Positions 1 through 41,493 of a DNA stretch of 41,493 bases are shown here, in pieces. The stretch is from contig JBKQQQ010001039.1 in NCBI GenBank assembly GCA_052144275.1, positions 1 to 41,493 on the forward strand, in the 5' to 3' direction. Positions within the stretch are counted from its first letter, which is position 1; the number at the start of each line of letters is the position of its first letter. The position numbers and the translations under genes are program-made. The notes below the pieces were generated by a model. It did not search any database. It worked only from the letters and a program-made list of their open reading frames with translations, and was not told where the DNA came from. This stretch comes from Streptosporangiaceae bacterium. Its GTDB lineage: Bacteria; Actinomycetota; Actinomycetes; Streptosporangiales; Streptosporangiaceae.

Positions 1-75
1 GGCGACCAGGTCAGCGCCGTCATCTCCGGACGGCACGGCACGGCCTGCTGTCACACTGTAGATATACAGTAGGAC

Positions 76-456
76 ATGACCAGGACAAAGGATCTATGCC
101 ACCCTGAGACCGTGCGTGTCGCCGCCACCCACCAGGCCGAGGCCAGCAAGATCGCCGCCGAGCTCGCCGCCATCGCCAGCTCCGGCATGGTGCTGCCCGG
201 CTCGATCACCGAACGGCGCACCCGCTGCGGCCGCCGCAACTGCAGCTGCCACGCCGACCCGCCCCGCCTGCACGGCCCGTACCTGCAATGGACCCGCAAA
301 ATCGCCGCGAAAACGATCTGCCGCTGGCTCAGCCCCGACCAGCACCGCGACTACCAGCCCTGGATCGACAACGACCGCCGCCTGCACGAACTGCTCACCC
401 AGCTCGAAGCCCTCGGCGCCGCCGCCTTCGAAGCCGACCCCCGCTGGGCACGCTAG
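76..456 (+). CDS. DUF6788-like small Cys-rich protein (recombinase-associated)
   Basis: The 126-aa ORF carries the motif RCGRRNCSCHADPPRLHGPY, which I recall as typical of the zinc-ribbon-like DUF6788 family. It lies directly upstream of a tyrosine recombinase. A 6-bp inverted repeat (ACTGTA-gata-TACAGT) sits at 55-70, just upstream. Confidence 0.6.
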   Translation: MTRTKDLCHPETVRVAATHQAEASKIAAELAAIASSGMVLPGSITERRTRCGRRNCSCHADPPRLHGPYLQWTRKIAAKTICRWLSPDQHRDYQPWIDNDRRLHELLTQLEALGAAAFEADPRWAR

Positions 457-715
457 CCAGCCAAGACAAACGTGGGCAGCGCCCGCTTAACCTGTGGGCA
501 GCCCGCCAGCCACAGCCCATCGAACCAGGTCAGCCCCAAACGTGAAGACCTCACCACCTTGAGGACGATCAGTCAGCCCTCTTACCTGCGCAGACAGCAG
601 GAAGACAGGGATTCCCATGGCGCTGCAAGCGCTCATCGTTAAGTTCTCTGACCTGCGGAAACGCTCACGCACGGATGCGTGCGCTCCCGCAGAACCGCAG
701 GAAGAGAGAAAAACG

Positions 716-1672
716 ATGACCGTCCCGCAATCCCGTCCCCGGCGGCGCAAGCCTCTGGATGCCGGGCCGTTCGCTCCAGAGATCGGGTCGTTCCGGCTGC
801 ACCTGGCGGCCGAGGGCAAGGCGCCCAAGACGGTGCGGACCTACACCGAAGCCGTGCAGTGGTTCGCCGCCGCCCACTTGCTCCCGCGCACCAGCTGCAC
901 CAGGTGGGAGCAGGTCAGCGGCCACGATGTGCAGCGGTGGCTGGTGCACCTGCTGTCCTTGTACAGCGACGCGTACGCCAGCAATCAGTTCCGGGCGCTG
1001 CAGCAGTTCTTCCGCTGGCTCGCGGAAGAGGAGCAGCTCCCGGACCCGATGACCCGGCTGAGCGCGCCGAAGGTGACCGAGAAGCTCGTGCCGGTATTCA
1101 CCAGCGAAGAACTATCGGCCCTGGAGAAGACCTGCCAGGGCCGCTCGTTCGCCCAGCGGCGCGATGCCGCGATCATCGCGGTCCTCACCGCAACCGGCAT
1201 GCGGGCCGGGGAGCTAGCCGGGATCCGCTATGACGCGGGCGACCCGCGGCGCAGCGATGTTGACCTGTGGAGGCGGGAGATCACGGTGCGCGGCAAGGGC
1301 GGCAGGGCGCGGGTGGTCCGGATCGGCCACGAGGCGGCAAGGGCGCTGGACCGGTACCTCCGGGTCCGCTCGAAGCACGGGCAGGCGTGGCGGGCGGAGC
1401 TGTGGCTGGGCGTAAACAACCGGGGGCCGATGACCGCGAACGGGATCTACCAGATGATCGCCCGCCGCGGCCGGCAGTGCGGGGTAGATGCCTGGACGCA
1501 CCGGTTCCGGCACCATTTCAGTCACACCTGGCTGGACCGCGGCGGGGCGGAGGGGGACCTGATGGAGCTCAATGGCTGGTCCTCCCCGCAGATGCTCCGC
1601 CGGTACGGCGCCAGCGCCCGCAGCGCCCGGGCGCGCCGCACCTATGACCGCGTCATGGAAGGCAGCCCGTAG
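716..1672 (+). CDS. tyrosine-type site-specific recombinase/integrase (XerC/D-like)
   Basis: It has an N-terminal SAM-like domain (TYTEAVQWF...). The catalytic region shows RAGELAGI, HRFRHHFSHTW and LNGWSSPQMLRRY (R..H-x-x-R..H..Y pattern). The start is taken at ATG 716, after GGAAGAGAG. The ORF track begins at 617. Confidence 0.9.
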   Translation: MTVPQSRPRRRKPLDAGPFAPEIGSFRLHLAAEGKAPKTVRTYTEAVQWFAAAHLLPRTSCTRWEQVSGHDVQRWLVHLLSLYSDAYASNQFRALQQFFRWLAEEEQLPDPMTRLSAPKVTEKLVPVFTSEELSALEKTCQGRSFAQRRDAAIIAVLTATGMRAGELAGIRYDAGDPRRSDVDLWRREITVRGKGGRARVVRIGHEAARALDRYLRVRSKHGQAWRAELWLGVNNRGPMTANGIYQMIARRGRQCGVDAWTHRFRHHFSHTWLDRGGAEGDLMELNGWSSPQMLRRYGASARSARARRTYDRVMEGSP

Positions 1673-1815
1673 CCGCACGTGGCATGCTGGGCGCCCTGGC
1701 CGTGATGTGGGCCTTGTGCCGGTGATTGCCCCGGCCTTGCCCAGGGAATGGCGTCACTGGCGGGTTCTGAGAAATTGCCTCATACTCGGAATCATGAAGG
1801 GCGGAGGGAGGTGCC

Positions 1816-2289
1816 ATGACCATAGCTGTTGAGGAAAAGCGTCTCCGCAGCCTGTTCGAACGGGTCGAGGTCGTGGAGGACGTGGCCAGGACGCTCCCCG
1901 AGGACGACGAGCGCCGGGCAAGGCTCCTGACGGTCTCAGACAGCGCGCTGGCGGAGGAAGGCACTGTACGGCCGGTCATCGCGGCCCGGATTCTCGGGCT
2001 GAGCGAGAAGACGATCCGTGCCTGGGCGGCGGCGGGCGTCCTGACCGTCGCCCGGCGCTCCCCCAGGCTGCTGCTGGATGTGCGCAGCGTTCATGCGGTC
2101 AGTCACCTGGTCAGCGAGCTGCGGGCCGCCGGGCAGGACCGGGATCTGCTGGATCAGGTGTGGCGCCGTCTTGAGGACGCGGCCTTGCTGGATCGCGCGG
2201 ACCTGCGCGAAAGCCTGGACCAGATGCGCCGCGGTGAGGGCCGCGTACTCCGCCCGATCCGCTCCGGCAGCCCTCCGGAGAGCCGCTAA
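1816..2289 (+). CDS. helix-turn-helix DNA-binding protein (MerR/excisionase-like HTH)
   Basis: The 157-aa ORF is preceded by the SD GGAGGGAGG. The segment VIAARILGLSEKTIRAWAAAGVL resembles an HTH_17/MerR-type helix-turn-helix. GC3 is high. Confidence 0.55.
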   Translation: MTIAVEEKRLRSLFERVEVVEDVARTLPEDDERRARLLTVSDSALAEEGTVRPVIAARILGLSEKTIRAWAAAGVLTVARRSPRLLLDVRSVHAVSHLVSELRAAGQDRDLLDQVWRRLEDAALLDRADLRESLDQMRRGEGRVLRPIRSGSPPESR

Positions 2290-2299
2290 AGTCCGGGGC

Positions 2300-2494
2300 G
2301 TGCCCACCGAAGTCATCGCCACGCCCCGCGCGGACCAGCAGATCGCCGGGCTGGACCGCACCCATGCCAAGGCGTTCGGCGAGTTCTTGGATGACCTGGC
2401 GGCCCGGGGTTGCAAGGCGCTCGGCTACCGGCTGAGCGGCCCGGCGCCCGTGGACCACATGCGCGTCAAGCACCTGCGAGATTCAGCGATCTAG
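2300..2494 (+). CDS. small hypothetical protein, possibly a 3'-truncated toxin-like partner of the upstream HTH protein
   Basis: A GTG start lies 11 nt after the stop of the HTH gene and opens a 64-aa ORF. The ORF ends in a CTAG shared with the stop of the convergent kinase gene. Family not recognised. Confidence 0.3.
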   Translation: MPTEVIATPRADQQIAGLDRTHAKAFGEFLDDLAARGCKALGYRLSGPAPVDHMRVKHLRDSAI

Positions 2495-3855
2495 AGGGCG
2501 CCCAGGGCAATGCCGAGGGCCTGCAGGGCGTGACGGAGGCGGCTGGCGGCCGGCCCGGTGATCTGCCCTTGTGATTGGTGCTGGTCGTAGGCCTGGATGA
2601 GTTGCTGGTATTGCTGCTGGATCTGCTGGGTGTTCTGGCCTGGCGGGCCGAACAGCAGCTGCTGCAGGTGGTTGAACAGGTCCTGCCCGGCCTGCGGGGT
2701 CACCTGGCCGTCGGCGACGGCGGCTTGCAGGTCGCCGACGAACGCGCCAGCTGCTGCGGCGGCCGGGGGCAGGGCGCTGGCCTGCGTCCGTGCGGCCGCG
2801 TTGCGGGGCGTGGGGGTCGTGCGGACGGCGGCCGCGTGCGTGGCGGCCGGGTGCCCAGGCGGGGAGAAGACCCGGGGATGGCCGGGCACGCCGGCCAGGA
2901 GCACCGCGGCGAGCGCGATCAGCGATGCGGCCAGGGCGGCCGTGAGCACCGCCTCGGCCAGGCGGGGACGCCACCGCCCCGGGCGGCCCGGCTCCGGGTC
3001 GCCGGCCGGTGTCAGCACGGCGGTGGCGTCCGGGGTCAGCGCCGCCAGCAACGCGGCCCTGGCCGCGGCGGCACTGGCCGGCCGGCCGGCCGGGTTCTTG
3101 GCCAGCAGCCGCCCGGTGACCTGGTCGAGCCGGCCGGGCAGCCCGGGGCGCCGAGCCGACGGCGGCCCGGGATCCTCATGGACCTGCCGGTAGGCCAGGC
3201 CGACCGTAGTGCCGGCGGAGAACGGCGGCGCTCCGGTGAGCATCTCGAACAAGACGCAGCCCAGGGAGTACAGGTCGGACTGCGGACCGGCCGCCTGGCC
3301 GGATGCCTGTTCAGGGGACAGGTATGCGGCGGTGCCTAGCACACCTAGAGTCCCGGTCGTGCCGTCGCCGCCATCGGCCCGGGCGATGCCGAAGTCGAGG
3401 ACCTTGACCTCGCCGCCGCCGGTCAGCATGATGTTCGCGGGCTTGATGTCGCGGTGTACCAGCCCGGCCGCGTGCGCGACCTCCAGCGCCTCGCAGACCG
3501 CCGCGGCGATGCGGACCGCCTCCCCTTCCGGCAGCGGGCCGGCCTGGTCCAGGACCTGCCGCAGGGTCGGGCCGACGACCAGCTCCATCACGATGAACGC
3601 CGAGGTCCCGTCCACGCCGGAGTCGAACACGGTCACCAGCCGCGGGTGGCTGAGCCGTGCCGCGTGCCGGGCCTCTCGCTCAAACCGGGCCAGGAACCCC
3701 GGATCGGCCGCGTACTGCGGGCTGAGCACCTTGACCGCCACATCGCGGCCCAGCACCTCGTCCCTGGCCCGCCACACCATCGCCATGCCGCCCGTACCCA
3801 GGACATCCAGCATCACGTACCGGCCGGCCAGCACCCCGGTGCCCGTCACCGCCAT
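2491..3855 (-). CDS. Ser/Thr protein kinase, membrane-anchored, with a Gln-rich extracytoplasmic tail
   Basis: Hanks kinase motifs are present: LGTGGMAMVWRA, AVKVL, HRDIKPANIM, DFGIA and YLSPEQ. These are followed by a Pro/Ala linker, one TM helix (LTAALAASLIALAAVLLAGV) and a Q-rich C-terminus. The start is set at MAVTGTG (ATG 3855), and the upstream part of the 587-aa ORF looks non-coding. Confidence 0.88.
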   Translation of the reverse strand: MAVTGTGVLAGRYVMLDVLGTGGMAMVWRARDEVLGRDVAVKVLSPQYAADPGFLARFEREARHAARLSHPRLVTVFDSGVDGTSAFIVMELVVGPTLRQVLDQAGPLPEGEAVRIAAAVCEALEVAHAAGLVHRDIKPANIMLTGGGEVKVLDFGIARADGGDGTTGTLGVLGTAAYLSPEQASGQAAGPQSDLYSLGCVLFEMLTGAPPFSAGTTVGLAYRQVHEDPGPPSARRPGLPGRLDQVTGRLLAKNPAGRPASAAAARAALLAALTPDATAVLTPAGDPEPGRPGRWRPRLAEAVLTAALAASLIALAAVLLAGVPGHPRVFSPPGHPAATHAAAVRTTPTPRNAAARTQASALPPAAAAAGAFVGDLQAAVADGQVTPQAGQDLFNHLQQLLFGPPGQNTQQIQQQYQQLIQAYDQHQSQGQITGPAASRLRHALQALGIALGAL

Positions 3856-4357
3856 GACTGCGCCCCGCGCCAGATGCCCGCCCGATCCGCGCCAGGCAGA
3901 GTACAGGCTCGCGAGGTGCGCCCGCACGTAGCCGCCGGCCACCCGGCCCTGACGTCCGCGGAAAAGACCGCAGGCTCCTGGCTCATAGCCCAGAACATAC
4001 CTAAAGCGCCCCCGCACGGCAGCGTCTTCCGCGCCGCTCACGCATGCTGCACCTCCCTGGTGCGGTCCCGGCCCTGAGCAGATCCACCGCCCGCGCGGCG
4101 CCACGGCCTCTCGCGACGTCGCTCGCCCGCGTCGCCAGCCATCGTTCCTGATGCCCGGCCCCGGCTCCCGGCGCGTGCTGGGGTGCCAGGCATCAGCCCA
4201 AGCTTCCTGGCCGCCGCCACTGGTCCAGGCACGCCCCGGCGGGGCACCGTTCACCGGCTAGCCGCAGGTACATCGCCGCTGCAGCATCCGGCAACCCGGC
4301 AGCGGCCGCGCCCATAGTTGCGGGCAGCCGGGCGGCGCCGGTATCTTCCGGCGAATC

Positions 4358-4375
4358 CATCAAACTGACTTGATG
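4358..4375. promoter_or_regulatory. inverted repeat CATCAA-N6-TTGATG overlapping the arsR-arsC start codon (candidate ArsR operator)
   Basis: The repeat has perfect 6-bp arms, or 8-bp arms with one mismatch. It lies in a locally AT-richer patch immediately at the start of the ArsR-fusion gene. Confidence 0.35.
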
Positions 4376-5158
4376 TATTCTCTAGGGGTGGGGTCAGGCA
4401 CGCAGCCCGCGCCGCCGCCGTTCGCGCGGCTGGCGGGCCATCCGCTGCGCTGGCGGCTGCTGCGTGAGCTCGCGCGCAGCGATCTGCGGGTGCGGGAACT
4501 GGCGATGCTGGCCGGGCAGCCGCAGAACCTGGTCTCCTACCACCTGGCGCAGCTCCGGGGCAGTGGCCTGGTGGGGACGAGGCGCAGCAGCTTCGACGGC
4601 CGTGACACCTATTACCACCTTGACCTGGCGCGGTGCGCGCGGTCGCTGGCGGCGGCCGGGGCGGCGCTGCATCCCGGGTTGCGGCTTGATCCCGTACCCG
4701 TGGCCCTGGTCACGGGGCGGTGCACGGTGCTGTTCTTGTGCACCGGCAACAGCGCCCGCTCGCAGGTGGCTGAGGCGCTGGCCCAGGCCCGGTCCGGCGG
4801 CCGGGTGCAAGCGGCCAGCGCGGGCAGCCAGCCCAGGCCGCTGCACCCCGATGCGGTGCGGGTGATGGCGGCCCGGGGCATCGACCTGGCCGGGCGGCAC
4901 GCCAAGCATTACCGCGTGTTCGCAGGGCACCGGTTCGACTACGTGATCACCTTGTGCGACCGGGTCCGGGAAGCCTGCCCGGAGTTCCCCGGCCATCCCG
5001 CCGCCGTCCACTGGAGCATCCCCGACCCGGCCGCCGGCGGTGACGTGGACACGTACCCGGCGTTCGAGCGGATGGCGGCCGATCTGGACGCCCGGATCGG
5101 GTTCTGGCTTGCTGCTGTCAGCGCAGCGCCCGCGCATGCATCTGTCCAGGAGGTGTGA
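4373..5158 (+). CDS. ArsR/SmtB-family HTH fused to an LMW-PTP-type arsenate reductase (ArsC)
   Basis: The N-terminal half is an ArsR wHTH (LRWRLLRELARSDLRVRELAMLAGQPQNLVSYHLAQLR). The C-terminal half has the P-loop CTGNSARS and the Cys pair in TLCDRVREACP, which is typical of thioredoxin-coupled ArsC. The start could be ATG 4373 or GTG 4388. Confidence 0.8.
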   Translation: MYSLGVGSGTQPAPPPFARLAGHPLRWRLLRELARSDLRVRELAMLAGQPQNLVSYHLAQLRGSGLVGTRRSSFDGRDTYYHLDLARCARSLAAAGAALHPGLRLDPVPVALVTGRCTVLFLCTGNSARSQVAEALAQARSGGRVQAASAGSQPRPLHPDAVRVMAARGIDLAGRHAKHYRVFAGHRFDYVITLCDRVREACPEFPGHPAAVHWSIPDPAAGGDVDTYPAFERMAADLDARIGFWLAAVSAAPAHASVQEV

Positions 5159-5559
5159 TGACGAATCCGCAAGAGGTGGTTAGCGTCCGCTACATGGTCG
5201 ATGACGTGCAGGAAGCCGTCGGCTTCTATACCGGCCACCTCGGCTTCACGCTGCTGTCCAGCGCGGCGCCCGCGTTCGCCGACGTCGCCCGCGGCAGCCT
5301 GCGGCTGCTGCTGGCCGGCCCGCAAAGCTCAGCAGGCCGGCCCATGCCCGATGGCCGCAAGCCCCGGCCGGGCGGCTGGAACCGGATTCACCTGATCGTG
5401 GCGGACATCGCGGCGGAGGTCGCCCGGCTCCGCGCCGAAGGCGTGCGCTTCCCCAACGAGATCGTCACCGGCCCCGGCGGGAAGCAGATCCTGATCGAGG
5501 ACCCGGCGGGGAACGTGGTCGAGTTGTTCCAGCCCGCCACCTCTCCGCCCGGCCGCTGA
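5158..5559 (+). CDS. VOC (glyoxalase/bleomycin-resistance fold) family protein
   Basis: The 133-aa ORF shows VRYMVDDVQEAVGFYTGHLGF...IEDPAGNVVELFQ, the typical VOC beta-alpha-beta-beta-beta signature. Its start overlaps the upstream stop (TGATG). Confidence 0.75.
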   Translation: MTNPQEVVSVRYMVDDVQEAVGFYTGHLGFTLLSSAAPAFADVARGSLRLLLAGPQSSAGRPMPDGRKPRPGGWNRIHLIVADIAAEVARLRAEGVRFPNEIVTGPGGKQILIEDPAGNVVELFQPATSPPGR

Positions 5560-6743
5560 TGCCGGCCGCTGCCGGGGAGGGGGCCCCGGCGCCGCTGCCC
5601 GGCCCGGGGCTCGGCACGGTGCTGCGCGAGTGGGGCCGGATCGGCTGCATCGGGTTCGGCGGGCCGCCGACCCACATCAGGCTGCTGCGCGAGCTGTGCG
5701 TCGAGCGGGAGCACTGGCTGGACGCGGCCGAGTTCGAGGACGCGATCGCCGCGTGCAACCTGCTGCCCGGCCCGGCCTCCACCCAGCTGGCGATCTTCTG
5801 CGCCTGGCGGGTCCGCGGCCGGGCCGGCGCGCTGGCTGGCGGTGCCGCGTTCATCGTCCCTGGCCTGATCGTGATCCTCGCCCTGGCCGCGCTGTTCCTC
5901 AGCGGCAGCCCGCCGCTGTGGGTGCTCGGCGCCGGCGCGGGCGCCGGGGCCGCCGTTCCCGCGGTCGCCCTCCAGGCCGGCGCTTCCCTGCTCGGCGCCA
6001 GCTGGCAGCGCCGCAAGCAGGCCATCCGCTGGCTGGCCTACCTGGTCGCCGGGGCGGCCGCCGCCGCGGTCATCGGCGTGTGGCTGGTCCTGGTCCTGCT
6101 CTGCTGCGGCGTGATCGAGCTCACCGCCCAGCGCGCCATCCCCCGCCTCACGACGACGAACGGGATCACCGCGTTCCCGCTGCTGGCTGCCGGAGCGGTC
6201 ACCGGCGGGACGCTGCTGTCGGTGGCCTGGGTGGCGTTCAAGGTCGGCGCCCTGTCTTTCGGCGGCGGGTTCGTGATCATCCCGCTGATGCAATCCGACG
6301 CCGTCGGCCACTACCACTGGATGACCAGCACCCAGTTCCTCAATGCCGTCGCGCTCGGCCAGATCACCCCCGGCCCGGTCGTGCAGACCGTCGCGGTGGT
6401 CGGCTACGCCGCCGCGGGCCTGGCCGGCGGACTGCTCGCCTCCGCGGTCGCGTTCACGCCGTCGTTCGCGTTCATCCTGCTCGGCGCGCACCGGTTCGAC
6501 CGCATCCGCGGCAACCCGACTGCCCGCGCGTTCCTCGACGGGGCCGGCCCGGCCGCGATCGGCGCCATCCTCGGCTCGGCCATCCCGCTGACCCGCGCAC
6601 TCGGGCAGCCCTGGCAATACGCCATCCTGGCCGCCGCCATCCTCATGCTCTTCCCGCTGCGCCGCGGTGTCGTGCTCACCCTGCTGGGTGCCGGCGCCGC
6701 CGGAGCGATAATCGCCGTTGGCGGCGCGGCGCTGCCCCATTAA
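5559..6743 (+). CDS. chrA: chromate transporter ChrA (two-domain CHR family)
   Basis: FGGPPTHIRLLRELCVEREHWLDAAEFEDAIAACNLLPGPASTQLAIF is followed by a second repeat, SFGGGFVIIPLMQ...LGQITPGPVV. The protein is polytopic. Its start overlaps the VOC stop by 1 nt. Confidence 0.9.
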   Translation: MPAAAGEGAPAPLPGPGLGTVLREWGRIGCIGFGGPPTHIRLLRELCVEREHWLDAAEFEDAIAACNLLPGPASTQLAIFCAWRVRGRAGALAGGAAFIVPGLIVILALAALFLSGSPPLWVLGAGAGAGAAVPAVALQAGASLLGASWQRRKQAIRWLAYLVAGAAAAAVIGVWLVLVLLCCGVIELTAQRAIPRLTTTNGITAFPLLAAGAVTGGTLLSVAWVAFKVGALSFGGGFVIIPLMQSDAVGHYHWMTSTQFLNAVALGQITPGPVVQTVAVVGYAAAGLAGGLLASAVAFTPSFAFILLGAHRFDRIRGNPTARAFLDGAGPAAIGAILGSAIPLTRALGQPWQYAILAAAILMLFPLRRGVVLTLLGAGAAGAIIAVGGAALPH

Positions 6744-6922
6744 CCCGGCCGGCCACCCGCGAGCCGGATCCCGCCCTCACTGCCCTGATCATCCTGTGGC
6801 CTGCCGGATCAGCTTTCAAAAGCCCGCCAGCGTGACTGCGCACCGCACGTCCCGGACATGTCCGCCACGTGAAGCCTCAGGTCAGCACGGGTAGACCGCC
6901 GTGCCGGTGCGCGCAGCACGCG

Positions 6923-7522
6923 TCATCCGGGGTCGCGCAGTGTGAGCTGCCGGCTGTGGAAGTCGAAGTGCTGCGTCGGGTACCGGTATATGTCGTACAG
7001 CGTCATGTAGCTGGTGAAGAACGGGTCCCAGGAGGTGGGGTAGTGCATCCCGCGCCGCAACGCGGAGTCTGGCTCGCGGTCCAGGCGGCGCTGCAAGGCC
7101 GAAATCACCTGGTCGAACCTGACTGCCATGCGCGAGGCAGGAATGATCCGCGCGCCCAGCCGCGACCCCCGGTAGTTCACCACGTCGAACGGGGTCCGCG
7201 CGGCGTCCAGCAGCCGCGCGAACGCGCCGCTGGCCGTGTCCGGGAGCCGGCTGAAGATCCGGGTGATCACCAGCAGCGCGGGGATGATGAGGTACCCGAA
7301 CAGCATGTGGAACAGCAGCTGCTCGTTGGTCCATCTGGTCCCGTCGGTCGGCCTGCGCAGGTCCGCGACGGTTGCGTTGTCCAGCAGGCGGTGAAACCTC
7401 TGCCCGGCCCGCTCCATCTCCTCGTGAACGGCTTGCCTGTCCAGTTCAGTAGCCAACAGCTGCCTCCTACCCGACGTGTACGCCTTGGTAAGGCCCTCCG
7501 CTGCAATCGCCGGCTCACCCAC
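6923..7522 (-). CDS. DinB-family (four-helix-bundle) protein
   Basis: The 199-aa ORF shows a DinB_2-like pattern: ERAGQRFHRLLDNATVADLRRPTDGTRWTNEQLLFHM ... YRYPTQHFDFH. It uses a GTG start preceded by GGAAGGAGG. Confidence 0.6.
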   Translation of the reverse strand: MGEPAIAAEGLTKAYTSGRRQLLATELDRQAVHEEMERAGQRFHRLLDNATVADLRRPTDGTRWTNEQLLFHMLFGYLIIPALLVITRIFSRLPDTASGAFARLLDAARTPFDVVNYRGSRLGARIIPASRMAVRFDQVISALQRRLDREPDSALRRGMHYPTSWDPFFTSYMTLYDIYRYPTQHFDFHSRQLTLRDPG

Positions 7523-7591
7523 CGCGGCCTCCTTCCCAGCTCTCCATAGATAGGTTACCTACCTATGCTCGTATGGGTAGGATACCTGCAT

Positions 7592-7933
7592 ATGAAGACA
7601 GAGGCGCAGATACTCAAGGGGCACCTCGACACGCTGCTGCTCGCCACCCTCGAAGACGGCCCCCGGCACGGCTACGCGGTCAAAGAGGCCCTCCGCGAAG
7701 CCAGCGGAGCCCGGTTCGACCTGCCCACCGGCACCATCTACCCCGCCCTGCGCCGCCTGGAATCCGCCGGGCTCCTCCGCGGCAGCTGGTCAGTCGTCAG
7801 CGGCCGCAAGCGGCGCACCTACCAGCTCACCGCCGCCGGCCGGCGGCGGCTCACCGGCGACCGTGCCGCCTGGCGCGACTTCGCCTCCACGGTAACCGGG
7901 ATCCTCGAGGCAGCCCCGTGCCCGGCGACCTGA
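7592..7933 (+). CDS. PadR-family transcriptional regulator
   Basis: LKGHLDTLLLATLEDGPRHGYAVKEALREASGARFDLPTGTIYPALRRLESAGLL is a canonical PadR wHTH. Palindromic AT-richer sequence lies upstream at about 7541-7590 (TAGGTtACCTA; CCTACC-N12-GGTAGG). Confidence 0.85.
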   Translation: MKTEAQILKGHLDTLLLATLEDGPRHGYAVKEALREASGARFDLPTGTIYPALRRLESAGLLRGSWSVVSGRKRRTYQLTAAGRRRLTGDRAAWRDFASTVTGILEAAPCPAT

Positions 7934-8490
7934 CCAGCGCCTACCTCGCCGACCTCAGCCGCCGCCTCCCGGCGGGCATCGTCGACGAGATCGCCGACGG
8001 CCTAGCCGAAGCACGCGAGCACCATCTCGCCCGCGGGCTCACCGACCTGGACGCCGCGCACGCCGCCCTCGCCGAATTCGGCGACGCCCGGCAGCTCGCC
8101 GCCCAGTTCACCCGGCACGCGCCCGGCCGGCGCGCCGCCCGCATCATGCTCACCAGCGGCCCCGCCGTCGGCGCCTGCTGGGGCGCCGCCCTGATCAGCA
8201 CCCGCGCCTGGACCTGGCCCGTGCCAGCCGCCGCCCGGATCGCCTTCGGCGCAGCGCTGCTGCTCGCCATCGCCGCCCTCGCCGGCGCCGCCACCGGCCA
8301 GCACAGCTACCGCCGCACCCGGCTGGCCGTGCCAGGCAGCATCGGCCTCATCATCCTGGACACAGCCATGATCGCCGCCGCGCTCCTCGCCGCGCCGGCC
8401 TTCACCTGGATCCTGGCCACCGCCACCGCTACCAGCTTGACCCGCTCGGGACTGGCCGCACGCCTCATCCCGCGCACCGTCACCCGCTAA
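7918..8490 (+). CDS. PadR-associated membrane protein (DUF1700-like N-terminal helices plus 4 TM segments)
   Basis: A GTG start overlaps the end of padR by 16 nt. The N-terminus reads YLADLSRRLPAGIVDEIADGLAEAREHH. Several hydrophobic helices follow. Confidence 0.5.
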   Translation: MPGDLTSAYLADLSRRLPAGIVDEIADGLAEAREHHLARGLTDLDAAHAALAEFGDARQLAAQFTRHAPGRRAARIMLTSGPAVGACWGAALISTRAWTWPVPAAARIAFGAALLLAIAALAGAATGQHSYRRTRLAVPGSIGLIILDTAMIAAALLAAPAFTWILATATATSLTRSGLAARLIPRTVTR

Positions 8491-8494
8491 CACC

Positions 8495-8751
8495 GCGGTG
8501 ATGCCGCTGCTGGGCCGCGCCAAGCACAAGCTCTCGGCCCGGCTGGGCTCGGCCGCCACCGCCGGGGAAGGCACCCAGAACTACCCGTGCGCCGCGCAGG
8601 CCAGGCCTGCGCCGCCGCCGTGCTGGCCGTGCTGGCCATCACCGCCGCCTGGCCCGGCGGCTGGCGGATTGATCCCGTCATCGGCCTGGGCATCGCCGCG
8701 GTAGCAGTGCGCGAAGGCATCCGATCCTGGCCCGGCGACGACTGCTGCTGA
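8495..8751 (+). pseudogene. 3' fragment of a cation-efflux (CDF-like) gene, 5'-truncated and frame-disrupted
   Basis: The fragment translates to MPLLGRAKHKLSARLGSAATAGEGTQNY, matching residues of the intact gene at 40051-40755. An ~11-nt indel near 8606-8620 breaks the frame, and no 5' part is present. Confidence 0.75.
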
Positions 8752-9418
8752 CCGGGACACGCCCCCCTTGGTCCCGGCTGCCACGTACGGCATTGCCGCG
8801 TGTGAGGCTGGGCTCCGGGGCTGTGCGCTTGGCGACGCCGTCCAGCGCGGGCCATGCGCAGTCCTGCCGGAGCGGGCCGCTGGCCGGTGGATGAGCACCG
8901 CCCGCGGCGCGGCTGAGGGCACCGCTCGCTGATCAGGGCGACGGCGGTCTCGCCCGGCGGCGCCGGCCGCTCGTCCCGCTAACGCCCGGGACGGCCCGCC
9001 GGTCATGGGCGGGGTGCCCGCTCAGCCTGCGGCCGGCGATGGGTTTCTTTCATGAATGCCCATGCGAGGATGCCGGAGGCGGCGGTGAGGACGGTAGCCA
9101 CGCCGATCGCGGTGTCGAGGCTGGCGAGGGTGGCGGTGATTCCGCCGATCAGGGCGCCGATGGCGTACCCGGAATCGCGCCAGAACCGGTAGATGCCAAG
9201 CGCGGTCGCCCGCCAGGCGGGGTGGGTCGCGTCGCTGACCGCGGCGAGCAGGGTGGGGTAGACCAGCGCGGTGCCGGTACCGAGCAGGAAGGCCCCGGTC
9301 AGCCCGGCGGCCAGGGCGTGTGAGATGCCGATGGTGATCACGGCCAGCCCGGCGGCCTGGATCAGCATCCCTGCGACGATGGGGGGCTTGCGGCCGATCC
9401 GGTCGGCGAGGTGGCCGG
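8495..9418. repeat. direct repeat copy A (~0.92 kb), matching 40510-41422
   Basis: Base-by-base comparison shows collinear similarity, about 90% in the first third and higher in the MFS part. The boundaries are sharp on both sides. Confidence 0.9.
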
Positions 9419-10304
9419 TGGCGATCATCCCGGCGGCCCACATGAACGGGTAGAAGGCCTTGACGTAGCCGACGCCGGTGACCGAGACGCCGTGCTCGAC
9501 GAGCAGGACCGGCAGGATGACCCAGACCAGGCCGTCGTTGAGGTTGCTGACCAGCCCGGCCTGGCTGACTGCCGCCAGGGTGCGGTCTTTCCAGGAGACC
9601 AGCACGGCGATCTCGCGCACTGACGGGTGCGGCCCGGCCGGGCGGGGGTGCTGGCGGGCCTCGGCGCGGGCCCAGGCGGAGGTGTCGCGGACCGCGAACG
9701 CGGACAGGGCCAGGCCAGCGGCGGCATACCCGGCGCCGAGGAGTTCCGGTGCCGGGCGTAGCCCGTAGCCGGCGGCCAGGTAGCCGGTGGCCAGCGCGGT
9801 GACGGCGACGCCGAGGTAGCCGGCGGTCTCGTTGATGCCCAGGGCGAAACCGCGGCGGCCGGGGCCGATCAGGTCGATCTTCATGTTGACCGTCATCGAC
9901 CAGGTCAGGCCCTGGTTGACGCCGAGCAGGACGTTGGCGGCGATCACCCAGCCCCAGCCGGGGCCGTAGGCGAGCATGAACGGCACGGGCAGGCCGATGA
10001 CCCAGCCGGCCACCAGGACGGCCTTGCGGGTGTAGCGGCCCACGATCGCGCCGCCGACGGCGTTGGTGATCGCCTTGGTGAACCCGAAGACCACGACGAA
10101 CGCGGCGATGGTGATCTCGCCGAGGTGGAACTGCTCGGACCCGACCAGCGGGGTGACGGTGCGTTCCAGGCCGACCATGCCGCCGACGAAGAAGTTCACC
10201 ACCGCGAGCAGGGTGAACTGGGCGAGGTTGGCCCGTAGCCCCAGCCGGATGTCCTCACCGGGGCTGATGCCGGCGGGCGTGCTGGTAGGTCCTGGCCGGG
10301 TCAC
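9003..10304 (-). CDS. MFS transporter
   Basis: The protein has twelve hydrophobic segments and MFS-like loops (GRYTRK, ADRIGRKP). The start is set at GTG 10304, forming a GTGA overlap with the stop of the upstream MBL-rhodanese gene. The Arg-rich extension to 10436 is rejected. Confidence 0.85.
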   Translation of the reverse strand: MTRPGPTSTPAGISPGEDIRLGLRANLAQFTLLAVVNFFVGGMVGLERTVTPLVGSEQFHLGEITIAAFVVVFGFTKAITNAVGGAIVGRYTRKAVLVAGWVIGLPVPFMLAYGPGWGWVIAANVLLGVNQGLTWSMTVNMKIDLIGPGRRGFALGINETAGYLGVAVTALATGYLAAGYGLRPAPELLGAGYAAAGLALSAFAVRDTSAWARAEARQHPRPAGPHPSVREIAVLVSWKDRTLAAVSQAGLVSNLNDGLVWVILPVLLVEHGVSVTGVGYVKAFYPFMWAAGMIATGHLADRIGRKPPIVAGMLIQAAGLAVITIGISHALAAGLTGAFLLGTGTALVYPTLLAAVSDATHPAWRATALGIYRFWRDSGYAIGALIGGITATLASLDTAIGVATVLTAASGILAWAFMKETHRRPQAERAPRP

Positions 10305-11665
10305 GGCCCCTCCTGCAGTGCCCGGCCGGCGGCGGCCGCCCAGTCGCCGGGACCGCCGGCCAGCACGGCCAGGCCGTGGTGCCCGGCGCGTTGCAGCAGG
10401 CTGGCGGCGGTCATGGCCCGCTCGCCGTGACCGCACATCACCACCGCGCCCTCGGGAGCGGCCTGGGCCAGGCCGGGCAGGTCGCCGAGTTCGATGTGGA
10501 CCGCGCCGGGAATGTGCCCGGCGCGGTACTCGCTGTCCTGCCGGACGTCCAGTACCGGGCGGCCGTCGAGGCGACCGGCGCTGACCAGCCCGGTTCCGGT
10601 TACTGGCCCGCCGTCGGCCTGCCAGGCGGCCATGCCGCCGTCCAGCTGCCCGGCCAGGTGCTCGTAGCCGATCTTGAGGGCCTGCCAGGCGACCTCGGCG
10701 GGATCCTGGCCCGGGGCGAGCACGAAGCTCAGGGGCATGTCGGCGGGGAGCAGCCAGCCCAGCCAGGTGGCGAACTGCTCGCGCAGCGCGATGGATACCG
10801 CGCCGGGGATGTGCCCGGCAGCGAAGTCCGCCACCGGCCGGACGTCGACCAGCCAGCCGCCTCCCGCGAGCACGGAACGGACGGCCGCGGGGGAGAGCAG
10901 GGCCAGGCCGGGGGTACCGGTGATGAGGCCGGGGCCCTTGCGGTTGGTCTCGGCGAGGCGGCCGAAGTACGCGGGGTAGGAGCCCAGGCCGGCCAGCAGC
11001 AGCCGGGCGAAGGCGTCCTCGTCCGGGGCGGCCAGCAGCGCGTTGCCAGCCTTTTCGGCGCCGATCGTGGTGGTGCGCGCGGCGCCGGGCGGAGCGGAGC
11101 AGAACGACCCGGCCCCGTGCGTCGGCCAGACGGCGGTCGGGCCGGGCAGCGCGGCCAGCGTGCGCAGCGACCGGTACTGGGCGCGGGCCAGTTCTTCGGC
11201 CCGGCCGGCGCCGAGCAGGTCGGTGCGGGCCGCCGAGCCGACGATCAGCGACCCGCCGGTGAACACCCCCAGTTCCCGGGACCCGTCGAGCAGCAGGTAG
11301 GACAGGTGCTCGTCGGTGTGCCCGGGGGTGGCCAGGGCACGCAGCCTCAGCCCGCCCAGGTCCACCTCGTCCCCGTCGGCCAGCGGCGTGTGCGGGAACT
11401 CCCGCCGTCCCGCGGCCGAAGCCAGCACGACAGCGCCCTCGCCGGCGGCCAGCTGCACGCTCCCGGTGAGGAAGTCAGCGTGCAGGTGCGTATCAGCGGC
11501 GAACGCCACCGAAAGGCCCCGCCTGGCCGCGGCCTGGCGCAGGGCGCGCAGGTCACGGGAGGCGTCGACGGCCAGCGCCCGCCCGCCGCCGAGGTCGGCC
11601 AGGTACGCGGAGTTCCCCAGGCCCTCGTCGACCAGGGGGATCAGATGGTCACGAGCGAAGCTCAC
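10301..11665 (-). CDS. MBL-fold hydrolase fused to two rhodanese domains (persulfide dioxygenase-sulfurtransferase, CstB-like)
   Basis: THLHADF and ATPGHTDEH are metallo-beta-lactamase motifs. Two rhodanese-like modules follow (DVRPVADFAAGHIPGA; DVRQDSEYRAGHIPGA with CGHGERA). The GTG start is preceded by GGAGGA. Confidence 0.85.
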   Translation of the reverse strand: MSFARDHLIPLVDEGLGNSAYLADLGGGRALAVDASRDLRALRQAAARRGLSVAFAADTHLHADFLTGSVQLAAGEGAVVLASAAGRREFPHTPLADGDEVDLGGLRLRALATPGHTDEHLSYLLLDGSRELGVFTGGSLIVGSAARTDLLGAGRAEELARAQYRSLRTLAALPGPTAVWPTHGAGSFCSAPPGAARTTTIGAEKAGNALLAAPDEDAFARLLLAGLGSYPAYFGRLAETNRKGPGLITGTPGLALLSPAAVRSVLAGGGWLVDVRPVADFAAGHIPGAVSIALREQFATWLGWLLPADMPLSFVLAPGQDPAEVAWQALKIGYEHLAGQLDGGMAAWQADGGPVTGTGLVSAGRLDGRPVLDVRQDSEYRAGHIPGAVHIELGDLPGLAQAAPEGAVVMCGHGERAMTAASLLQRAGHHGLAVLAGGPGDWAAAAGRALQEGP

Positions 11666-11702
11666 GGGTCCTCCATGCGGCGAGTGGATCGGCTGTCCGT
11701 CT

Positions 11703-11737
11703 GATACAGTATTCCAAAGAACGTTATAACACTATCG
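11703..11737. promoter_or_regulatory. AT-rich divergent promoter/operator region between the MBL-rhodanese and ArsR-rhodanese genes
   Basis: GATACAGTATTCCAAAGAACGTTATAACACTATC is the only AT-rich patch in the 83-bp intergenic gap. It contains the palindrome GTTATAAC and imperfect GATA..GT..TAT arms. Confidence 0.3.
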
Positions 11738-11748
11738 CGGGATCGGGG

Positions 11749-12426
11749 ATGGCGGTGGATGAGCACGCGCGCAAGCTGGCCCTGTACGAGCAGTTCGCCC
11801 GGGTCGGCAAGGCGCTGGCCAACCCGGCCCGGCTGGAGCTGCTGGACCTGCTCGCCCAGGGCGAGCGCAGCGTTGAGGAGCTGGCCGGCGCCGCGGGCAT
11901 GAAGGTGTCCAACACCTCGGCCCAGGTGCGGACGCTGGCCGCCGCCGGGCTGGCGGCCAGCAGACGGGACGGGCTCAGGATCTACTACCGGCTCGCTGGC
12001 GACGAGGTCGCCGCGCTGGCCGGCCAGGTTCAGGACTTCGCCGCCGCCCGCCTCGCCGAGGCGGAACGAGCCGCCCGCGGCTACCTGGGGGACGTGGCCG
12101 CGCTGGAGCCCGTCGCGCAGGACGAGCTGCTGCGCCGGATGCGCGATGAGCAGGTCCTGGTGCTGGACGTGCGGCCGGAAGCCGAATACGCCGCAGGCCA
12201 CATTCCCGGCGCGGTCAGCGTGCCGCACGACCAGCTCGCCGCGCGGCTGGCCGAGCTTCCCGCCGGCGTCGGCATCGTCGCCTACTGCCGCGGCCGGTAC
12301 TGCGTGTTCGCCCCGTACGCGGTGCGGCTGCTGCGCTCACGGGGCTTTTCCGCGCGGCCGCTGGAGGGCGGGATGCCCGGCTGGCGGCTGGCCGGGCTCC
12401 CGGTCACCGCCGGAGCCAGCGCATGA
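11749..12426 (+). CDS. ArsR/SmtB-family regulator fused to a rhodanese domain
   Basis: The N-terminal ArsR wHTH reads FARVGKALANPARLELLDLLAQGERSVEELA. The C-terminal rhodanese reads LDVRPEAEYAAGHIPGAVSVP, with active-site loop CRGRYC. Confidence 0.85.
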   Translation: MAVDEHARKLALYEQFARVGKALANPARLELLDLLAQGERSVEELAGAAGMKVSNTSAQVRTLAAAGLAASRRDGLRIYYRLAGDEVAALAGQVQDFAAARLAEAERAARGYLGDVAALEPVAQDELLRRMRDEQVLVLDVRPEAEYAAGHIPGAVSVPHDQLAARLAELPAGVGIVAYCRGRYCVFAPYAVRLLRSRGFSARPLEGGMPGWRLAGLPVTAGASA

Positions 12427-12978
12427 CAGCCGCGGCCAGCAGCCGCCGGGCACCGGAAGACCGCAGCGCCTGGGACAGTGACCTCATGTCCCGCGAGCAG
12501 CAGCCAGCCGGCCAGGCCGCGGCCCGGCAGCCCCCCGGCGGGGCGCCCGCGTGACCCCGCCGCCGCGGATCCGGTGGTCGTCGACGGCGGCGACCGCGCC
12601 TGCGTGCGGCTGCTCCGGGAGCTGCGGGCACGCACCGCCGAAGTGCCTGGGGAATGGCCCGCCGCCGCCAGCTGCGCCGGCCGCCGTGGCGGGCGGCGCG
12701 GTTTCTCGCCCGCCGCCAGCTGCGCGCCCTCGGCGGAAGGCATGGCCGGGTGAGGCTGCACGGGGCGCTGTTCACCCCTGGGCGGTCCAGGGCAGCTGGC
12801 ATGCCGGCCTGTTCCCTTGAGGCGCTCTGGCGGCGGGTCTGTCCCGCCACCGGCGCGTTCCAGGTCCTTGCCGTCGAGAAGGCAGCGTGATGACAGCCGC
12901 CGGGCGCGCGGGGACTCCGCCGGGCCCGCGGCAGCACGGAAACCGCAGGTATGCGGACGAGAACGGAGGCTTGGCCTG

Positions 12979-14136
12979 ATGGAACACCGGTCCCTGTCCC
13001 CGCAGACACTGGCCGCGCAGGCGCTGGGCGAGACGGATCCGGTCACCGGCGCGCTGGCGCCGGTGATCACCCTAGCCACGAATTACGAGCAGCGGCCGGA
13101 CGGGTCTTACCCGCAGGGCCGGGTCTATACCCGGGCGGATAACCCGACGTCGGAGCAGGCCGAGCGGCTGCTCGCCGCGCTGGAGGGCAGCGACTGCGCG
13201 TGCGCGCTGTTCGGCTCGGGGATGGCGGCGGCGACCGCGGTGTTCCAGTCGCTGCTGCCCGGGGATCACGTGCTGGTCTCCCGTGTCCTGTACTGGGGGG
13301 TGCGGAAGTGGCTGGCCGAGTTCGCGCTCGCGTGGGGCCTGGACGTGGAGTTCACCGACACGACCGACCTGGACACGGTGGCCGCCGCGATCCGGCCCGG
13401 CCGCACCCGCCTGCTGTGGGTCGAGACGCCGGCCAACCCGATGTGGGAGATCACCGACCTGGCCGCAGTCTGCGAACTGGCGCACGCGGCTGGGGCGCGG
13501 GTGGCGGCGGACAACACCGTGGCCACGCCGGTCCACACCAGGCCGTTCGAGCACGGCGCCGACCTGGTGGTGCATTCGGCCAGCAAGTACCTCAACGGGC
13601 ACGGCGACGTGCTGGCCGGCGCCGTGCTGTCCGCCCGCCGTGACCCCTTCTGGGAGCGGATCCGGTCCTGGCGCCGCAACGCGGGCGCCATGCCGGGACC
13701 GTTCGAGGCGTGGCTGCTGCAGCGCGGCATGCGCACCCTGTTCCTGCGGGTGCACCGCGCCTCGCAGACCGCGCTGACGATCGCCACGCATTTCCGCCAG
13801 CACCCGGCTCTGTCCGCCGTTCTCTATCCTGGACTGCCCGATCATCCGGGGCATGCCATCGCGGCCCGGCAGATGGAAGGCGGGTTCGGCGGGATGCTGT
13901 CGATCCGGCTGGCCGGCGGGGCCGGGCACGCCCGGGCCGTGCTGGGTGAGGTCCGGGTGTTCAAGCGCGCGACCTCGCTGGGCGGGGTGGAGAGCCTGAT
14001 CGAGCACCGGCGCAGCGGTGAGGGACCGTCCTCCCCGGTGCCCGATGACCTGCTCCGCATCTCGGTGGGTATCGAGTCCCCCGCGGACCTGATCGCCGAC
14101 CTGGAAGCCGCGCTCGGGAAAGCCCGGTCCCGGTGA
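12979..14136 (+). CDS. Cys/Met-metabolism PLP-dependent enzyme (cystathionine gamma-synthase/lyase family)
   Basis: YTRADNPTSEQAERLLAALEG, LWVETPANP and SASKYLNGHGDVLAG (PLP-lysine motif) are present. The start is ATG 12979, after GGAGG. The ORF-track start at 12817 is rejected. Confidence 0.85.
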   Translation: MEHRSLSPQTLAAQALGETDPVTGALAPVITLATNYEQRPDGSYPQGRVYTRADNPTSEQAERLLAALEGSDCACALFGSGMAAATAVFQSLLPGDHVLVSRVLYWGVRKWLAEFALAWGLDVEFTDTTDLDTVAAAIRPGRTRLLWVETPANPMWEITDLAAVCELAHAAGARVAADNTVATPVHTRPFEHGADLVVHSASKYLNGHGDVLAGAVLSARRDPFWERIRSWRRNAGAMPGPFEAWLLQRGMRTLFLRVHRASQTALTIATHFRQHPALSAVLYPGLPDHPGHAIAARQMEGGFGGMLSIRLAGGAGHARAVLGEVRVFKRATSLGGVESLIEHRRSGEGPSSPVPDDLLRISVGIESPADLIADLEAALGKARSR

Positions 14137-14660
14137 GCGATCTCGCTGCGGCGGTAACGGCCGCTCTCGCGCGCAGCATCCTGCCCTCGGCCATCGCTCG
14201 CGGTGCCACCGCCATCCGCGTCGCGGCCGTCGATGACGACGGCGTGATCACGCTCGAAGCGGACGGCTCCCCCGGCGCGGTGCTGCCGATCCTCGGCCGG
14301 ATCGAGGCGCAGATCCGTGCCGCCGTGCCCGGTGTCACCGCGGTCCGGCTGGCTGCGGCTGACCCGGGATCGCCGCCGGCGGCCGGGGATCTCCGCGGCG
14401 CAGCACAGCGGATCCTGGACGCCGAGGTGAACCCGTCGATCGCGGCGCACGGGGGGCACGTCACCGCCGTCAGCGCCGGCGGCGGCTGGGTCCGCATCCG
14501 CCTGGAGGGCGGGTGCCAGGGCTGCAGCCTGGCGGAGGTGACCGTCCGGCAGGGCATCGAGCCGCTGCTGCGCGCCCGGCTGCCCGGCGTGACCGGCGTG
14601 GCCGACGTCACCGACCATGAGACGGGCACGGACCCGTTCTTCTCCCCGGAGAAACGATGA
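14133..14660 (+). CDS. NifU/Nfu-type Fe-S scaffold-like protein
   Basis: The C-terminal half, ILDAEVNPSIAAHGGHVTAV...LEGGCQGCSLAEVTVRQGIE, matches the NifU C-terminal CxxC domain. The N-terminal half looks like a degenerate second copy. The start forms a GTGA overlap with the upstream stop. Confidence 0.7.
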   Translation: MSDLAAAVTAALARSILPSAIARGATAIRVAAVDDDGVITLEADGSPGAVLPILGRIEAQIRAAVPGVTAVRLAAADPGSPPAAGDLRGAAQRILDAEVNPSIAAHGGHVTAVSAGGGWVRIRLEGGCQGCSLAEVTVRQGIEPLLRARLPGVTGVADVTDHETGTDPFFSPEKR

Positions 14661-15877
14661 CCACCGGACGCCGGGTGCTGCTGCTGGTGCCCGCCCGCAG
14701 CTACCGCGCGGCTGACTTCATGATCGCGGCCACCAGGATGGGCCTGGACCTGACTGTGGCCAGCGACGGCGCGCTCCCCGTCGGCGGCCATCCGGTCATC
14801 CCCGTCCACCCCGGCGACCCAGGCCGCGCCGCCGAGCGGATCGCCTCCCGCTGCGGGCCTGTGGACGCGGTCATCGCCGCGGACGCGCCGATGCTGCTGC
14901 TCGCCGCCTCGGTCGCCGCCCATTTGGGGCTGCCGCACAACCCGGTCGGCGCGGTCCTCGCCGCATCGGACAAGACGAGGCAGCGGCAGCTGTGGGCCGG
15001 CGCCGGCGTGGCCCAGCCCCGGTTCGAGATCGTCCCCGCGCACGCCAGCGACGATGCCGTCCGGCGGGCGGCCGCCGCGACGGGCTTCCCGTGCGTGGTC
15101 AAGGCGGTCTCGCTCAGCGCCAGCCAGGGCGTGCTGCGCGCCGACGACGCCGCCCAGGCGGTCCTAGCGGCCACCCGGATCCGCCGCGTCCTGTCCGCCG
15201 CACGCCAGCACGCGGACGAACCGCTGCTGGTCGAGGAATACCTGCCCGGACCCGAGCTGAGCATCGACGGGCTACTCTCCGATGACAACCTGACGCCGCT
15301 GGCAGTCTTCGACAAGCCTGCCACGCCGGACGGGCCCACGTTCGAGGAAACCCTGCTCGTCACCCCGTCCCGGCTGCCCCGGCACGTCATCGCCGGCGCC
15401 GTCCGCGCCGCCGGGCACGCCGCCCGCGCGCTCGGCCTGCGCACCGGCCCCGTGCACGCCGAACTGCGCGTCACCGGCACCGGGACCGCCATGCTGGAGC
15501 TGGCGGCACGGTCCATCGGCGGCCTGTGCTCCCGCGCGTTGCGGTTCCCCGGCGGCAAGAGCCTGGAAGAGCTGATCATCGCCAGCGCCCTCGGCGCCCC
15601 GGCCCCCGCCGCCAGCGAGGCACCGCGGCCCTGCGGGATATTCATGCTCCCGGTACCGCGCGCCGGGGTGCTCCGCGCGGTCGAGGGCCGCGCCGCCGCC
15701 GAAGCGGTACCCGGGATCACCGGCGTGACCATCACCATCCCGCCAGGCCGCCAGGTGCGCCCGCTCCCCGACGGCGATCAGTACCTCGGCTTCATCTTCG
15801 CCGAGGCCGGCACCCCCGGCGACGTCGAGAAAGCACTCACCAGCGCCAGCCAGCAGCTGCGCGCGGTCATCGACTGA
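14657..15877 (+). CDS. ATP-grasp domain enzyme (L-amino-acid-ligase-like)
   Basis: The 406-aa protein shows DKTRQRQLWAGAGV, FPCVVKAVSLSASQGV, LLVEEYLPGPELSIDG and GPVHAELR. The start forms an ATGA overlap with the NifU-like gene. Confidence 0.8.
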   Translation: MTTGRRVLLLVPARSYRAADFMIAATRMGLDLTVASDGALPVGGHPVIPVHPGDPGRAAERIASRCGPVDAVIAADAPMLLLAASVAAHLGLPHNPVGAVLAASDKTRQRQLWAGAGVAQPRFEIVPAHASDDAVRRAAAATGFPCVVKAVSLSASQGVLRADDAAQAVLAATRIRRVLSAARQHADEPLLVEEYLPGPELSIDGLLSDDNLTPLAVFDKPATPDGPTFEETLLVTPSRLPRHVIAGAVRAAGHAARALGLRTGPVHAELRVTGTGTAMLELAARSIGGLCSRALRFPGGKSLEELIIASALGAPAPAASEAPRPCGIFMLPVPRAGVLRAVEGRAAAEAVPGITGVTITIPPGRQVRPLPDGDQYLGFIFAEAGTPGDVEKALTSASQQLRAVID

Positions 15878-15881
15878 CGGG

Positions 15882-16604
15882 TCAGGTGATGTCCCGGCGC
15901 ACGGTGATGGCGATCCCGGCGAGTGCTATCGCGGCGGCCCAGGCGGCGAACACCAGGCTGCCTTGCCAGGGCGGCAGCAGGCGGACCCCGGTCTGCACGG
16001 CCTGGGTCAGGCCGTCGGCGGCCACCCCGGGCAGGTACCCGGTCCAGGACCGGAACGCCGCGATGTGCGACACCGCCGGCTCGGCGACATACAGGTACAG
16101 CAGCAGGCCGGCGATCGTGGCGATCTCGCTGCCCAGCAGCGCGCCGAGCCCGGCACCGGTCATGCCGAACAGCCCGGCCGACACCAGGACCGCGCCCAGT
16201 ACCGCCAGGTTGCCGTGCCCGGCCAGCGGGGCCGGGATTCCTTGGCCGGCCAGCCACGGCAGCGCCGTGGCCACCTCGGCCGCCACGCGGACCAGCGCTT
16301 AGCCGATCCCGGCGGCCAGGTAGGTGACGAGCTTGGCGGCGACTACCTGGGCCCGGCGCGAGGTGGCCAGGAAGGTCACTGCGGCGGTGCGGTGCCGGTA
16401 CTCTCCCGCCGTCCCGCCGGCGCCGAGGATCGCGGCGAGCGGCCCGGCCCCGCCGGCCCCGATCGCGAACAGCGCATGCTGCCCGGCCGCACTGGCCAGG
16501 GACGGCACCAGGCCGCCCGGCCGGCCCCTCAGCGCGATCCCCGCCGCTGCGTACCCCGGCGGTCCATGCCACGCAACATCCGTTACTGAGCCTGCCGCGC
16601 TCAC
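15882..16604 (-). pseudogene. ABC-2-type transporter permease, interrupted by an in-frame TAA and probably 5'-frameshifted
   Basis: Two ORFs lie in the same frame (16299-16604 and 15882-16286). They are separated only by TAA at 16299-16301 plus 4 codons. The EYRHRTAAVTFLATSRRAQVVAAK motif is typical of ABC-2 permeases. A possible N-terminal piece (LIRPQQW...) lies in another frame up to about 16690. No ATPase partner is present. Confidence 0.55.
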
Positions 16605-16679
16605 CGGCTAGAGCAGGTAACTGGGCAAGCCCCAGCTGGCGTCCGGGGAACGCGCCGGACAGCCACTGCTGGGGACGGA

Positions 16680-17327
16680 TCAGGTAGGTCTGACCGCGTG
16701 GATGCGCTCCACGGTGCCGGCCTTGAGCCGTTCGGACTCCACGATCTGGAACCCGGCCGCCTTGACCAGGGGGAGCTGGCGGCGGGTGAAGTGTTCCCCG
16801 GCCGCGCGGGCCGTGATGCGTTCCACGAGCCACTGGGCGGCGTAAACCGGCGGCCAGATGCTGCCGATGTGGTCGAGCAGCAGCAGGCGCCCGCCGGGGC
16901 CGAGCACTCGCCGCATCTCGCCGATCGCTGCGACAGGGCTGGGAATGGTGCACAGCGACAGCGCGCAGACCACGGTGTCGAACAAGGCGTCATCGAACGG
17001 CAGGTGCTCGGCGTCTGCTTCGCGCAGGCTCGCCTCACGGCCGAGGCCCGCGGCGCGCTGCCTGGCGATGGCCAGCATCGCGGGGCTGAGCTCGATGCCG
17101 GTGATGGTGGCATCGGCCGGGTAGTGGGGCAGGTTGCGGCCGGTGCCGATGGCAACTTCGAGAACCCGGCCGCGGGCGCGCTCACCGAGCCATTCCCGCC
17201 CCCCGGCGAACCAGATCTTCTCGAAGAAGGCGATCTGCCTGTCGTAGCCCGGCGCGGTCTTGTCCCAGACCCGCTTCTGCCGTGCCGTCGGAGTCTGGCA
17301 CGTTCTCGCCTTGGCGGTACTCGTCAT
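16680..17327 (-). CDS. class I SAM-dependent methyltransferase
   Basis: VLEVAIGTGRNL is motif I, followed by the LLLLDH region. The 215-aa ORF runs from ATG 17327, after GGGAGGA. Its start forms an ATGA overlap with the tetR stop. Confidence 0.85.
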   Translation of the reverse strand: MTSTAKARTCQTPTARQKRVWDKTAPGYDRQIAFFEKIWFAGGREWLGERARGRVLEVAIGTGRNLPHYPADATITGIELSPAMLAIARQRAAGLGREASLREADAEHLPFDDALFDTVVCALSLCTIPSPVAAIGEMRRVLGPGGRLLLLDHIGSIWPPVYAAQWLVERITARAAGEHFTRRQLPLVKAAGFQIVESERLKAGTVERIHAVRPT

Positions 17328-17959
17328 GATGCTGGTCCTCCCATGGTCGCGGGCGGGGGAAAGGAGCAATCCACGTCGGAGGCGGCCGCGGCGCCGATAA
17401 CGCCGATGACCGTCTGCCGGACACGGGCAGCGGCCTGGGCGGGGTCGGGCTGGCCCGCATCGAGCCAGGCGATGACCGCTTCGATGGCCACCACCGGCGC
17501 CAGCTGCGCCGCCCACCGCGCCAGCGCCTCATCCGGTACCAGGGCCGAGATCTGCAAGAATGCGGCGGCGGTGATGTCGGCGCGGAACTTCTCGATGCGC
17601 TCGGAGAATTCCGGCTCGCGCAGGGCGTGCTGGAACAGCAGCCGGAACCCGGCCGGGGACTCGGCCGCCGTTGCGAGAAGGCCGTCGATGCTGGCGTCTG
17701 TGAACCCGCCCACGGGCTCCTCCACGTGGGCATCGAGGCGGGCGCACATGCGGTCAAGGACCGCCTGGTACAGGTCGGTCTTTGAGTCGAAGTGCCGGTA
17801 CAGGATCACCCGGGTGATGCCGGCCTCGGCGGCGATGTCCTCCAGGCCGGTCGCCGCGAAACCGCTGCGGGCAAAAGCTTCGGTCGCGGCGGTGAGGATC
17901 TGCTCCCGCCGCTGCGCGCGGGGCAGGCGGCGCGCGGGCTCAGATCTGCCTGCGACCAC
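17324..17959 (-). CDS. TetR/AcrR-family transcriptional regulator
   Basis: REQILTAATEAFARSGFAATGLEDIAAEAGITRVILYRHFDSK is the TetR HTH. GTG 17959 is preceded by GGAGGGG. Confidence 0.85.
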   Translation of the reverse strand: MVAGRSEPARRLPRAQRREQILTAATEAFARSGFAATGLEDIAAEAGITRVILYRHFDSKTDLYQAVLDRMCARLDAHVEEPVGGFTDASIDGLLATAAESPAGFRLLFQHALREPEFSERIEKFRADITAAAFLQISALVPDEALARWAAQLAPVVAIEAVIAWLDAGQPDPAQAAARVRQTVIGVIGAAAASDVDCSFPPPATMGGPAS

Positions 17960-17985
17960 GATCGACCCCTCCAGGCTGCTTGTTA

Positions 17986-17995
17986 ACTTCGAAGT
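17986..17995. promoter_or_regulatory. perfect palindrome ACTTCGAAGT in the AT-rich tetR upstream region (candidate operator)
   Basis: The 10-bp palindrome lies 27 bp upstream of the tetR start, inside the unusually AT-rich stretch 17980-18030. Confidence 0.3.
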
Positions 17996-18441
17996 GTACC
18001 TTTTGTAGTGTTTAACCTCAAGTTCACAAGAGGCAGTAGGCCCGAGACGGGCGATCCGATGATCACCGCGGACGGGCGGCCAGTACCCCGGCCTGTGCAT
18101 CCTGCTCCAGGGACCCGGAAAGCTCGCCCTGGACGAGTCGCGGCCTATTTCCTGAGCTGCTTCTCCTCGGCCTCCTCGGAATGAGCATCCGCAACGAGGT
18201 GGCCCATGGCTTCGTCACCGAAATCAGCCCGGTATACGCCGCACTGATCCTCCGCGCCGCCCTGCTGATCACTGTCGTCGCGCCGCAGCTTCCATCGGCG
18301 GCCCGCGCCGCCAGCCGCGAGAACGACCATGCAGCTGATCAGGGTCCGGGAGGCGTCCAACTCACCCTTTCTCGCCCATCGAAGCCCGGCCCGCCGTCCG
18401 GCGACGTTGCCGCGCCGGGCCGCACGGGCCGCAATCTGTTC

Positions 18442-19329
18442 TCAGCGGACGGTGAAGGTGCCGGCCATGCCTTCCCGGGCGTGGCCGGGGACCGGGCACA
18501 GGTACTGGTAACTGCCGGGCGTGGTGGCGGTGAAGGCGAGGGTCCCGGCGTGCATCCCGGCGGTGGTGGGCTTGCCGAGGAACCACAGCGCCGACCCGGT
18601 GAAGGCGGGGGCGGCGGTCATCATCGGCATGTCCGAGCGCGCGGCGCCCGCAGGCATGATGACCAGCCCGTGCGCCATGTCATCGTCGGCGTTGATCAGC
18701 TCGATGGTAACGTGCGCCCCGGCCGGGACGATGACCGAGGGATCGGTCATCCCGGCGATGCGGAACGACTCGGCGGGCATCGACGGGGAGGCGAGCACGG
18801 CGAAGCTGACGTTCGTGGTGGTGAAGGTGATGATGCGGGCCGCCCGGTCGATGCCGGCCCCGGCCGGGACCTGCCCGCCGAGCTGCCGCGCGGCCGCCGG
18901 GCTGACCCGGGGGCCAGGGGCGCTGGCGAACAGCGTGCCCATGACCGTGCCGGGGTCAGTGCCGCCGATGCCCATCATGCCGGCGGGCAGGGTGCCGCCG
19001 CGCATCCAGCCCGGCGCGCCGGTGCCGCCGGTCATCCACTGGTAGCCGGCCTGGCTCATCATCCAGCCGTCGGACGAGCCGCCGCCCATCATCGTCCCGC
19101 CGCCGTAGTAGCCGCTCATCATCGACCGGTACCAGGAATAGCTGGGGCTGGAGTAGGCGGCGGGACTGCCTGCAGCGGCGGGAACGACCGGGGATGCGGC
19201 CGCGGGCGGGGACGCGGCGGTGGCGGGCTGGCCGGGCGAGCCGCCAGCGGCGATCGCCACCCCGGTTCCCAGGCCGGCCGCGGCCAGGACCGCGGCGCCG
19301 GCCAGGACGCTGATCCGGTTGCGCGTCAT
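18442..19329 (-). CDS. secreted Met/Gly-rich cupredoxin (type-1 copper site)
   Basis: A signal peptide (MTRNRISVLAGAAVLAAAGLGTG) is followed by an M/G/W/Y-rich region (SMMSGYYGGGTMMGGGSSDGWMMSQAGYQWM...). The C-terminal cupredoxin has ligands in DDMAHG and YLCPVPGHAREGM. Confidence 0.8.
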   Translation of the reverse strand: MTRNRISVLAGAAVLAAAGLGTGVAIAAGGSPGQPATAASPPAAASPVVPAAAGSPAAYSSPSYSWYRSMMSGYYGGGTMMGGGSSDGWMMSQAGYQWMTGGTGAPGWMRGGTLPAGMMGIGGTDPGTVMGTLFASAPGPRVSPAAARQLGGQVPAGAGIDRAARIITFTTTNVSFAVLASPSMPAESFRIAGMTDPSVIVPAGAHVTIELINADDDMAHGLVIMPAGAARSDMPMMTAAPAFTGSALWFLGKPTTAGMHAGTLAFTATTPGSYQYLCPVPGHAREGMAGTFTVR

Positions 19330-19485
19330 TCATGATCTCCGTTCCGTCGTCCTGTCCCGCTCCGGGACTGTGCGAGCCGTCCGGGGTTCGTGCCGCTGCC
19401 CGGCGGGTCAGCTCCTGTTCACGGTGCGCCGCAGGTTCCCCGGAGGGCAGGGCCGTCCGGCCCGCCCCCGGGGGACCGAGGTCAC

Positions 19486-19500
19486 TACCCCTGCCGGGTA
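19486..19500. promoter_or_regulatory. palindrome TACCC-N5-GGGTA (CsoR-type, 5-nt spacer) in the cupredoxin/SHOCT divergent region
   Basis: The site reads TACCCCTGCCGGGTA. It overlaps a second hairpin, CCCCTGCC-N7-GGCAGGGG (19488-19510). Confidence 0.4.
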
Positions 19501-19668
19501 TTGGCAGGGGTGGGAACAGCTGCCTGGCCGTGCAGCCAAAGGACCCCCTGGCCCTGAGGATGCCGGGCGGTGCCGGACCTGGAACCGGCGCCGAGCGCGG
19601 TCGCGATGATGAGCCCTGCGATGACGGCGGTGGTGGCCCGCGGGATGAGCGGCCGGGGGTGCGCGCTC

Positions 19669-20038
19669 ATGACCGTCAGCCTGATCGTGCTATGGGGCGC
19701 GGTGATCTTCGGAATCGTGGCGCTGGTCCGCCACGCCGCCCGCGGCGGCCAGCTGTCGGCAGCCCTGCCATAGCGGCAGACTCCGGGAGGAACTGCTCGC
19801 CGAGCGGTCCGCTCGCGGCGAGATCAGCGAAGACGAATACCGGCAGCGCCTGGCGGTGCTGCGGGGCGAGGGCCACCCCGCCGCCGGCCAGGCCCGCCCA
19901 CCGGGACAAGCGCCCGAAGGATCCGGAATCCCGGTCTCCGGGCGCTTAAGCCCTCGCCCTTACTGGTCACGGGTCCTCCTCTGCCCCCCTGACCGCCGGC
20001 ATGACCCAGTCCAGCCACGTCGGCTCGTTTTCGTATAG
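19669..20038 (+). pseudogene. small TM plus SHOCT-domain protein, frameshifted
   Basis: A TM helix (MTVSLIVLWGAVIFGIVALV) is in one frame and stops at 19771-19773. The SHOCT-like segment REELLAERSARGEISEDEYRQRLAVLRGEG continues in the +1 frame from about 19784, with no start codon of its own. Confidence 0.45.
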
Positions 20039-20980
20039 CCCGGTCCACATCTCCGGTTCGGACTCCGCAGCGTGGTCGCTGGGGATGATGAACGTTTCCC
20101 GGGTCCTTTCCCCCAAGAACCGCCTGCGGAGGGCGATGCAGCATGCCGGAAGCCGGCATGTCTCGTCTTGCCCGTCCAGGCCTGAGGCTGCCGGACTGGA
20201 CAGCACGATGCCGTGGATGCTGCCGGTGGTCTGCATCGCCTCACAGGCACCCTCGGCCAGCGTCGCAGCCTTGCCCTCCAGGGACATGGCGGAGAGTTCC
20301 GAGGTGAACCAGGACTCGCCCGCGAACATGCCATCATCGAGTTCGCAGCGCAGCCACCCTCCGGCCTCGGCGGGCTGGCCGGCCTTGACGAAGATTCTGG
20401 CTGCTATCCGCTGCCACCCGTCAGCTGCCTTCTCCGGTGCGCCGGGAGTCCCCAGATGGCTTGCGACATCATCGGCCACGCTGAGGCGGAGGCACTCCAC
20501 CCCGATCGGTGTACCTGCGTCCGACAGCATTACGTCGGGTTTCCAGCGGCCCGGACCCTGACCTGCTTCGAGGGCGGCAGTGCCGCTCCGCCTTTTCTCA
20601 AGGGCCGCGACCTCAAGCTGCAGGTTCGCGTGGCCCATGACTCCTGGCTCCAGCTGGGTGCGCATGTGCCGGCGGACGTCAGCCAGTCCTGGTGACCCGG
20701 TGAGCAGCCGCAGCCGCGCGGCGAGTTCCACGGTGGACGCCAGCTGCGGGAGCCGGTATGGAGCGAGCACGAACTTCAGGTAAGGACCCGACCTGGCCTG
20801 GAACCTGCCGGGCCAGTCCTCGCCGAGTGCCTCAGCCAGGACCTCGGTGGCCCATATCCCATCGCGTTTCCACCGCCCGGTGAAGCCGCTGTTACCGATC
20901 TGCGCGCCAAGCTCACCAAACGTCCTGACCTGGCCGATCGCCTCTTTCAGTTCCGCGGCAGGACCGACAGCACCACTCAT
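19967..20980 (-). CDS. hypothetical protein (orphan, lower GC than surroundings)
   Basis: The 337-aa ORF runs from ATG 20980, with an alternative ATG at 21007. The family is not recognised. The segment LQLEVAAL...KPDVML...IGVECLRL weakly resembles a PD-(D/E)xK core. The N-terminal extension of the 477-aa ORF is rejected because it overlaps the permease fragment. Confidence 0.55.
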   Translation of the reverse strand: MSGAVGPAAELKEAIGQVRTFGELGAQIGNSGFTGRWKRDGIWATEVLAEALGEDWPGRFQARSGPYLKFVLAPYRLPQLASTVELAARLRLLTGSPGLADVRRHMRTQLEPGVMGHANLQLEVAALEKRRSGTAALEAGQGPGRWKPDVMLSDAGTPIGVECLRLSVADDVASHLGTPGAPEKAADGWQRIAARIFVKAGQPAEAGGWLRCELDDGMFAGESWFTSELSAMSLEGKAATLAEGACEAMQTTGSIHGIVLSSPAASGLDGQDETCRLPACCIALRRRFLGERTRETFIIPSDHAAESEPEMWTGLYENEPTWLDWVMPAVRGAEEDP

Positions 20981-21127
20981 GACGGCTCCAGTGGGGGCTG
21001 TATGCATCCGGGGCCGGCCGGGCCTGCGGTACGGCAGGATGGTACGTCCCGGCCATATGGCTGCATTCGGCCTGGCCGCCAGCATGTTTATCGCGGGCGA
21101 AGCCGAGCCGGAGGACTCAATTCTAAG

Positions 21128-21420
21128 ATGGCCGCCTTCCTGCTGGGCACCTTCTTCGCCGCGATGGCCGCAGCCGGGTACGTGATCGAGCTGGTCTTCG
21201 GAGGCCTCGGGCTGGTCCCGGGCCGGGCCGCCGCCACGATCCCGGTCGGCGGCGTGTTCTGGGACTACACCACCTGGCTCAACATCGTCTTCCTCATCCT
21301 CGCCGGTGCCCTCGTCATCCGGTTCGCCCGCACTGGCGGCGGCATGACGCTGAAGATGATGGGCGGCGCGCCCGAGCCGGCCGGCGCCGGAGGCGGCCAC
21401 GCGGCCACGCCCGCCGCGGC
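21128..21420 (+). pseudogene. C-terminal fragment of a polytopic permease (DUF318/ArsP-like family often linked to metal loci)
   Basis: AAFLLGTFFAAMAAAGYVIELVFGGLGLVP...WDYTTWLNIVFLILAGALVIRFARTGGGMTLKMMGG matches, from memory, the last ~80 residues of actinobacterial 'permease' proteins. The 5' part is absent, with the boundary at about 21120 next to the orphan gene. The true stop is unclear. Confidence 0.4.
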
Positions 21421-21495
21421 GTGCACGGCATGGACGCGATGGATGCGGGCGGCAGGGACGAAGGTCATGCCCATCCGGGTCAGGCGACCCGAAAA

Positions 21496-21510
21496 TACCC
21501 TGCCAGGGTA
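21496..21510. promoter_or_regulatory. palindrome TACCC-N5-GGGTA (CsoR-type, 5-nt spacer) upstream of copA
   Basis: The site reads TACCCTGCCAGGGTA and lies 220 bp upstream of the copA ATG. Confidence 0.4.
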
Positions 21511-21730
21511 CGGTAAGTTCATAGGCGACTGGAGAGAGGCGTGTACGGGCACCGCTGGCCGCCGACGCGGTTGCGGCCGCCCTGGACGAGGCCGCAGATT
21601 ACCAGCTAGCCCGGGTAGCACGCCGATGCGGAAGACGAGGATCCGCTGGAGGCGTCACTTTCCGTCCAGGTGCTGTGAATTCCCCTGAACGGGCGGTGGT
21701 GACTGCATCATACGAAGGGAGCACGCGCGG

Positions 21731-24070
21731 ATGACGGCCATCGCGGGCGAGCGTCGTTCGGCCGAGCTGGCGATCGGCGGGATGACCTGCGCGTCATGCG
21801 CGGCGCGGATCGAGAAGAAGCTAAACAAGATGGACGGAGTCACCGCGGCCGTGAACTTCGCCACCGAGAAGGCGTCGGTCAGCTTCCCCCCCGTGGTCAG
21901 CCCGGAAGACCTGATCTCGGTCGTCGAGCAGGCCGGCTATACGGCCGCGTTGCCTGTTCCGCGGGCAGCGGAGTCCAGGCCGGCGGCTGAGCCGGATGAG
22001 ACGGCCGGGCTGCGGCAGCGGCTGCTCGTCTCGCTGATCCTGGCGGTGCCGGTCGTGGTGCTGGCGATGGTGCCAGCGCTGCAGTTCCGTAACTGGCAAT
22101 GGCTGTCGCTGGCGCTGGCCGCGCCGGTGGCGGTATGGGGGGCGTGGCCGTTCCACCGGGCAGCGCTGGTCAACGCGCGGCACCGCGCCGCTACCATGGA
22201 CACCCTGATCTCGGCCGGCGTGACCGCCGCGTTCGCCTGGTCGGTGTACGCGCTGTTGTTCACCGGCGCGGGCATGCCAGGGATGCGGATGAGCTTCACC
22301 ATGCTGGCGCAGCACGCCGGGACATCTGGCATTTACCTGGACGCGGCCGCGGGGGTGACCGTGCTGATCCTGCTGGGCCGCTACCTCGAGGCCCGCGCCA
22401 AGCGGCGCTCCGGCGCGGCGCTGCGGGCGCTGGCATCCCTGGGTGCCAAGGACGCCGCGGTGCTGCGCGATGGCCGGGAGATCCGGGTCCCGGCGGAGCA
22501 ACTGGCGGCCGGGGACCTGTTCGTGGTCCGCCCGGGGGAGAAGATCGCCGCCGACGGGGTAGTGGAGTCCGGCAGTTCCGCGGTGGACACCTCGATGCTG
22601 ACCGGCGAGCCGGTCCCCGCGGAAGTGACGGCGGGAGACGCGGTGACCGGCGGGTGCGTGAACACCAGCGGCCGGCTCGTGGTCCGCGCCACCCGGGTCG
22701 GCGCCGATACCCAGCTCGCCCAGATCACCCGCCTGGTGGAGCAGGCACAGGCAGGCAAGGCGCCGGTGCAGCGGCTCGCCGACCGGGTCTCCGCGATCTT
22801 CGTCCCGGTCGTCATCGGCATCGCGGTGGCGACCCTGGCCGCCTGGCTGGTCACCGGGCAGGGCCCAGGCGCGGCGTTCACCGCCGCGGTCGCCGTCCTG
22901 ATCATCGCCTGCCCATGCGCGATGGGCCTGGCCACCCCGACCGCGATCCTGGTGGGTACCGGCCGGGGCGCCCAGCTCGGCATCCTGATCAAGGGACCGG
23001 AGGTGCTGGAGTCCACCCGGACGATCGACACCATCGTGCTGGACAAGACCGGCACGATCACCACCGGGACGATGTCGCTCGCCGACGCTGCCGCCGCGCC
23101 GGGCGAGGACGTGAGCGAACTGCTGCGGCTGGCCGGCGCCGCCGAGGACCCCTCGGGCCACCCCATCGCCGCTGCGATCGCCGACGGCGCACGGGCCCGG
23201 CTCGGCTCCGGCCTGCCGGACACCGAGGAGTTCGCCAGCCTGCACGGTCTCGGCATCACCGCCGTGGTCGGCGGGCGCGCGGTCGCCGTCGGACGGGCTT
23301 CCTGGGTGGAGGGCGAATGGGCGCAGCGCATCCCGCCCGCGCTAGCGGACCGCGCGGCGCAAGCCGAAGCGGCCGGGCAGACCGCGGTGTTCGCCGGCTG
23401 GGACGGCCGCGTCCGCGGCCTGCTGGTCATCGCCGACACGGTCAAGCCCACCTCCGCCGAGGCGATCACGCGGCTGCGCGGGATGGGGCTGCGCCCGGTG
23501 CTGCTGACCGGCGACAACGAGCGTGCCGCCCGCGCCGTGGCCGGCCAGGTGGGCATCGGTGAGGTGATCGCCGGCGTCCTGCCCGCCGGCAAGGCCGCGG
23601 TCATCAAGGAACTGCAGGCGGCCGGGCGGGTCGTGGCCATGGCCGGGGACGGGGTCAACGACGCCGCCGCGCTCGCCCAGGCTGACCTCGGCCTGGCCAT
23701 GGGTACCGGCACCGACGCCGCGATCGAGGCCTCCGACCTCACCCTGGTCCGCGGCGACCTGCGCGCCGTCCCGGATGCCATCTTGCTGTCGCGCCGCACC
23801 CTGCGCACGATCAAGGGCAACCTGTTCTGGGCCTTCGCCTATAACACCGCCGCGATCCCGCTTGCCGCGCTGGGATTCCTCAGCCCGCTGATCGCCGGGG
23901 CCGCCATGGCGTTCAGTTCGGTGTTCGTGGTCACCAACAGCCTGCGGCTGCGCCGCTTCTGCCCGCCGCCAGCCCGTCCGCCCGCATCTGACCAGGGACG
24001 CTGGCATGGGCGTGGCGACCCGGGGCCCGTCGCCGCCGCCGGAGGCATTTGGGGAGCGGCCGGGCTATGA
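21731..24070 (+). CDS. copA: copper-translocating P1B-type ATPase
   Basis: The N-terminal HMA domain has [15 protein letters not shown]. The TM6 CPC motif ([13 protein letters not shown]), DKTGTIT, the TGEP-type loop (MLTGEP) and [10 protein letters not shown] are also present. Confidence 0.95.
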
Positions 24071-24286
24071 CATCAGCGGACTCGCGGGCGGCTGGGAGCC
24101 GGAGCCGTCCGCCGGCACCGGCCAGCTGCTTGCCAGCCTGGCCAGTGGCGGGTTCCGCTGTGAGCTGGCGCCGCGCCTGCTGCGCTCGGCATCGCCGAGG
24201 ACGAAGGCGGTCCCGCCGCCCGGATCGTCGGTTCCCTCCTGGCACTCTGGTAGCCGGTGCCCGATCGGCGGAGCCTGGCTCGGCGG

Positions 24287-25201
24287 TCACGCCAGCCCGG
24301 GGACGCTGCGGCACAGGGTGTAAATCGCCACCGCGACGAGCAGCGTGGTGAATGCGGCGGTCAGACGGGACGCATCGACCCGGGAGGCGATCCGGTTGCC
24401 GGCCAGTGCGCCGGCGAGCGCGGCCAGCGTGAACACGCCGAGCAGCGGCCAGTCCAGATGGACATGGCCGCCGAGGCGGGCGGCCAGCGCGGCGGCGCTG
24501 TTGATCGCGATGACCAGCAGCGAGGTGCCGACCGCGGCCGGCATCGCGAAGCCGAGCGCGAGCACCAGCGCCGGGACGATGACGAACCCGCCGCCCACGC
24601 CGAAGAACCCCGTCAGCAGCCCGACACCCATGGCAGCAACGACAATCTTCAGGCCCTTGGCGGCGTCCGGGCCGCGCAGCCGCTGCCAGCCGCCAGGCCC
24701 GGCCTGTGGCCGGGCCGCGAGCGCCGGCCTGTCCAGCGTGAGGGCTACCGGCCTGCCGCCACGGTCTGCGGCGGCCACGTCACCTGGCGGGATGGCGGGA
24801 GGAGCCGGCGGAACCTGTTCAGCGGGCGTGCGGTCACCGGCCGCGGGTCGCGGTCGGAGCAGCATGACTGCGGCGGCGGCCAGCATGAGCCCGGCGAACA
24901 AGGTGAGCAGCAGGTCCGGCTTGATGCCGGTGGCTAGCCGGGTGCCGGCGTAGGAGCCTGCCACGCCCAGAACCCCGAAGGCGACGCCCTGCGCCAGGCG
25001 GACCCGGCCGGCCCGGTAGTGGACGGCCACGCCCGCCAGCGCGGTGATCCCAACGATGAGCAGCGACCCGGTGGTGGCGGCGCGCGGTGACTGGTGCAGC
25101 AGGTAGACCAGGGCCGGGACGGTCAGGATGGACCCGCCGCCGCCCAGTGCGCCCAGCGACAGGCCGATCAGCAGCCCGGCGGGAATGGCGATGGCCAGCA
25201 T
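24287..25201 (-). CDS. sulfite exporter TauE/SafE-family membrane protein
   Basis: There are two homologous halves, each with the GxGGG motif (LGALGGGGSILTVPAL and FFGVGGGFVIVPAL). They are separated by a long Pro/Ala-rich loop. Confidence 0.85.
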   Translation of the reverse strand: MLAIAIPAGLLIGLSLGALGGGGSILTVPALVYLLHQSPRAATTGSLLIVGITALAGVAVHYRAGRVRLAQGVAFGVLGVAGSYAGTRLATGIKPDLLLTLFAGLMLAAAAVMLLRPRPAAGDRTPAEQVPPAPPAIPPGDVAAADRGGRPVALTLDRPALAARPQAGPGGWQRLRGPDAAKGLKIVVAAMGVGLLTGFFGVGGGFVIVPALVLALGFAMPAAVGTSLLVIAINSAAALAARLGGHVHLDWPLLGVFTLAALAGALAGNRIASRVDASRLTAAFTTLLVAVAIYTLCRSVPGLA

Positions 25202-25218
25202 GCGGAACCTCCTGCTCG

Positions 25219-25234
25219 ATACCCCTGGGGGTAT
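25219..25234. promoter_or_regulatory. CsoR/CstR-type operator ATACCCCTGGGGGTAT (N4 class), site 1
   Basis: This perfect palindrome lies 17 nt upstream of the tauE start codon. It is part of an identical 19-mer repeated at 25278. Confidence 0.6.
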
Positions 25235-25277
25235 CTTTTAGGCGACGAGCCTATCCGGACGCTGTCCGGTACCGCAA

Positions 25278-25293
25278 ATACCCCTGGGGGTAT
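25278..25293. promoter_or_regulatory. CsoR/CstR-type operator ATACCCCTGGGGGTAT (N4 class), site 2
   Basis: The sequence is identical to site 1 and lies 59 bp away in the tauE/PIG-L divergent region. Confidence 0.6.
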
Positions 25294-25500
25294 CTTCGGC
25301 GACCGTGGCTCGCCGGGCGAGCAGGGAACCTGATGAACCGGCGCGCCTCCACGAGGATGGCCGTATGCACTGCGGGTGCCTGGCGCGGCCGGCGTCCGCG
25401 ATGCCAGTCTTGCTCGCAGGGGCTTTGTGCCTGGTAGGGGTCATTGGTCCCCCGGACCCTGGGCGGAGGTCATTAGCCAGGCGGGCCAACCCGGCGTACA

Positions 25501-25516
25501 TTACCCCCGCGGGTAT
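25501..25516. promoter_or_regulatory. CsoR/CstR-type operator TTACCCCCGCGGGTAT (N4 class), site 3
   Basis: The TACCC-CCGC-GGGTA site lies 14 nt upstream of the ATG at 25531. Confidence 0.55.
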
Positions 25517-25530
25517 ACAGGAGACCGGTT

Positions 25531-26261
25531 ATGAATGTGACGCGACTGGTGAAAACAGGTGGCGGGCCGGCTGGCCGGCAGCTGCCGGCCTGGTCCGCTG
25601 CCCTGGTGGTGATCGCCCACCCCGATGACGAGAGCTTCGGGCTGGGCGCGGTGATCGACCAGCTGACGACGGCGGGCACGGCCGTGCACATCCTGTGCTA
25701 CACGCAGGGGAGGCATCCACCCTGAACGAGACCTGCGCCGATCTTCACAGCACCCGGGAGGACGAGCTCCGCCAGGCAGGCGCCGAGCTCGGGGTGGCCA
25801 GCGTCTCCCTGCTGGGCTATCCCGACGGCGGCCTGGCCGGCGTCGCGGCCGGCGAACTGGCCGCACTGGCCGCAGACGCCGCAGCCCGCGGCGCCGCCGA
25901 GGGCCTGCTCGTCTTCGACGACACCGGGATCACCGGCCACCCCGACCATCGCGCCGCCACGGCCGCCGCGGTGCTCGCCGGCCGGCGGGCCAGGCTGCCG
26001 GTCCTGGCGTGGGCGCTGCCCGCCGCCGTCGCCGGCCAGCTCGCGGCCGAGACCGGCCAGGGCTTCGCCGGGCAGCCACCCGGCCTGCTCGACCTGAGCG
26101 TGCGCGTCAGCAGGACCCGGCAGCGGCGGGCCGCCCTGCTGCACGCCAGCCAGATCTCGCCGGCCGCCGTGCTATGGCGGCGGCTGCAACTGCAGGGCGA
26201 CTGCGAGCACCTGCGCTGGCTCGTGCCGCCCGACGATATCGCCGCACCACCGCATCACTGA
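25531..26261 (+). pseudogene. PIG-L/LmbE-family deacetylase (MshB/Mca-like), split by a frameshift in a G-run
   Basis: The N-terminal ORF has the AHPDDESFG motif. It continues in another frame with GEASTLNE...LGYPDGG...TGHPDH. The break is at the GGGG run 25707-25710, and one extra G would restore LCYTQGEAST. Confidence 0.7.
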
Positions 26262-26385
26262 TCACGCCGGTTTCCGCGGTCGTCAGCTTGCCGCCATCCA
26301 CAGCGCCGTGAACACACCGGCTGCCCCACGGCGCCGCCGCCAGGGCAAGCCCTGGTGTACCGGGTCCGCACCCGGCAAGCAGCGC

Positions 26386-28447
<2,062 letters not shown>

Positions 28448-28505
28448 CCGCTACCCATCCAGCAGCGAGCAGCCAACCCCACGACCAGCCAGCCGGAAGG
28501 ATGCC

Positions 28506-28877
28506 ATGGACCTGACGTCGGCGGTGCAGAAGATCCTCAGCAGGCCCTACGGGAAGGTGTCCGCCGCGCAAGCAGCCGCTCTCGCGGACCGCGGCGCGAT
28601 CCTGCTCGACGTCCGCGAACCCCGCGAATGGCAAGCAGGCCACGCGCTGCGGGCACGCCACATCCCGCTGAGCCAGATCCCCCGGCGGGCAGCAGAACTG
28701 CCGGAGCGCCGCGCGGTGGTGACCGTGTGCCGCTCCGGCGCCCGGTCGGCCCGCGCCGCCTCACTGCTCGCCCGGGACGGCCGCGAGGTGTGGAACCTGG
28801 CCGGCGGGATGCACGCCTGGGCACGCGCCGGGCTGCCCGTCGTCGCCAAGGGCGGCGGTCGCGGCCACATCGCCTGA
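28506..28877 (+). CDS. single-domain rhodanese sulfurtransferase
   Basis: LLDVREPREWQAGHALRARHIPL is present, with active-site loop CRSGARS. The ORF is 123 aa. Confidence 0.85.
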   Translation: MDLTSAVQKILSRPYGKVSAAQAAALADRGAILLDVREPREWQAGHALRARHIPLSQIPRRAAELPERRAVVTVCRSGARSARAASLLARDGREVWNLAGGMHAWARAGLPVVAKGGGRGHIA

Positions 28878-29070
28878 GGCGCAGGCGGCCATGCCCGCGC
28901 AGCAGCTGGCAGAACAAGATCTGCGAACACCGGCCAGGTACTGGCCGTACCCGGCAGGAACGGAGAACCCAGGCAGGCTCCGCCTGATACCGCCGAGGTT
29001 GCGGGTTCCGCAGGCGTTCCCGTGCAGATGAGCGCATCCTCCGTTGGTAGGCCACGTTGCGGAGGTTGCC

Positions 29071-30690
29071 ATGGCGTCCCGGCTCAAGCGATCGGTACCG
29101 GTCACGGTGAACGACGTGCTCGACGGGCATGCGGCGCTCGACTTGGAGTGCCTGGATCGTCTCTACCTGCACGGCTACCTGGGCCAGTTGCAGGTCGGCG
29201 GGCAGGTGATCCAGTTCCTGAACCACCGGGGGTACCCGGTGCCATCCCCGGCGTGCCTGCAGCAGATCGGCGATGCCTTCCGCCGCCGGGTCGCCTCGTT
29301 CGCCGCGGCCAATCACCTCCCGGTGGTGACGCTGAAGGCCGCTGACCGCAACATCGACATCATGAAGCCCTACCTGGCTAAGGCCGCGGCCACGGGCCGG
29401 TCGCAGGTCGCGGCGATCGGGGTGGCCCAGGAAACCCAGCGGGTGTTCATCGCCCGCAAGCGCGATACCGACCCGTCCAAGTGCCCGCAGTTCTCCTTCG
29501 ACAAGAAGGACCGCCGGGTCACGGTGTACTACTTCTACCTGTGGGACGCGAGCTTCGGGCCGGCGTTCATCAAGGTCTGCACGTACTGCCCCTGGCCAGT
29601 GAAAATCTGGGTCAACGGGCATGAGTGGGCCAAGCAGCAGGCACGCAAGGCCGGCCTGCCCTTCACCGAGCTGTCCAACGGCTTTGCCTCCTGCGAGAAT
29701 CCCGCCCTGCTGCAGAGGATCTGCGACGCGCTGCAGCCCGGCACGATCACCGTGTTCGTCCAGCGGTGGCTGCACCGGCTGCCGCTGCCGCTCGGGCCCG
29801 CCGATCAGCAGGCCGGCTACTGGTGGGAGTGCTCCATGGCCCAGGTCGAGGTCTCCCGCACCATCGTGTTCACCCAGCCGCGCTATGCCCGGGCCTTCTT
29901 CGACGCCCTGGTCACCGACAACCTCGATCTCGGCCGCCCGGACACCCTGGAGATCATCTTCGACCGGCAGGTCCGGTCCAGCACCGCAGGCGAGTTCAGG
30001 ACCAATGTGATCACCCGCGGCACCGAGGTCACCATCAACGCCTTCTACAAGCACTCGCGCATTAAGCAGTACTTGAAAGACGGCCGCGCCCTGCGGGTGG
30101 AAACCGTCGTGAACGCGCCCGGCGACCCGGGCTGCCAGCGGCGCCTGCATAACCTTGACGAGCTTCAGGCCCGGGCGCGTGCGGTCAACGCCCGCCTGTT
30201 GCACACTGAACGTGCCGGCCAGGCCTGCGTCCTTGCGAATCCAGTCTTCGAGCGGATCGCGCACCCATCCGTGGATGCGGACGGGCGGAGAGCTACAGCC
30301 ATGCGCTTTGGCGACTCTCGGGTCCAGGCCCTGGCCGGCGCCCTGTGCGTTACCTTGTGCGCCGTCACCGGCATCACCAACAGGAGCCTGCGCGCCCTGA
30401 TGACCGGACTGCTCGGCGCTCCCTATTCGATGGCCCAGGCCTCCTACGACCTGGCACGGCTGCGCCGCAACGGCCTGATCACCCGCCGCCCGCACGCCAA
30501 CACCTACGATCTCACCGCCGACGGACTGGCATTCTCCGTCTTCTACACCAAGGTCCACGACCGGGTCCTGGCCCCGCTGTTCGCCGCCGGGCAGCCCCAG
30601 GCCCCGCCCCAGCTCCGCGCCGCTATCAAGACAATCGAACATCACATCGATGAACGTCTCGCCCAGTCAAGGCTGCCTGCGACAGCCTGA
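29071..30690 (+). CDS. uncharacterised ~540-aa protein, paralogue A (C-terminal winged-helix-like domain)
   Basis: ATG 29071 follows GGAGG. GC3 is high. Conserved blocks are shared with 30821-32473 (YYFYLWDASFGPAFIKV...VNGHEW; LRVETVVN; QASYDLARLRRNGLI). No named family recognised. Confidence 0.7.
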   Translation: MASRLKRSVPVTVNDVLDGHAALDLECLDRLYLHGYLGQLQVGGQVIQFLNHRGYPVPSPACLQQIGDAFRRRVASFAAANHLPVVTLKAADRNIDIMKPYLAKAAATGRSQVAAIGVAQETQRVFIARKRDTDPSKCPQFSFDKKDRRVTVYYFYLWDASFGPAFIKVCTYCPWPVKIWVNGHEWAKQQARKAGLPFTELSNGFASCENPALLQRICDALQPGTITVFVQRWLHRLPLPLGPADQQAGYWWECSMAQVEVSRTIVFTQPRYARAFFDALVTDNLDLGRPDTLEIIFDRQVRSSTAGEFRTNVITRGTEVTINAFYKHSRIKQYLKDGRALRVETVVNAPGDPGCQRRLHNLDELQARARAVNARLLHTERAGQACVLANPVFERIAHPSVDADGRRATAMRFGDSRVQALAGALCVTLCAVTGITNRSLRALMTGLLGAPYSMAQASYDLARLRRNGLITRRPHANTYDLTADGLAFSVFYTKVHDRVLAPLFAAGQPQAPPQLRAAIKTIEHHIDERLAQSRLPATA

Positions 30691-30704
30691 CAAACTCAGC
30701 TCAA

Positions 30705-30792
30705 CCGTCGGAGTCCTCGACCCATAGGGTCGCTACGCTCCGTCCGGGACTTCGCCCGGAAGGAGTGGCGCTTCGCGCCGTTCGGCTGACGG
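30705..30792 (+). other. cloverleaf-like structured spacer (7-bp closing stem plus three hairpins)
   Basis: The closing stem pairs 30705-30711 with 30786-30792. The hairpins are 30718-30732 (6 bp), 30743-30760 (6 bp) and 30767-30779 (5 bp). The strand is assumed from the flanking genes. Confidence 0.35.
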
Positions 30793-30820
30793 CTAGCGCG
30801 CAGGCTGGCACGTTTGGCGC

Positions 30821-32473
30821 GTGGCTGATGACTTCTCCGCGCGGTACGGCGATCTGATCAATGGCAGTTATGACTGCGTGGACCGGGTGGTGCTGAACGC
30901 CTGGTTCCCGATGGGGGTGAACCCGGGCGGGTTCCGGACCTGGTGGCGGCGGCTGCACGGCGGCGATGATCAGCTGGATAACACGCACCTGATGCGGATG
31001 GCCGGGCGGTTCGCCCGCCGGGTCAAGGCCTGGGCGGCCGCGAACGGCGTCCCGGTCATCTTCTGCAAGGCCGGGGAGCGTAAGCACCTGATCGCCGAGG
31101 AGTACCTGGAGACTCACGTGGTCACCACAGGGGTGTTCCTGGTCCTGGCGGCCAAGGCGCCGGCCGCGGTATGGAAGGTGCACCGGTCCGCGCGCGGGGT
31201 CATCACGAACCTGGAGAAGAAGAGGGAGTACGTCTACCACTACAGCTTCCACATCATGGACCCGGCGTTCGGGCACCTGGCCATCAAGATGTCCGGGCAC
31301 CCGCCGTTCGGGGCGCAGGTGATGCTCAACGGCCACGAGTACGTCGCGGTCGCCGCGCAGGGGGAGGGCATCGGCTTCACGAAGGAGGGGAACTGTTTTA
31401 CTGAGATCGCGGATCCGCAGCGCCTGGCCCGGGTCGCAGATGCCTGGCCGCGTGACGCGGCTATAGGGCGCCTGGGCCAGGTCTGCGACCGGTGGATCTA
31501 TTCGGCCTGCCTGTGCTTCGGCCTGGACCTGGCCGAGCAGCAGGCCAGCGGGTTCTGCTACGCCTACTCGGTCTACCAGGCCGAGTATTCCCGGAACCTG
31601 CTGTTCCGATCTGGGGCGCAGATGGAGAAGCTGTTCGACCGGATCCTCGACCGGACCCGGTCCCGGCTGGACATCCCAGCGCTGCGGACCCTGTTCGGCC
31701 TCAAGGCCCGGCCCCATCACAACCGCAAGCACGGCCCGCCCGCGCAAGACATCGTGATCGAGAAACCGCAGTACGGCCTGAGCTGGTTCCAGATCCGCTT
31801 CGGGCGGCTCCAGCTGAAGGCCTACACCAAGGGCGAACACGTGCTGCGCTTCGAGGCCACCGTGCACAACACCAAAGAGCTGCGCTGCAGCCGCAGCCTG
31901 GAAAACTTCGCCCAGATCATCACCTTGCTCGCCGAGATGGCGGACCGGTTCGCCACCACGCTAGATTGCGCCGACATCGGCTTCCTGCCCGACGGGGTGC
32001 TGGATGAACTGCCGCTGCCCGCCCAGACCGGGACCGGCACGATCGCCGGGGTCGACCTGAACAAGCCGCGGATCCGGGCCGCCCTGTCTGCGGCGCTCGC
32101 CCTGGCCCCGGCACCTGGCGGGTTCACCGTCGCCGAGCACGCCGCCAAGGTCCGCACGATGGCCGGGCACGACGGCTACACCACCCGGCAGGCCGCCTAC
32201 GACCTGCGCAAGCTCCGCGGCAAGCAGCTCATCGATAAACCCGGCAGGACCCGCCGCTACCACGTCCCGCCGGACGGTGCCCGCACCATCGCCGCGCTGC
32301 TTACACTCCGCGATCACGTCATCGCGCCCATCCTGGCCGGGGTCCGCAGCCCCCGCATGGGCCGCAAGCCCAAGATCTGGACCGCCGTCGACCGCGACTA
32401 CGAGACCCTGCGCATCGGCATGCATACCCTGTTCCAGCACGTCGGCATAGACACGCTCCCCGCAGCCGCATAG
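30821..32473 (+). CDS. uncharacterised ~550-aa protein, paralogue B (C-terminal winged-helix-like domain)
   Basis: The ORF starts at GTG 30821. Blocks are shared with paralogue A (YHYSFHIMDPAFGHLAIKM...LNGHEY; LRFEATVHN; QAAYDLRKLRGKQLI). Confidence 0.7.
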   Translation: MADDFSARYGDLINGSYDCVDRVVLNAWFPMGVNPGGFRTWWRRLHGGDDQLDNTHLMRMAGRFARRVKAWAAANGVPVIFCKAGERKHLIAEEYLETHVVTTGVFLVLAAKAPAAVWKVHRSARGVITNLEKKREYVYHYSFHIMDPAFGHLAIKMSGHPPFGAQVMLNGHEYVAVAAQGEGIGFTKEGNCFTEIADPQRLARVADAWPRDAAIGRLGQVCDRWIYSACLCFGLDLAEQQASGFCYAYSVYQAEYSRNLLFRSGAQMEKLFDRILDRTRSRLDIPALRTLFGLKARPHHNRKHGPPAQDIVIEKPQYGLSWFQIRFGRLQLKAYTKGEHVLRFEATVHNTKELRCSRSLENFAQIITLLAEMADRFATTLDCADIGFLPDGVLDELPLPAQTGTGTIAGVDLNKPRIRAALSAALALAPAPGGFTVAEHAAKVRTMAGHDGYTTRQAAYDLRKLRGKQLIDKPGRTRRYHVPPDGARTIAALLTLRDHVIAPILAGVRSPRMGRKPKIWTAVDRDYETLRIGMHTLFQHVGIDTLPAAA

Positions 32474-32509
32474 ACAACATTTTGTCGATCAGAAAATGCA
32501 AGCTCCTAG

Positions 32510-32626
32510 ATGTGCAGTCCCGTCGTCTGTGATCGCTGCAAGAAGATCACCTGGGCCGGCTGCGGCGCCCACGCCGAGCAGGTCCTGGCCAGCGTCCCGG
32601 CGGAGAAACGATGCACCTGCGCCTGA
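32510..32626 (+). CDS. 38-aa Cys-rich protein (not in the ORF track)
   Basis: The ORF reads MCSPVVCDRCKKITWAGCGAHAEQVLASVPAEKRCTCA. It has six Cys and high GC3, and resembles small conserved actinobacterial Cys-rich proteins I recall. It is preceded by the AT-rich hairpin GACAA-catt-TTGTC (32473-32486). Confidence 0.5.
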   Translation: MCSPVVCDRCKKITWAGCGAHAEQVLASVPAEKRCTCA

Positions 32627-32932
32627 CTGGCCGCCGGGCCGGGCTGGCCTGAACACCGGGTGCTTCCCGCACGTACCGGCGATGGTCGCCGGATGCCGGG
32701 ACTTTCGTCGGTGACGGCCGCGCCCCGGGCGCACGGGACCGGTGATGCATGGATTCGGTGCCGGTGACCCTCACGGCCGGCCTGCCCCCGCCCGCTGATC
32801 CGGCCGCGCTGCCGGCCGGGACGGCCAAGTGCGCACCGTGCGGCCGCGCCAGCCGCCTACCTCGGCCGCGAACTTGCAAGGGCCGGGCACACGCCGCCCG
32901 CCGGCACCCGCTACCAGCAAGACGCCGCGCTC

Positions 32933-33096
32933 GGCTAACCCGAAGTTCCCCCCAAGCCGATGAGTCCACGTGTTTGCGCAGCTGGTAGCGCCCTTGATCG
33001 CGGAAATTACATGTCTACGTAGTCATGAGCTGAGGTTGTTTCTCCTGGTCAAGGCCCATGTGGGCTCGCCGCCAGGGGGAACTACGGGCTAACCCG
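32933..33096. repeat. MITE-like unit: ~10-bp direct repeats flanking a 144-bp lower-GC core with 9-bp terminal inverted repeats
   Basis: GGCTAACCCG occurs at 32933-32942 and 33087-33096. AGTTCCCCC (32944-32952) is complementary to GGGGGAACT (33075-33083). The interior is AT-richer and has the hairpin GCGC-AGCTGGTA-GCGC (32976-32991). Confidence 0.35.
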
Positions 33097-33157
33097 CCAG
33101 GGCGCGGGGGCCTGAAGTGGCTCAGGCCTGCGGCGGGAAAGCGTCGCACGCGGCTGC

Positions 33158-33373
33158 CTACAGGAGCAGGGCGGCGGCGAGCTGGCGTGCCTCACCGGCG
33201 GTGAGCCCGGCCCAGGTGCCGTCCCCGGTCCCGGAAGGGGCGCTGACGCCGAGGCTGACGCGCTGCGCCGGGTGCGGGGCCCCGCCGAGGATGAGATGCC
33301 CTACCTGGATCTCCCGGCCGCAGGTGGTCCGGAAGCTGACGTGATGGCGGACGCCTGATGTGCTGGTGTCCAT
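33158..33373 (-). CDS. hypothetical 71-aa protein
   Basis: GC3 is high on this strand. It lies 55 nt downstream of the DUF302 gene in the same orientation. The C-terminal segment reads WAGLTAGEARQLAAALL. No family recognised. Confidence 0.45.
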   Translation of the reverse strand: MDTSTSGVRHHVSFRTTCGREIQVGHLILGGAPHPAQRVSLGVSAPSGTGDGTWAGLTAGEARQLAAALLL

Positions 33374-33428
33374 GGCATGCCTCCGCGCAATCGCAGGATG
33401 TGCCGGGCCGGAGCGAGGCCCGGCGACG

Positions 33429-33818
33429 TCATGAGGCGAGCGCGGCGAGGGCGGCGCCGAGGCGCCGCGCCACCTCGTCAGCGACCGGCTTCAGCTCGGG
33501 CCGTCCGGTCAGGGCGACCATGACCTGCGGGTCGAGCGCCTCCACGACGGTGCCGCCCCCCGCAGCGCGGACGACGACATTGCAGGGCAGCAGCAACCCG
33601 ATGCTCCGGTCGACCTCAAGTGCCTGATGGGCGAACGGCGGGTTGCAGGCGCCCAGGATGACGTAGTCCTCGATCTGCTCCCCGAGCTTGTCCCGCAGGG
33701 TGGCAGTCACATCGATCTCGGTGAGCACGCCGAACCCCTGGCCCTCCAGGGCATCGCGCACCCGGGCGACCGCGTCGGGGAACGGGAGATCCACGGTGAT
33801 GCTGGTGCCGTAGCTCAC
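33429..33818 (-). CDS. DUF302-domain protein
   Basis: FPDAVARVRDALEGQGFGVLTEIDVTATLRDKLG...ILGACNPPFAHQAL...LLPCNVVV is the DUF302 signature. The start forms a GTGA overlap with the trx stop. Confidence 0.8.
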   Translation of the reverse strand: MSYGTSITVDLPFPDAVARVRDALEGQGFGVLTEIDVTATLRDKLGEQIEDYVILGACNPPFAHQALEVDRSIGLLLPCNVVVRAAGGGTVVEALDPQVMVALTGRPELKPVADEVARRLGAALAALAS

Positions 33819-34192
33819 CGGTCCGCCCCTTGCGCTTCCTGCACGGCGAGCTTGCCGCGGACCTCGTCCATGTCCAGGTCGCGGACGGCCTGGATGAGCT
33901 GCTCCAGCGCCGCGGCCGGAAGCGCGCCAGGCTGGGAGAACACCAGGATGCCGTCGCGGAACACCATCAGGGTCGGGATGGAGCTGATCCGCGCGGCGGC
34001 GGACAGCTCGGGCTGGTCCTCGGTGTCGATCTTGCCGAACGTGATGTCCGGGTGCTGCCTGCTCGCGGCCTGGAACACCGGCGCGAACATCCGGCACGGC
34101 CCGCACCAGGAAGCCCACCAGTCGACCAGGGTGATCCCCGGCTGGGTGACCGTCTCCTCGAACGTCTCCTTGGTCAGTGCGATGGCGCTCAT
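33815..34192 (-). CDS. thioredoxin
   Basis: The WCGPC active site lies in LVDWWASWCGPCRMFAP, and the fold length is typical. ATG 34192 follows GGGAG. Confidence 0.9.
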   Translation of the reverse strand: MSAIALTKETFEETVTQPGITLVDWWASWCGPCRMFAPVFQAASRQHPDITFGKIDTEDQPELSAAARISSIPTLMVFRDGILVFSQPGALPAAALEQLIQAVRDLDMDEVRGKLAVQEAQGADR

Positions 34193-34221
34193 GATCTCCC
34201 TCACTTCCCGACAGGCCTAAC

Positions 34222-34237
34222 ATACCCCACCGGGTAT
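34222..34237. promoter_or_regulatory. CsoR/CstR-type operator ATACCCCACCGGGTAT (N4 class), site 7
   Basis: The site lies 29 nt upstream of the thioredoxin start codon. Confidence 0.55.
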
Positions 34238-34356
34238 AACAGGCGGCGCTGGGCGTTATTCCGCGCCTGGATCCCAGCTGGCATATCCCTGTCCCGCAGA
34301 GCTGGATTGGCCCGGACCGCCGGATCCGTCAGGGCTCTCAGGCCATGCGCGGCTAG

Positions 34357-35324
34357 GGCGTGTCCCGTGGATCTTCGAAGCGGGGTCGTGTAGACCAGTG
34401 CGATGCCTGACCGACTGAATCGTCATGACCTGACCGATGAGGAATGGGAGCGCCTTCGGGTGCTCCTGCCGTCCGGCCCGCAGCAGCGCGGCGGCCGCTG
34501 GGCCGATCACCGGACGGTGATCAACGGGATCTTCTTCCGGACCCGGGCGGGCTGCCCGTGGCGGGACCTGCCCGAGGGCTTCGGGAACTGGAAGACCGTC
34601 TATAACCGGCATCGCCGCTGGTCCCTGGACGGGGCCTGGGAGCAGATCCTGGACGGGCTCCGGGCCGGGTGCGACGAGGCTGAGGGCAGGGACTGGACAG
34701 TGAGCGCGGACTCCACCGTCGCCCGGGCCCATCAGCACGCGGCCGGGGCCCGCCGCGTCCCGGCCGCTGATGATCTCACGGGGGGCTCTGGCGAATGACA
34801 GGAAATCGGGCCGGGAGGCGATCGGCCGGTCCCGGGGCGGGCTGACGACCAAGATCCACCTGGCCGCTGACCTGCGCTGCCGCCCCATCGCGCGGCTGAC
34901 CAGCTGCGGCCAGCATGGTGACTCCCCGCGGTTCGTCCCGCTGATGGATGCGATCCGGATCCGCCGCCGCGGGAAAGGACGGCCACGCCGGCGGCCCGGC
35001 CGGGCAATGGCGGATAAGGCGTATTCCTCCCGCGCGAACCGCGCCTGGCTGCGCCAGCACGGCATCCAGGCGGTCATCCCGGTCAAGGAGGACCAGAAGA
35101 AGCACCGCCGTGACCGGGGCCGGGCCGGCGGCCGCCCGCCGGCCTTCGACGCCTCCTGGTACAAAAAGCGCAACACCGTGGAGCGCTGCTTCAGCAAGCT
35201 CAAGCAGTTCCGGGCGGTGGCCACCCGTTATGACAAGCGTGAGCGGATTTACCAGGGCACCATCGACGTGGCCTCGATCAGCATCTGGCTGCGCGACCCC
35301 GTCCCATGATCCACGGGACACGAC
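34357..35324 (+). mobile_element. IS5-family insertion sequence (IS427-like, two-frame transposase)
   Basis: Perfect 15-bp terminal inverted repeats (CGTGTCCCGTGGATC) lie at 34359-34373 and 35308-35322. The element is flanked by CTAG at 34353-34356 and 35325-35328, a candidate target duplication. It encodes a DDE transposase. Confidence 0.85.
34403..35309 (+). CDS. IS5-family transposase (orfA 34403-34798 and orfB 34770-35309, joined by a frameshift)
   Basis: orfA has the DUF4096-type N-terminus (LTDEEWERLRVLLP...GRPWADHR-like, NGIFFRTRAGCPWRDLP). orfB has the DDE C-terminus (GRSRGGLTTKIHLAAD, ADKAYSS, YKKRNTVERCFSKLKQFRAVATRYDK). The 29-nt overlap contains a G6 run (34780-34785). orfB is +1 relative to orfA. 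Confidence 0.85.
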
Positions 35325-37085
35325 CTAGGTGCCTGGTAACCCGGCTGCGCGGGCTGGCTGAAGGCAAGCTGGGGGAAGCGGGAACCAGCGCAGCGCCTCG
35401 AAATCCGGTGGCAGCCCGGTGGGCCCGTCATCCAGGTGCGTCGGCCGGGCGGCCAGGATGTGCCGGGCCTGCCGCAGGTAGCCGGGGAACGCCTCCTCGC
35501 CGGCGCGGCCATGCTGCCGGGGGTAATTCATCTCGCCGTCCGGGCCGTAGCGGATGTCGGACAGGGTAACCTGCGGCCGGGGCGGCCCGGCGGCGTGCCG
35601 CCACAGGCCCGTGCGCGGGTCAAACCGGTAGTCCGGAAGCAGGCGGTATCCGTTGGCGGCGATCAGCTCGACAGCGGCGGCGATGTAGTCTGCGGTGGCC
35701 GGGGAGATGAAGTAGTTGAGGTTCACCCTGGTCCAGCCGGGCTTGACCCCGTCGCAGCCGTGCCCGACCTCCTCGCGCAGCGCATGGGAGCGGGCCGGGC
35801 CGATGGCCAGCAGCCGGTGCCCGTACGGGCCGGCGCACGAGCAGCCGCCGCGGGCCTGGATGCCGAACAAGTCGTTGAGCACCGCGACGACGAAATTATG
35901 GTGCAGGTACCGGGTGCCATGGCGGATGCGGAACGAGACGATCGACAGCCGCGCCGCCTGGTGGCTGCCGAGCACCTCGATGCCAGGGGTGCCGGCCCAG
36001 CGGCGCAGCACGTGCCGCCACAGCTGTTCCTCGCGGGCGGCGATCAGGTCGGTGCCGACCGCCTGCTTGAGCGCGAAGACCAGGCCGGCACGGATGGACT
36101 CGATGATCGCGGGGGTGCCGCCCTCCTCGCGCGCGACCGGGTCGTCGAGATACCGGTGGCCGATGGGGTCGACGAACGCCACGGTTCCCCCGCCCGGGGC
36201 GGTCGGCACGGTGTTGCGCCCCAGTTCACGACGCACGACCAGGACGCCGGGTGTCTGCGGGCCGCCGGGGAACTTGTGCGGGGAGAGAAACAGCGCGTCC
36301 TTGTGGTCGCCGGCGCCCGGGCGAGACTCTGCGACGCGGATGGGAAGGTACGGCCCGGCGGCGGCGTAGTCCCAGAACGACAGCGCGCCGTGGGCGTGCA
36401 GCAGCGCGGCGATCGCGTCGGCGTCGGTCAGGATGCCCGTCACGTTGGAGGCGGCGGAGAAGCTGCCGATGAGCAGCGGGCGCTTGGCGTACCGGGCCAG
36501 CTGGCGTTGCAGGTCGGCCAGGTCGATGTGGCCGTCGGCGTCCTCGCCGATGACCACCACCTCGGCGATGGTCTCGCGCCAGGGCAGCTCGTTGGAGTGA
36601 TGCTCGTACGGGCCGACGAACACCACCGGCCGTTCGGCCTCCGGGATGCTCCGGCTGAGCTCATATCGTTCGTCCAGCCCGGCCGGGATGCGCAGCTCCA
36701 AGATGCCGATGAGCTTGTTCACCGCGGCGGTCGCGCCGGACCCGCAGAAGATCACCAGGTCGTCGCCGGTGCCGCCGACCGCGTCGCGGATGATCCGCCG
36801 GGCGTCCTCGCGCAGCCGGGTGGTGGCCAGGCCGGTGCCGGAGCTTTCGGTGTGGGTGTTGGCGTACCGGAGCAGGACCTCCTGGCGGATGAAGTCCTCG
36901 ATGAAGTCCAGCGACCGGCCCGAGGCCGTGTAGTCGGCGTAGGTGACCCGGCGGGGCCCGAACGGGCCGTCCATCAGTTCGCCCTCGCCGAGGATCCCCC
37001 GACGGATCCGCTCCACCAGCGGTGACGTCAGCACCCCGGTAGGAGCCCGTGTCTCCGGCCAGTCCGGCGTGAGTCCAGTAGCCAT
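35325..37085 (-). CDS. class-V aminotransferase-fold PLP enzyme (cysteine-desulfurase-like, long form)
   Basis: YADYTASGRSL, EHHSNELPW, the SPHKFPGGPQTPG (PLP-Lys) region and ARGGCSCAGPYGH are present. The protein is about 586 aa. The stop TAG lies inside the CTAG flanking the IS. Confidence 0.8.
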   Translation of the reverse strand: MATGLTPDWPETRAPTGVLTSPLVERIRRGILGEGELMDGPFGPRRVTYADYTASGRSLDFIEDFIRQEVLLRYANTHTESSGTGLATTRLREDARRIIRDAVGGTGDDLVIFCGSGATAAVNKLIGILELRIPAGLDERYELSRSIPEAERPVVFVGPYEHHSNELPWRETIAEVVVIGEDADGHIDLADLQRQLARYAKRPLLIGSFSAASNVTGILTDADAIAALLHAHGALSFWDYAAAGPYLPIRVAESRPGAGDHKDALFLSPHKFPGGPQTPGVLVVRRELGRNTVPTAPGGGTVAFVDPIGHRYLDDPVAREEGGTPAIIESIRAGLVFALKQAVGTDLIAAREEQLWRHVLRRWAGTPGIEVLGSHQAARLSIVSFRIRHGTRYLHHNFVVAVLNDLFGIQARGGCSCAGPYGHRLLAIGPARSHALREEVGHGCDGVKPGWTRVNLNYFISPATADYIAAAVELIAANGYRLLPDYRFDPRTGLWRHAAGPPRPQVTLSDIRYGPDGEMNYPRQHGRAGEEAFPGYLRQARHILAARPTHLDDGPTGLPPDFEALRWFPLPPACLQPARAAGLPGT

Positions 37086-37117
37086 CACGCCCTCCCTTCT
37101 CCGAGCCTACTTCCAAT

Positions 37118-37133
37118 ATACCCTCGGGGGTAT
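37118..37133. promoter_or_regulatory. CsoR/CstR-type operator ATACCCTCGGGGGTAT (N4 class), site 8
   Basis: The site lies 32 nt upstream of the class-V PLP enzyme start codon. Confidence 0.55.
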
Positions 37134-37200
37134 AGACAGGAAATGGGCCGGATTCGCCGTCCCTTGACTCTATGGCTCTGTTAGTGCATCCTAACCGTTA

Positions 37201-37548
37201 GTGGATGCTGACCGTGGCCGCGATGGCTGGAGCGCGCTGGCGGACGGGACGCGGCGGGCGATTGTGAGTCGCCTGGCCGATGGGCCGTTGCCGGTGGGTG
37301 TGCTGGCCGCGTTGTTGCCGGTGACCCGGTCAGCGGTCTCACAGCACTTGAAGGTGCTCAAGGACGCCGGGCTAGTCAGCGAGCGGGCGGTGGGGACGCG
37401 GCGACTGTACCGGCTGAACCCGGCGGCTGTGGCGGCGCTGCGCGATCAGTTGGACACGTTCTGGCGGCGCGCGCTCAGCGGTTATGCCGATGTTGTCGAG
37501 TCAGGTGTCCCGGAGTCGGGCACTGAGCCTGTGACGGAGGATGGCTGA
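37201..37548 (+). CDS. ArsR/SmtB-family transcriptional regulator
   Basis: ALADGTRRAIVSRLADGPLPVGVLAALLPVTRSAVSQHLKVLKDAGLV is the ArsR wHTH. The ORF starts at GTG 37201. A GCATCC-N11-GGATGC repeat lies just upstream and over the start. Confidence 0.8.
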   Translation: MDADRGRDGWSALADGTRRAIVSRLADGPLPVGVLAALLPVTRSAVSQHLKVLKDAGLVSERAVGTRRLYRLNPAAVAALRDQLDTFWRRALSGYADVVESGVPESGTEPVTEDG

Positions 37549-38061
37549 TGGGTCAGGCTGACGTTCCTGCGGCTGGTTCTGTGGTGTGTCGAGATGTAGT
37601 GGTCGGCGTGCCGATCGCTGCGGCGTTCGAGGCGTTCACTGAACGGTTTGGTGACTTCAAGCCACCGGAGCACAACCTGCTCGGTGCGCCGATCGAGAAG
37701 ACTGTGTTCGAGCCGCGGGTGGGGGGCCACATCTTCGACCGGGCGGTGGACGGCTCGGTGTGTCGGTGGGCGCGGATCCTGGCGTTCGAGCCACCGGACC
37801 GGGTGGTGTTCTCCTGGGACATCAGCCCGCAGTGGCAGATCGAGTCCGATCCGGCGCTGACCAGCGAGGTCGAGGTCCGGTTCGTGGCCGAGGGCCCGGA
37901 CCGCACCTGTCACCCGGGTTGAGCTGGAGCACCGGCACCTGGACAGGCACGGTCCTGGGTGGGAGTCCGTCCGCGACGGCGTCGAGGGCGGTGAGGGTTG
38001 GCCGCTGTACTTGTCCCGTTACCAGGCCGTCGCCGGGTCCCCGGCCGGGAAGGTTGGTTGA
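37548..38061 (+). pseudogene. SRPBCC (AHSA1-like) protein, frameshifted near 37905-37915
   Basis: The N-terminal 124-aa ORF ends shortly after VRFVAEGPDRT. The expected continuation, RVELEHRHLDRHGPGWESVRDGVEGGEGWPLYLSRY, is in the next frame and ends at 38061. Confidence 0.6.
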
Positions 38062-38535
38062 GTGCCTCCAGTCAAGGTGTCCGCGGTCGTGGACCGGCCT
38101 GCCGCGGAGGTGTTCGCCTATGTCACCGATCCAGGCCGTTTCCATGAGTGGCAACAGGGGGTGATCGACGGCCACCTGGAGGCGTCCGCAGACGCTGCCG
38201 ACGGGGGCCGGGGCGTCCCGCGGGTGGGAGCGAAGTGTCTGACCACGCGGCGGATCGGTGGGGCTGACCGGACCGTCACGTCGGTGCTCACCCATGTGGA
38301 CCCGCCGCGGACCTGGGGTGTGCGGGGGATCGACGGCCCGGTCCGGGCGACCGTTGATGTCACGGTGGAACCAGTCACCGAGTCCAGTGCCCGGGTGAGT
38401 ATCGCCGTGGACTTCGCCGGCCACGGCATCGGCCGAGTCCTGGTCCCGCTCATCGTGCGTCCCCAGGCGAGCAAGGAGATGCCGGCGAACATCGCCACGC
38501 TGAAGCAGAGGATCGAGGCCGACTGGCGGGTCTGA
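38062..38535 (+). CDS. SRPBCC-family (polyketide cyclase/dehydrase-like) protein
   Basis: VSAVVDRPAAEVFAYVTDPGRFHEWQQGV ... VEPVTESSARVSIAVDF matches the family. The 157-aa ORF has a GTG start directly after the previous stop. Confidence 0.75.
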   Translation: MPPVKVSAVVDRPAAEVFAYVTDPGRFHEWQQGVIDGHLEASADAADGGRGVPRVGAKCLTTRRIGGADRTVTSVLTHVDPPRTWGVRGIDGPVRATVDVTVEPVTESSARVSIAVDFAGHGIGRVLVPLIVRPQASKEMPANIATLKQRIEADWRV

Positions 38536-38562
38536 CCGGCGGGTCTGACCGGCGGGGTGACC
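38525..38562. repeat. three tandem copies of a 13-bp unit (GGCGGGTCTGACC x2 plus the variant GGCGGGGTGACC)
   Basis: The repeat was read directly from the sequence. It spans the stop of the SRPBCC gene and the 5' break of the ImmA-like fragment. Confidence 0.8.
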
Positions 38563-39095
38563 TGGGACATCACTTGCTAGGTGATCCTCGCGAGGTCGTT
38601 GAGGAAGCCGAGCACGACATGTTCGCTGATACCGCCGTCGAGCGGCGGGCAAGTGCATTCGCAGGGCACCTATTGATGCCGGAACGAGGCGTTCGGTCGG
38701 TGCTGGCGTGGCTCGGTGTAGAACCCAACACGGTCAGCGAGCGGGCTGTCATAGCGTTGATGGAGCACTTCGGTGTGTCGATGGCAGCCCTGATTTACCA
38801 GCTCAACATCATAGGCGTGCTGAGCTACGACGACGGACAGCAGTTGCGCAGCCGCGGTGTGACATCCCTCGTCGAGCGGCACCGCGATGTTGCCCCATCG
38901 GGCGCAGCAACCACTGTTAGCCACATCCGTCGGCCCCCGGAGCGGCTGACGCGCCAGACGCTCACTGGGGCCCAGGAGCAACGCCTAGGCCTTTCAGTAC
39001 TTGCATCCTTGCTAGAACGTGACGACGACGAACAGCTGTGTGGTTTCCCGAAACCAGGACCTTGGCCGTTCATCTGCCGCTTCAACAAGCGGTGA
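38559..39095 (+). pseudogene. ImmA/IrrE-family metallopeptidase, 5'-truncated inside the HExxH motif
   Basis: The frame reads ..GDLGHHLLGD...ERRASAFAGHLLMPERGV, which matches the conserved ImmA/IrrE (COG2856) core. The first His, the upstream domain and any XRE partner are missing. GC is lower than in the flanks. Confidence 0.5.
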
Positions 39096-39601
39096 TAGCG
39101 ACGCTCTCGGCCCACCGCGTGGTATTGGTCAAAGCGGTGGTGACGGAGCTGGAAGAACTGGCCATGATGTCCGATATCACGGCAACATGGGCGGGTACGG
39201 CACTAAGCCAATTGGACTGGCTTCCTGAATCGGTCACGCTCGATGACCCCGTCGGTGTGGAACTAGCAGTCAGCCTGCAAGAAGAGATCGCTGGCGGCCG
39301 CCCCCTGAAGCATCCCATGGAACACTTCGGGGAAGCTGCGGTGATCTCCCTGGCATGTCGCGCGCAGAGACTGAAGCCGCTGATGCTATGCGATGACTAC
39401 AATGCACGCGTCGCAGCGAAGAACCACGATGTGGAGCCGCTTAGCGTGCACAAACTGCTGCACCTCATGATAAGGCAGGGCAAGATTACTGCCGCAGAAG
39501 CAGCGGGTTTCGCTGATGCATTGCACGCGGCAGGCCGAGCACAGGACTATACGGCGGAAGAACTCTCTTGCGGTCGGCTCGCCCGTGTCGGACAGCCTTG
39601 A
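39092..39601 (+). CDS. hypothetical protein, possibly PIN-like (DUF3368-like)
   Basis: HFGEAAVISLACRAQRLKPLMLCDDYNARVAAKNHDVEPLSVHKLLHLMIRQGKI resembles the GEA...DD..AR...G core of PIN-like domains. The start forms a GTGA overlap with the ImmA-like stop. The N-terminal acidic residue is not evident. Confidence 0.35.
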   Translation: MIATLSAHRVVLVKAVVTELEELAMMSDITATWAGTALSQLDWLPESVTLDDPVGVELAVSLQEEIAGGRPLKHPMEHFGEAAVISLACRAQRLKPLMLCDDYNARVAAKNHDVEPLSVHKLLHLMIRQGKITAAEAAGFADALHAAGRAQDYTAEELSCGRLARVGQP

Positions 39602-39667
39602 CGGAGGCAAGTCGATTCCGCCGGTCCCGCCCGCCGGCCGCTCTGACCGCGATCAATGACTATACAG

Positions 39668-39697
39668 AGCTATCATCGTCGTATGGCGATGATAGCT
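39668..39697. promoter_or_regulatory. perfect 11-bp inverted repeat AGCTATCATCG-N8-CGATGATAGCT overlapping the ArsR start codon
   Basis: The repeat was read directly from the sequence. The likely start, ATG 39683, lies in the spacer. Confidence 0.5.
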
Positions 39698-40054
39698 CCT
39701 GATGCCGAAGTCGAGCGGGTGGAGCTTGCCCCGGCTGCGGCCCTGTTCCGATCGCTGGCTGATCCCGCGCGGCTGATGATCGTGCGCCGCCTGGCCAGCG
39801 GCCCGGCGCGGGTGACCGACCTGGTATCCGCGCTGGGGCTGGCGCAGTCGACAGTGTCAAAGCACCTGGCGTGCCTGCGGGACTGCGGGCTGGTGACCTC
39901 GGAGCCCGCCGGGCGGGCCTCGGTGTTCCGGCTGGCCCAGCCCGCGCTGGCCGAGATGCTGGCCGCGGCGCAGACGGTGCTGGCCGCGACGGGCAACGCC
40001 GTCGCCTTGTGCCCAGCCTGGGGAATAGACGCCTGCGGCGGGGAAGTGCCGTGA
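39683..40054 (+). CDS. ArsR/SmtB-family metal sensor, CmtR-like Cys pattern
   Basis: The wHTH has the HLACLRDCGLV motif (Cys-x3-Cys in the recognition helix region, as I recall for CmtR). It also has C-terminal Cys residues (ALCPAWGIDACGG). Confidence 0.75.
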   Translation: MAMIAPDAEVERVELAPAAALFRSLADPARLMIVRRLASGPARVTDLVSALGLAQSTVSKHLACLRDCGLVTSEPAGRASVFRLAQPALAEMLAAAQTVLAATGNAVALCPAWGIDACGGEVP

Positions 40055-40755
40055 CTGCTGCCCGCCCGGAACGCCAGCCGGAGATTCCCGTCCTGGATGC
40101 CTGCTGCCTGCCGGGCGGCTCGTGCGCGGAGCCGAGAATGCCGACGGTGCGCGATGCGGGGTGGCGGCGCGCGGCCCGGCTGGCGCGCTGGCTGGCGTGG
40201 GCCAGCCTGGGATGGATGTGCACCGAGGGTGCCATCGGGCTGTGGCAGGGCTTGGCGGCCGGGTCGATCGCGCTGACCGGATGGGCGCTGGGCAGCGCGG
40301 TGGAGGGCCTGGCCAGCGTGATCGTGATCTGGCGGTTTACTGGGACCCGCGCCCTGTCCGGGACCGCCGAGCGGCGCGCCAAGCGCGCTGTCGCTGTCTC
40401 GTTCTGGCTGCTGGCGCCCTATATCGCCGCCGAATCCGTGCGCGACCTGGTCACCGGTCACCACTCCGGGACCACCGTGATCGGGATCGCGCTGACCGCG
40501 GTCGCGGTGGCGGTGATGCCGCTGCTGGGCCGGGCCAAGCACAAGCTCGCGGCCCGGCTGGGCTCGGCCGCGACCGCCGGGGAAGGCACCCAGAACTACC
40601 TGTGCGCCGCGCAGGCCGCCGCCGTGCTCGTCGGCCTGGCCGTCACCGCCGCCTGGCCTGGCGGCTGGTGGATCGATCCCGTCATCGGCCTGGGCATTGC
40701 CGCGGTAGCAGTGCGGGAAGGCATCCGGTCCTGGCACGGTGACGACTGCTGCTGA
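40051..40755 (+). CDS. cation-efflux (CDF-like, membrane domain only) transporter with Cys-rich termini
   Basis: The start forms a GTGA overlap with the arsR stop. There are 5-6 TM helices. Cys clusters lie at the N-terminus (DACCLPGGSC) and C-terminus (HGDDCC). The motif GRAKHKLAARLGSAATAGEGTQNYLC is present. Confidence 0.7.
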   Translation: MTAARPERQPEIPVLDACCLPGGSCAEPRMPTVRDAGWRRAARLARWLAWASLGWMCTEGAIGLWQGLAAGSIALTGWALGSAVEGLASVIVIWRFTGTRALSGTAERRAKRAVAVSFWLLAPYIAAESVRDLVTGHHSGTTVIGIALTAVAVAVMPLLGRAKHKLAARLGSAATAGEGTQNYLCAAQAAAVLVGLAVTAAWPGGWWIDPVIGLGIAAVAVREGIRSWHGDDCC

Positions 40756-41422
40756 CCGTGACACGCCCCCGCGGTCCGGCTGCCAGGTATGGGGTCGCCG
40801 CGCGTGAGGCCGGGCTCCGGGGCTGTGCGCGCTTGGCGGCGCCGTCGGGCGCGGGCTATGCGCAGTTTGCCGGAGCGGGCCGCTGGCAGGTGGATGAGCA
40901 CCGCCTGCGGCGTGGCTGAGGATACCGCTCGCTGATCAGGGCGACGGCGGTCTCGCCCGGCGGCGCCGGCCGCTGGTTCCGCTGAGGTCCAGGGACGGCC
41001 CGTCAGTGATGGGCGGCGTGCTCGCTCAGCCTGCGGCTGGCGGTGGGTTTCTTTCATGAATGCCCATGCGAGGATGCCAGAGGCGGCGGTGAGGACTGTG
41101 GCCACGCCGATCGCGGTGTCGAGGCTGACGAGGGTGGCGGTGATTCCGCCGATCAGGGCGCCGATGGCGTACCCGGATCGTGCCAGAACCGGTAGATGCC
41201 AAGCGCGGTCGCCCGCCAGGCGGGGTGGATCGCGTCGCTGACCGCGGCCAGCAGGGTGGGGTAGACCAGGGCGGTGCCGGTACCGAGCAGGAAGGCCCCG
41301 GGTCAGCCCGGCGGCCAGAGCGTGGGAGATGCCGATGGTGATCACGGCCAGCCCGGCGGCCTGGATCAGCATCCCTGCGACGATGGGGGGCTTGCGGCCG
41401 ATCCGGTCGGCGAGGTGGCCGG
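40510..41422. repeat. direct repeat copy B (~0.91 kb), matching 8495-9418
   Basis: See copy A. Similarity ends abruptly at 41422, and the sequence to the window end is unrelated. Confidence 0.9.
41000..41422 (-). pseudogene. 3' fragment of an MFS transporter gene (decayed copy of 9003-10304)
   Basis: Relative to copy A, the stop codon is lost (TGA to TCA at about 41003). There is a 1-nt deletion (GGAATCGCGCC vs GGATCGTGCC) and a 1-nt insertion (CCCCGGTCAG vs CCCCGGGTCAG). The N-terminal two thirds are missing. Confidence 0.8.
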
Positions 41423-41493
41423 CGACGGTCCCGGCCCGAGGGTGGCCTGGTCCGCGAGGAGAAAGTCCAGGCTGCGCAGGGTCTTTCGCCCCA

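What the first reader, a model, noticed from the sequence alone, without database searches (positions are those of the whole stretch)
8495..41422. Imperfect ~0.92-kb direct repeats bracket a 31-kb segment, with reciprocal gene decay in the two copies
8495-9418 and 40510-41422 are collinear copies of the 3' end of the CDF-like gene, an intergenic region, and the 3' end of the MFS gene.
- Copy A keeps the MFS gene intact. It carries only a 5'-truncated, frame-broken CDF tail that starts 4 nt after an unrelated stop codon.
- Copy B keeps the CDF gene and its CmtR-like regulator intact. Its MFS part has a lost stop, two indels and an abrupt end at 41422.

The 31,091 bp between the repeats holds both sulfur modules, the copper module, the unknown paralogues and the IS. 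This geometry is what is left by integration of a circular element through a shared segment, by a segmental duplication followed by divergence, or by an amplifiable unit of the kind known in Streptomyces. The repeats remain substrates for deletion or amplification of the whole block.
Basis: seen in the sequence. Interest (0 to 1): 0.7.

Follow-up and report, generated by a model that had tools for sequence, protein, structure and literature searches.

The report
Leftover of a tandem gene-block duplication
The two 0.93-kb repeats are the overlap between two incomplete, head-to-tail copies of a ~13-kb metal/sulfide-stress gene block that related soil actinomycetes carry only once, so this is an old, decaying duplication scar and not an active mobile or amplifiable element.

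Summary
Window 8495-9426 and 40510-41430 are collinear direct repeats, 91.3% identical over 936 aligned columns. Copy A has a dead CDF tail and an intact MFS gene. Copy B has an intact ArsR-CDF pair and a dead MFS tail.

It is not an assembly artefact. Other assemblies of the same strain cross all the junctions.

Long metagenome contigs from close relatives carry one copy of a ~13-14-kb block S, in this order: M78 peptidase, unknown gene, ArsR, CDF, MFS, MBL-rhodanese, BigR-like regulator, Cys/Met-PLP enzyme, NifU, ATP-grasp, methyltransferase, TetR, ArsR, AHSA1, SRPBCC.

The window holds a circular permutation of S. A head-to-tail joint lies at 38559-38564. There the end of S meets the middle of the M78 gene through a 3-nt microhomology. 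The repeats are the stretch shared by copy 1 (mid-CDF to the end of S) and copy 2 (mid-M78 to mid-MFS). The 32-kb spacing equals the ~13.2-kb unit plus 18.8 kb of extra DNA (18344-37145).

The outer junctions at 8494-8497 and 41422-41430 also look illegitimate. Nothing indicates site-specific or Campbell-type integration, or amplification.

The event is old: the copies differ by about 9%, comparable to the distance between these strains. Overall this is an ordinary relic of genome evolution. A recurring 45-nt motif at module boundaries is a side lead.

The parts
8491..8497 (.). J1: the left outer junction. The native DNA downstream of the HAAS gene is joined to the middle of the CDF gene, with GCG (8495-8497) as 3-nt microhomology.
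   Evidence: L162 (95%) and L163 (92%) are collinear with the window through DinB-PadR-HAAS up to 8492 and 8497, then continue with other DNA. The same-strain contig L166 crosses J1 at 99.98% identity.
8495..9426 (+). Repeat copy A. It comprises the CDF pseudogene tail (8495-8752, frame broken by an 11-nt insertion at 8600-8610), the intergenic region (8753-9002) and the 3' end of the intact MFS gene.
9003..10304 (-). Intact MFS transporter gene (433 aa). It is the last gene of the sulfide-stress module, with MBL-rhodanese at 10301-11665 (-) and a divergent BigR-like ArsR-rhodanese regulator at 11749-12426 (+).
   Evidence: Pfam MFS_1 E = 3e-39; NCBIfam; gene calls in L166 and L174
8495..38564 (+). 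Partial copy 1 of block S, running from mid-CDF to the end of S, 29 nt after the SRPBCC stop. It is interrupted by 18.8 kb of extra DNA.
   Evidence: Collinear with the single-copy relative L174 positions 3033-15055 at 96-97% identity.
18344..37145 (.). 18.8 kb absent from the L174-type single-copy relatives. It holds a cupredoxin gene, an unknown gene, a Cu P-type ATPase, TauE, PIG-L, CsoR, a second MBL-rhodanese, two unknown paralogues, an IS5-family IS (34353-35328) and a class-V aminotransferase. It begins with the 3' half of the 45-nt boundary motif (18344-18364).
   Evidence: In L174, positions 13484 and 13642 correspond to window 18343 and 37146.
38559..38564 (.). Jt: the head-to-tail joint of the duplication. 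The end of S is joined to the middle of the M78 peptidase gene, inside its HExxH codons, through the microhomology CTG.
   Evidence: Three-way comparison of the window with the end of S (about 15055) and the start of S (about 962) in L174, L178 and L180. The joint is also crossed by L164 and by the Logan contig L165.
38559..41430 (+). Partial copy 2 of block S. It holds the 5'-truncated M78 peptidase remnant, an unknown gene (39038-39601), ArsR (39656-40054), CDF (40051-40755), the intergenic region and the MFS pseudogene tail.
   Evidence: Collinear with L174 962-3281 and 4383-4885 at 92-95% identity.
40510..41430 (+). Repeat copy B. It comprises the 3' end of the intact CDF gene, the intergenic region and the MFS pseudogene tail (41007-41430, minus strand; stop lost, two 1-nt indels).
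41422..41430 (.). J2: the right outer junction, where the middle of the MFS gene is joined to unrelated DNA.
   Evidence: Alignment. L164 (GCA_052143975.1) is 99.94% identical, crosses J2 and runs 2.67 kb further into arsD-arsA.
41431..41493 (.). X: 61-63 nt of flank between J2 and the 45-nt motif, which starts at the very end of the contig. Its right-hand ~25 nt are homologous to DNA that lies 4.8 kb to the right of S in L174.
   Evidence: No protein homologue was found.

Best explanation
The repeats are the overlap between two incomplete, directly oriented copies of one ancestral ~13-kb gene block, S.

Shown directly by comparison:
- Close relatives have S once, with ArsR-CDF and MFS-MBL-rhodanese adjacent and convergent.
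- The window has S circularly permuted. Copy 1 runs from mid-CDF to the end of S. It then meets copy 2 at a head-to-tail joint (38559-38564). Copy 2 runs from mid-M78 to mid-MFS.

Inferred sequence of events:
1. An illegitimate, microhomology-mediated (CTG) exchange duplicated S in tandem.
2. Two further illegitimate events removed the left part of copy 1 (J1, microhomology GCG, just after the HAAS gene) and the right part of copy 2 (J2). J2 was probably a deletion running into the native right flank of S.
3. Either before or after this, 18.8 kb of copper/sulfur genes entered copy 1.

Selection has kept one working copy of each gene: MFS in copy 1 and ArsR-CDF in copy 2. The redundant fragments have accumulated frameshifts. 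The structure has no function of its own. It is a scar, and the residual homology is a weak substrate for a deletion that would destroy both genes.
For: Repeat and decay pattern.

Single-copy block in the same gene order on five long ENA contigs (L174, L175, L177, L178, L180) and compactly on L179, L082 and L083.

Segment-by-segment collinearity:
- window 38559-39040 and 39038-40758 match L174 962-3281
- window 8928-18343 matches L174 4383-13484
- window 37146-38564 matches L174 13642-15055

Joint anatomy with CTG microhomology inside the HExxH codons of M78.

The arithmetic fits. A unit of about 13.2 kb plus 18.8 kb of extra DNA gives the observed 32.0-kb spacing.

All three junctions recur in other assemblies of the same strain. 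L166 crosses J1. L164 and L165 cross Jt. L164 crosses J2.

J1 lies exactly where synteny with L162 and L163 stops.

L099 comes from another sample and is about 95% identical. It keeps HAAS', a 28-nt CDF' fragment, the intergenic region and MFS in the same order. So the copy-1 truncation is old and still eroding.

X plus the motif to the right of J2 resemble DNA 4.8 kb to the right of S in L174, on the expected side and strand.

Unique changes fit relaxed selection on the dead MFS tail: 2-4 in A against 11-15 in B, depending on the reference. In the neutral intergenic region they are balanced with L179 as reference, 14 against 16.

Microhomology join points are a known signature of bacterial tandem duplication (PMC11111574).
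Against: - No relative with a complete S-S tandem was found, so the intermediate is inferred.
- With L083 and L082 as reference, copy B is about twice as far away as copy A, even in the CDF tail where B is the live copy.
- Tree signals conflict. The CDF tail groups A with L083. The MFS tail groups A with B. So recombination or gene conversion, or a foreign origin of copy 2, cannot be excluded.
- The left flank of S in the relatives was not visible beyond 240 nt, so J1 cannot be shown to be a simple deletion.
- The left ~35-45 nt of X match nothing.
- All same-strain contigs appear to come from one sample series (consecutive SRR318404xx run numbers and similar GenBank accession prefixes), so independence of the assemblies is limited.
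Confidence: 0.72

Rival explanations
1. Patch insertion. A 2.9-kb fragment (M78'-unknown-ArsR-CDF-MFS') copied from another S block, possibly from a related strain, was inserted by illegitimate recombination just after the end of a resident S. The resident S had already lost its own ArsR-CDF. The direct-repeat geometry would then be incidental.
For: Copy B has the longer branch when L083 or L082 is the reference: 46 unique events in B against 18 in A. In the intergenic region A-B is 11.7%, B-L083 is 11.6% and A-L083 is 6%. Copy-2 genes are 3-7% from the relatives, against 2-3.5% for copy-1 genes. The island family is highly mosaic, with MFS tail fragments in several other contexts (L089, L105, L107). 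The fragment restores a function, ArsR-CDF, that copy 1 had lost.
Against: With L179 as reference the neutral intergenic counts are balanced, 14 against 16. The CDF region is also fast-evolving between single-copy relatives, at 94.7-96.3% for L174 against L179. So the extra divergence of copy 2 is not diagnostic. A and B share derived states in the MFS tail at 9091, 9095 and 9372. This model needs as many events as the tandem model, plus a coincidental direct orientation and placement at the end of the block.
Confidence: 0.15
2. Campbell-type integration. A circular 32-kb element carrying ArsR-CDF-MFS recombined homologously with a chromosomal 0.93-kb remnant (HAAS|repeat|X), leaving hybrid repeats at both ends.
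For: The geometry is formally what a single crossover gives. An undivided ArsR-CDF/MFS arrangement exists in relatives (L082, L083, L179). A 97-nt identical block could mark an exchange.
Against: - Between the repeats there is no replication, transfer or integrase gene, only one IS.
- The interval contains a random-looking head-to-tail joint inside a gene, not an att or ori region.
- There is no switch in which copy resembles the relatives along the repeat.
- No HAAS|repeat|X site appears in L162 or L163 or elsewhere.
- A 97-nt identical run is not unusual at the 4.3% divergence of the MFS tail (my estimate, p about 0.3).
- The model still needs J1 and J2 to be explained separately.
Confidence: 0.06
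3. Assembly artefact. The contig is a chimera joined through the repeat, or a collapsed or misjoined repeat from a mixed population.
For: The window is a whole 41,493-nt contig of an NCBI assembly. It ends 63 nt after copy B, exactly where a multi-copy 45-nt motif begins. Such places are typical assembly break points.
Against: L166 (32.3 kb, GCA_052916005.1) crosses J1 and copy A at 99.98% identity. L164 (15.2 kb, GCA_052143975.1) crosses Jt, copy B and J2 at 99.94% and continues into arsD-arsA. The Logan contig L165 crosses Jt. L099 from an unrelated JGI sample has the HAAS-CDF'-MFS linkage. The intact MFS and CDF reading frames span the repeat boundaries.
Confidence: 0.03

Closest known systems
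Bacterial tandem (head-to-tail) segmental duplications formed at microhomologies, followed by loss or decay of redundant parts. Experimental example with microhomology join points: PMC11111574.
   Same: There are two directly oriented copies of one segment. A novel end-to-start joint carries 3 nt of microhomology. Relatives have a single copy. Redundant gene parts decay.
   Different: Laboratory duplications are young, identical and unstable. This one is old: about 9% divergence and three assemblies with the same form. It is trimmed on both outer sides, so only 0.93 kb is still duplicated. It also carries 18.8 kb of extra DNA inside copy 1.
Complementary (reciprocal) degeneration of duplicated genes, as in the duplication-degeneration-complementation idea. 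This comparison rests on my own knowledge.
   Same: Each copy has lost a different gene, so together the two copies retain one working set.
   Different: Whole neighbouring genes are lost by truncation at rearrangement junctions. No sub-functions of one gene are partitioned, and no new function is implied.
Streptomyces amplifiable units of DNA (AUDs), 14-33 kb units flanked by direct repeats of several hundred nt at more than 90% identity (PMC5869714).
   Same: The size (32 kb), the direct repeats of about 0.9 kb at 91% identity and the actinomycete host are all comparable.
   Different: There is no evidence of amplification, and all assemblies give a single path. The repeats are gene fragments whose recombination would kill both genes. 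The organism appears to be a Streptosporangiales-like soil MAG rather than Streptomyces, judging by the source names of the closest proteins and loci.
BigR/Blh-type sulfide-stress operon and ArsR(CmtR-like)-CDF metal efflux pair, as the gene content of the repeats
   Same: The gene set is a BigR-like ArsR regulator, an MBL-rhodanese and a membrane exporter, plus an ArsR and a small CDF-like protein.
   Different: The regulators score below the equivalog cut-offs: BigR 43 against 155, CmtR 67 against 150. The CDF scores below the TIGR01297 cut-off, 41 against 82. Functions are therefore inferred from family only.

Membership tests
Tandem segmental duplication (relic) | Two copies of the same ancestral sequence in direct orientation | tested here: met
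   8495-9426 against 40510-41430, 91.3% identity over 936 columns
Tandem segmental duplication (relic) | A novel head-to-tail joint: the end of the unit abuts the start of the unit | tested here: met
   At window 38559-38564 the DNA after the SRPBCC stop (L174 about 15055) is joined to mid-M78 (L174 about 962), with CTG microhomology
Tandem segmental duplication (relic) | Relatives carry the unit once, in the unpermuted order | tested here: met
   L174, L175, L177, L178, L180, and in compact form L179, L082 and L083
Tandem segmental duplication (relic) | Both copies complete and adjacent | tested here: not met
   Copy 1 lacks its first ~2.1 kb (J1). Copy 2 lacks everything after mid-MFS (J2). 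Copy 1 also holds 18.8 kb of extra DNA. Hence 'relic'.
Campbell-type integrated circular element | Replication, transfer or integration genes inside the bracketed segment | tested here: not met
   Pfam and NCBIfam scans of the ORFs in 8495-41430 find only an IS5-family transposase. Several proteins remain of unknown function.
Campbell-type integrated circular element | Hybrid repeats: similarity to donor and recipient switches at a crossover point | tested here: inconclusive
   A-unique and B-unique sites are interleaved along the repeat with no clean switch. Tree signals are mosaic.
Campbell-type integrated circular element | An unoccupied site (flank|single repeat|flank) in relatives | tested here: not met
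   L162 and L163 continue with unrelated DNA after HAAS. The arsD relatives L171-L173 have arsR-ACR3-DUF2180 or glyoxalase upstream.
Site-specific integrative island (att repeats plus integrase) | Short identical att repeats at the ends, with an integrase next to one end | tested here: not met
   The repeats are 0.93-kb gene fragments at 91% identity. The tyrosine recombinase (617-1672) lies 6.8 kb outside the left repeat. There is no tRNA gene.
Streptomyces-type amplifiable unit of DNA | Direct repeats flanking a unit of tens of kb | tested here: met
   Spacing of 32.0 kb. Compare PMC5869714.
Streptomyces-type amplifiable unit of DNA | Observed tandem amplification, or copy-number variation | not testable with these tools
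   No read data are available. Three assemblies show the same single-copy path.
Composite transposon | IS copies at both ends of the segment | tested here: not met
   There is a single IS, at 34353-35328, inside the segment. The repeats contain no transposase.

The most novel reading that the evidence does not exclude
A ~45-nt sequence, CCAACACAnnAGCAAYACAAGTCCGGGTCCGGGAGGSGYCCWAC, recurs with unrelated DNA on both sides at module boundaries in this island family. It lies 61 nt to the right of J2, where the window contig ends. Its 3' half forms the left edge of the 18.8-kb extra DNA. It sits at the left edge of the ArsR-CDF-MFS block in L179, abuts the HAAS fragment in L099, and lies about 600 nt from an integrase gene in L174.

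It could be the recombination site of a tyrosine recombinase that shuffles metal and sulfide resistance cassettes in soil actinomycetes. On that reading, the duplication relic would be one product of a cassette-exchange system not yet described for this group.
Probability: 0.15. Interest if true: 0.55.

Novelty: new member of a known kind. Interest (0 to 1): 0.25.

Why it matters
On its own it matters little. It is a well-resolved natural example of how a tandem duplication ages. All three illegitimate junctions are identified, single-copy ancestors are in hand, each copy has lost a different gene, and one relative shows further erosion.

It is useful for annotation. The CDF tail at 8495-8752, the MFS tail at 41007-41430 and the M78 remnant at 38565-39095 should be called pseudogenes. 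The '31-kb unit' should not be annotated as a mobile element.

It also shows that this metal, sulfide and arsenic island is a rearrangement hot spot among related soil actinomycete populations. The recurring boundary motif may deserve its own study.

Tried and rejected
- The PLSDB plasmid collection held only distant matches of 72-78% identity.
- The GTDB genome scan with the CDF protein did not find the source genome. It showed ArsR-CDF pairs without the MFS gene downstream in all 80 loci, so these were useless for the junctions.
- Flank X (41431-41493) could not be identified. tblastn and blastn-short against all loci found nothing. The 24-aa peptide was too short for the protein search. The 41-aa ORF found no homologue. 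Rfam found nothing in the X/motif/arsD-leader region.
- An exact look-up of the MFS protein found no record.
- An empty-site test through the closest HAAS homologues found different DNA downstream in each, not X. The same test through arsD homologues found canonical ars operons upstream.
- A crossover test inside the repeat found no switch.
- My early inference from L083 alone, that copy B is an older or foreign lineage, was weakened once L174, L178 and L179 were added. Counts were then balanced, and the CDF proved fast-evolving in general.
- The dN/dS-style counts are too small to separate the models: CDF tail 10 synonymous against 7 non-synonymous, MFS tail 9 against 8.
- The 97-nt identical block as evidence of gene conversion is not significant at the local divergence. 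Only 3-5 shared derived sites support it.
- The motif is absent from IMG/VR viral contigs, and no inverted partner lies nearby.
- My first GC3-based gene call put a gene at 11662-12228 (-). The real gene is 11749-12426 (+).

Full report
OBSERVATION. A self-comparison of the window finds one long direct repeat, 8495-9426 against 40510-41430. It is 91.3% identical over 936 columns, with 62 mismatches, 8 gap openings and E = 0.
- Copy A begins 4 nt after the TAA stop of the gene ending at 8490.
- Its CDF tail (8495-8752) carries an 11-nt insertion at 8600-8610 that breaks the frame.
- The MFS gene at 9003-10304 (-) is intact.
- Copy B has intact ArsR (39656-40054) and CDF (40051-40755, GTGA overlap with the ArsR stop).
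- In copy B's MFS tail the stop is lost and there are two 1-nt indels. Similarity ends sharply at 41422-41430.
- Identity is 93% in the CDF tail, 88% in the intergenic region and 96% in the MFS tail.

GENE CONTENT (Pfam and NCBIfam). The window is 72% G+C actinomycete DNA and contains no tRNA gene. From left to right it holds:
- DUF6788, a tyrosine recombinase (617-1672), an HTH protein, a Ser/Thr kinase, ArsR-LMWPc, glyoxalase (gene call and Pfam mark on the same-strain contig L166), ChrA, DinB, PadR and a HAAS-domain protein
- [copy A]
- MFS, MBL-rhodanese, a divergent BigR-like ArsR-rhodanese regulator (11749-12426 +), Cys/Met-PLP enzyme, NifU, ATP-grasp ligase, two small unknown genes, methyltransferase and TetR
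- cupredoxin, an unknown gene, Cu P-type ATPase, TauE, PIG-L, CsoR, a second MBL-rhodanese, two unknown paralogues, an IS5-family IS and a class-V aminotransferase
- ArsR, AHSA1, SRPBCC, an M78 peptidase remnant, an unknown gene, ArsR and CDF
- [copy B]

IS IT REAL? The window is a complete 41,493-nt contig of an NCBI assembly. It ends 63 nt after copy B, so an artefact had to be considered. Other assemblies of the same strain cross every junction.
- L166 (GCA_052916005.1, 32.3 kb) equals window 4657-25877 with 4 mismatches.
- L164 (GCA_052143975.1, 15.2 kb) equals window 30044-41493 with one 7-nt indel. It continues 2.67 kb further into arsD-arsA.
- The Logan contig L165 equals window 37865-40897.
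- L099, from an unrelated JGI sample, keeps the HAAS-CDF'-intergenic-MFS linkage.

WHAT THE RELATIVES SHOW. The ArsR-CDF pair is widespread in Actinomycetota, but the 80 closest genome loci have no MFS gene downstream. Metagenome contigs L082 and L083 (96.5% identical) and L179 carry ArsR-CDF and MFS-MBL-rhodanese undivided and convergent.

Five long ENA contigs (L174, L175, L177, L178, L180; 55-297 kb) carry a single block S. Its order is M78 peptidase (420 aa), unknown gene, ArsR, CDF, MFS, MBL-rhodanese, BigR-like regulator, Cys/Met-PLP enzyme, NifU, ATP-grasp, methyltransferase, TetR, ArsR, AHSA1, SRPBCC. BLAST maps the window onto L174 as follows:
- window 38559-39040 and 39038-40758 match L174 962-3281
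- window 8928-18343 matches L174 4383-13484
- window 37146-38564 matches L174 13642-15055

The window is therefore S circularly permuted. At 38559-38564 the DNA 29 nt after the SRPBCC stop is joined to the middle of the M78 gene, inside the HExxH codons. The two parental sequences share only CTG. This is the head-to-tail joint of a tandem duplication.

The repeats are the part of S present in both partial copies. Copy 1 runs from mid-CDF to the end of S, and copy 2 from mid-M78 to mid-MFS. The unit is about 13.2 kb. Adding the 18.8 kb of the window that the L174-type contigs lack (18344-37145) gives the observed 32.0-kb spacing.

THE OUTER JUNCTIONS.
- J1. L162 (95%) and L163 (92%) are collinear with the window through DinB-PadR-HAAS up to 8492 and 8497, then continue with DNA related to each other but not to the window. 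The window switches to mid-CDF with GCG as the only shared bases. This is an illegitimate junction with no att-like or IS-like feature.
- J2. After 41422-41430 come 61 nt (X), a 45-nt motif, and then the native arsD upstream region. Homology to L172 starts at L164 position 11483. L171 and L172 have arsR-ACR3-DUF2180 upstream instead.
- The motif and about 25 nt to its left also occur 4.8 kb to the right of S in L174, on the same strand. Both sequences have GCGGCCGATCC...GTGGCCGG about 75 nt to the left of the motif. J2 may therefore be a deletion from copy 2 into the native right flank of S. This is inference.

AGE AND DECAY. In a four-way alignment with L083, the unique events are 18 in A, 46 in B and 16 in L083. 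The dead MFS tail of B has 12-15 unique changes against 2-4 in the live A copy. This is relaxed selection.

With L083 as reference, B looks older than the split between A and L083. With L179 as reference, the neutral intergenic region is balanced, 14 against 16. The CDF region is also fast-evolving between single-copy relatives. Trees conflict: the CDF tail gives (B,(A,L083)) and the MFS tail gives ((A,B),L083). This points to recombination among strains or local gene conversion.

The safe statement is that the copies diverged about as long ago as these strains did. L099 shows that the HAAS-CDF' arrangement predates a ~5% strain split and has since lost two further pieces, 8145-8555 and 8600-8885. 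Counts of synonymous against non-synonymous changes (10:7 and 9:8) are too small to discriminate between models.

MECHANISM.
- Shown: there are two partial head-to-tail copies, three junctions with 3 nt of homology or less (or none identifiable), and single-copy relatives.
- Inferred: S was duplicated in tandem by illegitimate recombination, then both outer parts were lost, with 18.8 kb entering copy 1 at some stage. Selection kept MFS in copy 1 and ArsR-CDF in copy 2.

The rivals are these:
- Insertion of a second partial copy, possibly from another strain. The outcome would be the same and I cannot exclude it.
- Campbell integration of a circle through the 0.93-kb segment. This is disfavoured because there are no mobility genes, no crossover switch and no empty site.
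- Misassembly. This is disfavoured by the other assemblies.

Homologous recombination between the repeats is still conceivable, given a longest identical run of 97 nt. It would delete 32 kb and leave both genes dead. There is no evidence that it happens.

COMPARISON WITH WHAT IS KNOWN. This is an aged example of a microhomology-mediated tandem duplication (compare PMC11111574) with complementary loss. It has the formal geometry of a Streptomyces amplifiable unit, which is 14-33 kb with repeats over 90% identical (PMC5869714). It lacks the defining observation, amplification. It is not an att-flanked island or a composite transposon.

SIDE LEAD. The 45-nt motif occurs in four unrelated contexts, plus as a half copy in the window. 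Each time it lies at a synteny break. The window contig ends exactly where the motif begins. It has no Rfam match and no match in viral contigs. It may be a recombination site or a portable promoter or leader. I could not decide between these.

VERDICT. This is an ordinary relic of genome evolution. Interest is 0.25.

Noticed in passing
L164 11440-11484 (starts at the last bases of the window, 41491-41493); window 18344-18364 (3' half only); L179 2992-3037; L174/L175 19914-19965; L099 10806-10852 (-): A ~45-nt sequence, CCAACACAnnAGCAAYACAAGTCCGGGTCCGGGAGGSGYCCWAC, recurs with unrelated DNA on both sides. Each copy lies at a boundary between gene modules or at a synteny break. In L174 it lies about 600 nt from an integrase gene. 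It has no Rfam match, no viral-contig match and no nearby inverted partner. It could be a recombination site or a portable promoter or leader.
   Followed up: partly
window 1-41493: The window is an entire NCBI contig (its proteins are listed with a longest contig of 41493). Its right end falls exactly at the start of the 45-nt motif, which suggests the motif is multi-copy in this genome and broke the assembly. The ends of other same-strain contigs fall next to the two unknown paralogous genes, at about 28968 and about 32518.
   Followed up: partly
window 37908-37914: The window has 7 extra bases (TGTCACC) relative to the otherwise identical L164 and L165. They split the AHSA1-like gene, which is 168 aa in L164 but a 124-aa ORF here. 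This is either a strain-level frameshift or an assembly error.
   Followed up: partly
window 7484: L162 and L163 have an ABC-2 permease and ATPase gene pair (about 1.8 kb) between DinB and PadR. The window lacks it, with the breakpoint at 7484.
   Followed up: partly
window 18061-21454: L085 is 97% identical over window 9039-18060 and joins 18060 directly to 21455. It therefore lacks the cupredoxin gene and the 477-aa unknown gene but has the Cu-ATPase. The copper region is itself polymorphic among close relatives.
   Followed up: partly
L089 9710-10393; L105 48-305; L107 4513-4776: 5'-truncated MFS tail fragments, like copy B, occur in other metagenome contigs. There they are joined directly to the start of the Cys/Met-PLP operon or to a methyltransferase 3' end. 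In still other relatives the 3' neighbour of the MFS gene is a TetR gene or the ArsR-AHSA1-SRPBCC operon. The 3' end of this MFS gene is a recurrent rearrangement point.
   Followed up: partly
window 34353-35328: An apparently complete IS5/IS427-type insertion sequence of about 976 nt. It has 21-nt terminal inverted repeats (CTAGGGCGTGTCCCGTGGATC and CTAGGTCGTGTCCCGTGGATC) and a two-ORF transposase with a frameshift (DUF4096 plus DDE_Tnp_1).
   Followed up: partly
window 29044-30690 and 30821-32473: Two adjacent paralogous genes of about 550 aa with no Pfam or NCBIfam match. The second is alone in its 90% cluster apart from same-strain contigs.
   Followed up: no
window 11749-12426 (+): The gene divergent from MBL-rhodanese is an ArsR/BigR-like HTH fused to a rhodanese domain. 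The ORF on the opposite strand (11662-12228) that a GC3-based call prefers is spurious. A second sulfur module (CsoR plus MBL-rhodanese, 26386-28447) lies in the extra DNA.
   Followed up: partly
L001 about 1260-1285 (window 40559-40690 equivalent): A 1.3-kb JGI contig is 99% identical to the region upstream of copy B. It ends with what looks like a ~130-nt internal deletion of the CDF tail and carries copy-A-type bases at two sites. This is either a further variant or a contig-end error.
   Followed up: no
L174/L178/L180 about 3282-4382: Three of the single-copy relatives have about 1.1 kb of extra DNA between the CDF stop and the MFS stop, with a 141-aa ORF called there. It replaces 173 nt of the intergenic region. 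L179, L082 and L083 lack it.
   Followed up: no
L164 11490-11560: The arsD upstream region contains two palindromes, ATGCCACGTGGCAT and TCGACGCTTGTCGA. They are likely operator sites.
   Followed up: no

Follow-up and report, generated by a model that had tools for sequence, protein, structure and literature searches.

The analysed window is a 41-kb stretch (41,493 nucleotides) of the genome of a soil actinomycete. It contains a 13-kb cluster that is split by an IS5 element and two 550-aa ORFs. The genes and sites of the cluster are listed in Table 1, and the gene identities given in a preliminary description of this DNA agree with the Pfam matches. This copy of the regulon is partly degraded, with a frameshifted LmbE-like gene and three inserted elements. 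A heavy-metal P1B ATPase with an HMA domain (21731-24070) and a cupredoxin (18442-19329) are encoded just upstream of the cluster. An ArsR-family gene at 37201 is divergent from the PLP gene.

Table 1. Genes, operators and putative core promoters of the cluster (positions in the window).
Feature	Position	Strand	Evidence and remarks
tauE, sulfite exporter family, 304 aa	24287-25201	-	Pfam PF01925, E 3.8e-45
Operator 1 (ATACCCCTGGGGGTAT)	25219-25234	.	tauE-proximal, 18 nt from ATG; downstream partner of paired-operator promoter
Putative tauE core promoter	25248-25277	-	-35 TTGCGG 25277-25272, 18-nt spacer, -10 TAGGCT 25253-25248; between operators 1 and 2
Operator 2	25278-25293	.	tauE-distal, 77 nt from tauE start
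Operator 3 (TTACCCCCGCGGGTAT)	25501-25516	.	15 nt 5' of LmbE-like ATG
LmbE/PIG-L-family deacetylase-like gene, split	25531-26261	+	Pfam PF02585 in both pieces, profile 1-37 and 33-126
CsoR-family (CstR-type) repressor, 97 aa, Cys43/Gly68/Cys72	26386-26679	-	Pfam PF02583, E 7.9e-23; PDB alignments; residue conservation
Operator 4	26700-26715	.	21 nt 5' of repressor ATG; autoregulation
Operator 5	26949-26964	.	PDO-rhodanese promoter, distal site, 92 nt from ATG 27056
Putative PDO-rhodanese core promoter	26965-26993	+	-35 TTGCGT 26965-26970, 17-nt spacer, -10 TAGAGT 26988-26993
Operator 6	27006-27021	.	PDO proximal, 35 nt from ATG 27056; 57 bp from operator 5
Persulfide-dioxygenase-like MBL-rhodanese fusion (CstB/ScPDO type), 463 aa	27056-28447	+	Pfam PF00753 and PF00581; PDB 3TP9, 3R2U, ETHE1, BpPRF
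Single-domain rhodanese, 123 aa, CRSGARS loop	28506-28877	+	Pfam PF00581, E 1.9e-18
DUF302 protein, 129 aa	33429-33818	-	Pfam PF03625, E 1.5e-24; PDB 1J3M
Thioredoxin (WCGPC)	33815-34204	-	Pfam PF00085, TIGR01068
Operator 7	34222-34237	.	trx: 18 nt to GTG 34204 or 30 nt to ATG 34192
SufS-like class-V PLP enzyme, 587 aa	35325-37088	-	Pfam PF00266; TIGR01979; PDB alignment to 8D8S and 5B7S
Operator 8	37118-37133	.	30 nt 5' of PLP gene; 68 nt 5' of divergent ArsR-family gene

The start codon of the PDO-rhodanese gene has a ribosome-binding site, GGAAGGAG. The rhodanese gene that follows is probably in one operon with it, and this gene order recurs in many loci. As had been described, no SQR is present in the window, and no CstA-type multidomain sulfurtransferase was identified among the operator-preceded genes. 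The thioredoxin likely starts at ATG 34192, 3' of a GGGAG ribosome-binding site. The trx-DUF302 unit of the preliminary description is preceded by an operator, but it is no fusion; it consists of two separate, translationally coupled genes with a GTGA overlap (33815-33818).

In the LmbE-like gene, one nucleotide is missing from a G-run (25707-25710), which leaves two ORFs, 25531-25725 and 25695-26261. The single-base gap is visible in the DNA alignment, and both parts are in a single frame in four related loci (L002, L019, L082, and L094). The motifs AHPDDE and HPDH are retained. The earlier label of mycothiol-type deacetylase is an assignment of fold only (LmbE/PIG-L, PF02585) and concerns a gene that is frameshifted here. 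The SufS-like protein retains the PLP lysine (SPHKFPGG) and the catalytic Cys (RGGCSCAGP). No match was found for its C-terminal extension of approximately 150 aa.

The window was scanned for operators. The palindrome TACCC-N4-GGGTA is present in exactly eight copies, compared with a mean of 0.01 in dinucleotide shuffles, and none of 100 shuffles reached eight. The 14-bp sites start at 25220, 25279, 25502, 26701, 26950, 27007, 34223, and 37119; the coordinates reported earlier are one lower because the flanking A was included. All eight are intergenic and lie 15-92 nt 5' of the start codons of the tauE, LmbE-like, repressor, PDO-rhodanese, trx-DUF302, and 587-aa PLP genes. Thus, the earlier count, the lack of further copies in the window and the position of each site just 5' of a start codon all stand. 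Seven of the sites have the full ATACCC-N4-GGGTAT, the exception being 25501, which has TTACCC. The published looser form, TACC-N6-GGTA, finds the identical eight sites. When two mismatches were allowed, just two weak matches were added, 10795 and 13127, both within ORFs.

Operators 1 and 2 are the identical 19-mers (ATACCCCTGGGGGTATCTT), 59 bp apart, that had been noted before. At tauE and PDO-rhodanese, the putative core promoter is bracketed by two operators, one of which abuts the -35 element while the other covers about +1 to +20. Both core promoters were read by eye from the sequence, as the consensus scan called none. The tauE promoter was not called because it scored below 9 of 12, and it is therefore given as putative. 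The paired layout is operator, TTGnnn, 17-18 nt, TAnnnT, 11-14 nt, operator. Nine paired sites in eight loci have this layout: both promoters of the window and those in L017, L019, L057, L066, L067, L082, and L085. The remaining four units have a single operator 15-30 nt from the start codon.

The repressor starts at ATG 26679, so that the ORF first given as 26386-26688 is shortened to 26386-26679 (97 aa). Its top-scoring solved structure is the persulfide sensor SpCstR (7MQ1, E 1.7e-11). In the alignments to solved CsoR and CstR structures, both Cys, 29 positions apart, are retained, and Gly68 occupies the position of the Cu-ligand His75 in Geobacillus thermodenitrificans CsoR and of the Asn 'wedge' in Streptococcus pneumoniae CstR. 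Gly, not His, is thus at the Cu-ligand position, as first proposed, and of 93 homologues at least 90 share this Cys-Gly-Cys pattern (C43 in 90, G68 in 90, and C72 in 92). The repressor belongs to the clade of Streptomyces coelicolor ScCsoR (SCO0620) and Mycobacterium tuberculosis Rv1766. It is 60-73% identical to Streptomyces homologues in the compared loci, a figure that refers to those homologues and not to ScCsoR itself. Several of these loci have the csoR/rhod, tauE, pdo layout described for SCO0618-0621. The clade is listed as 'cluster 3', the x-C-x-C candidate persulfide sensors of actinomycetes (Fakhoury 2021, PMC8643695; PMC11672702). It does not have the Asn 'wedge' of firmicute CstRs (PMC11672702), and therefore its reactivity profile may differ from theirs.

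The comparison set consisted of 80 loci (L001-L080) with a repressor homologue, from many actinomycete genera. The strict operator was found in 77 of the 80, most commonly directly 5' of the repressor homologue. A gene start lies within 250 nt of 188 of the 199 sites, and 169 sites (85%) precede a CsoR-like, PDO-rhodanese, rhodanese, TauE, Trx, DUF302, LmbE, or PLP gene. Within 10 kb, PDO-rhodanese was found in 46 loci, rhodanese in 45, and TauE in 39; 15 Trx genes in related loci have their start no more than 250 nt from a site. The search left the flanking A/T free; a logo built from 265 unique sites shows 82% conservation there, in DNA with a GC content of approximately 70%. Near close homologues of the PLP gene there are 2.18 sites per 10 kb, compared with 0.06 in the control (2 sites in 334 kb of unrelated high-GC contigs). 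This supports the prediction that the His-less CsoR-family repressor encoded next to the sites uses them as its operators and that the downstream genes belong to a single regulon.

The preliminary description had regarded the unit as new. However, its core of repressor, PDO-rhodanese, TauE, and rhodanese has been demonstrated experimentally in S. coelicolor (PMC7533328), and the clade was flagged in PMC8643695. ScCsoR binds ATACC-N6-GGTAT, a site that the pdo promoter carries twice and the region between csoR and rhod once (Lu 2020, PMC7533328). Its response to sulfane sulfur has been demonstrated both in vivo and in vitro; polysulfide releases the protein from DNA via Cys37/Cys66, and its targets are pdo-tauE, rhod, and its own gene (PMC7533328). 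The same four core families are encoded in S. coelicolor by SCO0618 (PDO-rhodanese), SCO0619 (TauE), SCO0620 (CsoR-like repressor), and SCO0621 (rhodanese). Both repressors are of one clade, lack the His and have their two Cys 29 positions apart. The ScCsoR operator is a looser form of ATACCC-N4-GGGTAT, and in both organisms two operators are found at the pdo promoter and one at the repressor's own. The window differs in having six transcription units over 13 interrupted kb rather than three, and in operator pairs spaced 57-59 bp rather than approximately 39 bp. Its tauE has its own dual-operator promoter, whereas that of S. coelicolor is co-transcribed with pdo.

The CstRs of Staphylococcus aureus (cstA-cstB-sqr), Enterococcus faecalis, and S. 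pneumoniae (7MQ1) share the CsoR fold and x-C-x-C with the repressor of the window. Their targets also include a CstB-like persulfide-dioxygenase-rhodanese and TauE, and their operator is likewise a GC-rich palindrome. They have the Asn 'wedge' where Gly occupies the Y position here. The S. aureus cst operon has both SQR and CstA. The firmicute cst genes form a single divergent operon pair, in contrast to the dispersed multi-promoter regulon of the window, and the low-molecular-weight thiol is bacillithiol or CoA in firmicutes but presumably mycothiol here.

Taken from the sequence and these relatives, the cluster is probably a CstR-type regulon that responds to persulfide or sulfane sulfur under a CsoR-family repressor. 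At six promoter regions, the 97-aa repressor would bind the palindrome ATACCCC-N2-GGGGTAT (16-18 bp). With operators that bracket the core promoter or lie close to the start codon, the bound repressor would block RNA polymerase. When sulfane sulfur builds up, Cys43 and Cys72 would be persulfidated or cross-linked and the repressor would leave the DNA, as suggested by ScCsoR and the firmicute CstRs. Derepressed PDO-rhodanese and rhodanese could then oxidise thiol persulfide to sulfite, TauE could export the sulfite, and thioredoxin-DUF302 would probably reduce protein persulfides. The repressor gene would itself be derepressed, giving feedback, as would the accessory pair of LmbE-like hydrolase and long SufS-like PLP enzyme. 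In the earlier CstR-like, not copper, reading, the His-less pattern stands and the operators and target families recur. The persulfide step is carried over from ScCsoR and firmicute CstRs, and the inducer assigned to this repressor follows from homology to the Streptomyces homologues.

The repressor could instead be a broader thiol-oxidation sensor of peroxide, disulfide, or electrophiles, with a regulon for general thiol-redox repair that includes the sulfur-oxidation genes. Thioredoxin is part of the regulon in the window, and operators of relatives precede 1-Cys peroxiredoxin, OsmC, AhpD/CMD-like, DsbA-like, and CoA-disulfide-reductase-like genes. The reaction of CstRs with H2O2 is fast in vitro, and the missing Asn wedge suggests another oxidant profile (PMC11672702). 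However, thioredoxin and peroxiredoxin-type proteins also suit persulfide reduction, the commonest targets are the PDO-rhodanese, rhodanese, and TauE genes, and ScCsoR does answer to sulfane sulfur, which makes this explanation unlikely.

A true Cu(I)-sensing CsoR, beside sulfur genes by chance and possibly linked to the adjacent ATPase, appears very improbable. The Cu(I) CsoRs (M. tuberculosis Rv0967, Streptomyces lividans 4ADZ, and G. thermodenitrificans 4M1P) and RicR do share the fold, Cys positions, and operator type, and source annotations label the homologues 'copper-sensing repressor'. As operators of Cu sensors in the family look similar to those of the window, the inducer cannot be told from the operator alone. 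Against the copper reading are the Gly in place of the ligand His in 90 of 93 homologues and the targets: no copper-handling gene, such as one for efflux or a chaperone, follows any of the eight operators. The ATPase and cupredoxin immediately upstream have no operator 5' of them in the window (exact, TACC-N6-GGTA, or up to two mismatches). The slightest chance is given to binding by another regulator, such as the ArsR-family protein, or to non-regulatory repeats with the CsoR-like gene nearby by coincidence. The ArsR-family gene does share the 37119 region with the PLP gene, and one other locus (L060) has such a gene 165 nt from a site, but this adjacency is not kept among PLP-gene homologues. 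Across the phylum, 77 of 80 loci have both the site and a CsoR-like gene, and the site matches the ScCsoR operator mapped by experiment (PMC7533328).

With the circuit core known from S. coelicolor, only the accessory target genes are new here. Trx-DUF302, the LmbE-like gene, and the 587-aa SufS-like enzyme go beyond the S. coelicolor set and were not found as targets in the searchable literature. The 587-aa protein aligns with the whole SufS catalytic domain (group II; PDB 8D8S, 5B7S, and Escherichia coli SufS 1JF9), but it is approximately 25% longer than SufS-type desulfurases and has the extra C-terminal region. Its gene lies 3' of a CstR-type operator and has no SufE, SufU, or SufBCD partner genes in the window. 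Relatives pair the SufS-like gene with LmbE, Trx, or OsmC, not with Fe-S assembly genes, and in a soil clade the operator is again found with the pair of LmbE and long SufS-like genes.

The palindrome TACCC-N4-GGGTA occurs eight times in the window (25220, 25279, 25502, 26701, 26950, 27007, 34223, and 37119), which is 41.5 kb long with a GC content of 71.6%. In dinucleotide-preserving shuffles (n = 100), the mean expectation was 0.01 and none attained eight copies. The longer form ATACCC-N4-GGGTAT is complete in seven of the eight. All sites are intergenic, with the nearest start codon 15-92 nt away. The preliminary description had reported eight palindromes upstream of start codons, no further copies in the window, and two identical 19-mers 59 bp apart preceding tauE; each of these statements was confirmed. 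When two mismatches were allowed, merely two weak matches were added, 10795 and 13127. These are located within ORFs and were dismissed as chance. The published looser pattern, TACC-N6-GGTA, returned the identical eight sites and none elsewhere in the window.

Gene identities were assigned with Pfam and NCBIfam (see table) and uphold those of the preliminary description, apart from three corrections. The repressor begins not at 26688 but at the ATG at 26679, and encodes 97 amino acids. The thioredoxin (Trx) and DUF302 domains are both present, but as two genes with a GTGA stop/start overlap rather than as a fusion. The LmbE-like deacetylase does match its family, but its gene is disrupted: the Pfam matches to the N- and C-terminal parts fall in different frames, whereas homologues have a single frame. 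A DNA alignment with two related loci, L082 and L094, places the frameshift at one missing G in the G-run 25707-25710. Intact homologues were found in L082, L094, L019, and L002. Either the homopolymer was misread in sequencing or the gene is a real pseudogene. By Pfam, the set of CsoR-like repressor, persulfide-dioxygenase-like (PDO) rhodanese fusion, rhodanese, and TauE is complete in the window.

Features of the window with their coordinates
Feature	Coordinates	Strand	Remarks
Tyrosine recombinase	563-1672		
ArsR + low-molecular-weight phosphatase fusion	4262-5158		
Chromate transporter	5205-6743		
Two-rhodanese protein	10301-11731	-	
Cys/Met-metabolism PLP enzyme	12754-14136		
Sulfocyanin-like cupredoxin	18442-19329	-	
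Heavy-metal P1B ATPase	21731-24070	+	HMA domain
TauE	24287-25201	-	Pfam/NCBIfam
PIG-L/LmbE-family gene	25531-26261	+	Pfam/NCBIfam; frame broken
CsoR-family repressor	26386-26679	-	
MBL (persulfide-dioxygenase-like)-rhodanese fusion	27056-28447	+	Pfam/NCBIfam
Rhodanese	28506-28877	+	Pfam/NCBIfam
548-aa ORF	29044-30690		Tandem paralogue of next, 25% identity, E 8e-32
550-aa ORF	30821-32473		
DUF302	33429-33818	-	Pfam/NCBIfam
Thioredoxin	33815-34204	-	Pfam/NCBIfam
IS5-family element	34353-35328		
DUF4096 ORF of IS5 element	34403-34798		
DDE transposase ORF of IS5 element	34770-35309		
Class-V PLP enzyme	35325-37088	-	Pfam/NCBIfam; 587 aa
ArsR-family regulator	37201-37548	+	Divergent from PLP gene
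AHSA1/SRPBCC-type genes	37548-37922, 38062-38535		Behind ArsR
Second ArsR-family gene	39647-40054		

The repressor belongs to PF02583 (CsoR/DUF156; E 7.9e-23, 81 bits against a cutoff of 22.8). Its best match in the PDB by phmmer is SpCstR of Streptococcus pneumoniae (7MQ1-3), and Cu(I)-CsoRs come next. SpCstR is a persulfide sensor, and 7MQ1 is confirmed to be this protein (Fakhoury 2021, PMC8643695). In alignments with PDB entries, the sensing Cys pairs of SpCstR and of GtCsoR from Geobacillus thermodenitrificans correspond to Cys43 and Cys72 of the repressor. GtCsoR His75 (RHANHC vs TGLQEC) and the Asn "wedge" of SpCstR both fall opposite Gly68. The earlier reading, that both Cys are kept and a Gly stands in place of the Cu-ligand His, is borne out by these alignments. 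Among 93 homologues taken from the fetched loci, C43 is conserved in 90, G68 in 90, and C72 in 92. The family is large, with 6,911 database clusters at E < 1e-10, mainly annotated "CsoR" or "FrmR family." A Met-Pro start is shared with the formaldehyde sensor FrmR, yet the N-terminus is unconserved (matches of homologues start only at residues 9-19), and the repressor clade retains the second Cys, unlike FrmR. FrmR-like sensing was thus rejected. A second CsoR-family paralogue is present near the first in some genomes, such as the related loci L057 (4844-5128) and L001 (14193-14384). In the L057 paralogue the sensing Cys is replaced by Arg. The L001 paralogue is 39% identical and presumably the sole homologue (1/93) with a His at the Y position; it would then be a probable Cu-CsoR.

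Candidate persulfide sensors of actinomycetes have been grouped by sequence similarity network into a "cluster 3," which includes ScCsoR (SCO0620) of Streptomyces coelicolor and Rv1766 of Mycobacterium tuberculosis. It holds 3,175 largely uncharacterised candidates with an x-C-x-C motif (PMC8643695). A 2024 review repeats this description and points out the missing Asn wedge (PMC11672702). The x-C-N-C feature of the firmicute CstR subgroup is absent from the repressor, with Gly where Asn is expected. Since this is how "cluster 3" is described, the repressor is assigned by sequence to that actinomycete subgroup and not to the S. aureus/S. pneumoniae subgroup.

ScCsoR recognises ATACC-N6-GGTAT, which it binds twice in the pdo promoter and once between csoR and rhod. 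Its own gene, rhod, and pdo-tauE are under its repression, and polysulfide releases it in dependence on Cys37/Cys66. The four-gene circuit was found in 16 Streptomyces species (Lu 2020, PMC7533328). The window shares with it the type of repressor, the operator, and the four core gene families. ATACC-N6-GGTAT is fitted by all eight sites, two of them at pdo and one at the repressor. Several Streptomyces loci (e.g., L055, L056, and L072) have the layout of divergent csoR/rhod with tauE and pdo, and the comparison of repressors covered the Streptomyces homologues in the loci, which are 60-73% identical. Because the same circuit has been demonstrated (PMC7533328) and the clade has been placed (PMC8643695), the repressor, operator, and core targets of the window are a further member of the known actinomycete CstR/ScCsoR system. 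No new kind of regulatory system is revealed. The functional interpretation of the preliminary description is supported. Its claim of an undescribed unit is only partly so: the core is known from S. coelicolor, and the accessory targets were not found in searchable literature. It had also noted the lack of SQR and CstA, in agreement with the present searches, in which no SQR-like sequence was found in the window and no CstA-like product was identified among operator-preceded genes. In the S. aureus cst operon, by contrast, the multidomain sulfurtransferase CstA and SQR are both under CstR. SQR-like genes are present in 12 related loci.

A comparative scan with one genome per species gave 80 loci with a repressor homologue, all from Actinomycetota. 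The nearest homologues, at 79% identity, are from uncultured soil MAGs; other genera include Dactylosporangium, Actinomadura, Streptomyces, Micromonospora, Mycobacterium, Nocardia, Rhodococcus, and Amycolatopsis. The strict operator was found in 77 of the 80 loci. A predicted gene start lies within 250 nt of 188 of the 199 sites, and 169 (85%) precede a gene for a CsoR-like protein, PDO-rhodanese, rhodanese, TauE, Trx, DUF302, LmbE, or a PLP enzyme. The logo of 265 unique sites reads ATACCCC-N2-GGGGTAT. Its flanking A/T, left free in the search pattern, is 82% conserved in DNA of approximately 70% GC. Unrelated high-GC metagenomic contigs totalling 334 kb served as an empirical background and contained two sites. 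Within 10 kb of the repressor, PDO-rhodanese was found in 46 of the 80 loci, rhodanese in 45, and TauE in 39. The co-occurrence across loci, the target families, the logo, and the low background indicate, at the level of sequence, that the sites are real operators tied to the repressor family, rather than generic repeats or products of chance.

In relatives (loci L001-L160), the operator also heads OsmC-PLP operons and one SQR-PLP operon. It precedes genes for AhpD/CMD-like, 1-Cys peroxiredoxin, DsbA-like, CoA-disulfide-reductase-like, MMPL, and Zn-alcohol-dehydrogenase proteins as well (e.g., L057 7215-9488, L085 4603-7704, L095, L103, L104, and L112). Across the clade, the regulon thus varies far more than the four genes of S. 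coelicolor would suggest.

Sensing of Cu(I) by the repressor was considered, as a P1B ATPase and a cupredoxin adjoin the regulon upstream. It is very unlikely. The Cu-ligand His is absent across the clade, and neither metal gene has a CsoR-type operator, even at two mismatches; on these two grounds the copper reading was rejected. No regulator was identified for the cupredoxin or the ATPase. A broader response to thiol oxidants would fit the peroxiredoxin, OsmC, AhpD-like, and DsbA-like genes behind the operator in relatives, and CstRs do react with H2O2 in vitro (PMC11672702), but such a role appears improbable for this repressor. A different regulator could in principle bind the palindromes, for instance the ArsR encoded at 37201, divergent from the PLP gene. 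This is not supported, because the ArsR-PLP adjacency is not conserved among homologues of the PLP gene. The repressor is read as a probable persulfide sensor of the CstR type. Its release from DNA by sulfane sulfur through the Cys pair would be expected by analogy with ScCsoR and firmicute CstRs, the proteins in which release upon persulfide or polysulfide modification has been demonstrated (PMC7533328; PMC8643695).

Operator pairs across all loci have two classes of spacing, approximately 34-37 bp (27 pairs) and approximately 53-60 bp (16 pairs). The narrow pairs occur at Streptomyces pdo and at mycobacterial trx/tauE regions. Both pairs of the window, 25220/25279 and 26950/27007, are of the wide class. 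In this layout an operator adjoins a TTGnnn element resembling a -35, followed by 17-18 nt, a TAnnnT -10, 11-14 nt, and the second operator. It was recognised in nine pairs from eight loci, which are the tauE and pdo promoters of the window, L017, L019, L057, L066, L067, L082, and L085. The predicted elements are TTGCGT/TAGAGT for pdo and TTGCGG/TAGGCT for tauE. A sigma-70 consensus scan of 25150-27100 called zero promoters and zero terminators; the reported elements are below the threshold of that tool and rest on conservation across loci. As the paired operators flank the -35 and -10, bound repressor may clamp the core promoter from both sides at tauE and pdo. LmbE, the repressor, trx, and the PLP gene each have one operator, only 15-30 nt from the start codon; these operators would thus coincide with the likely transcription start or lie immediately downstream of it. 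The comparison yields a clear model of the operator with comparative support, ATACCCC-N2-GGGGTAT, and an architecture in which operators bracket the promoter, both for a large actinomycete CstR clade. With approximately 3,000 members or more, M. tuberculosis Rv1766 among them, this clade is considered largely uncharacterised in reviews.

Candidate members of the regulon can be added to the four S. coelicolor genes. Trx and DUF302 are widely recurrent, being found within 10 kb of the repressor in 17 and 26 of the 80 loci, respectively. Fifteen Trx genes in the repressor loci start within 250 nt of an operator. DUF302 is usually directly downstream of the repressor gene, as in Mycobacterium loci. 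To our knowledge, DUF302 has no known function. The other candidates are an LmbE-like gene and the gene for the long PLP enzyme, a tightly co-occurring pair that recurs in one soil clade. HMMER aligned the PLP enzyme with the SufS-type desulfurases 8D8S and 5B7S. It shares with them the class-V fold, the PLP lysine (sPHKfpGGP vs sgHKmlGP), and the catalytic Cys loop (RGGCSCAGP vs RAGHHCAQP). It differs in scoring only 110 bits against TIGR01979, the NCBIfam model for SufS with a cutoff of 475, and in its context: no suf genes (SufE/SufU/SufBCD) were identified in the window, and none were recognised among the related loci that were examined. Its sequence is that of a SufS relative, not an equivalog. 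Beyond the catalytic part is a C-terminal region of approximately 150 amino acids without family assignment; the last 151 residues gave no meaningful match in the PDB (best E 0.36). An AlphaFold2 model from a 25-sequence alignment was discarded as unusable (mean pLDDT 40.7), because the aligned homologues are all 81-89% identical to the protein.

A metagenome scan with the PLP protein gave 80 loci that split cleanly by identity. The 35 homologues of at least 70% identity have 61 operator sites around them, and other regulon families are nearby in 26. Among the 31 close homologues with upstream sequence, 20 have an operator in the 1.5 kb upstream. It directly precedes the PLP gene in nine, and in the remainder a co-directional Trx, OsmC, LmbE, or SQR gene intervenes. 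The 45 homologues of 58-68% identity have two sites, and a single regulon-family gene in just one locus. The PLP gene is most frequently partnered by LmbE (19 of 35 loci), often divergent with the operator between them. The pairing also occurs in Amycolatopsis acididurans K13G38 (L019). In the MAG L002, the partner of an LmbE-like gene is a shorter class-V enzyme. The PLP gene of Streptomyces sp. NPDC007264 (L057) is behind an OsmC-like gene, and a homologue of LmbE was not detected in that locus. L082 and L090 carry an uninterrupted form of the window cluster, in the order PLP, Trx, DUF302, PDO (-), two sites, repressor, LmbE (-), three sites, and TauE.

Searchable (non-subscription) literature on DUF302 and persulfide, Rv1766, and CstR and mycothiol held no description of the accessory targets, and no paper was found there that ties Trx, DUF302, LmbE-like, or PLP genes to CstR. 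It is tentatively suggested that LmbE and the PLP enzyme, often with Trx, DUF302, or OsmC, could form a conserved CstR-controlled accessory module in a clade of soil actinomycetes related to Streptosporangiaceae. By chemistry not yet described, it would act on persulfides derived from mycothiol or cysteine, or on what these become when oxidised. The amide of a mycothiol or N-acetylcysteine adduct might be cleaved, followed by PLP-dependent removal of sulfur as persulfide or sulfite. If true, mycothiol-using bacteria would have in this module a branch of reactive-sulfur detoxification of their own. It deserves testing, and the accessory candidates are testable leads on persulfide stress in these bacteria.

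The cluster in the window is rearranged and possibly decaying, as an IS5-family element, two extra ORFs, and the LmbE frameshift are present. The IS5 element sits in the interval from the trx operator to the PLP stop codon, and has 32-nt terminal inverted repeats that are 81% complementary. The 548- and 550-aa ORFs part rhodanese from DUF302-trx and had no match in Pfam or NCBIfam. They are possibly an undescribed family of mobile-element genes. Their homologues are "hypothetical proteins," often multi-copy, on plasmids of Mycobacterium, Rhodococcus, and Burkholderia. The 37119 operator is just 68 nt upstream of the ArsR start, so the ArsR-AHSA1/SRPBCC operon could also be controlled by the repressor. 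The wider window, notably its left half (563-17528), looks like an integrase-associated stress island. This half also has genes for a Ser/Thr kinase, a DinB/MDMPI-like protein, an ATP-grasp ligase, and a methyltransferase.

Follow-up and report, generated by a model that had tools for sequence, protein, structure and literature searches.

Tandem single-gene insertion sequences at a CTAG target encode putative transposases resembling Rep_trans enzymes

The DNA analyzed here is a stretch of 41,493 nucleotides from a Streptosporangiaceae bacterium (contig JBKQQQ010001039.1; hereafter, the window). Positions 28969–32505 comprise two autonomous insertion sequences of an undescribed family, arranged head to tail, probably with a Rep_trans-like transposase and a single-stranded DNA or rolling-circle route of transposition. 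Members of this family are inserted directly 5′ to the tetranucleotide CTAG, without terminal inverted repeats or target duplication. In each element, a C-Y-A-G/C tip and hairpins form a structured left end, a single gene of ~540 codons follows, and the right end is short; we infer that the encoded protein is the transposase. An earlier note on this DNA had described the two genes as a tandem paralogue module. They belong instead to two separate insertion sequences, A and B, each an autonomous single-gene element, that both re-used one CTAG target, although the pair also transposes as a composite unit. The features of the locus are collected in Table 1.

Table 1. Features of the two elements and their insertion site (positions in the window)
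Feature	Position	Strand	Description
Element A	28969–30732	+	Complete single-gene insertion sequence, 1764 bp, CCAGGCAGG...GGGTCG
A left end	28969–28998	+	CCAG tip, hairpin, conserved box ACCGCCGAGG
ORF A	29071–30690	+	539 aa from ATG; putative transposase gene
ORF A domains (residues)			TBP-like repeats, ~21–350; helical linker; winged helix, ~416–481; C-terminal helices
A right end	30691–30732	+	AAACTCAGCTC box, then hairpin CGACCC-ATA-GGGTCG at 30718–30732
Element B	30733–32505	+	Complete single-gene insertion sequence, 1773 bp, CTACGCTCC...GCAAGCTC
B left-end hairpins	30736–30778	+	GCTCCGTCCGGG-ACTTCG-CCCGGAAGGAGT, then GCGC-TTC-GCGC
ORF B	30821–32473	+	550 aa; putative transposase with the invariant residues of ORF A
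Target CTAG	32506–32509	.	Single copy, unduplicated, 3′ of the inserted DNA
Cys-rich micro-ORF	32510–32626	+	Putative; ATG directly after target CTAG; no Pfam match

The insertion was demonstrated by comparison with an empty site. Six related metagenome contigs (L108–L113) contain GGAACGGAGAAC-CTAG-ATGTGCAGTCC at this position, and alignment of GAGAAC-CTAG-ATGTGC in these contigs with GAGAAC-[A]-[B]-CTAG-ATGTGC in the window reveals no target duplication. These contigs prove the earlier suggestion that the pair was inserted into a once-contiguous rhodanese/thioredoxin locus, and they move the boundaries of the proposed segment from ~28.9–33.1 kb to those of A and B, followed by the CTAG. The neighboring genes are as previously described, with MBL-rhodanese and rhodanese genes upstream and the Cys-rich micro-ORF, DUF302, thioredoxin, and an IS5-type insertion sequence downstream. 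In the empty site, the ATG of the micro-ORF is preceded by GGAG at a distance of 7 nt; in the window, the right end of B occupies this position. Insertion has thus split the micro-ORF from its GGAG ribosome-binding site, within a persulfide/thiol-stress locus. A search for terminal inverted repeats in A and B found none.

DNA homology between A and about 15 independent genomes always starts at 28967–28969 and stops at approximately 30735, with unrelated flanks, and the ends of A are identical in 17 genomes whose flanks are unrelated. The left boundary is confirmed independently by the empty site. Within the left end, a hairpin (CAGGC-TCC-GCCTG, 28974–28986) precedes the conserved box (28989–28998), giving an A-clade consensus of C(C/T)AG-N-[C/G]AGGC-loop-GCCT[G/C]...ACCGCCGAGG, and one stem pair of this hairpin covaries. 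CTAG lies directly 3′ of the right end in 14/14 solitary A copies and, in every intact copy of the A clade, is located 26–85 nt past the stop codon, compared to a flank background of 0.86 CTAG per kb. The right-end hairpin is found in many copies but is variable, and a CTAG...CTAG stem is present in only about one-third of them. The left end of A frequently has an IS982-like element, or the MITE of such an element, as its direct neighbor.

Element B sits between the right end of A and the CTAG. Its homology to three other contigs (L065, L001, and L012) begins at 30733 and ends at 32492–32509, and B-type relatives include proteins that recur unchanged, with base-exact ends and in unrelated surroundings, on 13 and 9 contigs. 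CTAG adjoins the right end in 9/10 solitary B copies, and for B the exact point of cutting at or beside CTAG has an uncertainty of up to 4 nt. The left end of B has a fold z-score of −2.2, and across 11 diverged copies its hairpins show 95.7% of cells paired vs 87.5% in shuffles (0/500 reach the observed value). In five of the pairs both partners have changed, and pairing in slid controls does not exceed 56%.

The earlier note had proposed that this pair might be mobile, which is borne out by multi-copy elements with base-exact ends and unrelated flanks. One MAG contains four copies at an identity of at least 99% with sharp boundaries. The family comprises 14,726 clusters at 50% identity, mostly from Actinomycetota with some from Burkholderiaceae and other phyla, and "hypothetical protein" is the only source name seen for its members. 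Since CTAG stays intact beside the right end, it can be reused, producing co-directional tandem arrays such as A followed by B in the window and B followed by a third type elsewhere. Every tandem seen is co-directional even though CTAG is palindromic, suggesting strand-specific recognition. The 3.5-kb A+B composite is found at two sites with 99.97% identity over 3542 bp and different flanks on both sides. Composites of this kind arise when the internal junction is skipped, and they move as one unit. A MITE+A composite also moves as a unit, and both composites are compatible with one-ended read-through mobilizing adjacent DNA.

Both genes are real open reading frames on the + strand, as the earlier note had stated, with an alternative TTG start for ORF A at 29044 that would extend the protein to 548 aa. 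Comparison of the two proteins by BLASTP (25% identity, ~509 columns, E 6e-32) gives a collinear match from the N- to the C-terminus, indicating full-length paralogues. The sequence blocks quoted in the note all fall in invariant or near-invariant columns of the family alignments, and its description of the family as unrecognized stands: no Pfam, NCBIfam, PADLOC, or PHROGs match rises above noise for either protein, our search for a confident match to a named family found no such match in these curated libraries, and a PDB sequence search with ORF A and ORF B gave no match.

The AlphaFold (AF2) model (pLDDT 90.3, pTM 0.81) contains two TBP-like S1-H1-S2-S3-S4-S5-H2 repeats followed by a winged helix. 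The best PDB match identified by Foldseek is RepSTK1 of the Rep_trans family (4CIJ, chain D; probability 0.97), with a modest E-value of 2.9e-3 and low global TM-scores of 0.19/0.33 over 372 columns. Giant-virus TBPs in BFVD also match the model, with Foldseek probabilities up to 1.0. The TBP-like fold occurs in non-nuclease proteins as well. The earlier note had remarked that the C-terminal block looks like a winged helix, an assignment corroborated by weak HTH/MarR/PadR-type Pfam matches and by Foldseek matches to MarR, RosR, and F93. From this model, we propose that the protein combines a Rep_trans-type catalytic domain, built from two TBP-like folds, with a winged-helix DNA-binding domain.

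Residue conservation was assessed in 50 diverse members sharing 20–56% identity. D29, R30, N182, Q258, Y334, R342, and E344 are invariant, and D159, H184, E260, K332, and K336 are near-invariant, with K332 and K336 retained in at least 90% of members. Published descriptions of Rep_trans enzymes list an N-terminal Asp, an acidic residue in motif I, YxK in motif III, and RxE in motif IV (PMC4797284, PMC5714925). The conserved residues of the new family follow the same order, all on β-strands of the model: D29 on strand 21–37, E260 on strand 252–267, K332-x-Y334-x-K336 on strand 329–336 (fitting R/K-x-Y-x-K of motif III), and R342-x-E344 on strand 340–347. The spacing from Tyr to Glu is 10 residues vs 17–23 in Rep_trans. 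As judged from strand positions in the model, D29, E260, Y334, and E344 may cluster in space. Y334 is likely the nucleophile, and D29 and E344 are probably catalytic. The earlier note had overlooked this tyrosine and had singled out three acidic residues; two of these, D29 (LDR) and E344 (RVE/RFE), are indeed invariant, but E260 is a better candidate for the second carboxylate than D159 (WDA/MDP).

Rep_trans (PF02486) includes pT181 RepC/RepD, pSTK1 RepSTK1, CTX-φ RstA, and the MOB_T relaxases (Tn916 Orf20, ICEBs1 NicK). As modeled, the new family would share with it a putative TBP-like β-sheet catalytic domain followed by a separate DNA-binding domain, an N-terminal Asp, a candidate second carboxylate, a Tyr with basic flanks (KxYxK vs RxYxK in Rep_trans), RxE on the next strand, and hairpin-bearing DNA sites adjoining the presumed nick site. 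A link at the level of sequence was not detected: Pfam searches with A, B, and the 50 diverse members gave no Rep_trans match at E ≤ 10, and when the family profile was compared by hhalign with a RepC profile, which was shallow (Neff 1.4), the probability was 0.1. Unlike Rep_trans enzymes, the new proteins have roughly double the length, an expanded first repeat, and a genuine winged helix, and their genes reside in 1.8-kb multi-copy chromosomal insertion sequences rather than in plasmids, phages, or ICEs.

A comparable architecture is found in Rep-Arvir (DUF7845, PF25227), the archaeal rolling-circle initiators exemplified by RepSNJ2, in which an N-terminal TBP-fold catalytic domain of ~300 aa precedes a winged helix of the MarR type and a C-terminal domain, and a hairpin serves as the cis element (PMC13107129). 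The published Foldseek signature of Rep-Arvir consists only of giant-virus TBPs and Rep_trans, and its catalytic layout of E25/D207/Y283/E303 (PMC13107129) is similar to that of D29/E260/Y334/E344 in the new family. PF25227 gave no match at E ≤ 10, so the likeness is one of architecture and Foldseek signature only. In contrast to Rep-Arvir, the new elements are bacterial, integrated, multi-copy, and transposon-like rather than viral or plasmid replicons.

These features suggest a mechanism analogous to the "peel and paste" transposition of IS200/IS605 or to that of IS91/Helitron, but carried out by a non-HUH enzyme. A dimer would nick one strand 5′ of the left-tip C-Y-A-G/C and 5′ of the right-flanking CTAG, with Tyr334, flanked by K332 and K336 on its β-strand, forming a 5′-phosphotyrosine link and with D29, E260, and E344, on three separate strands, holding a metal ion. 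A single-stranded, possibly circular, intermediate would then be released or copied out and the donor resealed as N-CTAG, and the intermediate could integrate at another N^CTAG exposed as single-stranded DNA. Circular junctions, excision events, and a strand bias with respect to replication were not observed. Like IS200/IS605 elements (TnpA; IS608, ISDra2), the new elements lack inverted repeats and target duplication, have a specific tetranucleotide abutting one end that would be regenerated on excision, carry subterminal hairpins (backed by covariation at the left end, variable at the right), and encode a putative tyrosine nuclease that probably operates on a single strand as a dimer. They differ in the protein (~540 aa with a TBP-like fold and winged helix vs ~150 aa HUH/RRM), in the location of CTAG on the 3′ (right) side of the gene, and in the absence of tnpB or ωRNA; no Pfam or NCBIfam match to the HUH Y1 transposase (Y1_Tnp, PF01797) was obtained. 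In IS91/ISCR/Helitron elements (HUH Y2), an unduplicated tetranucleotide (GTTC/CTTG in IS91) similarly flanks one end only, and read-through mobilizes adjacent DNA, a process with which the A+B and MITE+A composites are compatible. However, the new family has no HUH motif or fold, gave no Pfam match to a Y2 Rep-type transposase, possesses one conserved candidate catalytic Tyr instead of two, and forms elements much smaller than Helitrons.

We considered whether the transposase could instead act on double-stranded DNA at CTAG, in a cut-and-paste or recombinase-like manner that bypasses a single-stranded or rolling-circle intermediate. A palindrome such as CTAG is typical of double-strand recognition, Rep_trans enzymes nick supercoiled double-stranded origins (PMC4797284), and the B-alone junctions fit C-TA-[B]-TA-G, i.e., a TA duplication as in IS630. 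This reading is nonetheless unlikely given that A and the composite are inserted without duplication or inverted repeats, tandems are co-directional at a palindromic target, and left-end hairpins are conserved. CTAG-targeting elements of IS630/Tc1-mariner and the IS5 group have this preference too, but they use DDE enzymes, have inverted repeats, and duplicate TA or CTAG, whereas the locus described here has an empty site without duplication, no inverted repeats, and no DDE domain. Nor was there any Pfam or NCBIfam match to DEDD_Tnp_IS110 or Transposase_20 of the IS110/IS1111 (DEDD) group. A divergent classical insertion sequence with an RNase-H-like DDE transposase, the triad suggested by the earlier note (D in LDR, D in WDA/MDP, E in RVE/RFE), now appears very improbable. 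D29, D159, and E344 vary little or not at all, and IS4/IS1634-like transposases typically have this length, yet no DDE, IS, or NCBIfam transposase model is matched, the confident model has TBP-like repeats with a Rep_trans initiator as its best solved match, and RNase H-fold proteins are absent among the Foldseek matches listed. Missing inverted repeats and target duplication likewise led us to reject the DDE proposal, which is largely refuted.

It also seems improbable that each unit represents a minimal rolling-circle replicon, akin to a plasmid or satellite, that has become integrated, that the Rep-like protein mainly initiates its replication, and that the chromosomal copies are due to secondary integration. 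The structural likeness to replication initiators, the resemblance of the hairpins to double-strand origins, and the function of the similarly built Rep-Arvir proteins as replication initiators (PMC13107129) are consistent with such an origin. However, the units are just 1.77 kb long and occur many times per genome, with exact junctions, within both chromosomes and megaplasmids, and no relatives were found among 50,697 phage records. No free circular contig was seen, and the many ~2 kb contigs terminate within repeats and do not circularize. Multi-copy insertions with exact ends and no phage relatives do not support a function in initiating plasmid or phage replication or as a conjugative relaxase. 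Less plausible still is that the gene is a passenger, encoding a DNA-binding regulator or defense protein, in non-autonomous elements mobilized in trans. Its transposase role is deduced, and the IS982-like element or MITE is a frequent neighbor of A; yet it is the sole open reading frame, occupying ~92% of the element, and many copies have no IS982-like neighbor. In addition, ends and protein co-diverge, with a distinct set of ends in each of clades A, B, and C, and the polar residues conserved over the 50 members fit an active site. We favor autonomous elements with a Rep_trans-like transposase.

Known prokaryotic transposases fall into the DDE, DEDD, HUH, serine/tyrosine recombinase, and Cas1 chemical classes. 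The balance of the evidence leans toward a further class, in which a non-HUH TBP-fold tyrosine nuclease joined to a winged helix would mobilize 1.8-kb elements through single-stranded or rolling-circle intermediates at N^CTAG sites, with neither inverted repeats nor duplication. Within the literature searched, Rep_trans proteins appear solely in the roles of replication initiator or conjugative relaxase and never as transposases, and this type of enzyme has not previously been reported to drive transposition. If the assignment is correct, an abundant insertion sequence family would add a transposase class, and a second superfamily of rolling-circle nucleases would have been recruited for transposition, as HUH enzymes were. 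Thousands of "hypothetical proteins" from Mycobacterium, Rhodococcus, Streptosporangiaceae, Burkholderia, and soil MAGs could then be annotated as transposases, and many ~2 kb contigs would represent assembly breaks. CTAG is rare in high-GC bacteria, and strict, scarless N^CTAG targeting with regeneration of the target makes the system experimentally tractable and a possible insertion tool.

Proteins A and B, which are encoded head to tail, share 25% identity (E 6e-32) in an alignment that spans both from end to end. An earlier note had described two co-directional ORFs with one block architecture, and all of the blocks that it quoted are conserved columns. Homology to A starts at window position 28969 (CCAGRCAGGCTCCGCCTGATACCGCCGAGG) and stops at ...AAAGGGTCG in 17 independent genomes with unrelated flanks, and one MAG holds four copies that are at least 99% identical and whose similarity ends abruptly. 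Two B-type proteins with ~90% identity to B recur without change in unrelated neighborhoods, one on 13 contigs and the other on 9, with exact ends (CTACGCTCCGTCCGGGACTTCGCC... to ...GCAAGCTC). Because the exact ends of A and of B occur separately in unrelated flanks, the two are separate single-gene mobile elements, and we are nearly certain that they are autonomous and insert at CTAG. Neither has terminal inverted repeats, and a scan of the DNA around both ORFs turned up only chance-level pairs of inverted or direct terminal repeats.

Features of the elements and their neighborhood (nucleotide positions), with conserved residues of the family
Feature	Position	Strand	Description
Element A	28969-30732	+	single-gene insertion sequence
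ORF A	29071-30690	+	539 aa (548 aa from upstream TTG at 29044)
Element B	30733-32505	+	single-gene insertion sequence
ORF B	30821-32473	+	550 aa
Cys-rich micro-ORF	32510-32626		38 aa (MCSPVVCDRCKKITWAGCGAHAEQVL...); ATG directly after target CTAG
IS5/IS427-type insertion sequence	34403-35309		two overlapping ORFs, DUF4096 then DDE_Tnp_1; between thioredoxin and aminotransferase class-V genes
Conserved Asp	D29		first strand
Conserved Gln/Glu motif	Q258-x-E260		repeat 2, first strand
Conserved Tyr motif	K332-x-Y334-x-K336		repeat 2, fourth strand
Conserved Arg/Glu motif	L-R342-x-E344		repeat 2, fifth strand

A DNA search pattern covering the predicted junction recovered the empty site. Six metagenome contigs, L108-L113, are 95-98% identical to the window flanks and read ...GGAACGGAGAAC-CTAG-ATGTGCAGTCC..., which bears out the proposal that the pair was inserted into a formerly contiguous rhodanese/thioredoxin locus. 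Contigs encoding an identical rhodanese protein all carry A+B or break at the repeat, and thus gave no empty site. The filled junctions in the window are GAGAAC/CCAGG..A..GGGTCG/CTACGC..B..AAGCTC/CTAG/ATGTGC, and comparison with the empty site therefore places the elements directly 5' of a single CTAG with zero duplication. CTAG directly follows the right end in all 14 solitary A copies and in 9 of 10 solitary B copies, the remaining copy having CTAA. It lies 26-85 nt past the stop codon in every intact A-clade copy, among members down to 55% protein identity; the density of CTAG in DNA flanking A-clade copies is 0.86 per kb. For B alone, the placement of the cut can be shifted by up to 4 nt because the left tip of B is CTAC, and an N^CYAG reading accommodates A, B, and the A+B composite. 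A TA-duplication (IS630-like) model, which we considered for B, was dropped as a general model, as duplication is absent from both A and the composite.

The surrounding genes agree with the earlier note: MBL-rhodanese and rhodanese genes upstream, and the Cys-rich micro-ORF, DUF302, thioredoxin, and the IS5/IS427-type element downstream, the two ORFs of which are probably joined by a frameshift. A CsoR-type repressor gene slightly farther upstream is called on near-identical contigs. The micro-ORF has no Pfam family match. At the empty site, GGAG lies 7 nt 5' of its ATG, and since insertion of A+B takes away this ribosome-binding site, the micro-ORF is probably silenced in the window genome. 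A 645-bp segment (32652-33296), previously read as a MITE-like unit, is found in the window and in near-identical contigs L098, L099, and L101 and is missing from empty-site contigs L108, L110, and L112. The segment holds an inverted repeat (32933-32952 / 33075-33094) and the 3' part of a 71-aa minus-strand ORF (33158-33373), so it may reflect a deletion in the empty-site lineage rather than an insertion. Contig JBLFKY010068062.1 (L103) has the left rhodanese flank and A+B as in the window, but after B a GH16 glycoside hydrolase gene takes the place of the micro-ORF, DUF302, and thioredoxin; either element copies have rearranged with one another here, or the contig was misassembled as a chimera at the repeat.

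An intact CTAG stays next to the right end, so another family member can reuse it. The A-then-B order recurs at seven other loci (L001, L012, L027, L042, L065, L090, and L096) and on a Mycobacterium riyadhense plasmid. Across these tandems, A and B have diverged to degrees that do not match (e.g., 93%/71% vs 58%/85%), indicating that A-B tandems formed repeatedly. At seven loci, the CTAG of B is occupied by a third type (558 aa, 66% identity to B), and every tandem is co-directional despite the palindromic CTAG. The A+B pair also moves as a unit: the same 3,542 bp, extending exactly from the A left end to the B right end, occur at 99.97% identity in L090 and L096 with unlike flanks on both sides, and the copy in the window (28968-32510) has 91.9% identity to this unit. 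A MITE+A composite with CTAG at its left boundary has likewise moved as a unit and occurs three times in one MAG.

An IS982-like element (~1 kb) or a derived 348-bp MITE (ends ATGAGTGATTCC...GGAATCACTCAT) abuts the A-type left tip in L003, L009, L012, L016, L034 (~2880-3898) and in L045/L055/L059 (3534-3881). The junction is exactly alike in diverged lineages, and CTAG precedes the IS982-like element or MITE in L003, L012, and L045/55/59. The possibility that this neighbor is the true transposase was dropped, as many family copies are without it. On the M. riyadhense plasmid NZ_OY970457 (L097, locus 2800-6560), an A-like and then a B-like member, at 65% and 68% identity, are joined by the same A/B junction as in the window, with a remnant of a further B-type right end after them; six places on this plasmid match protein A.

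Both element types have structured ends. The B left end contains two hairpins that begin 3 nt from the tip (fold z-score -2.2). Across 11 diverged copies, 95.7% of cells pair vs 87.5% in shuffles, with 0 of 500 shuffles reaching the observed value, slid controls giving 56% at most, and five pairs altered on both sides. As the copies are few and related, this covariation supports the hairpins but does not prove them. A-clade left ends read C(C/T)AG-N-[C/G]AGGC-loop-GCCT[G/C], with one covarying pair, and then a ACCGCCGAGG box, while right ends retain a AAACTCAAGAC box and ...AAGGNTCG^CTAG. A perfect CTAG...CTAG hairpin forms at the right end in about one-third, with shorter stems in others. The idea that an internal CTAG serves all members as a guide by pairing with the target CTAG was rejected, as only 16 of 54 right-end tips contain one. 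Rfam gave zero matches over 28400-33600, which means that the ends correspond to no known RNA.

In B-type copies at L088 and L093 (~3900-3950), the first 25-30 nt of the left end are swapped for unrelated sequence; the lost part takes in the CTACGC tip together with one half of hairpin 1 and adjoins TniB-like genes, and these copies are probably truncated and immobile. A 17-nt right-end unit (CGACCAAGGNTCGCTAG) is repeated in tandem 2 to 7 times just past the family-gene stop codon in L005, L025, L026, L028, L030, L040, L046, and L078, each unit ending in CTAG (CTAA in L030). These arrays may have been left by recurrent insertion and excision at one CTAG or by nick-site slippage.

The family is large. 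Each protein has >6,000 relatives in a 90%-clustered database, and when 1.84 billion representatives were searched exhaustively with a profile, 14,726 clusters (50% identity) matched at E<=1e-3 and 1,330 at E<=1e-30. Genome matches are chiefly Actinomycetota MAGs (Streptosporangiaceae, Pseudonocardiaceae, Mycobacterium, Nocardioides), with a few binned as Acidobacteriota, Dormiibacterota, or Ramlibacter, and many relatives lie on ~2 kb contigs. All source names displayed for these relatives are "hypothetical protein", as are the names of family genes on PGAP-annotated RefSeq plasmids and nearly all of those on plasmids of cultured M. riyadhense, Rhodococcus, Burkholderia, Paraburkholderia, and Caballeronia. 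A set of 50,697 phage records held zero family relatives. Comparison of A, B, and a 50-member profile with Pfam, NCBIfam, PADLOC, PHROGs, and PDB sequences gave noise or weak winged-helix matches only, the sole library signals for A and B being sub-threshold helix-turn-helix matches at the C-terminus.

An AlphaFold2 model of A built from a diverse 50-member alignment (20-56% identity to A) reached pLDDT 90.3 and pTM 0.81, superseding an unusable shallow-alignment model (pLDDT 54.5). The model predicts two repeats of TBP topology, each S1-H1-S2-S3-S4-S5-H2, at about residues 21-193 and 252-384, then a winged helix spanning roughly residues 416-481, and C-terminal helices. Its top Foldseek match in the PDB is the Rep_trans rolling-circle initiator RepSTK1 (4CIJ; probability 0.97, E 2.9e-3), albeit with low global TM-scores; other TBP-fold proteins and MarR-type winged helices rank lower, and giant-virus TBPs match in BFVD with probability up to 1.0. 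The same Foldseek signature was published for the archaeal, Rep_trans-related Rep-Arvir initiators, in which, as in the A/B family, a MarR-like winged helix comes after a TBP-fold domain (PMC13107129). The Rep_trans active site lies wholly on a beta-sheet face (PMC4797284; motif names from PMC5714925) and comprises an N-terminal Asp, R-x-D, R189-x-Y191-x-K193, and R212-x-E214, with three carboxylates on separate strands (PMC4797284). Invariant residues of the A/B family keep this motif order and all fall on strands; judged from the strand positions in the model, they would cluster in space. Neither Pfam nor hhalign gave a sequence-level link to Rep_trans, the hhalign comparison with zero signal having used a shallow RepC profile of staphylococcal Reps at least 81% identical. 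On balance, we consider it likely that the transposase is a Rep_trans-like tyrosine nuclease, which is the leading candidate for this enzyme.

IS200/IS605 and IS91 are the closest known elements by transposition logic, and Rep_trans and Rep-Arvir are the closest by enzyme. The defining sequence tests were negative for all four, as well as for the DDE, DEDD, and IS630 families, and the suggestion of a DDE module is rejected: A and B are tandem members of a new and abundant IS family that targets CTAG, and together they make up one of its composites. The full-text literature searched contains neither a Rep_trans/TBP-fold transposase nor such an IS family, although an ISfinder entry or a paper beyond that literature may exist; the 2026 Rep-Arvir paper and the 2017 rolling-circle initiator review give Rep_trans roles in replication and conjugation only (PMC13107129, PMC5714925).

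The elements have exact ends, an N^CTAG target that is retained, and neither inverted repeats nor duplication; they form co-directional tandems and mobile composites and carry covarying left-end hairpins. In the mechanism we propose, the ORF would encode the transposase, and Tyr334 would nick a single strand on the 5' side of both the left-tip C-Y-A-G/C and the flanking CTAG, becoming bonded as a 5'-phosphotyrosine. The donor would be closed again as N-CTAG, and a single-stranded copy, probably a circle, would integrate at another N^CTAG that is exposed in single-stranded form. The mode could be either excisive (IS608-like) or replicative (IS91-like). Such a model would explain the absent duplication, the fixed relative orientation at a palindrome, and composites arising through a skipped internal junction, and we lean slightly toward a single-strand or rolling-circle mechanism. 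The finding is real and important, though not in the form that the earlier note proposed, and the tandem in M. riyadhense, a cultured and RefSeq-annotated strain, would be a convenient experimental system.
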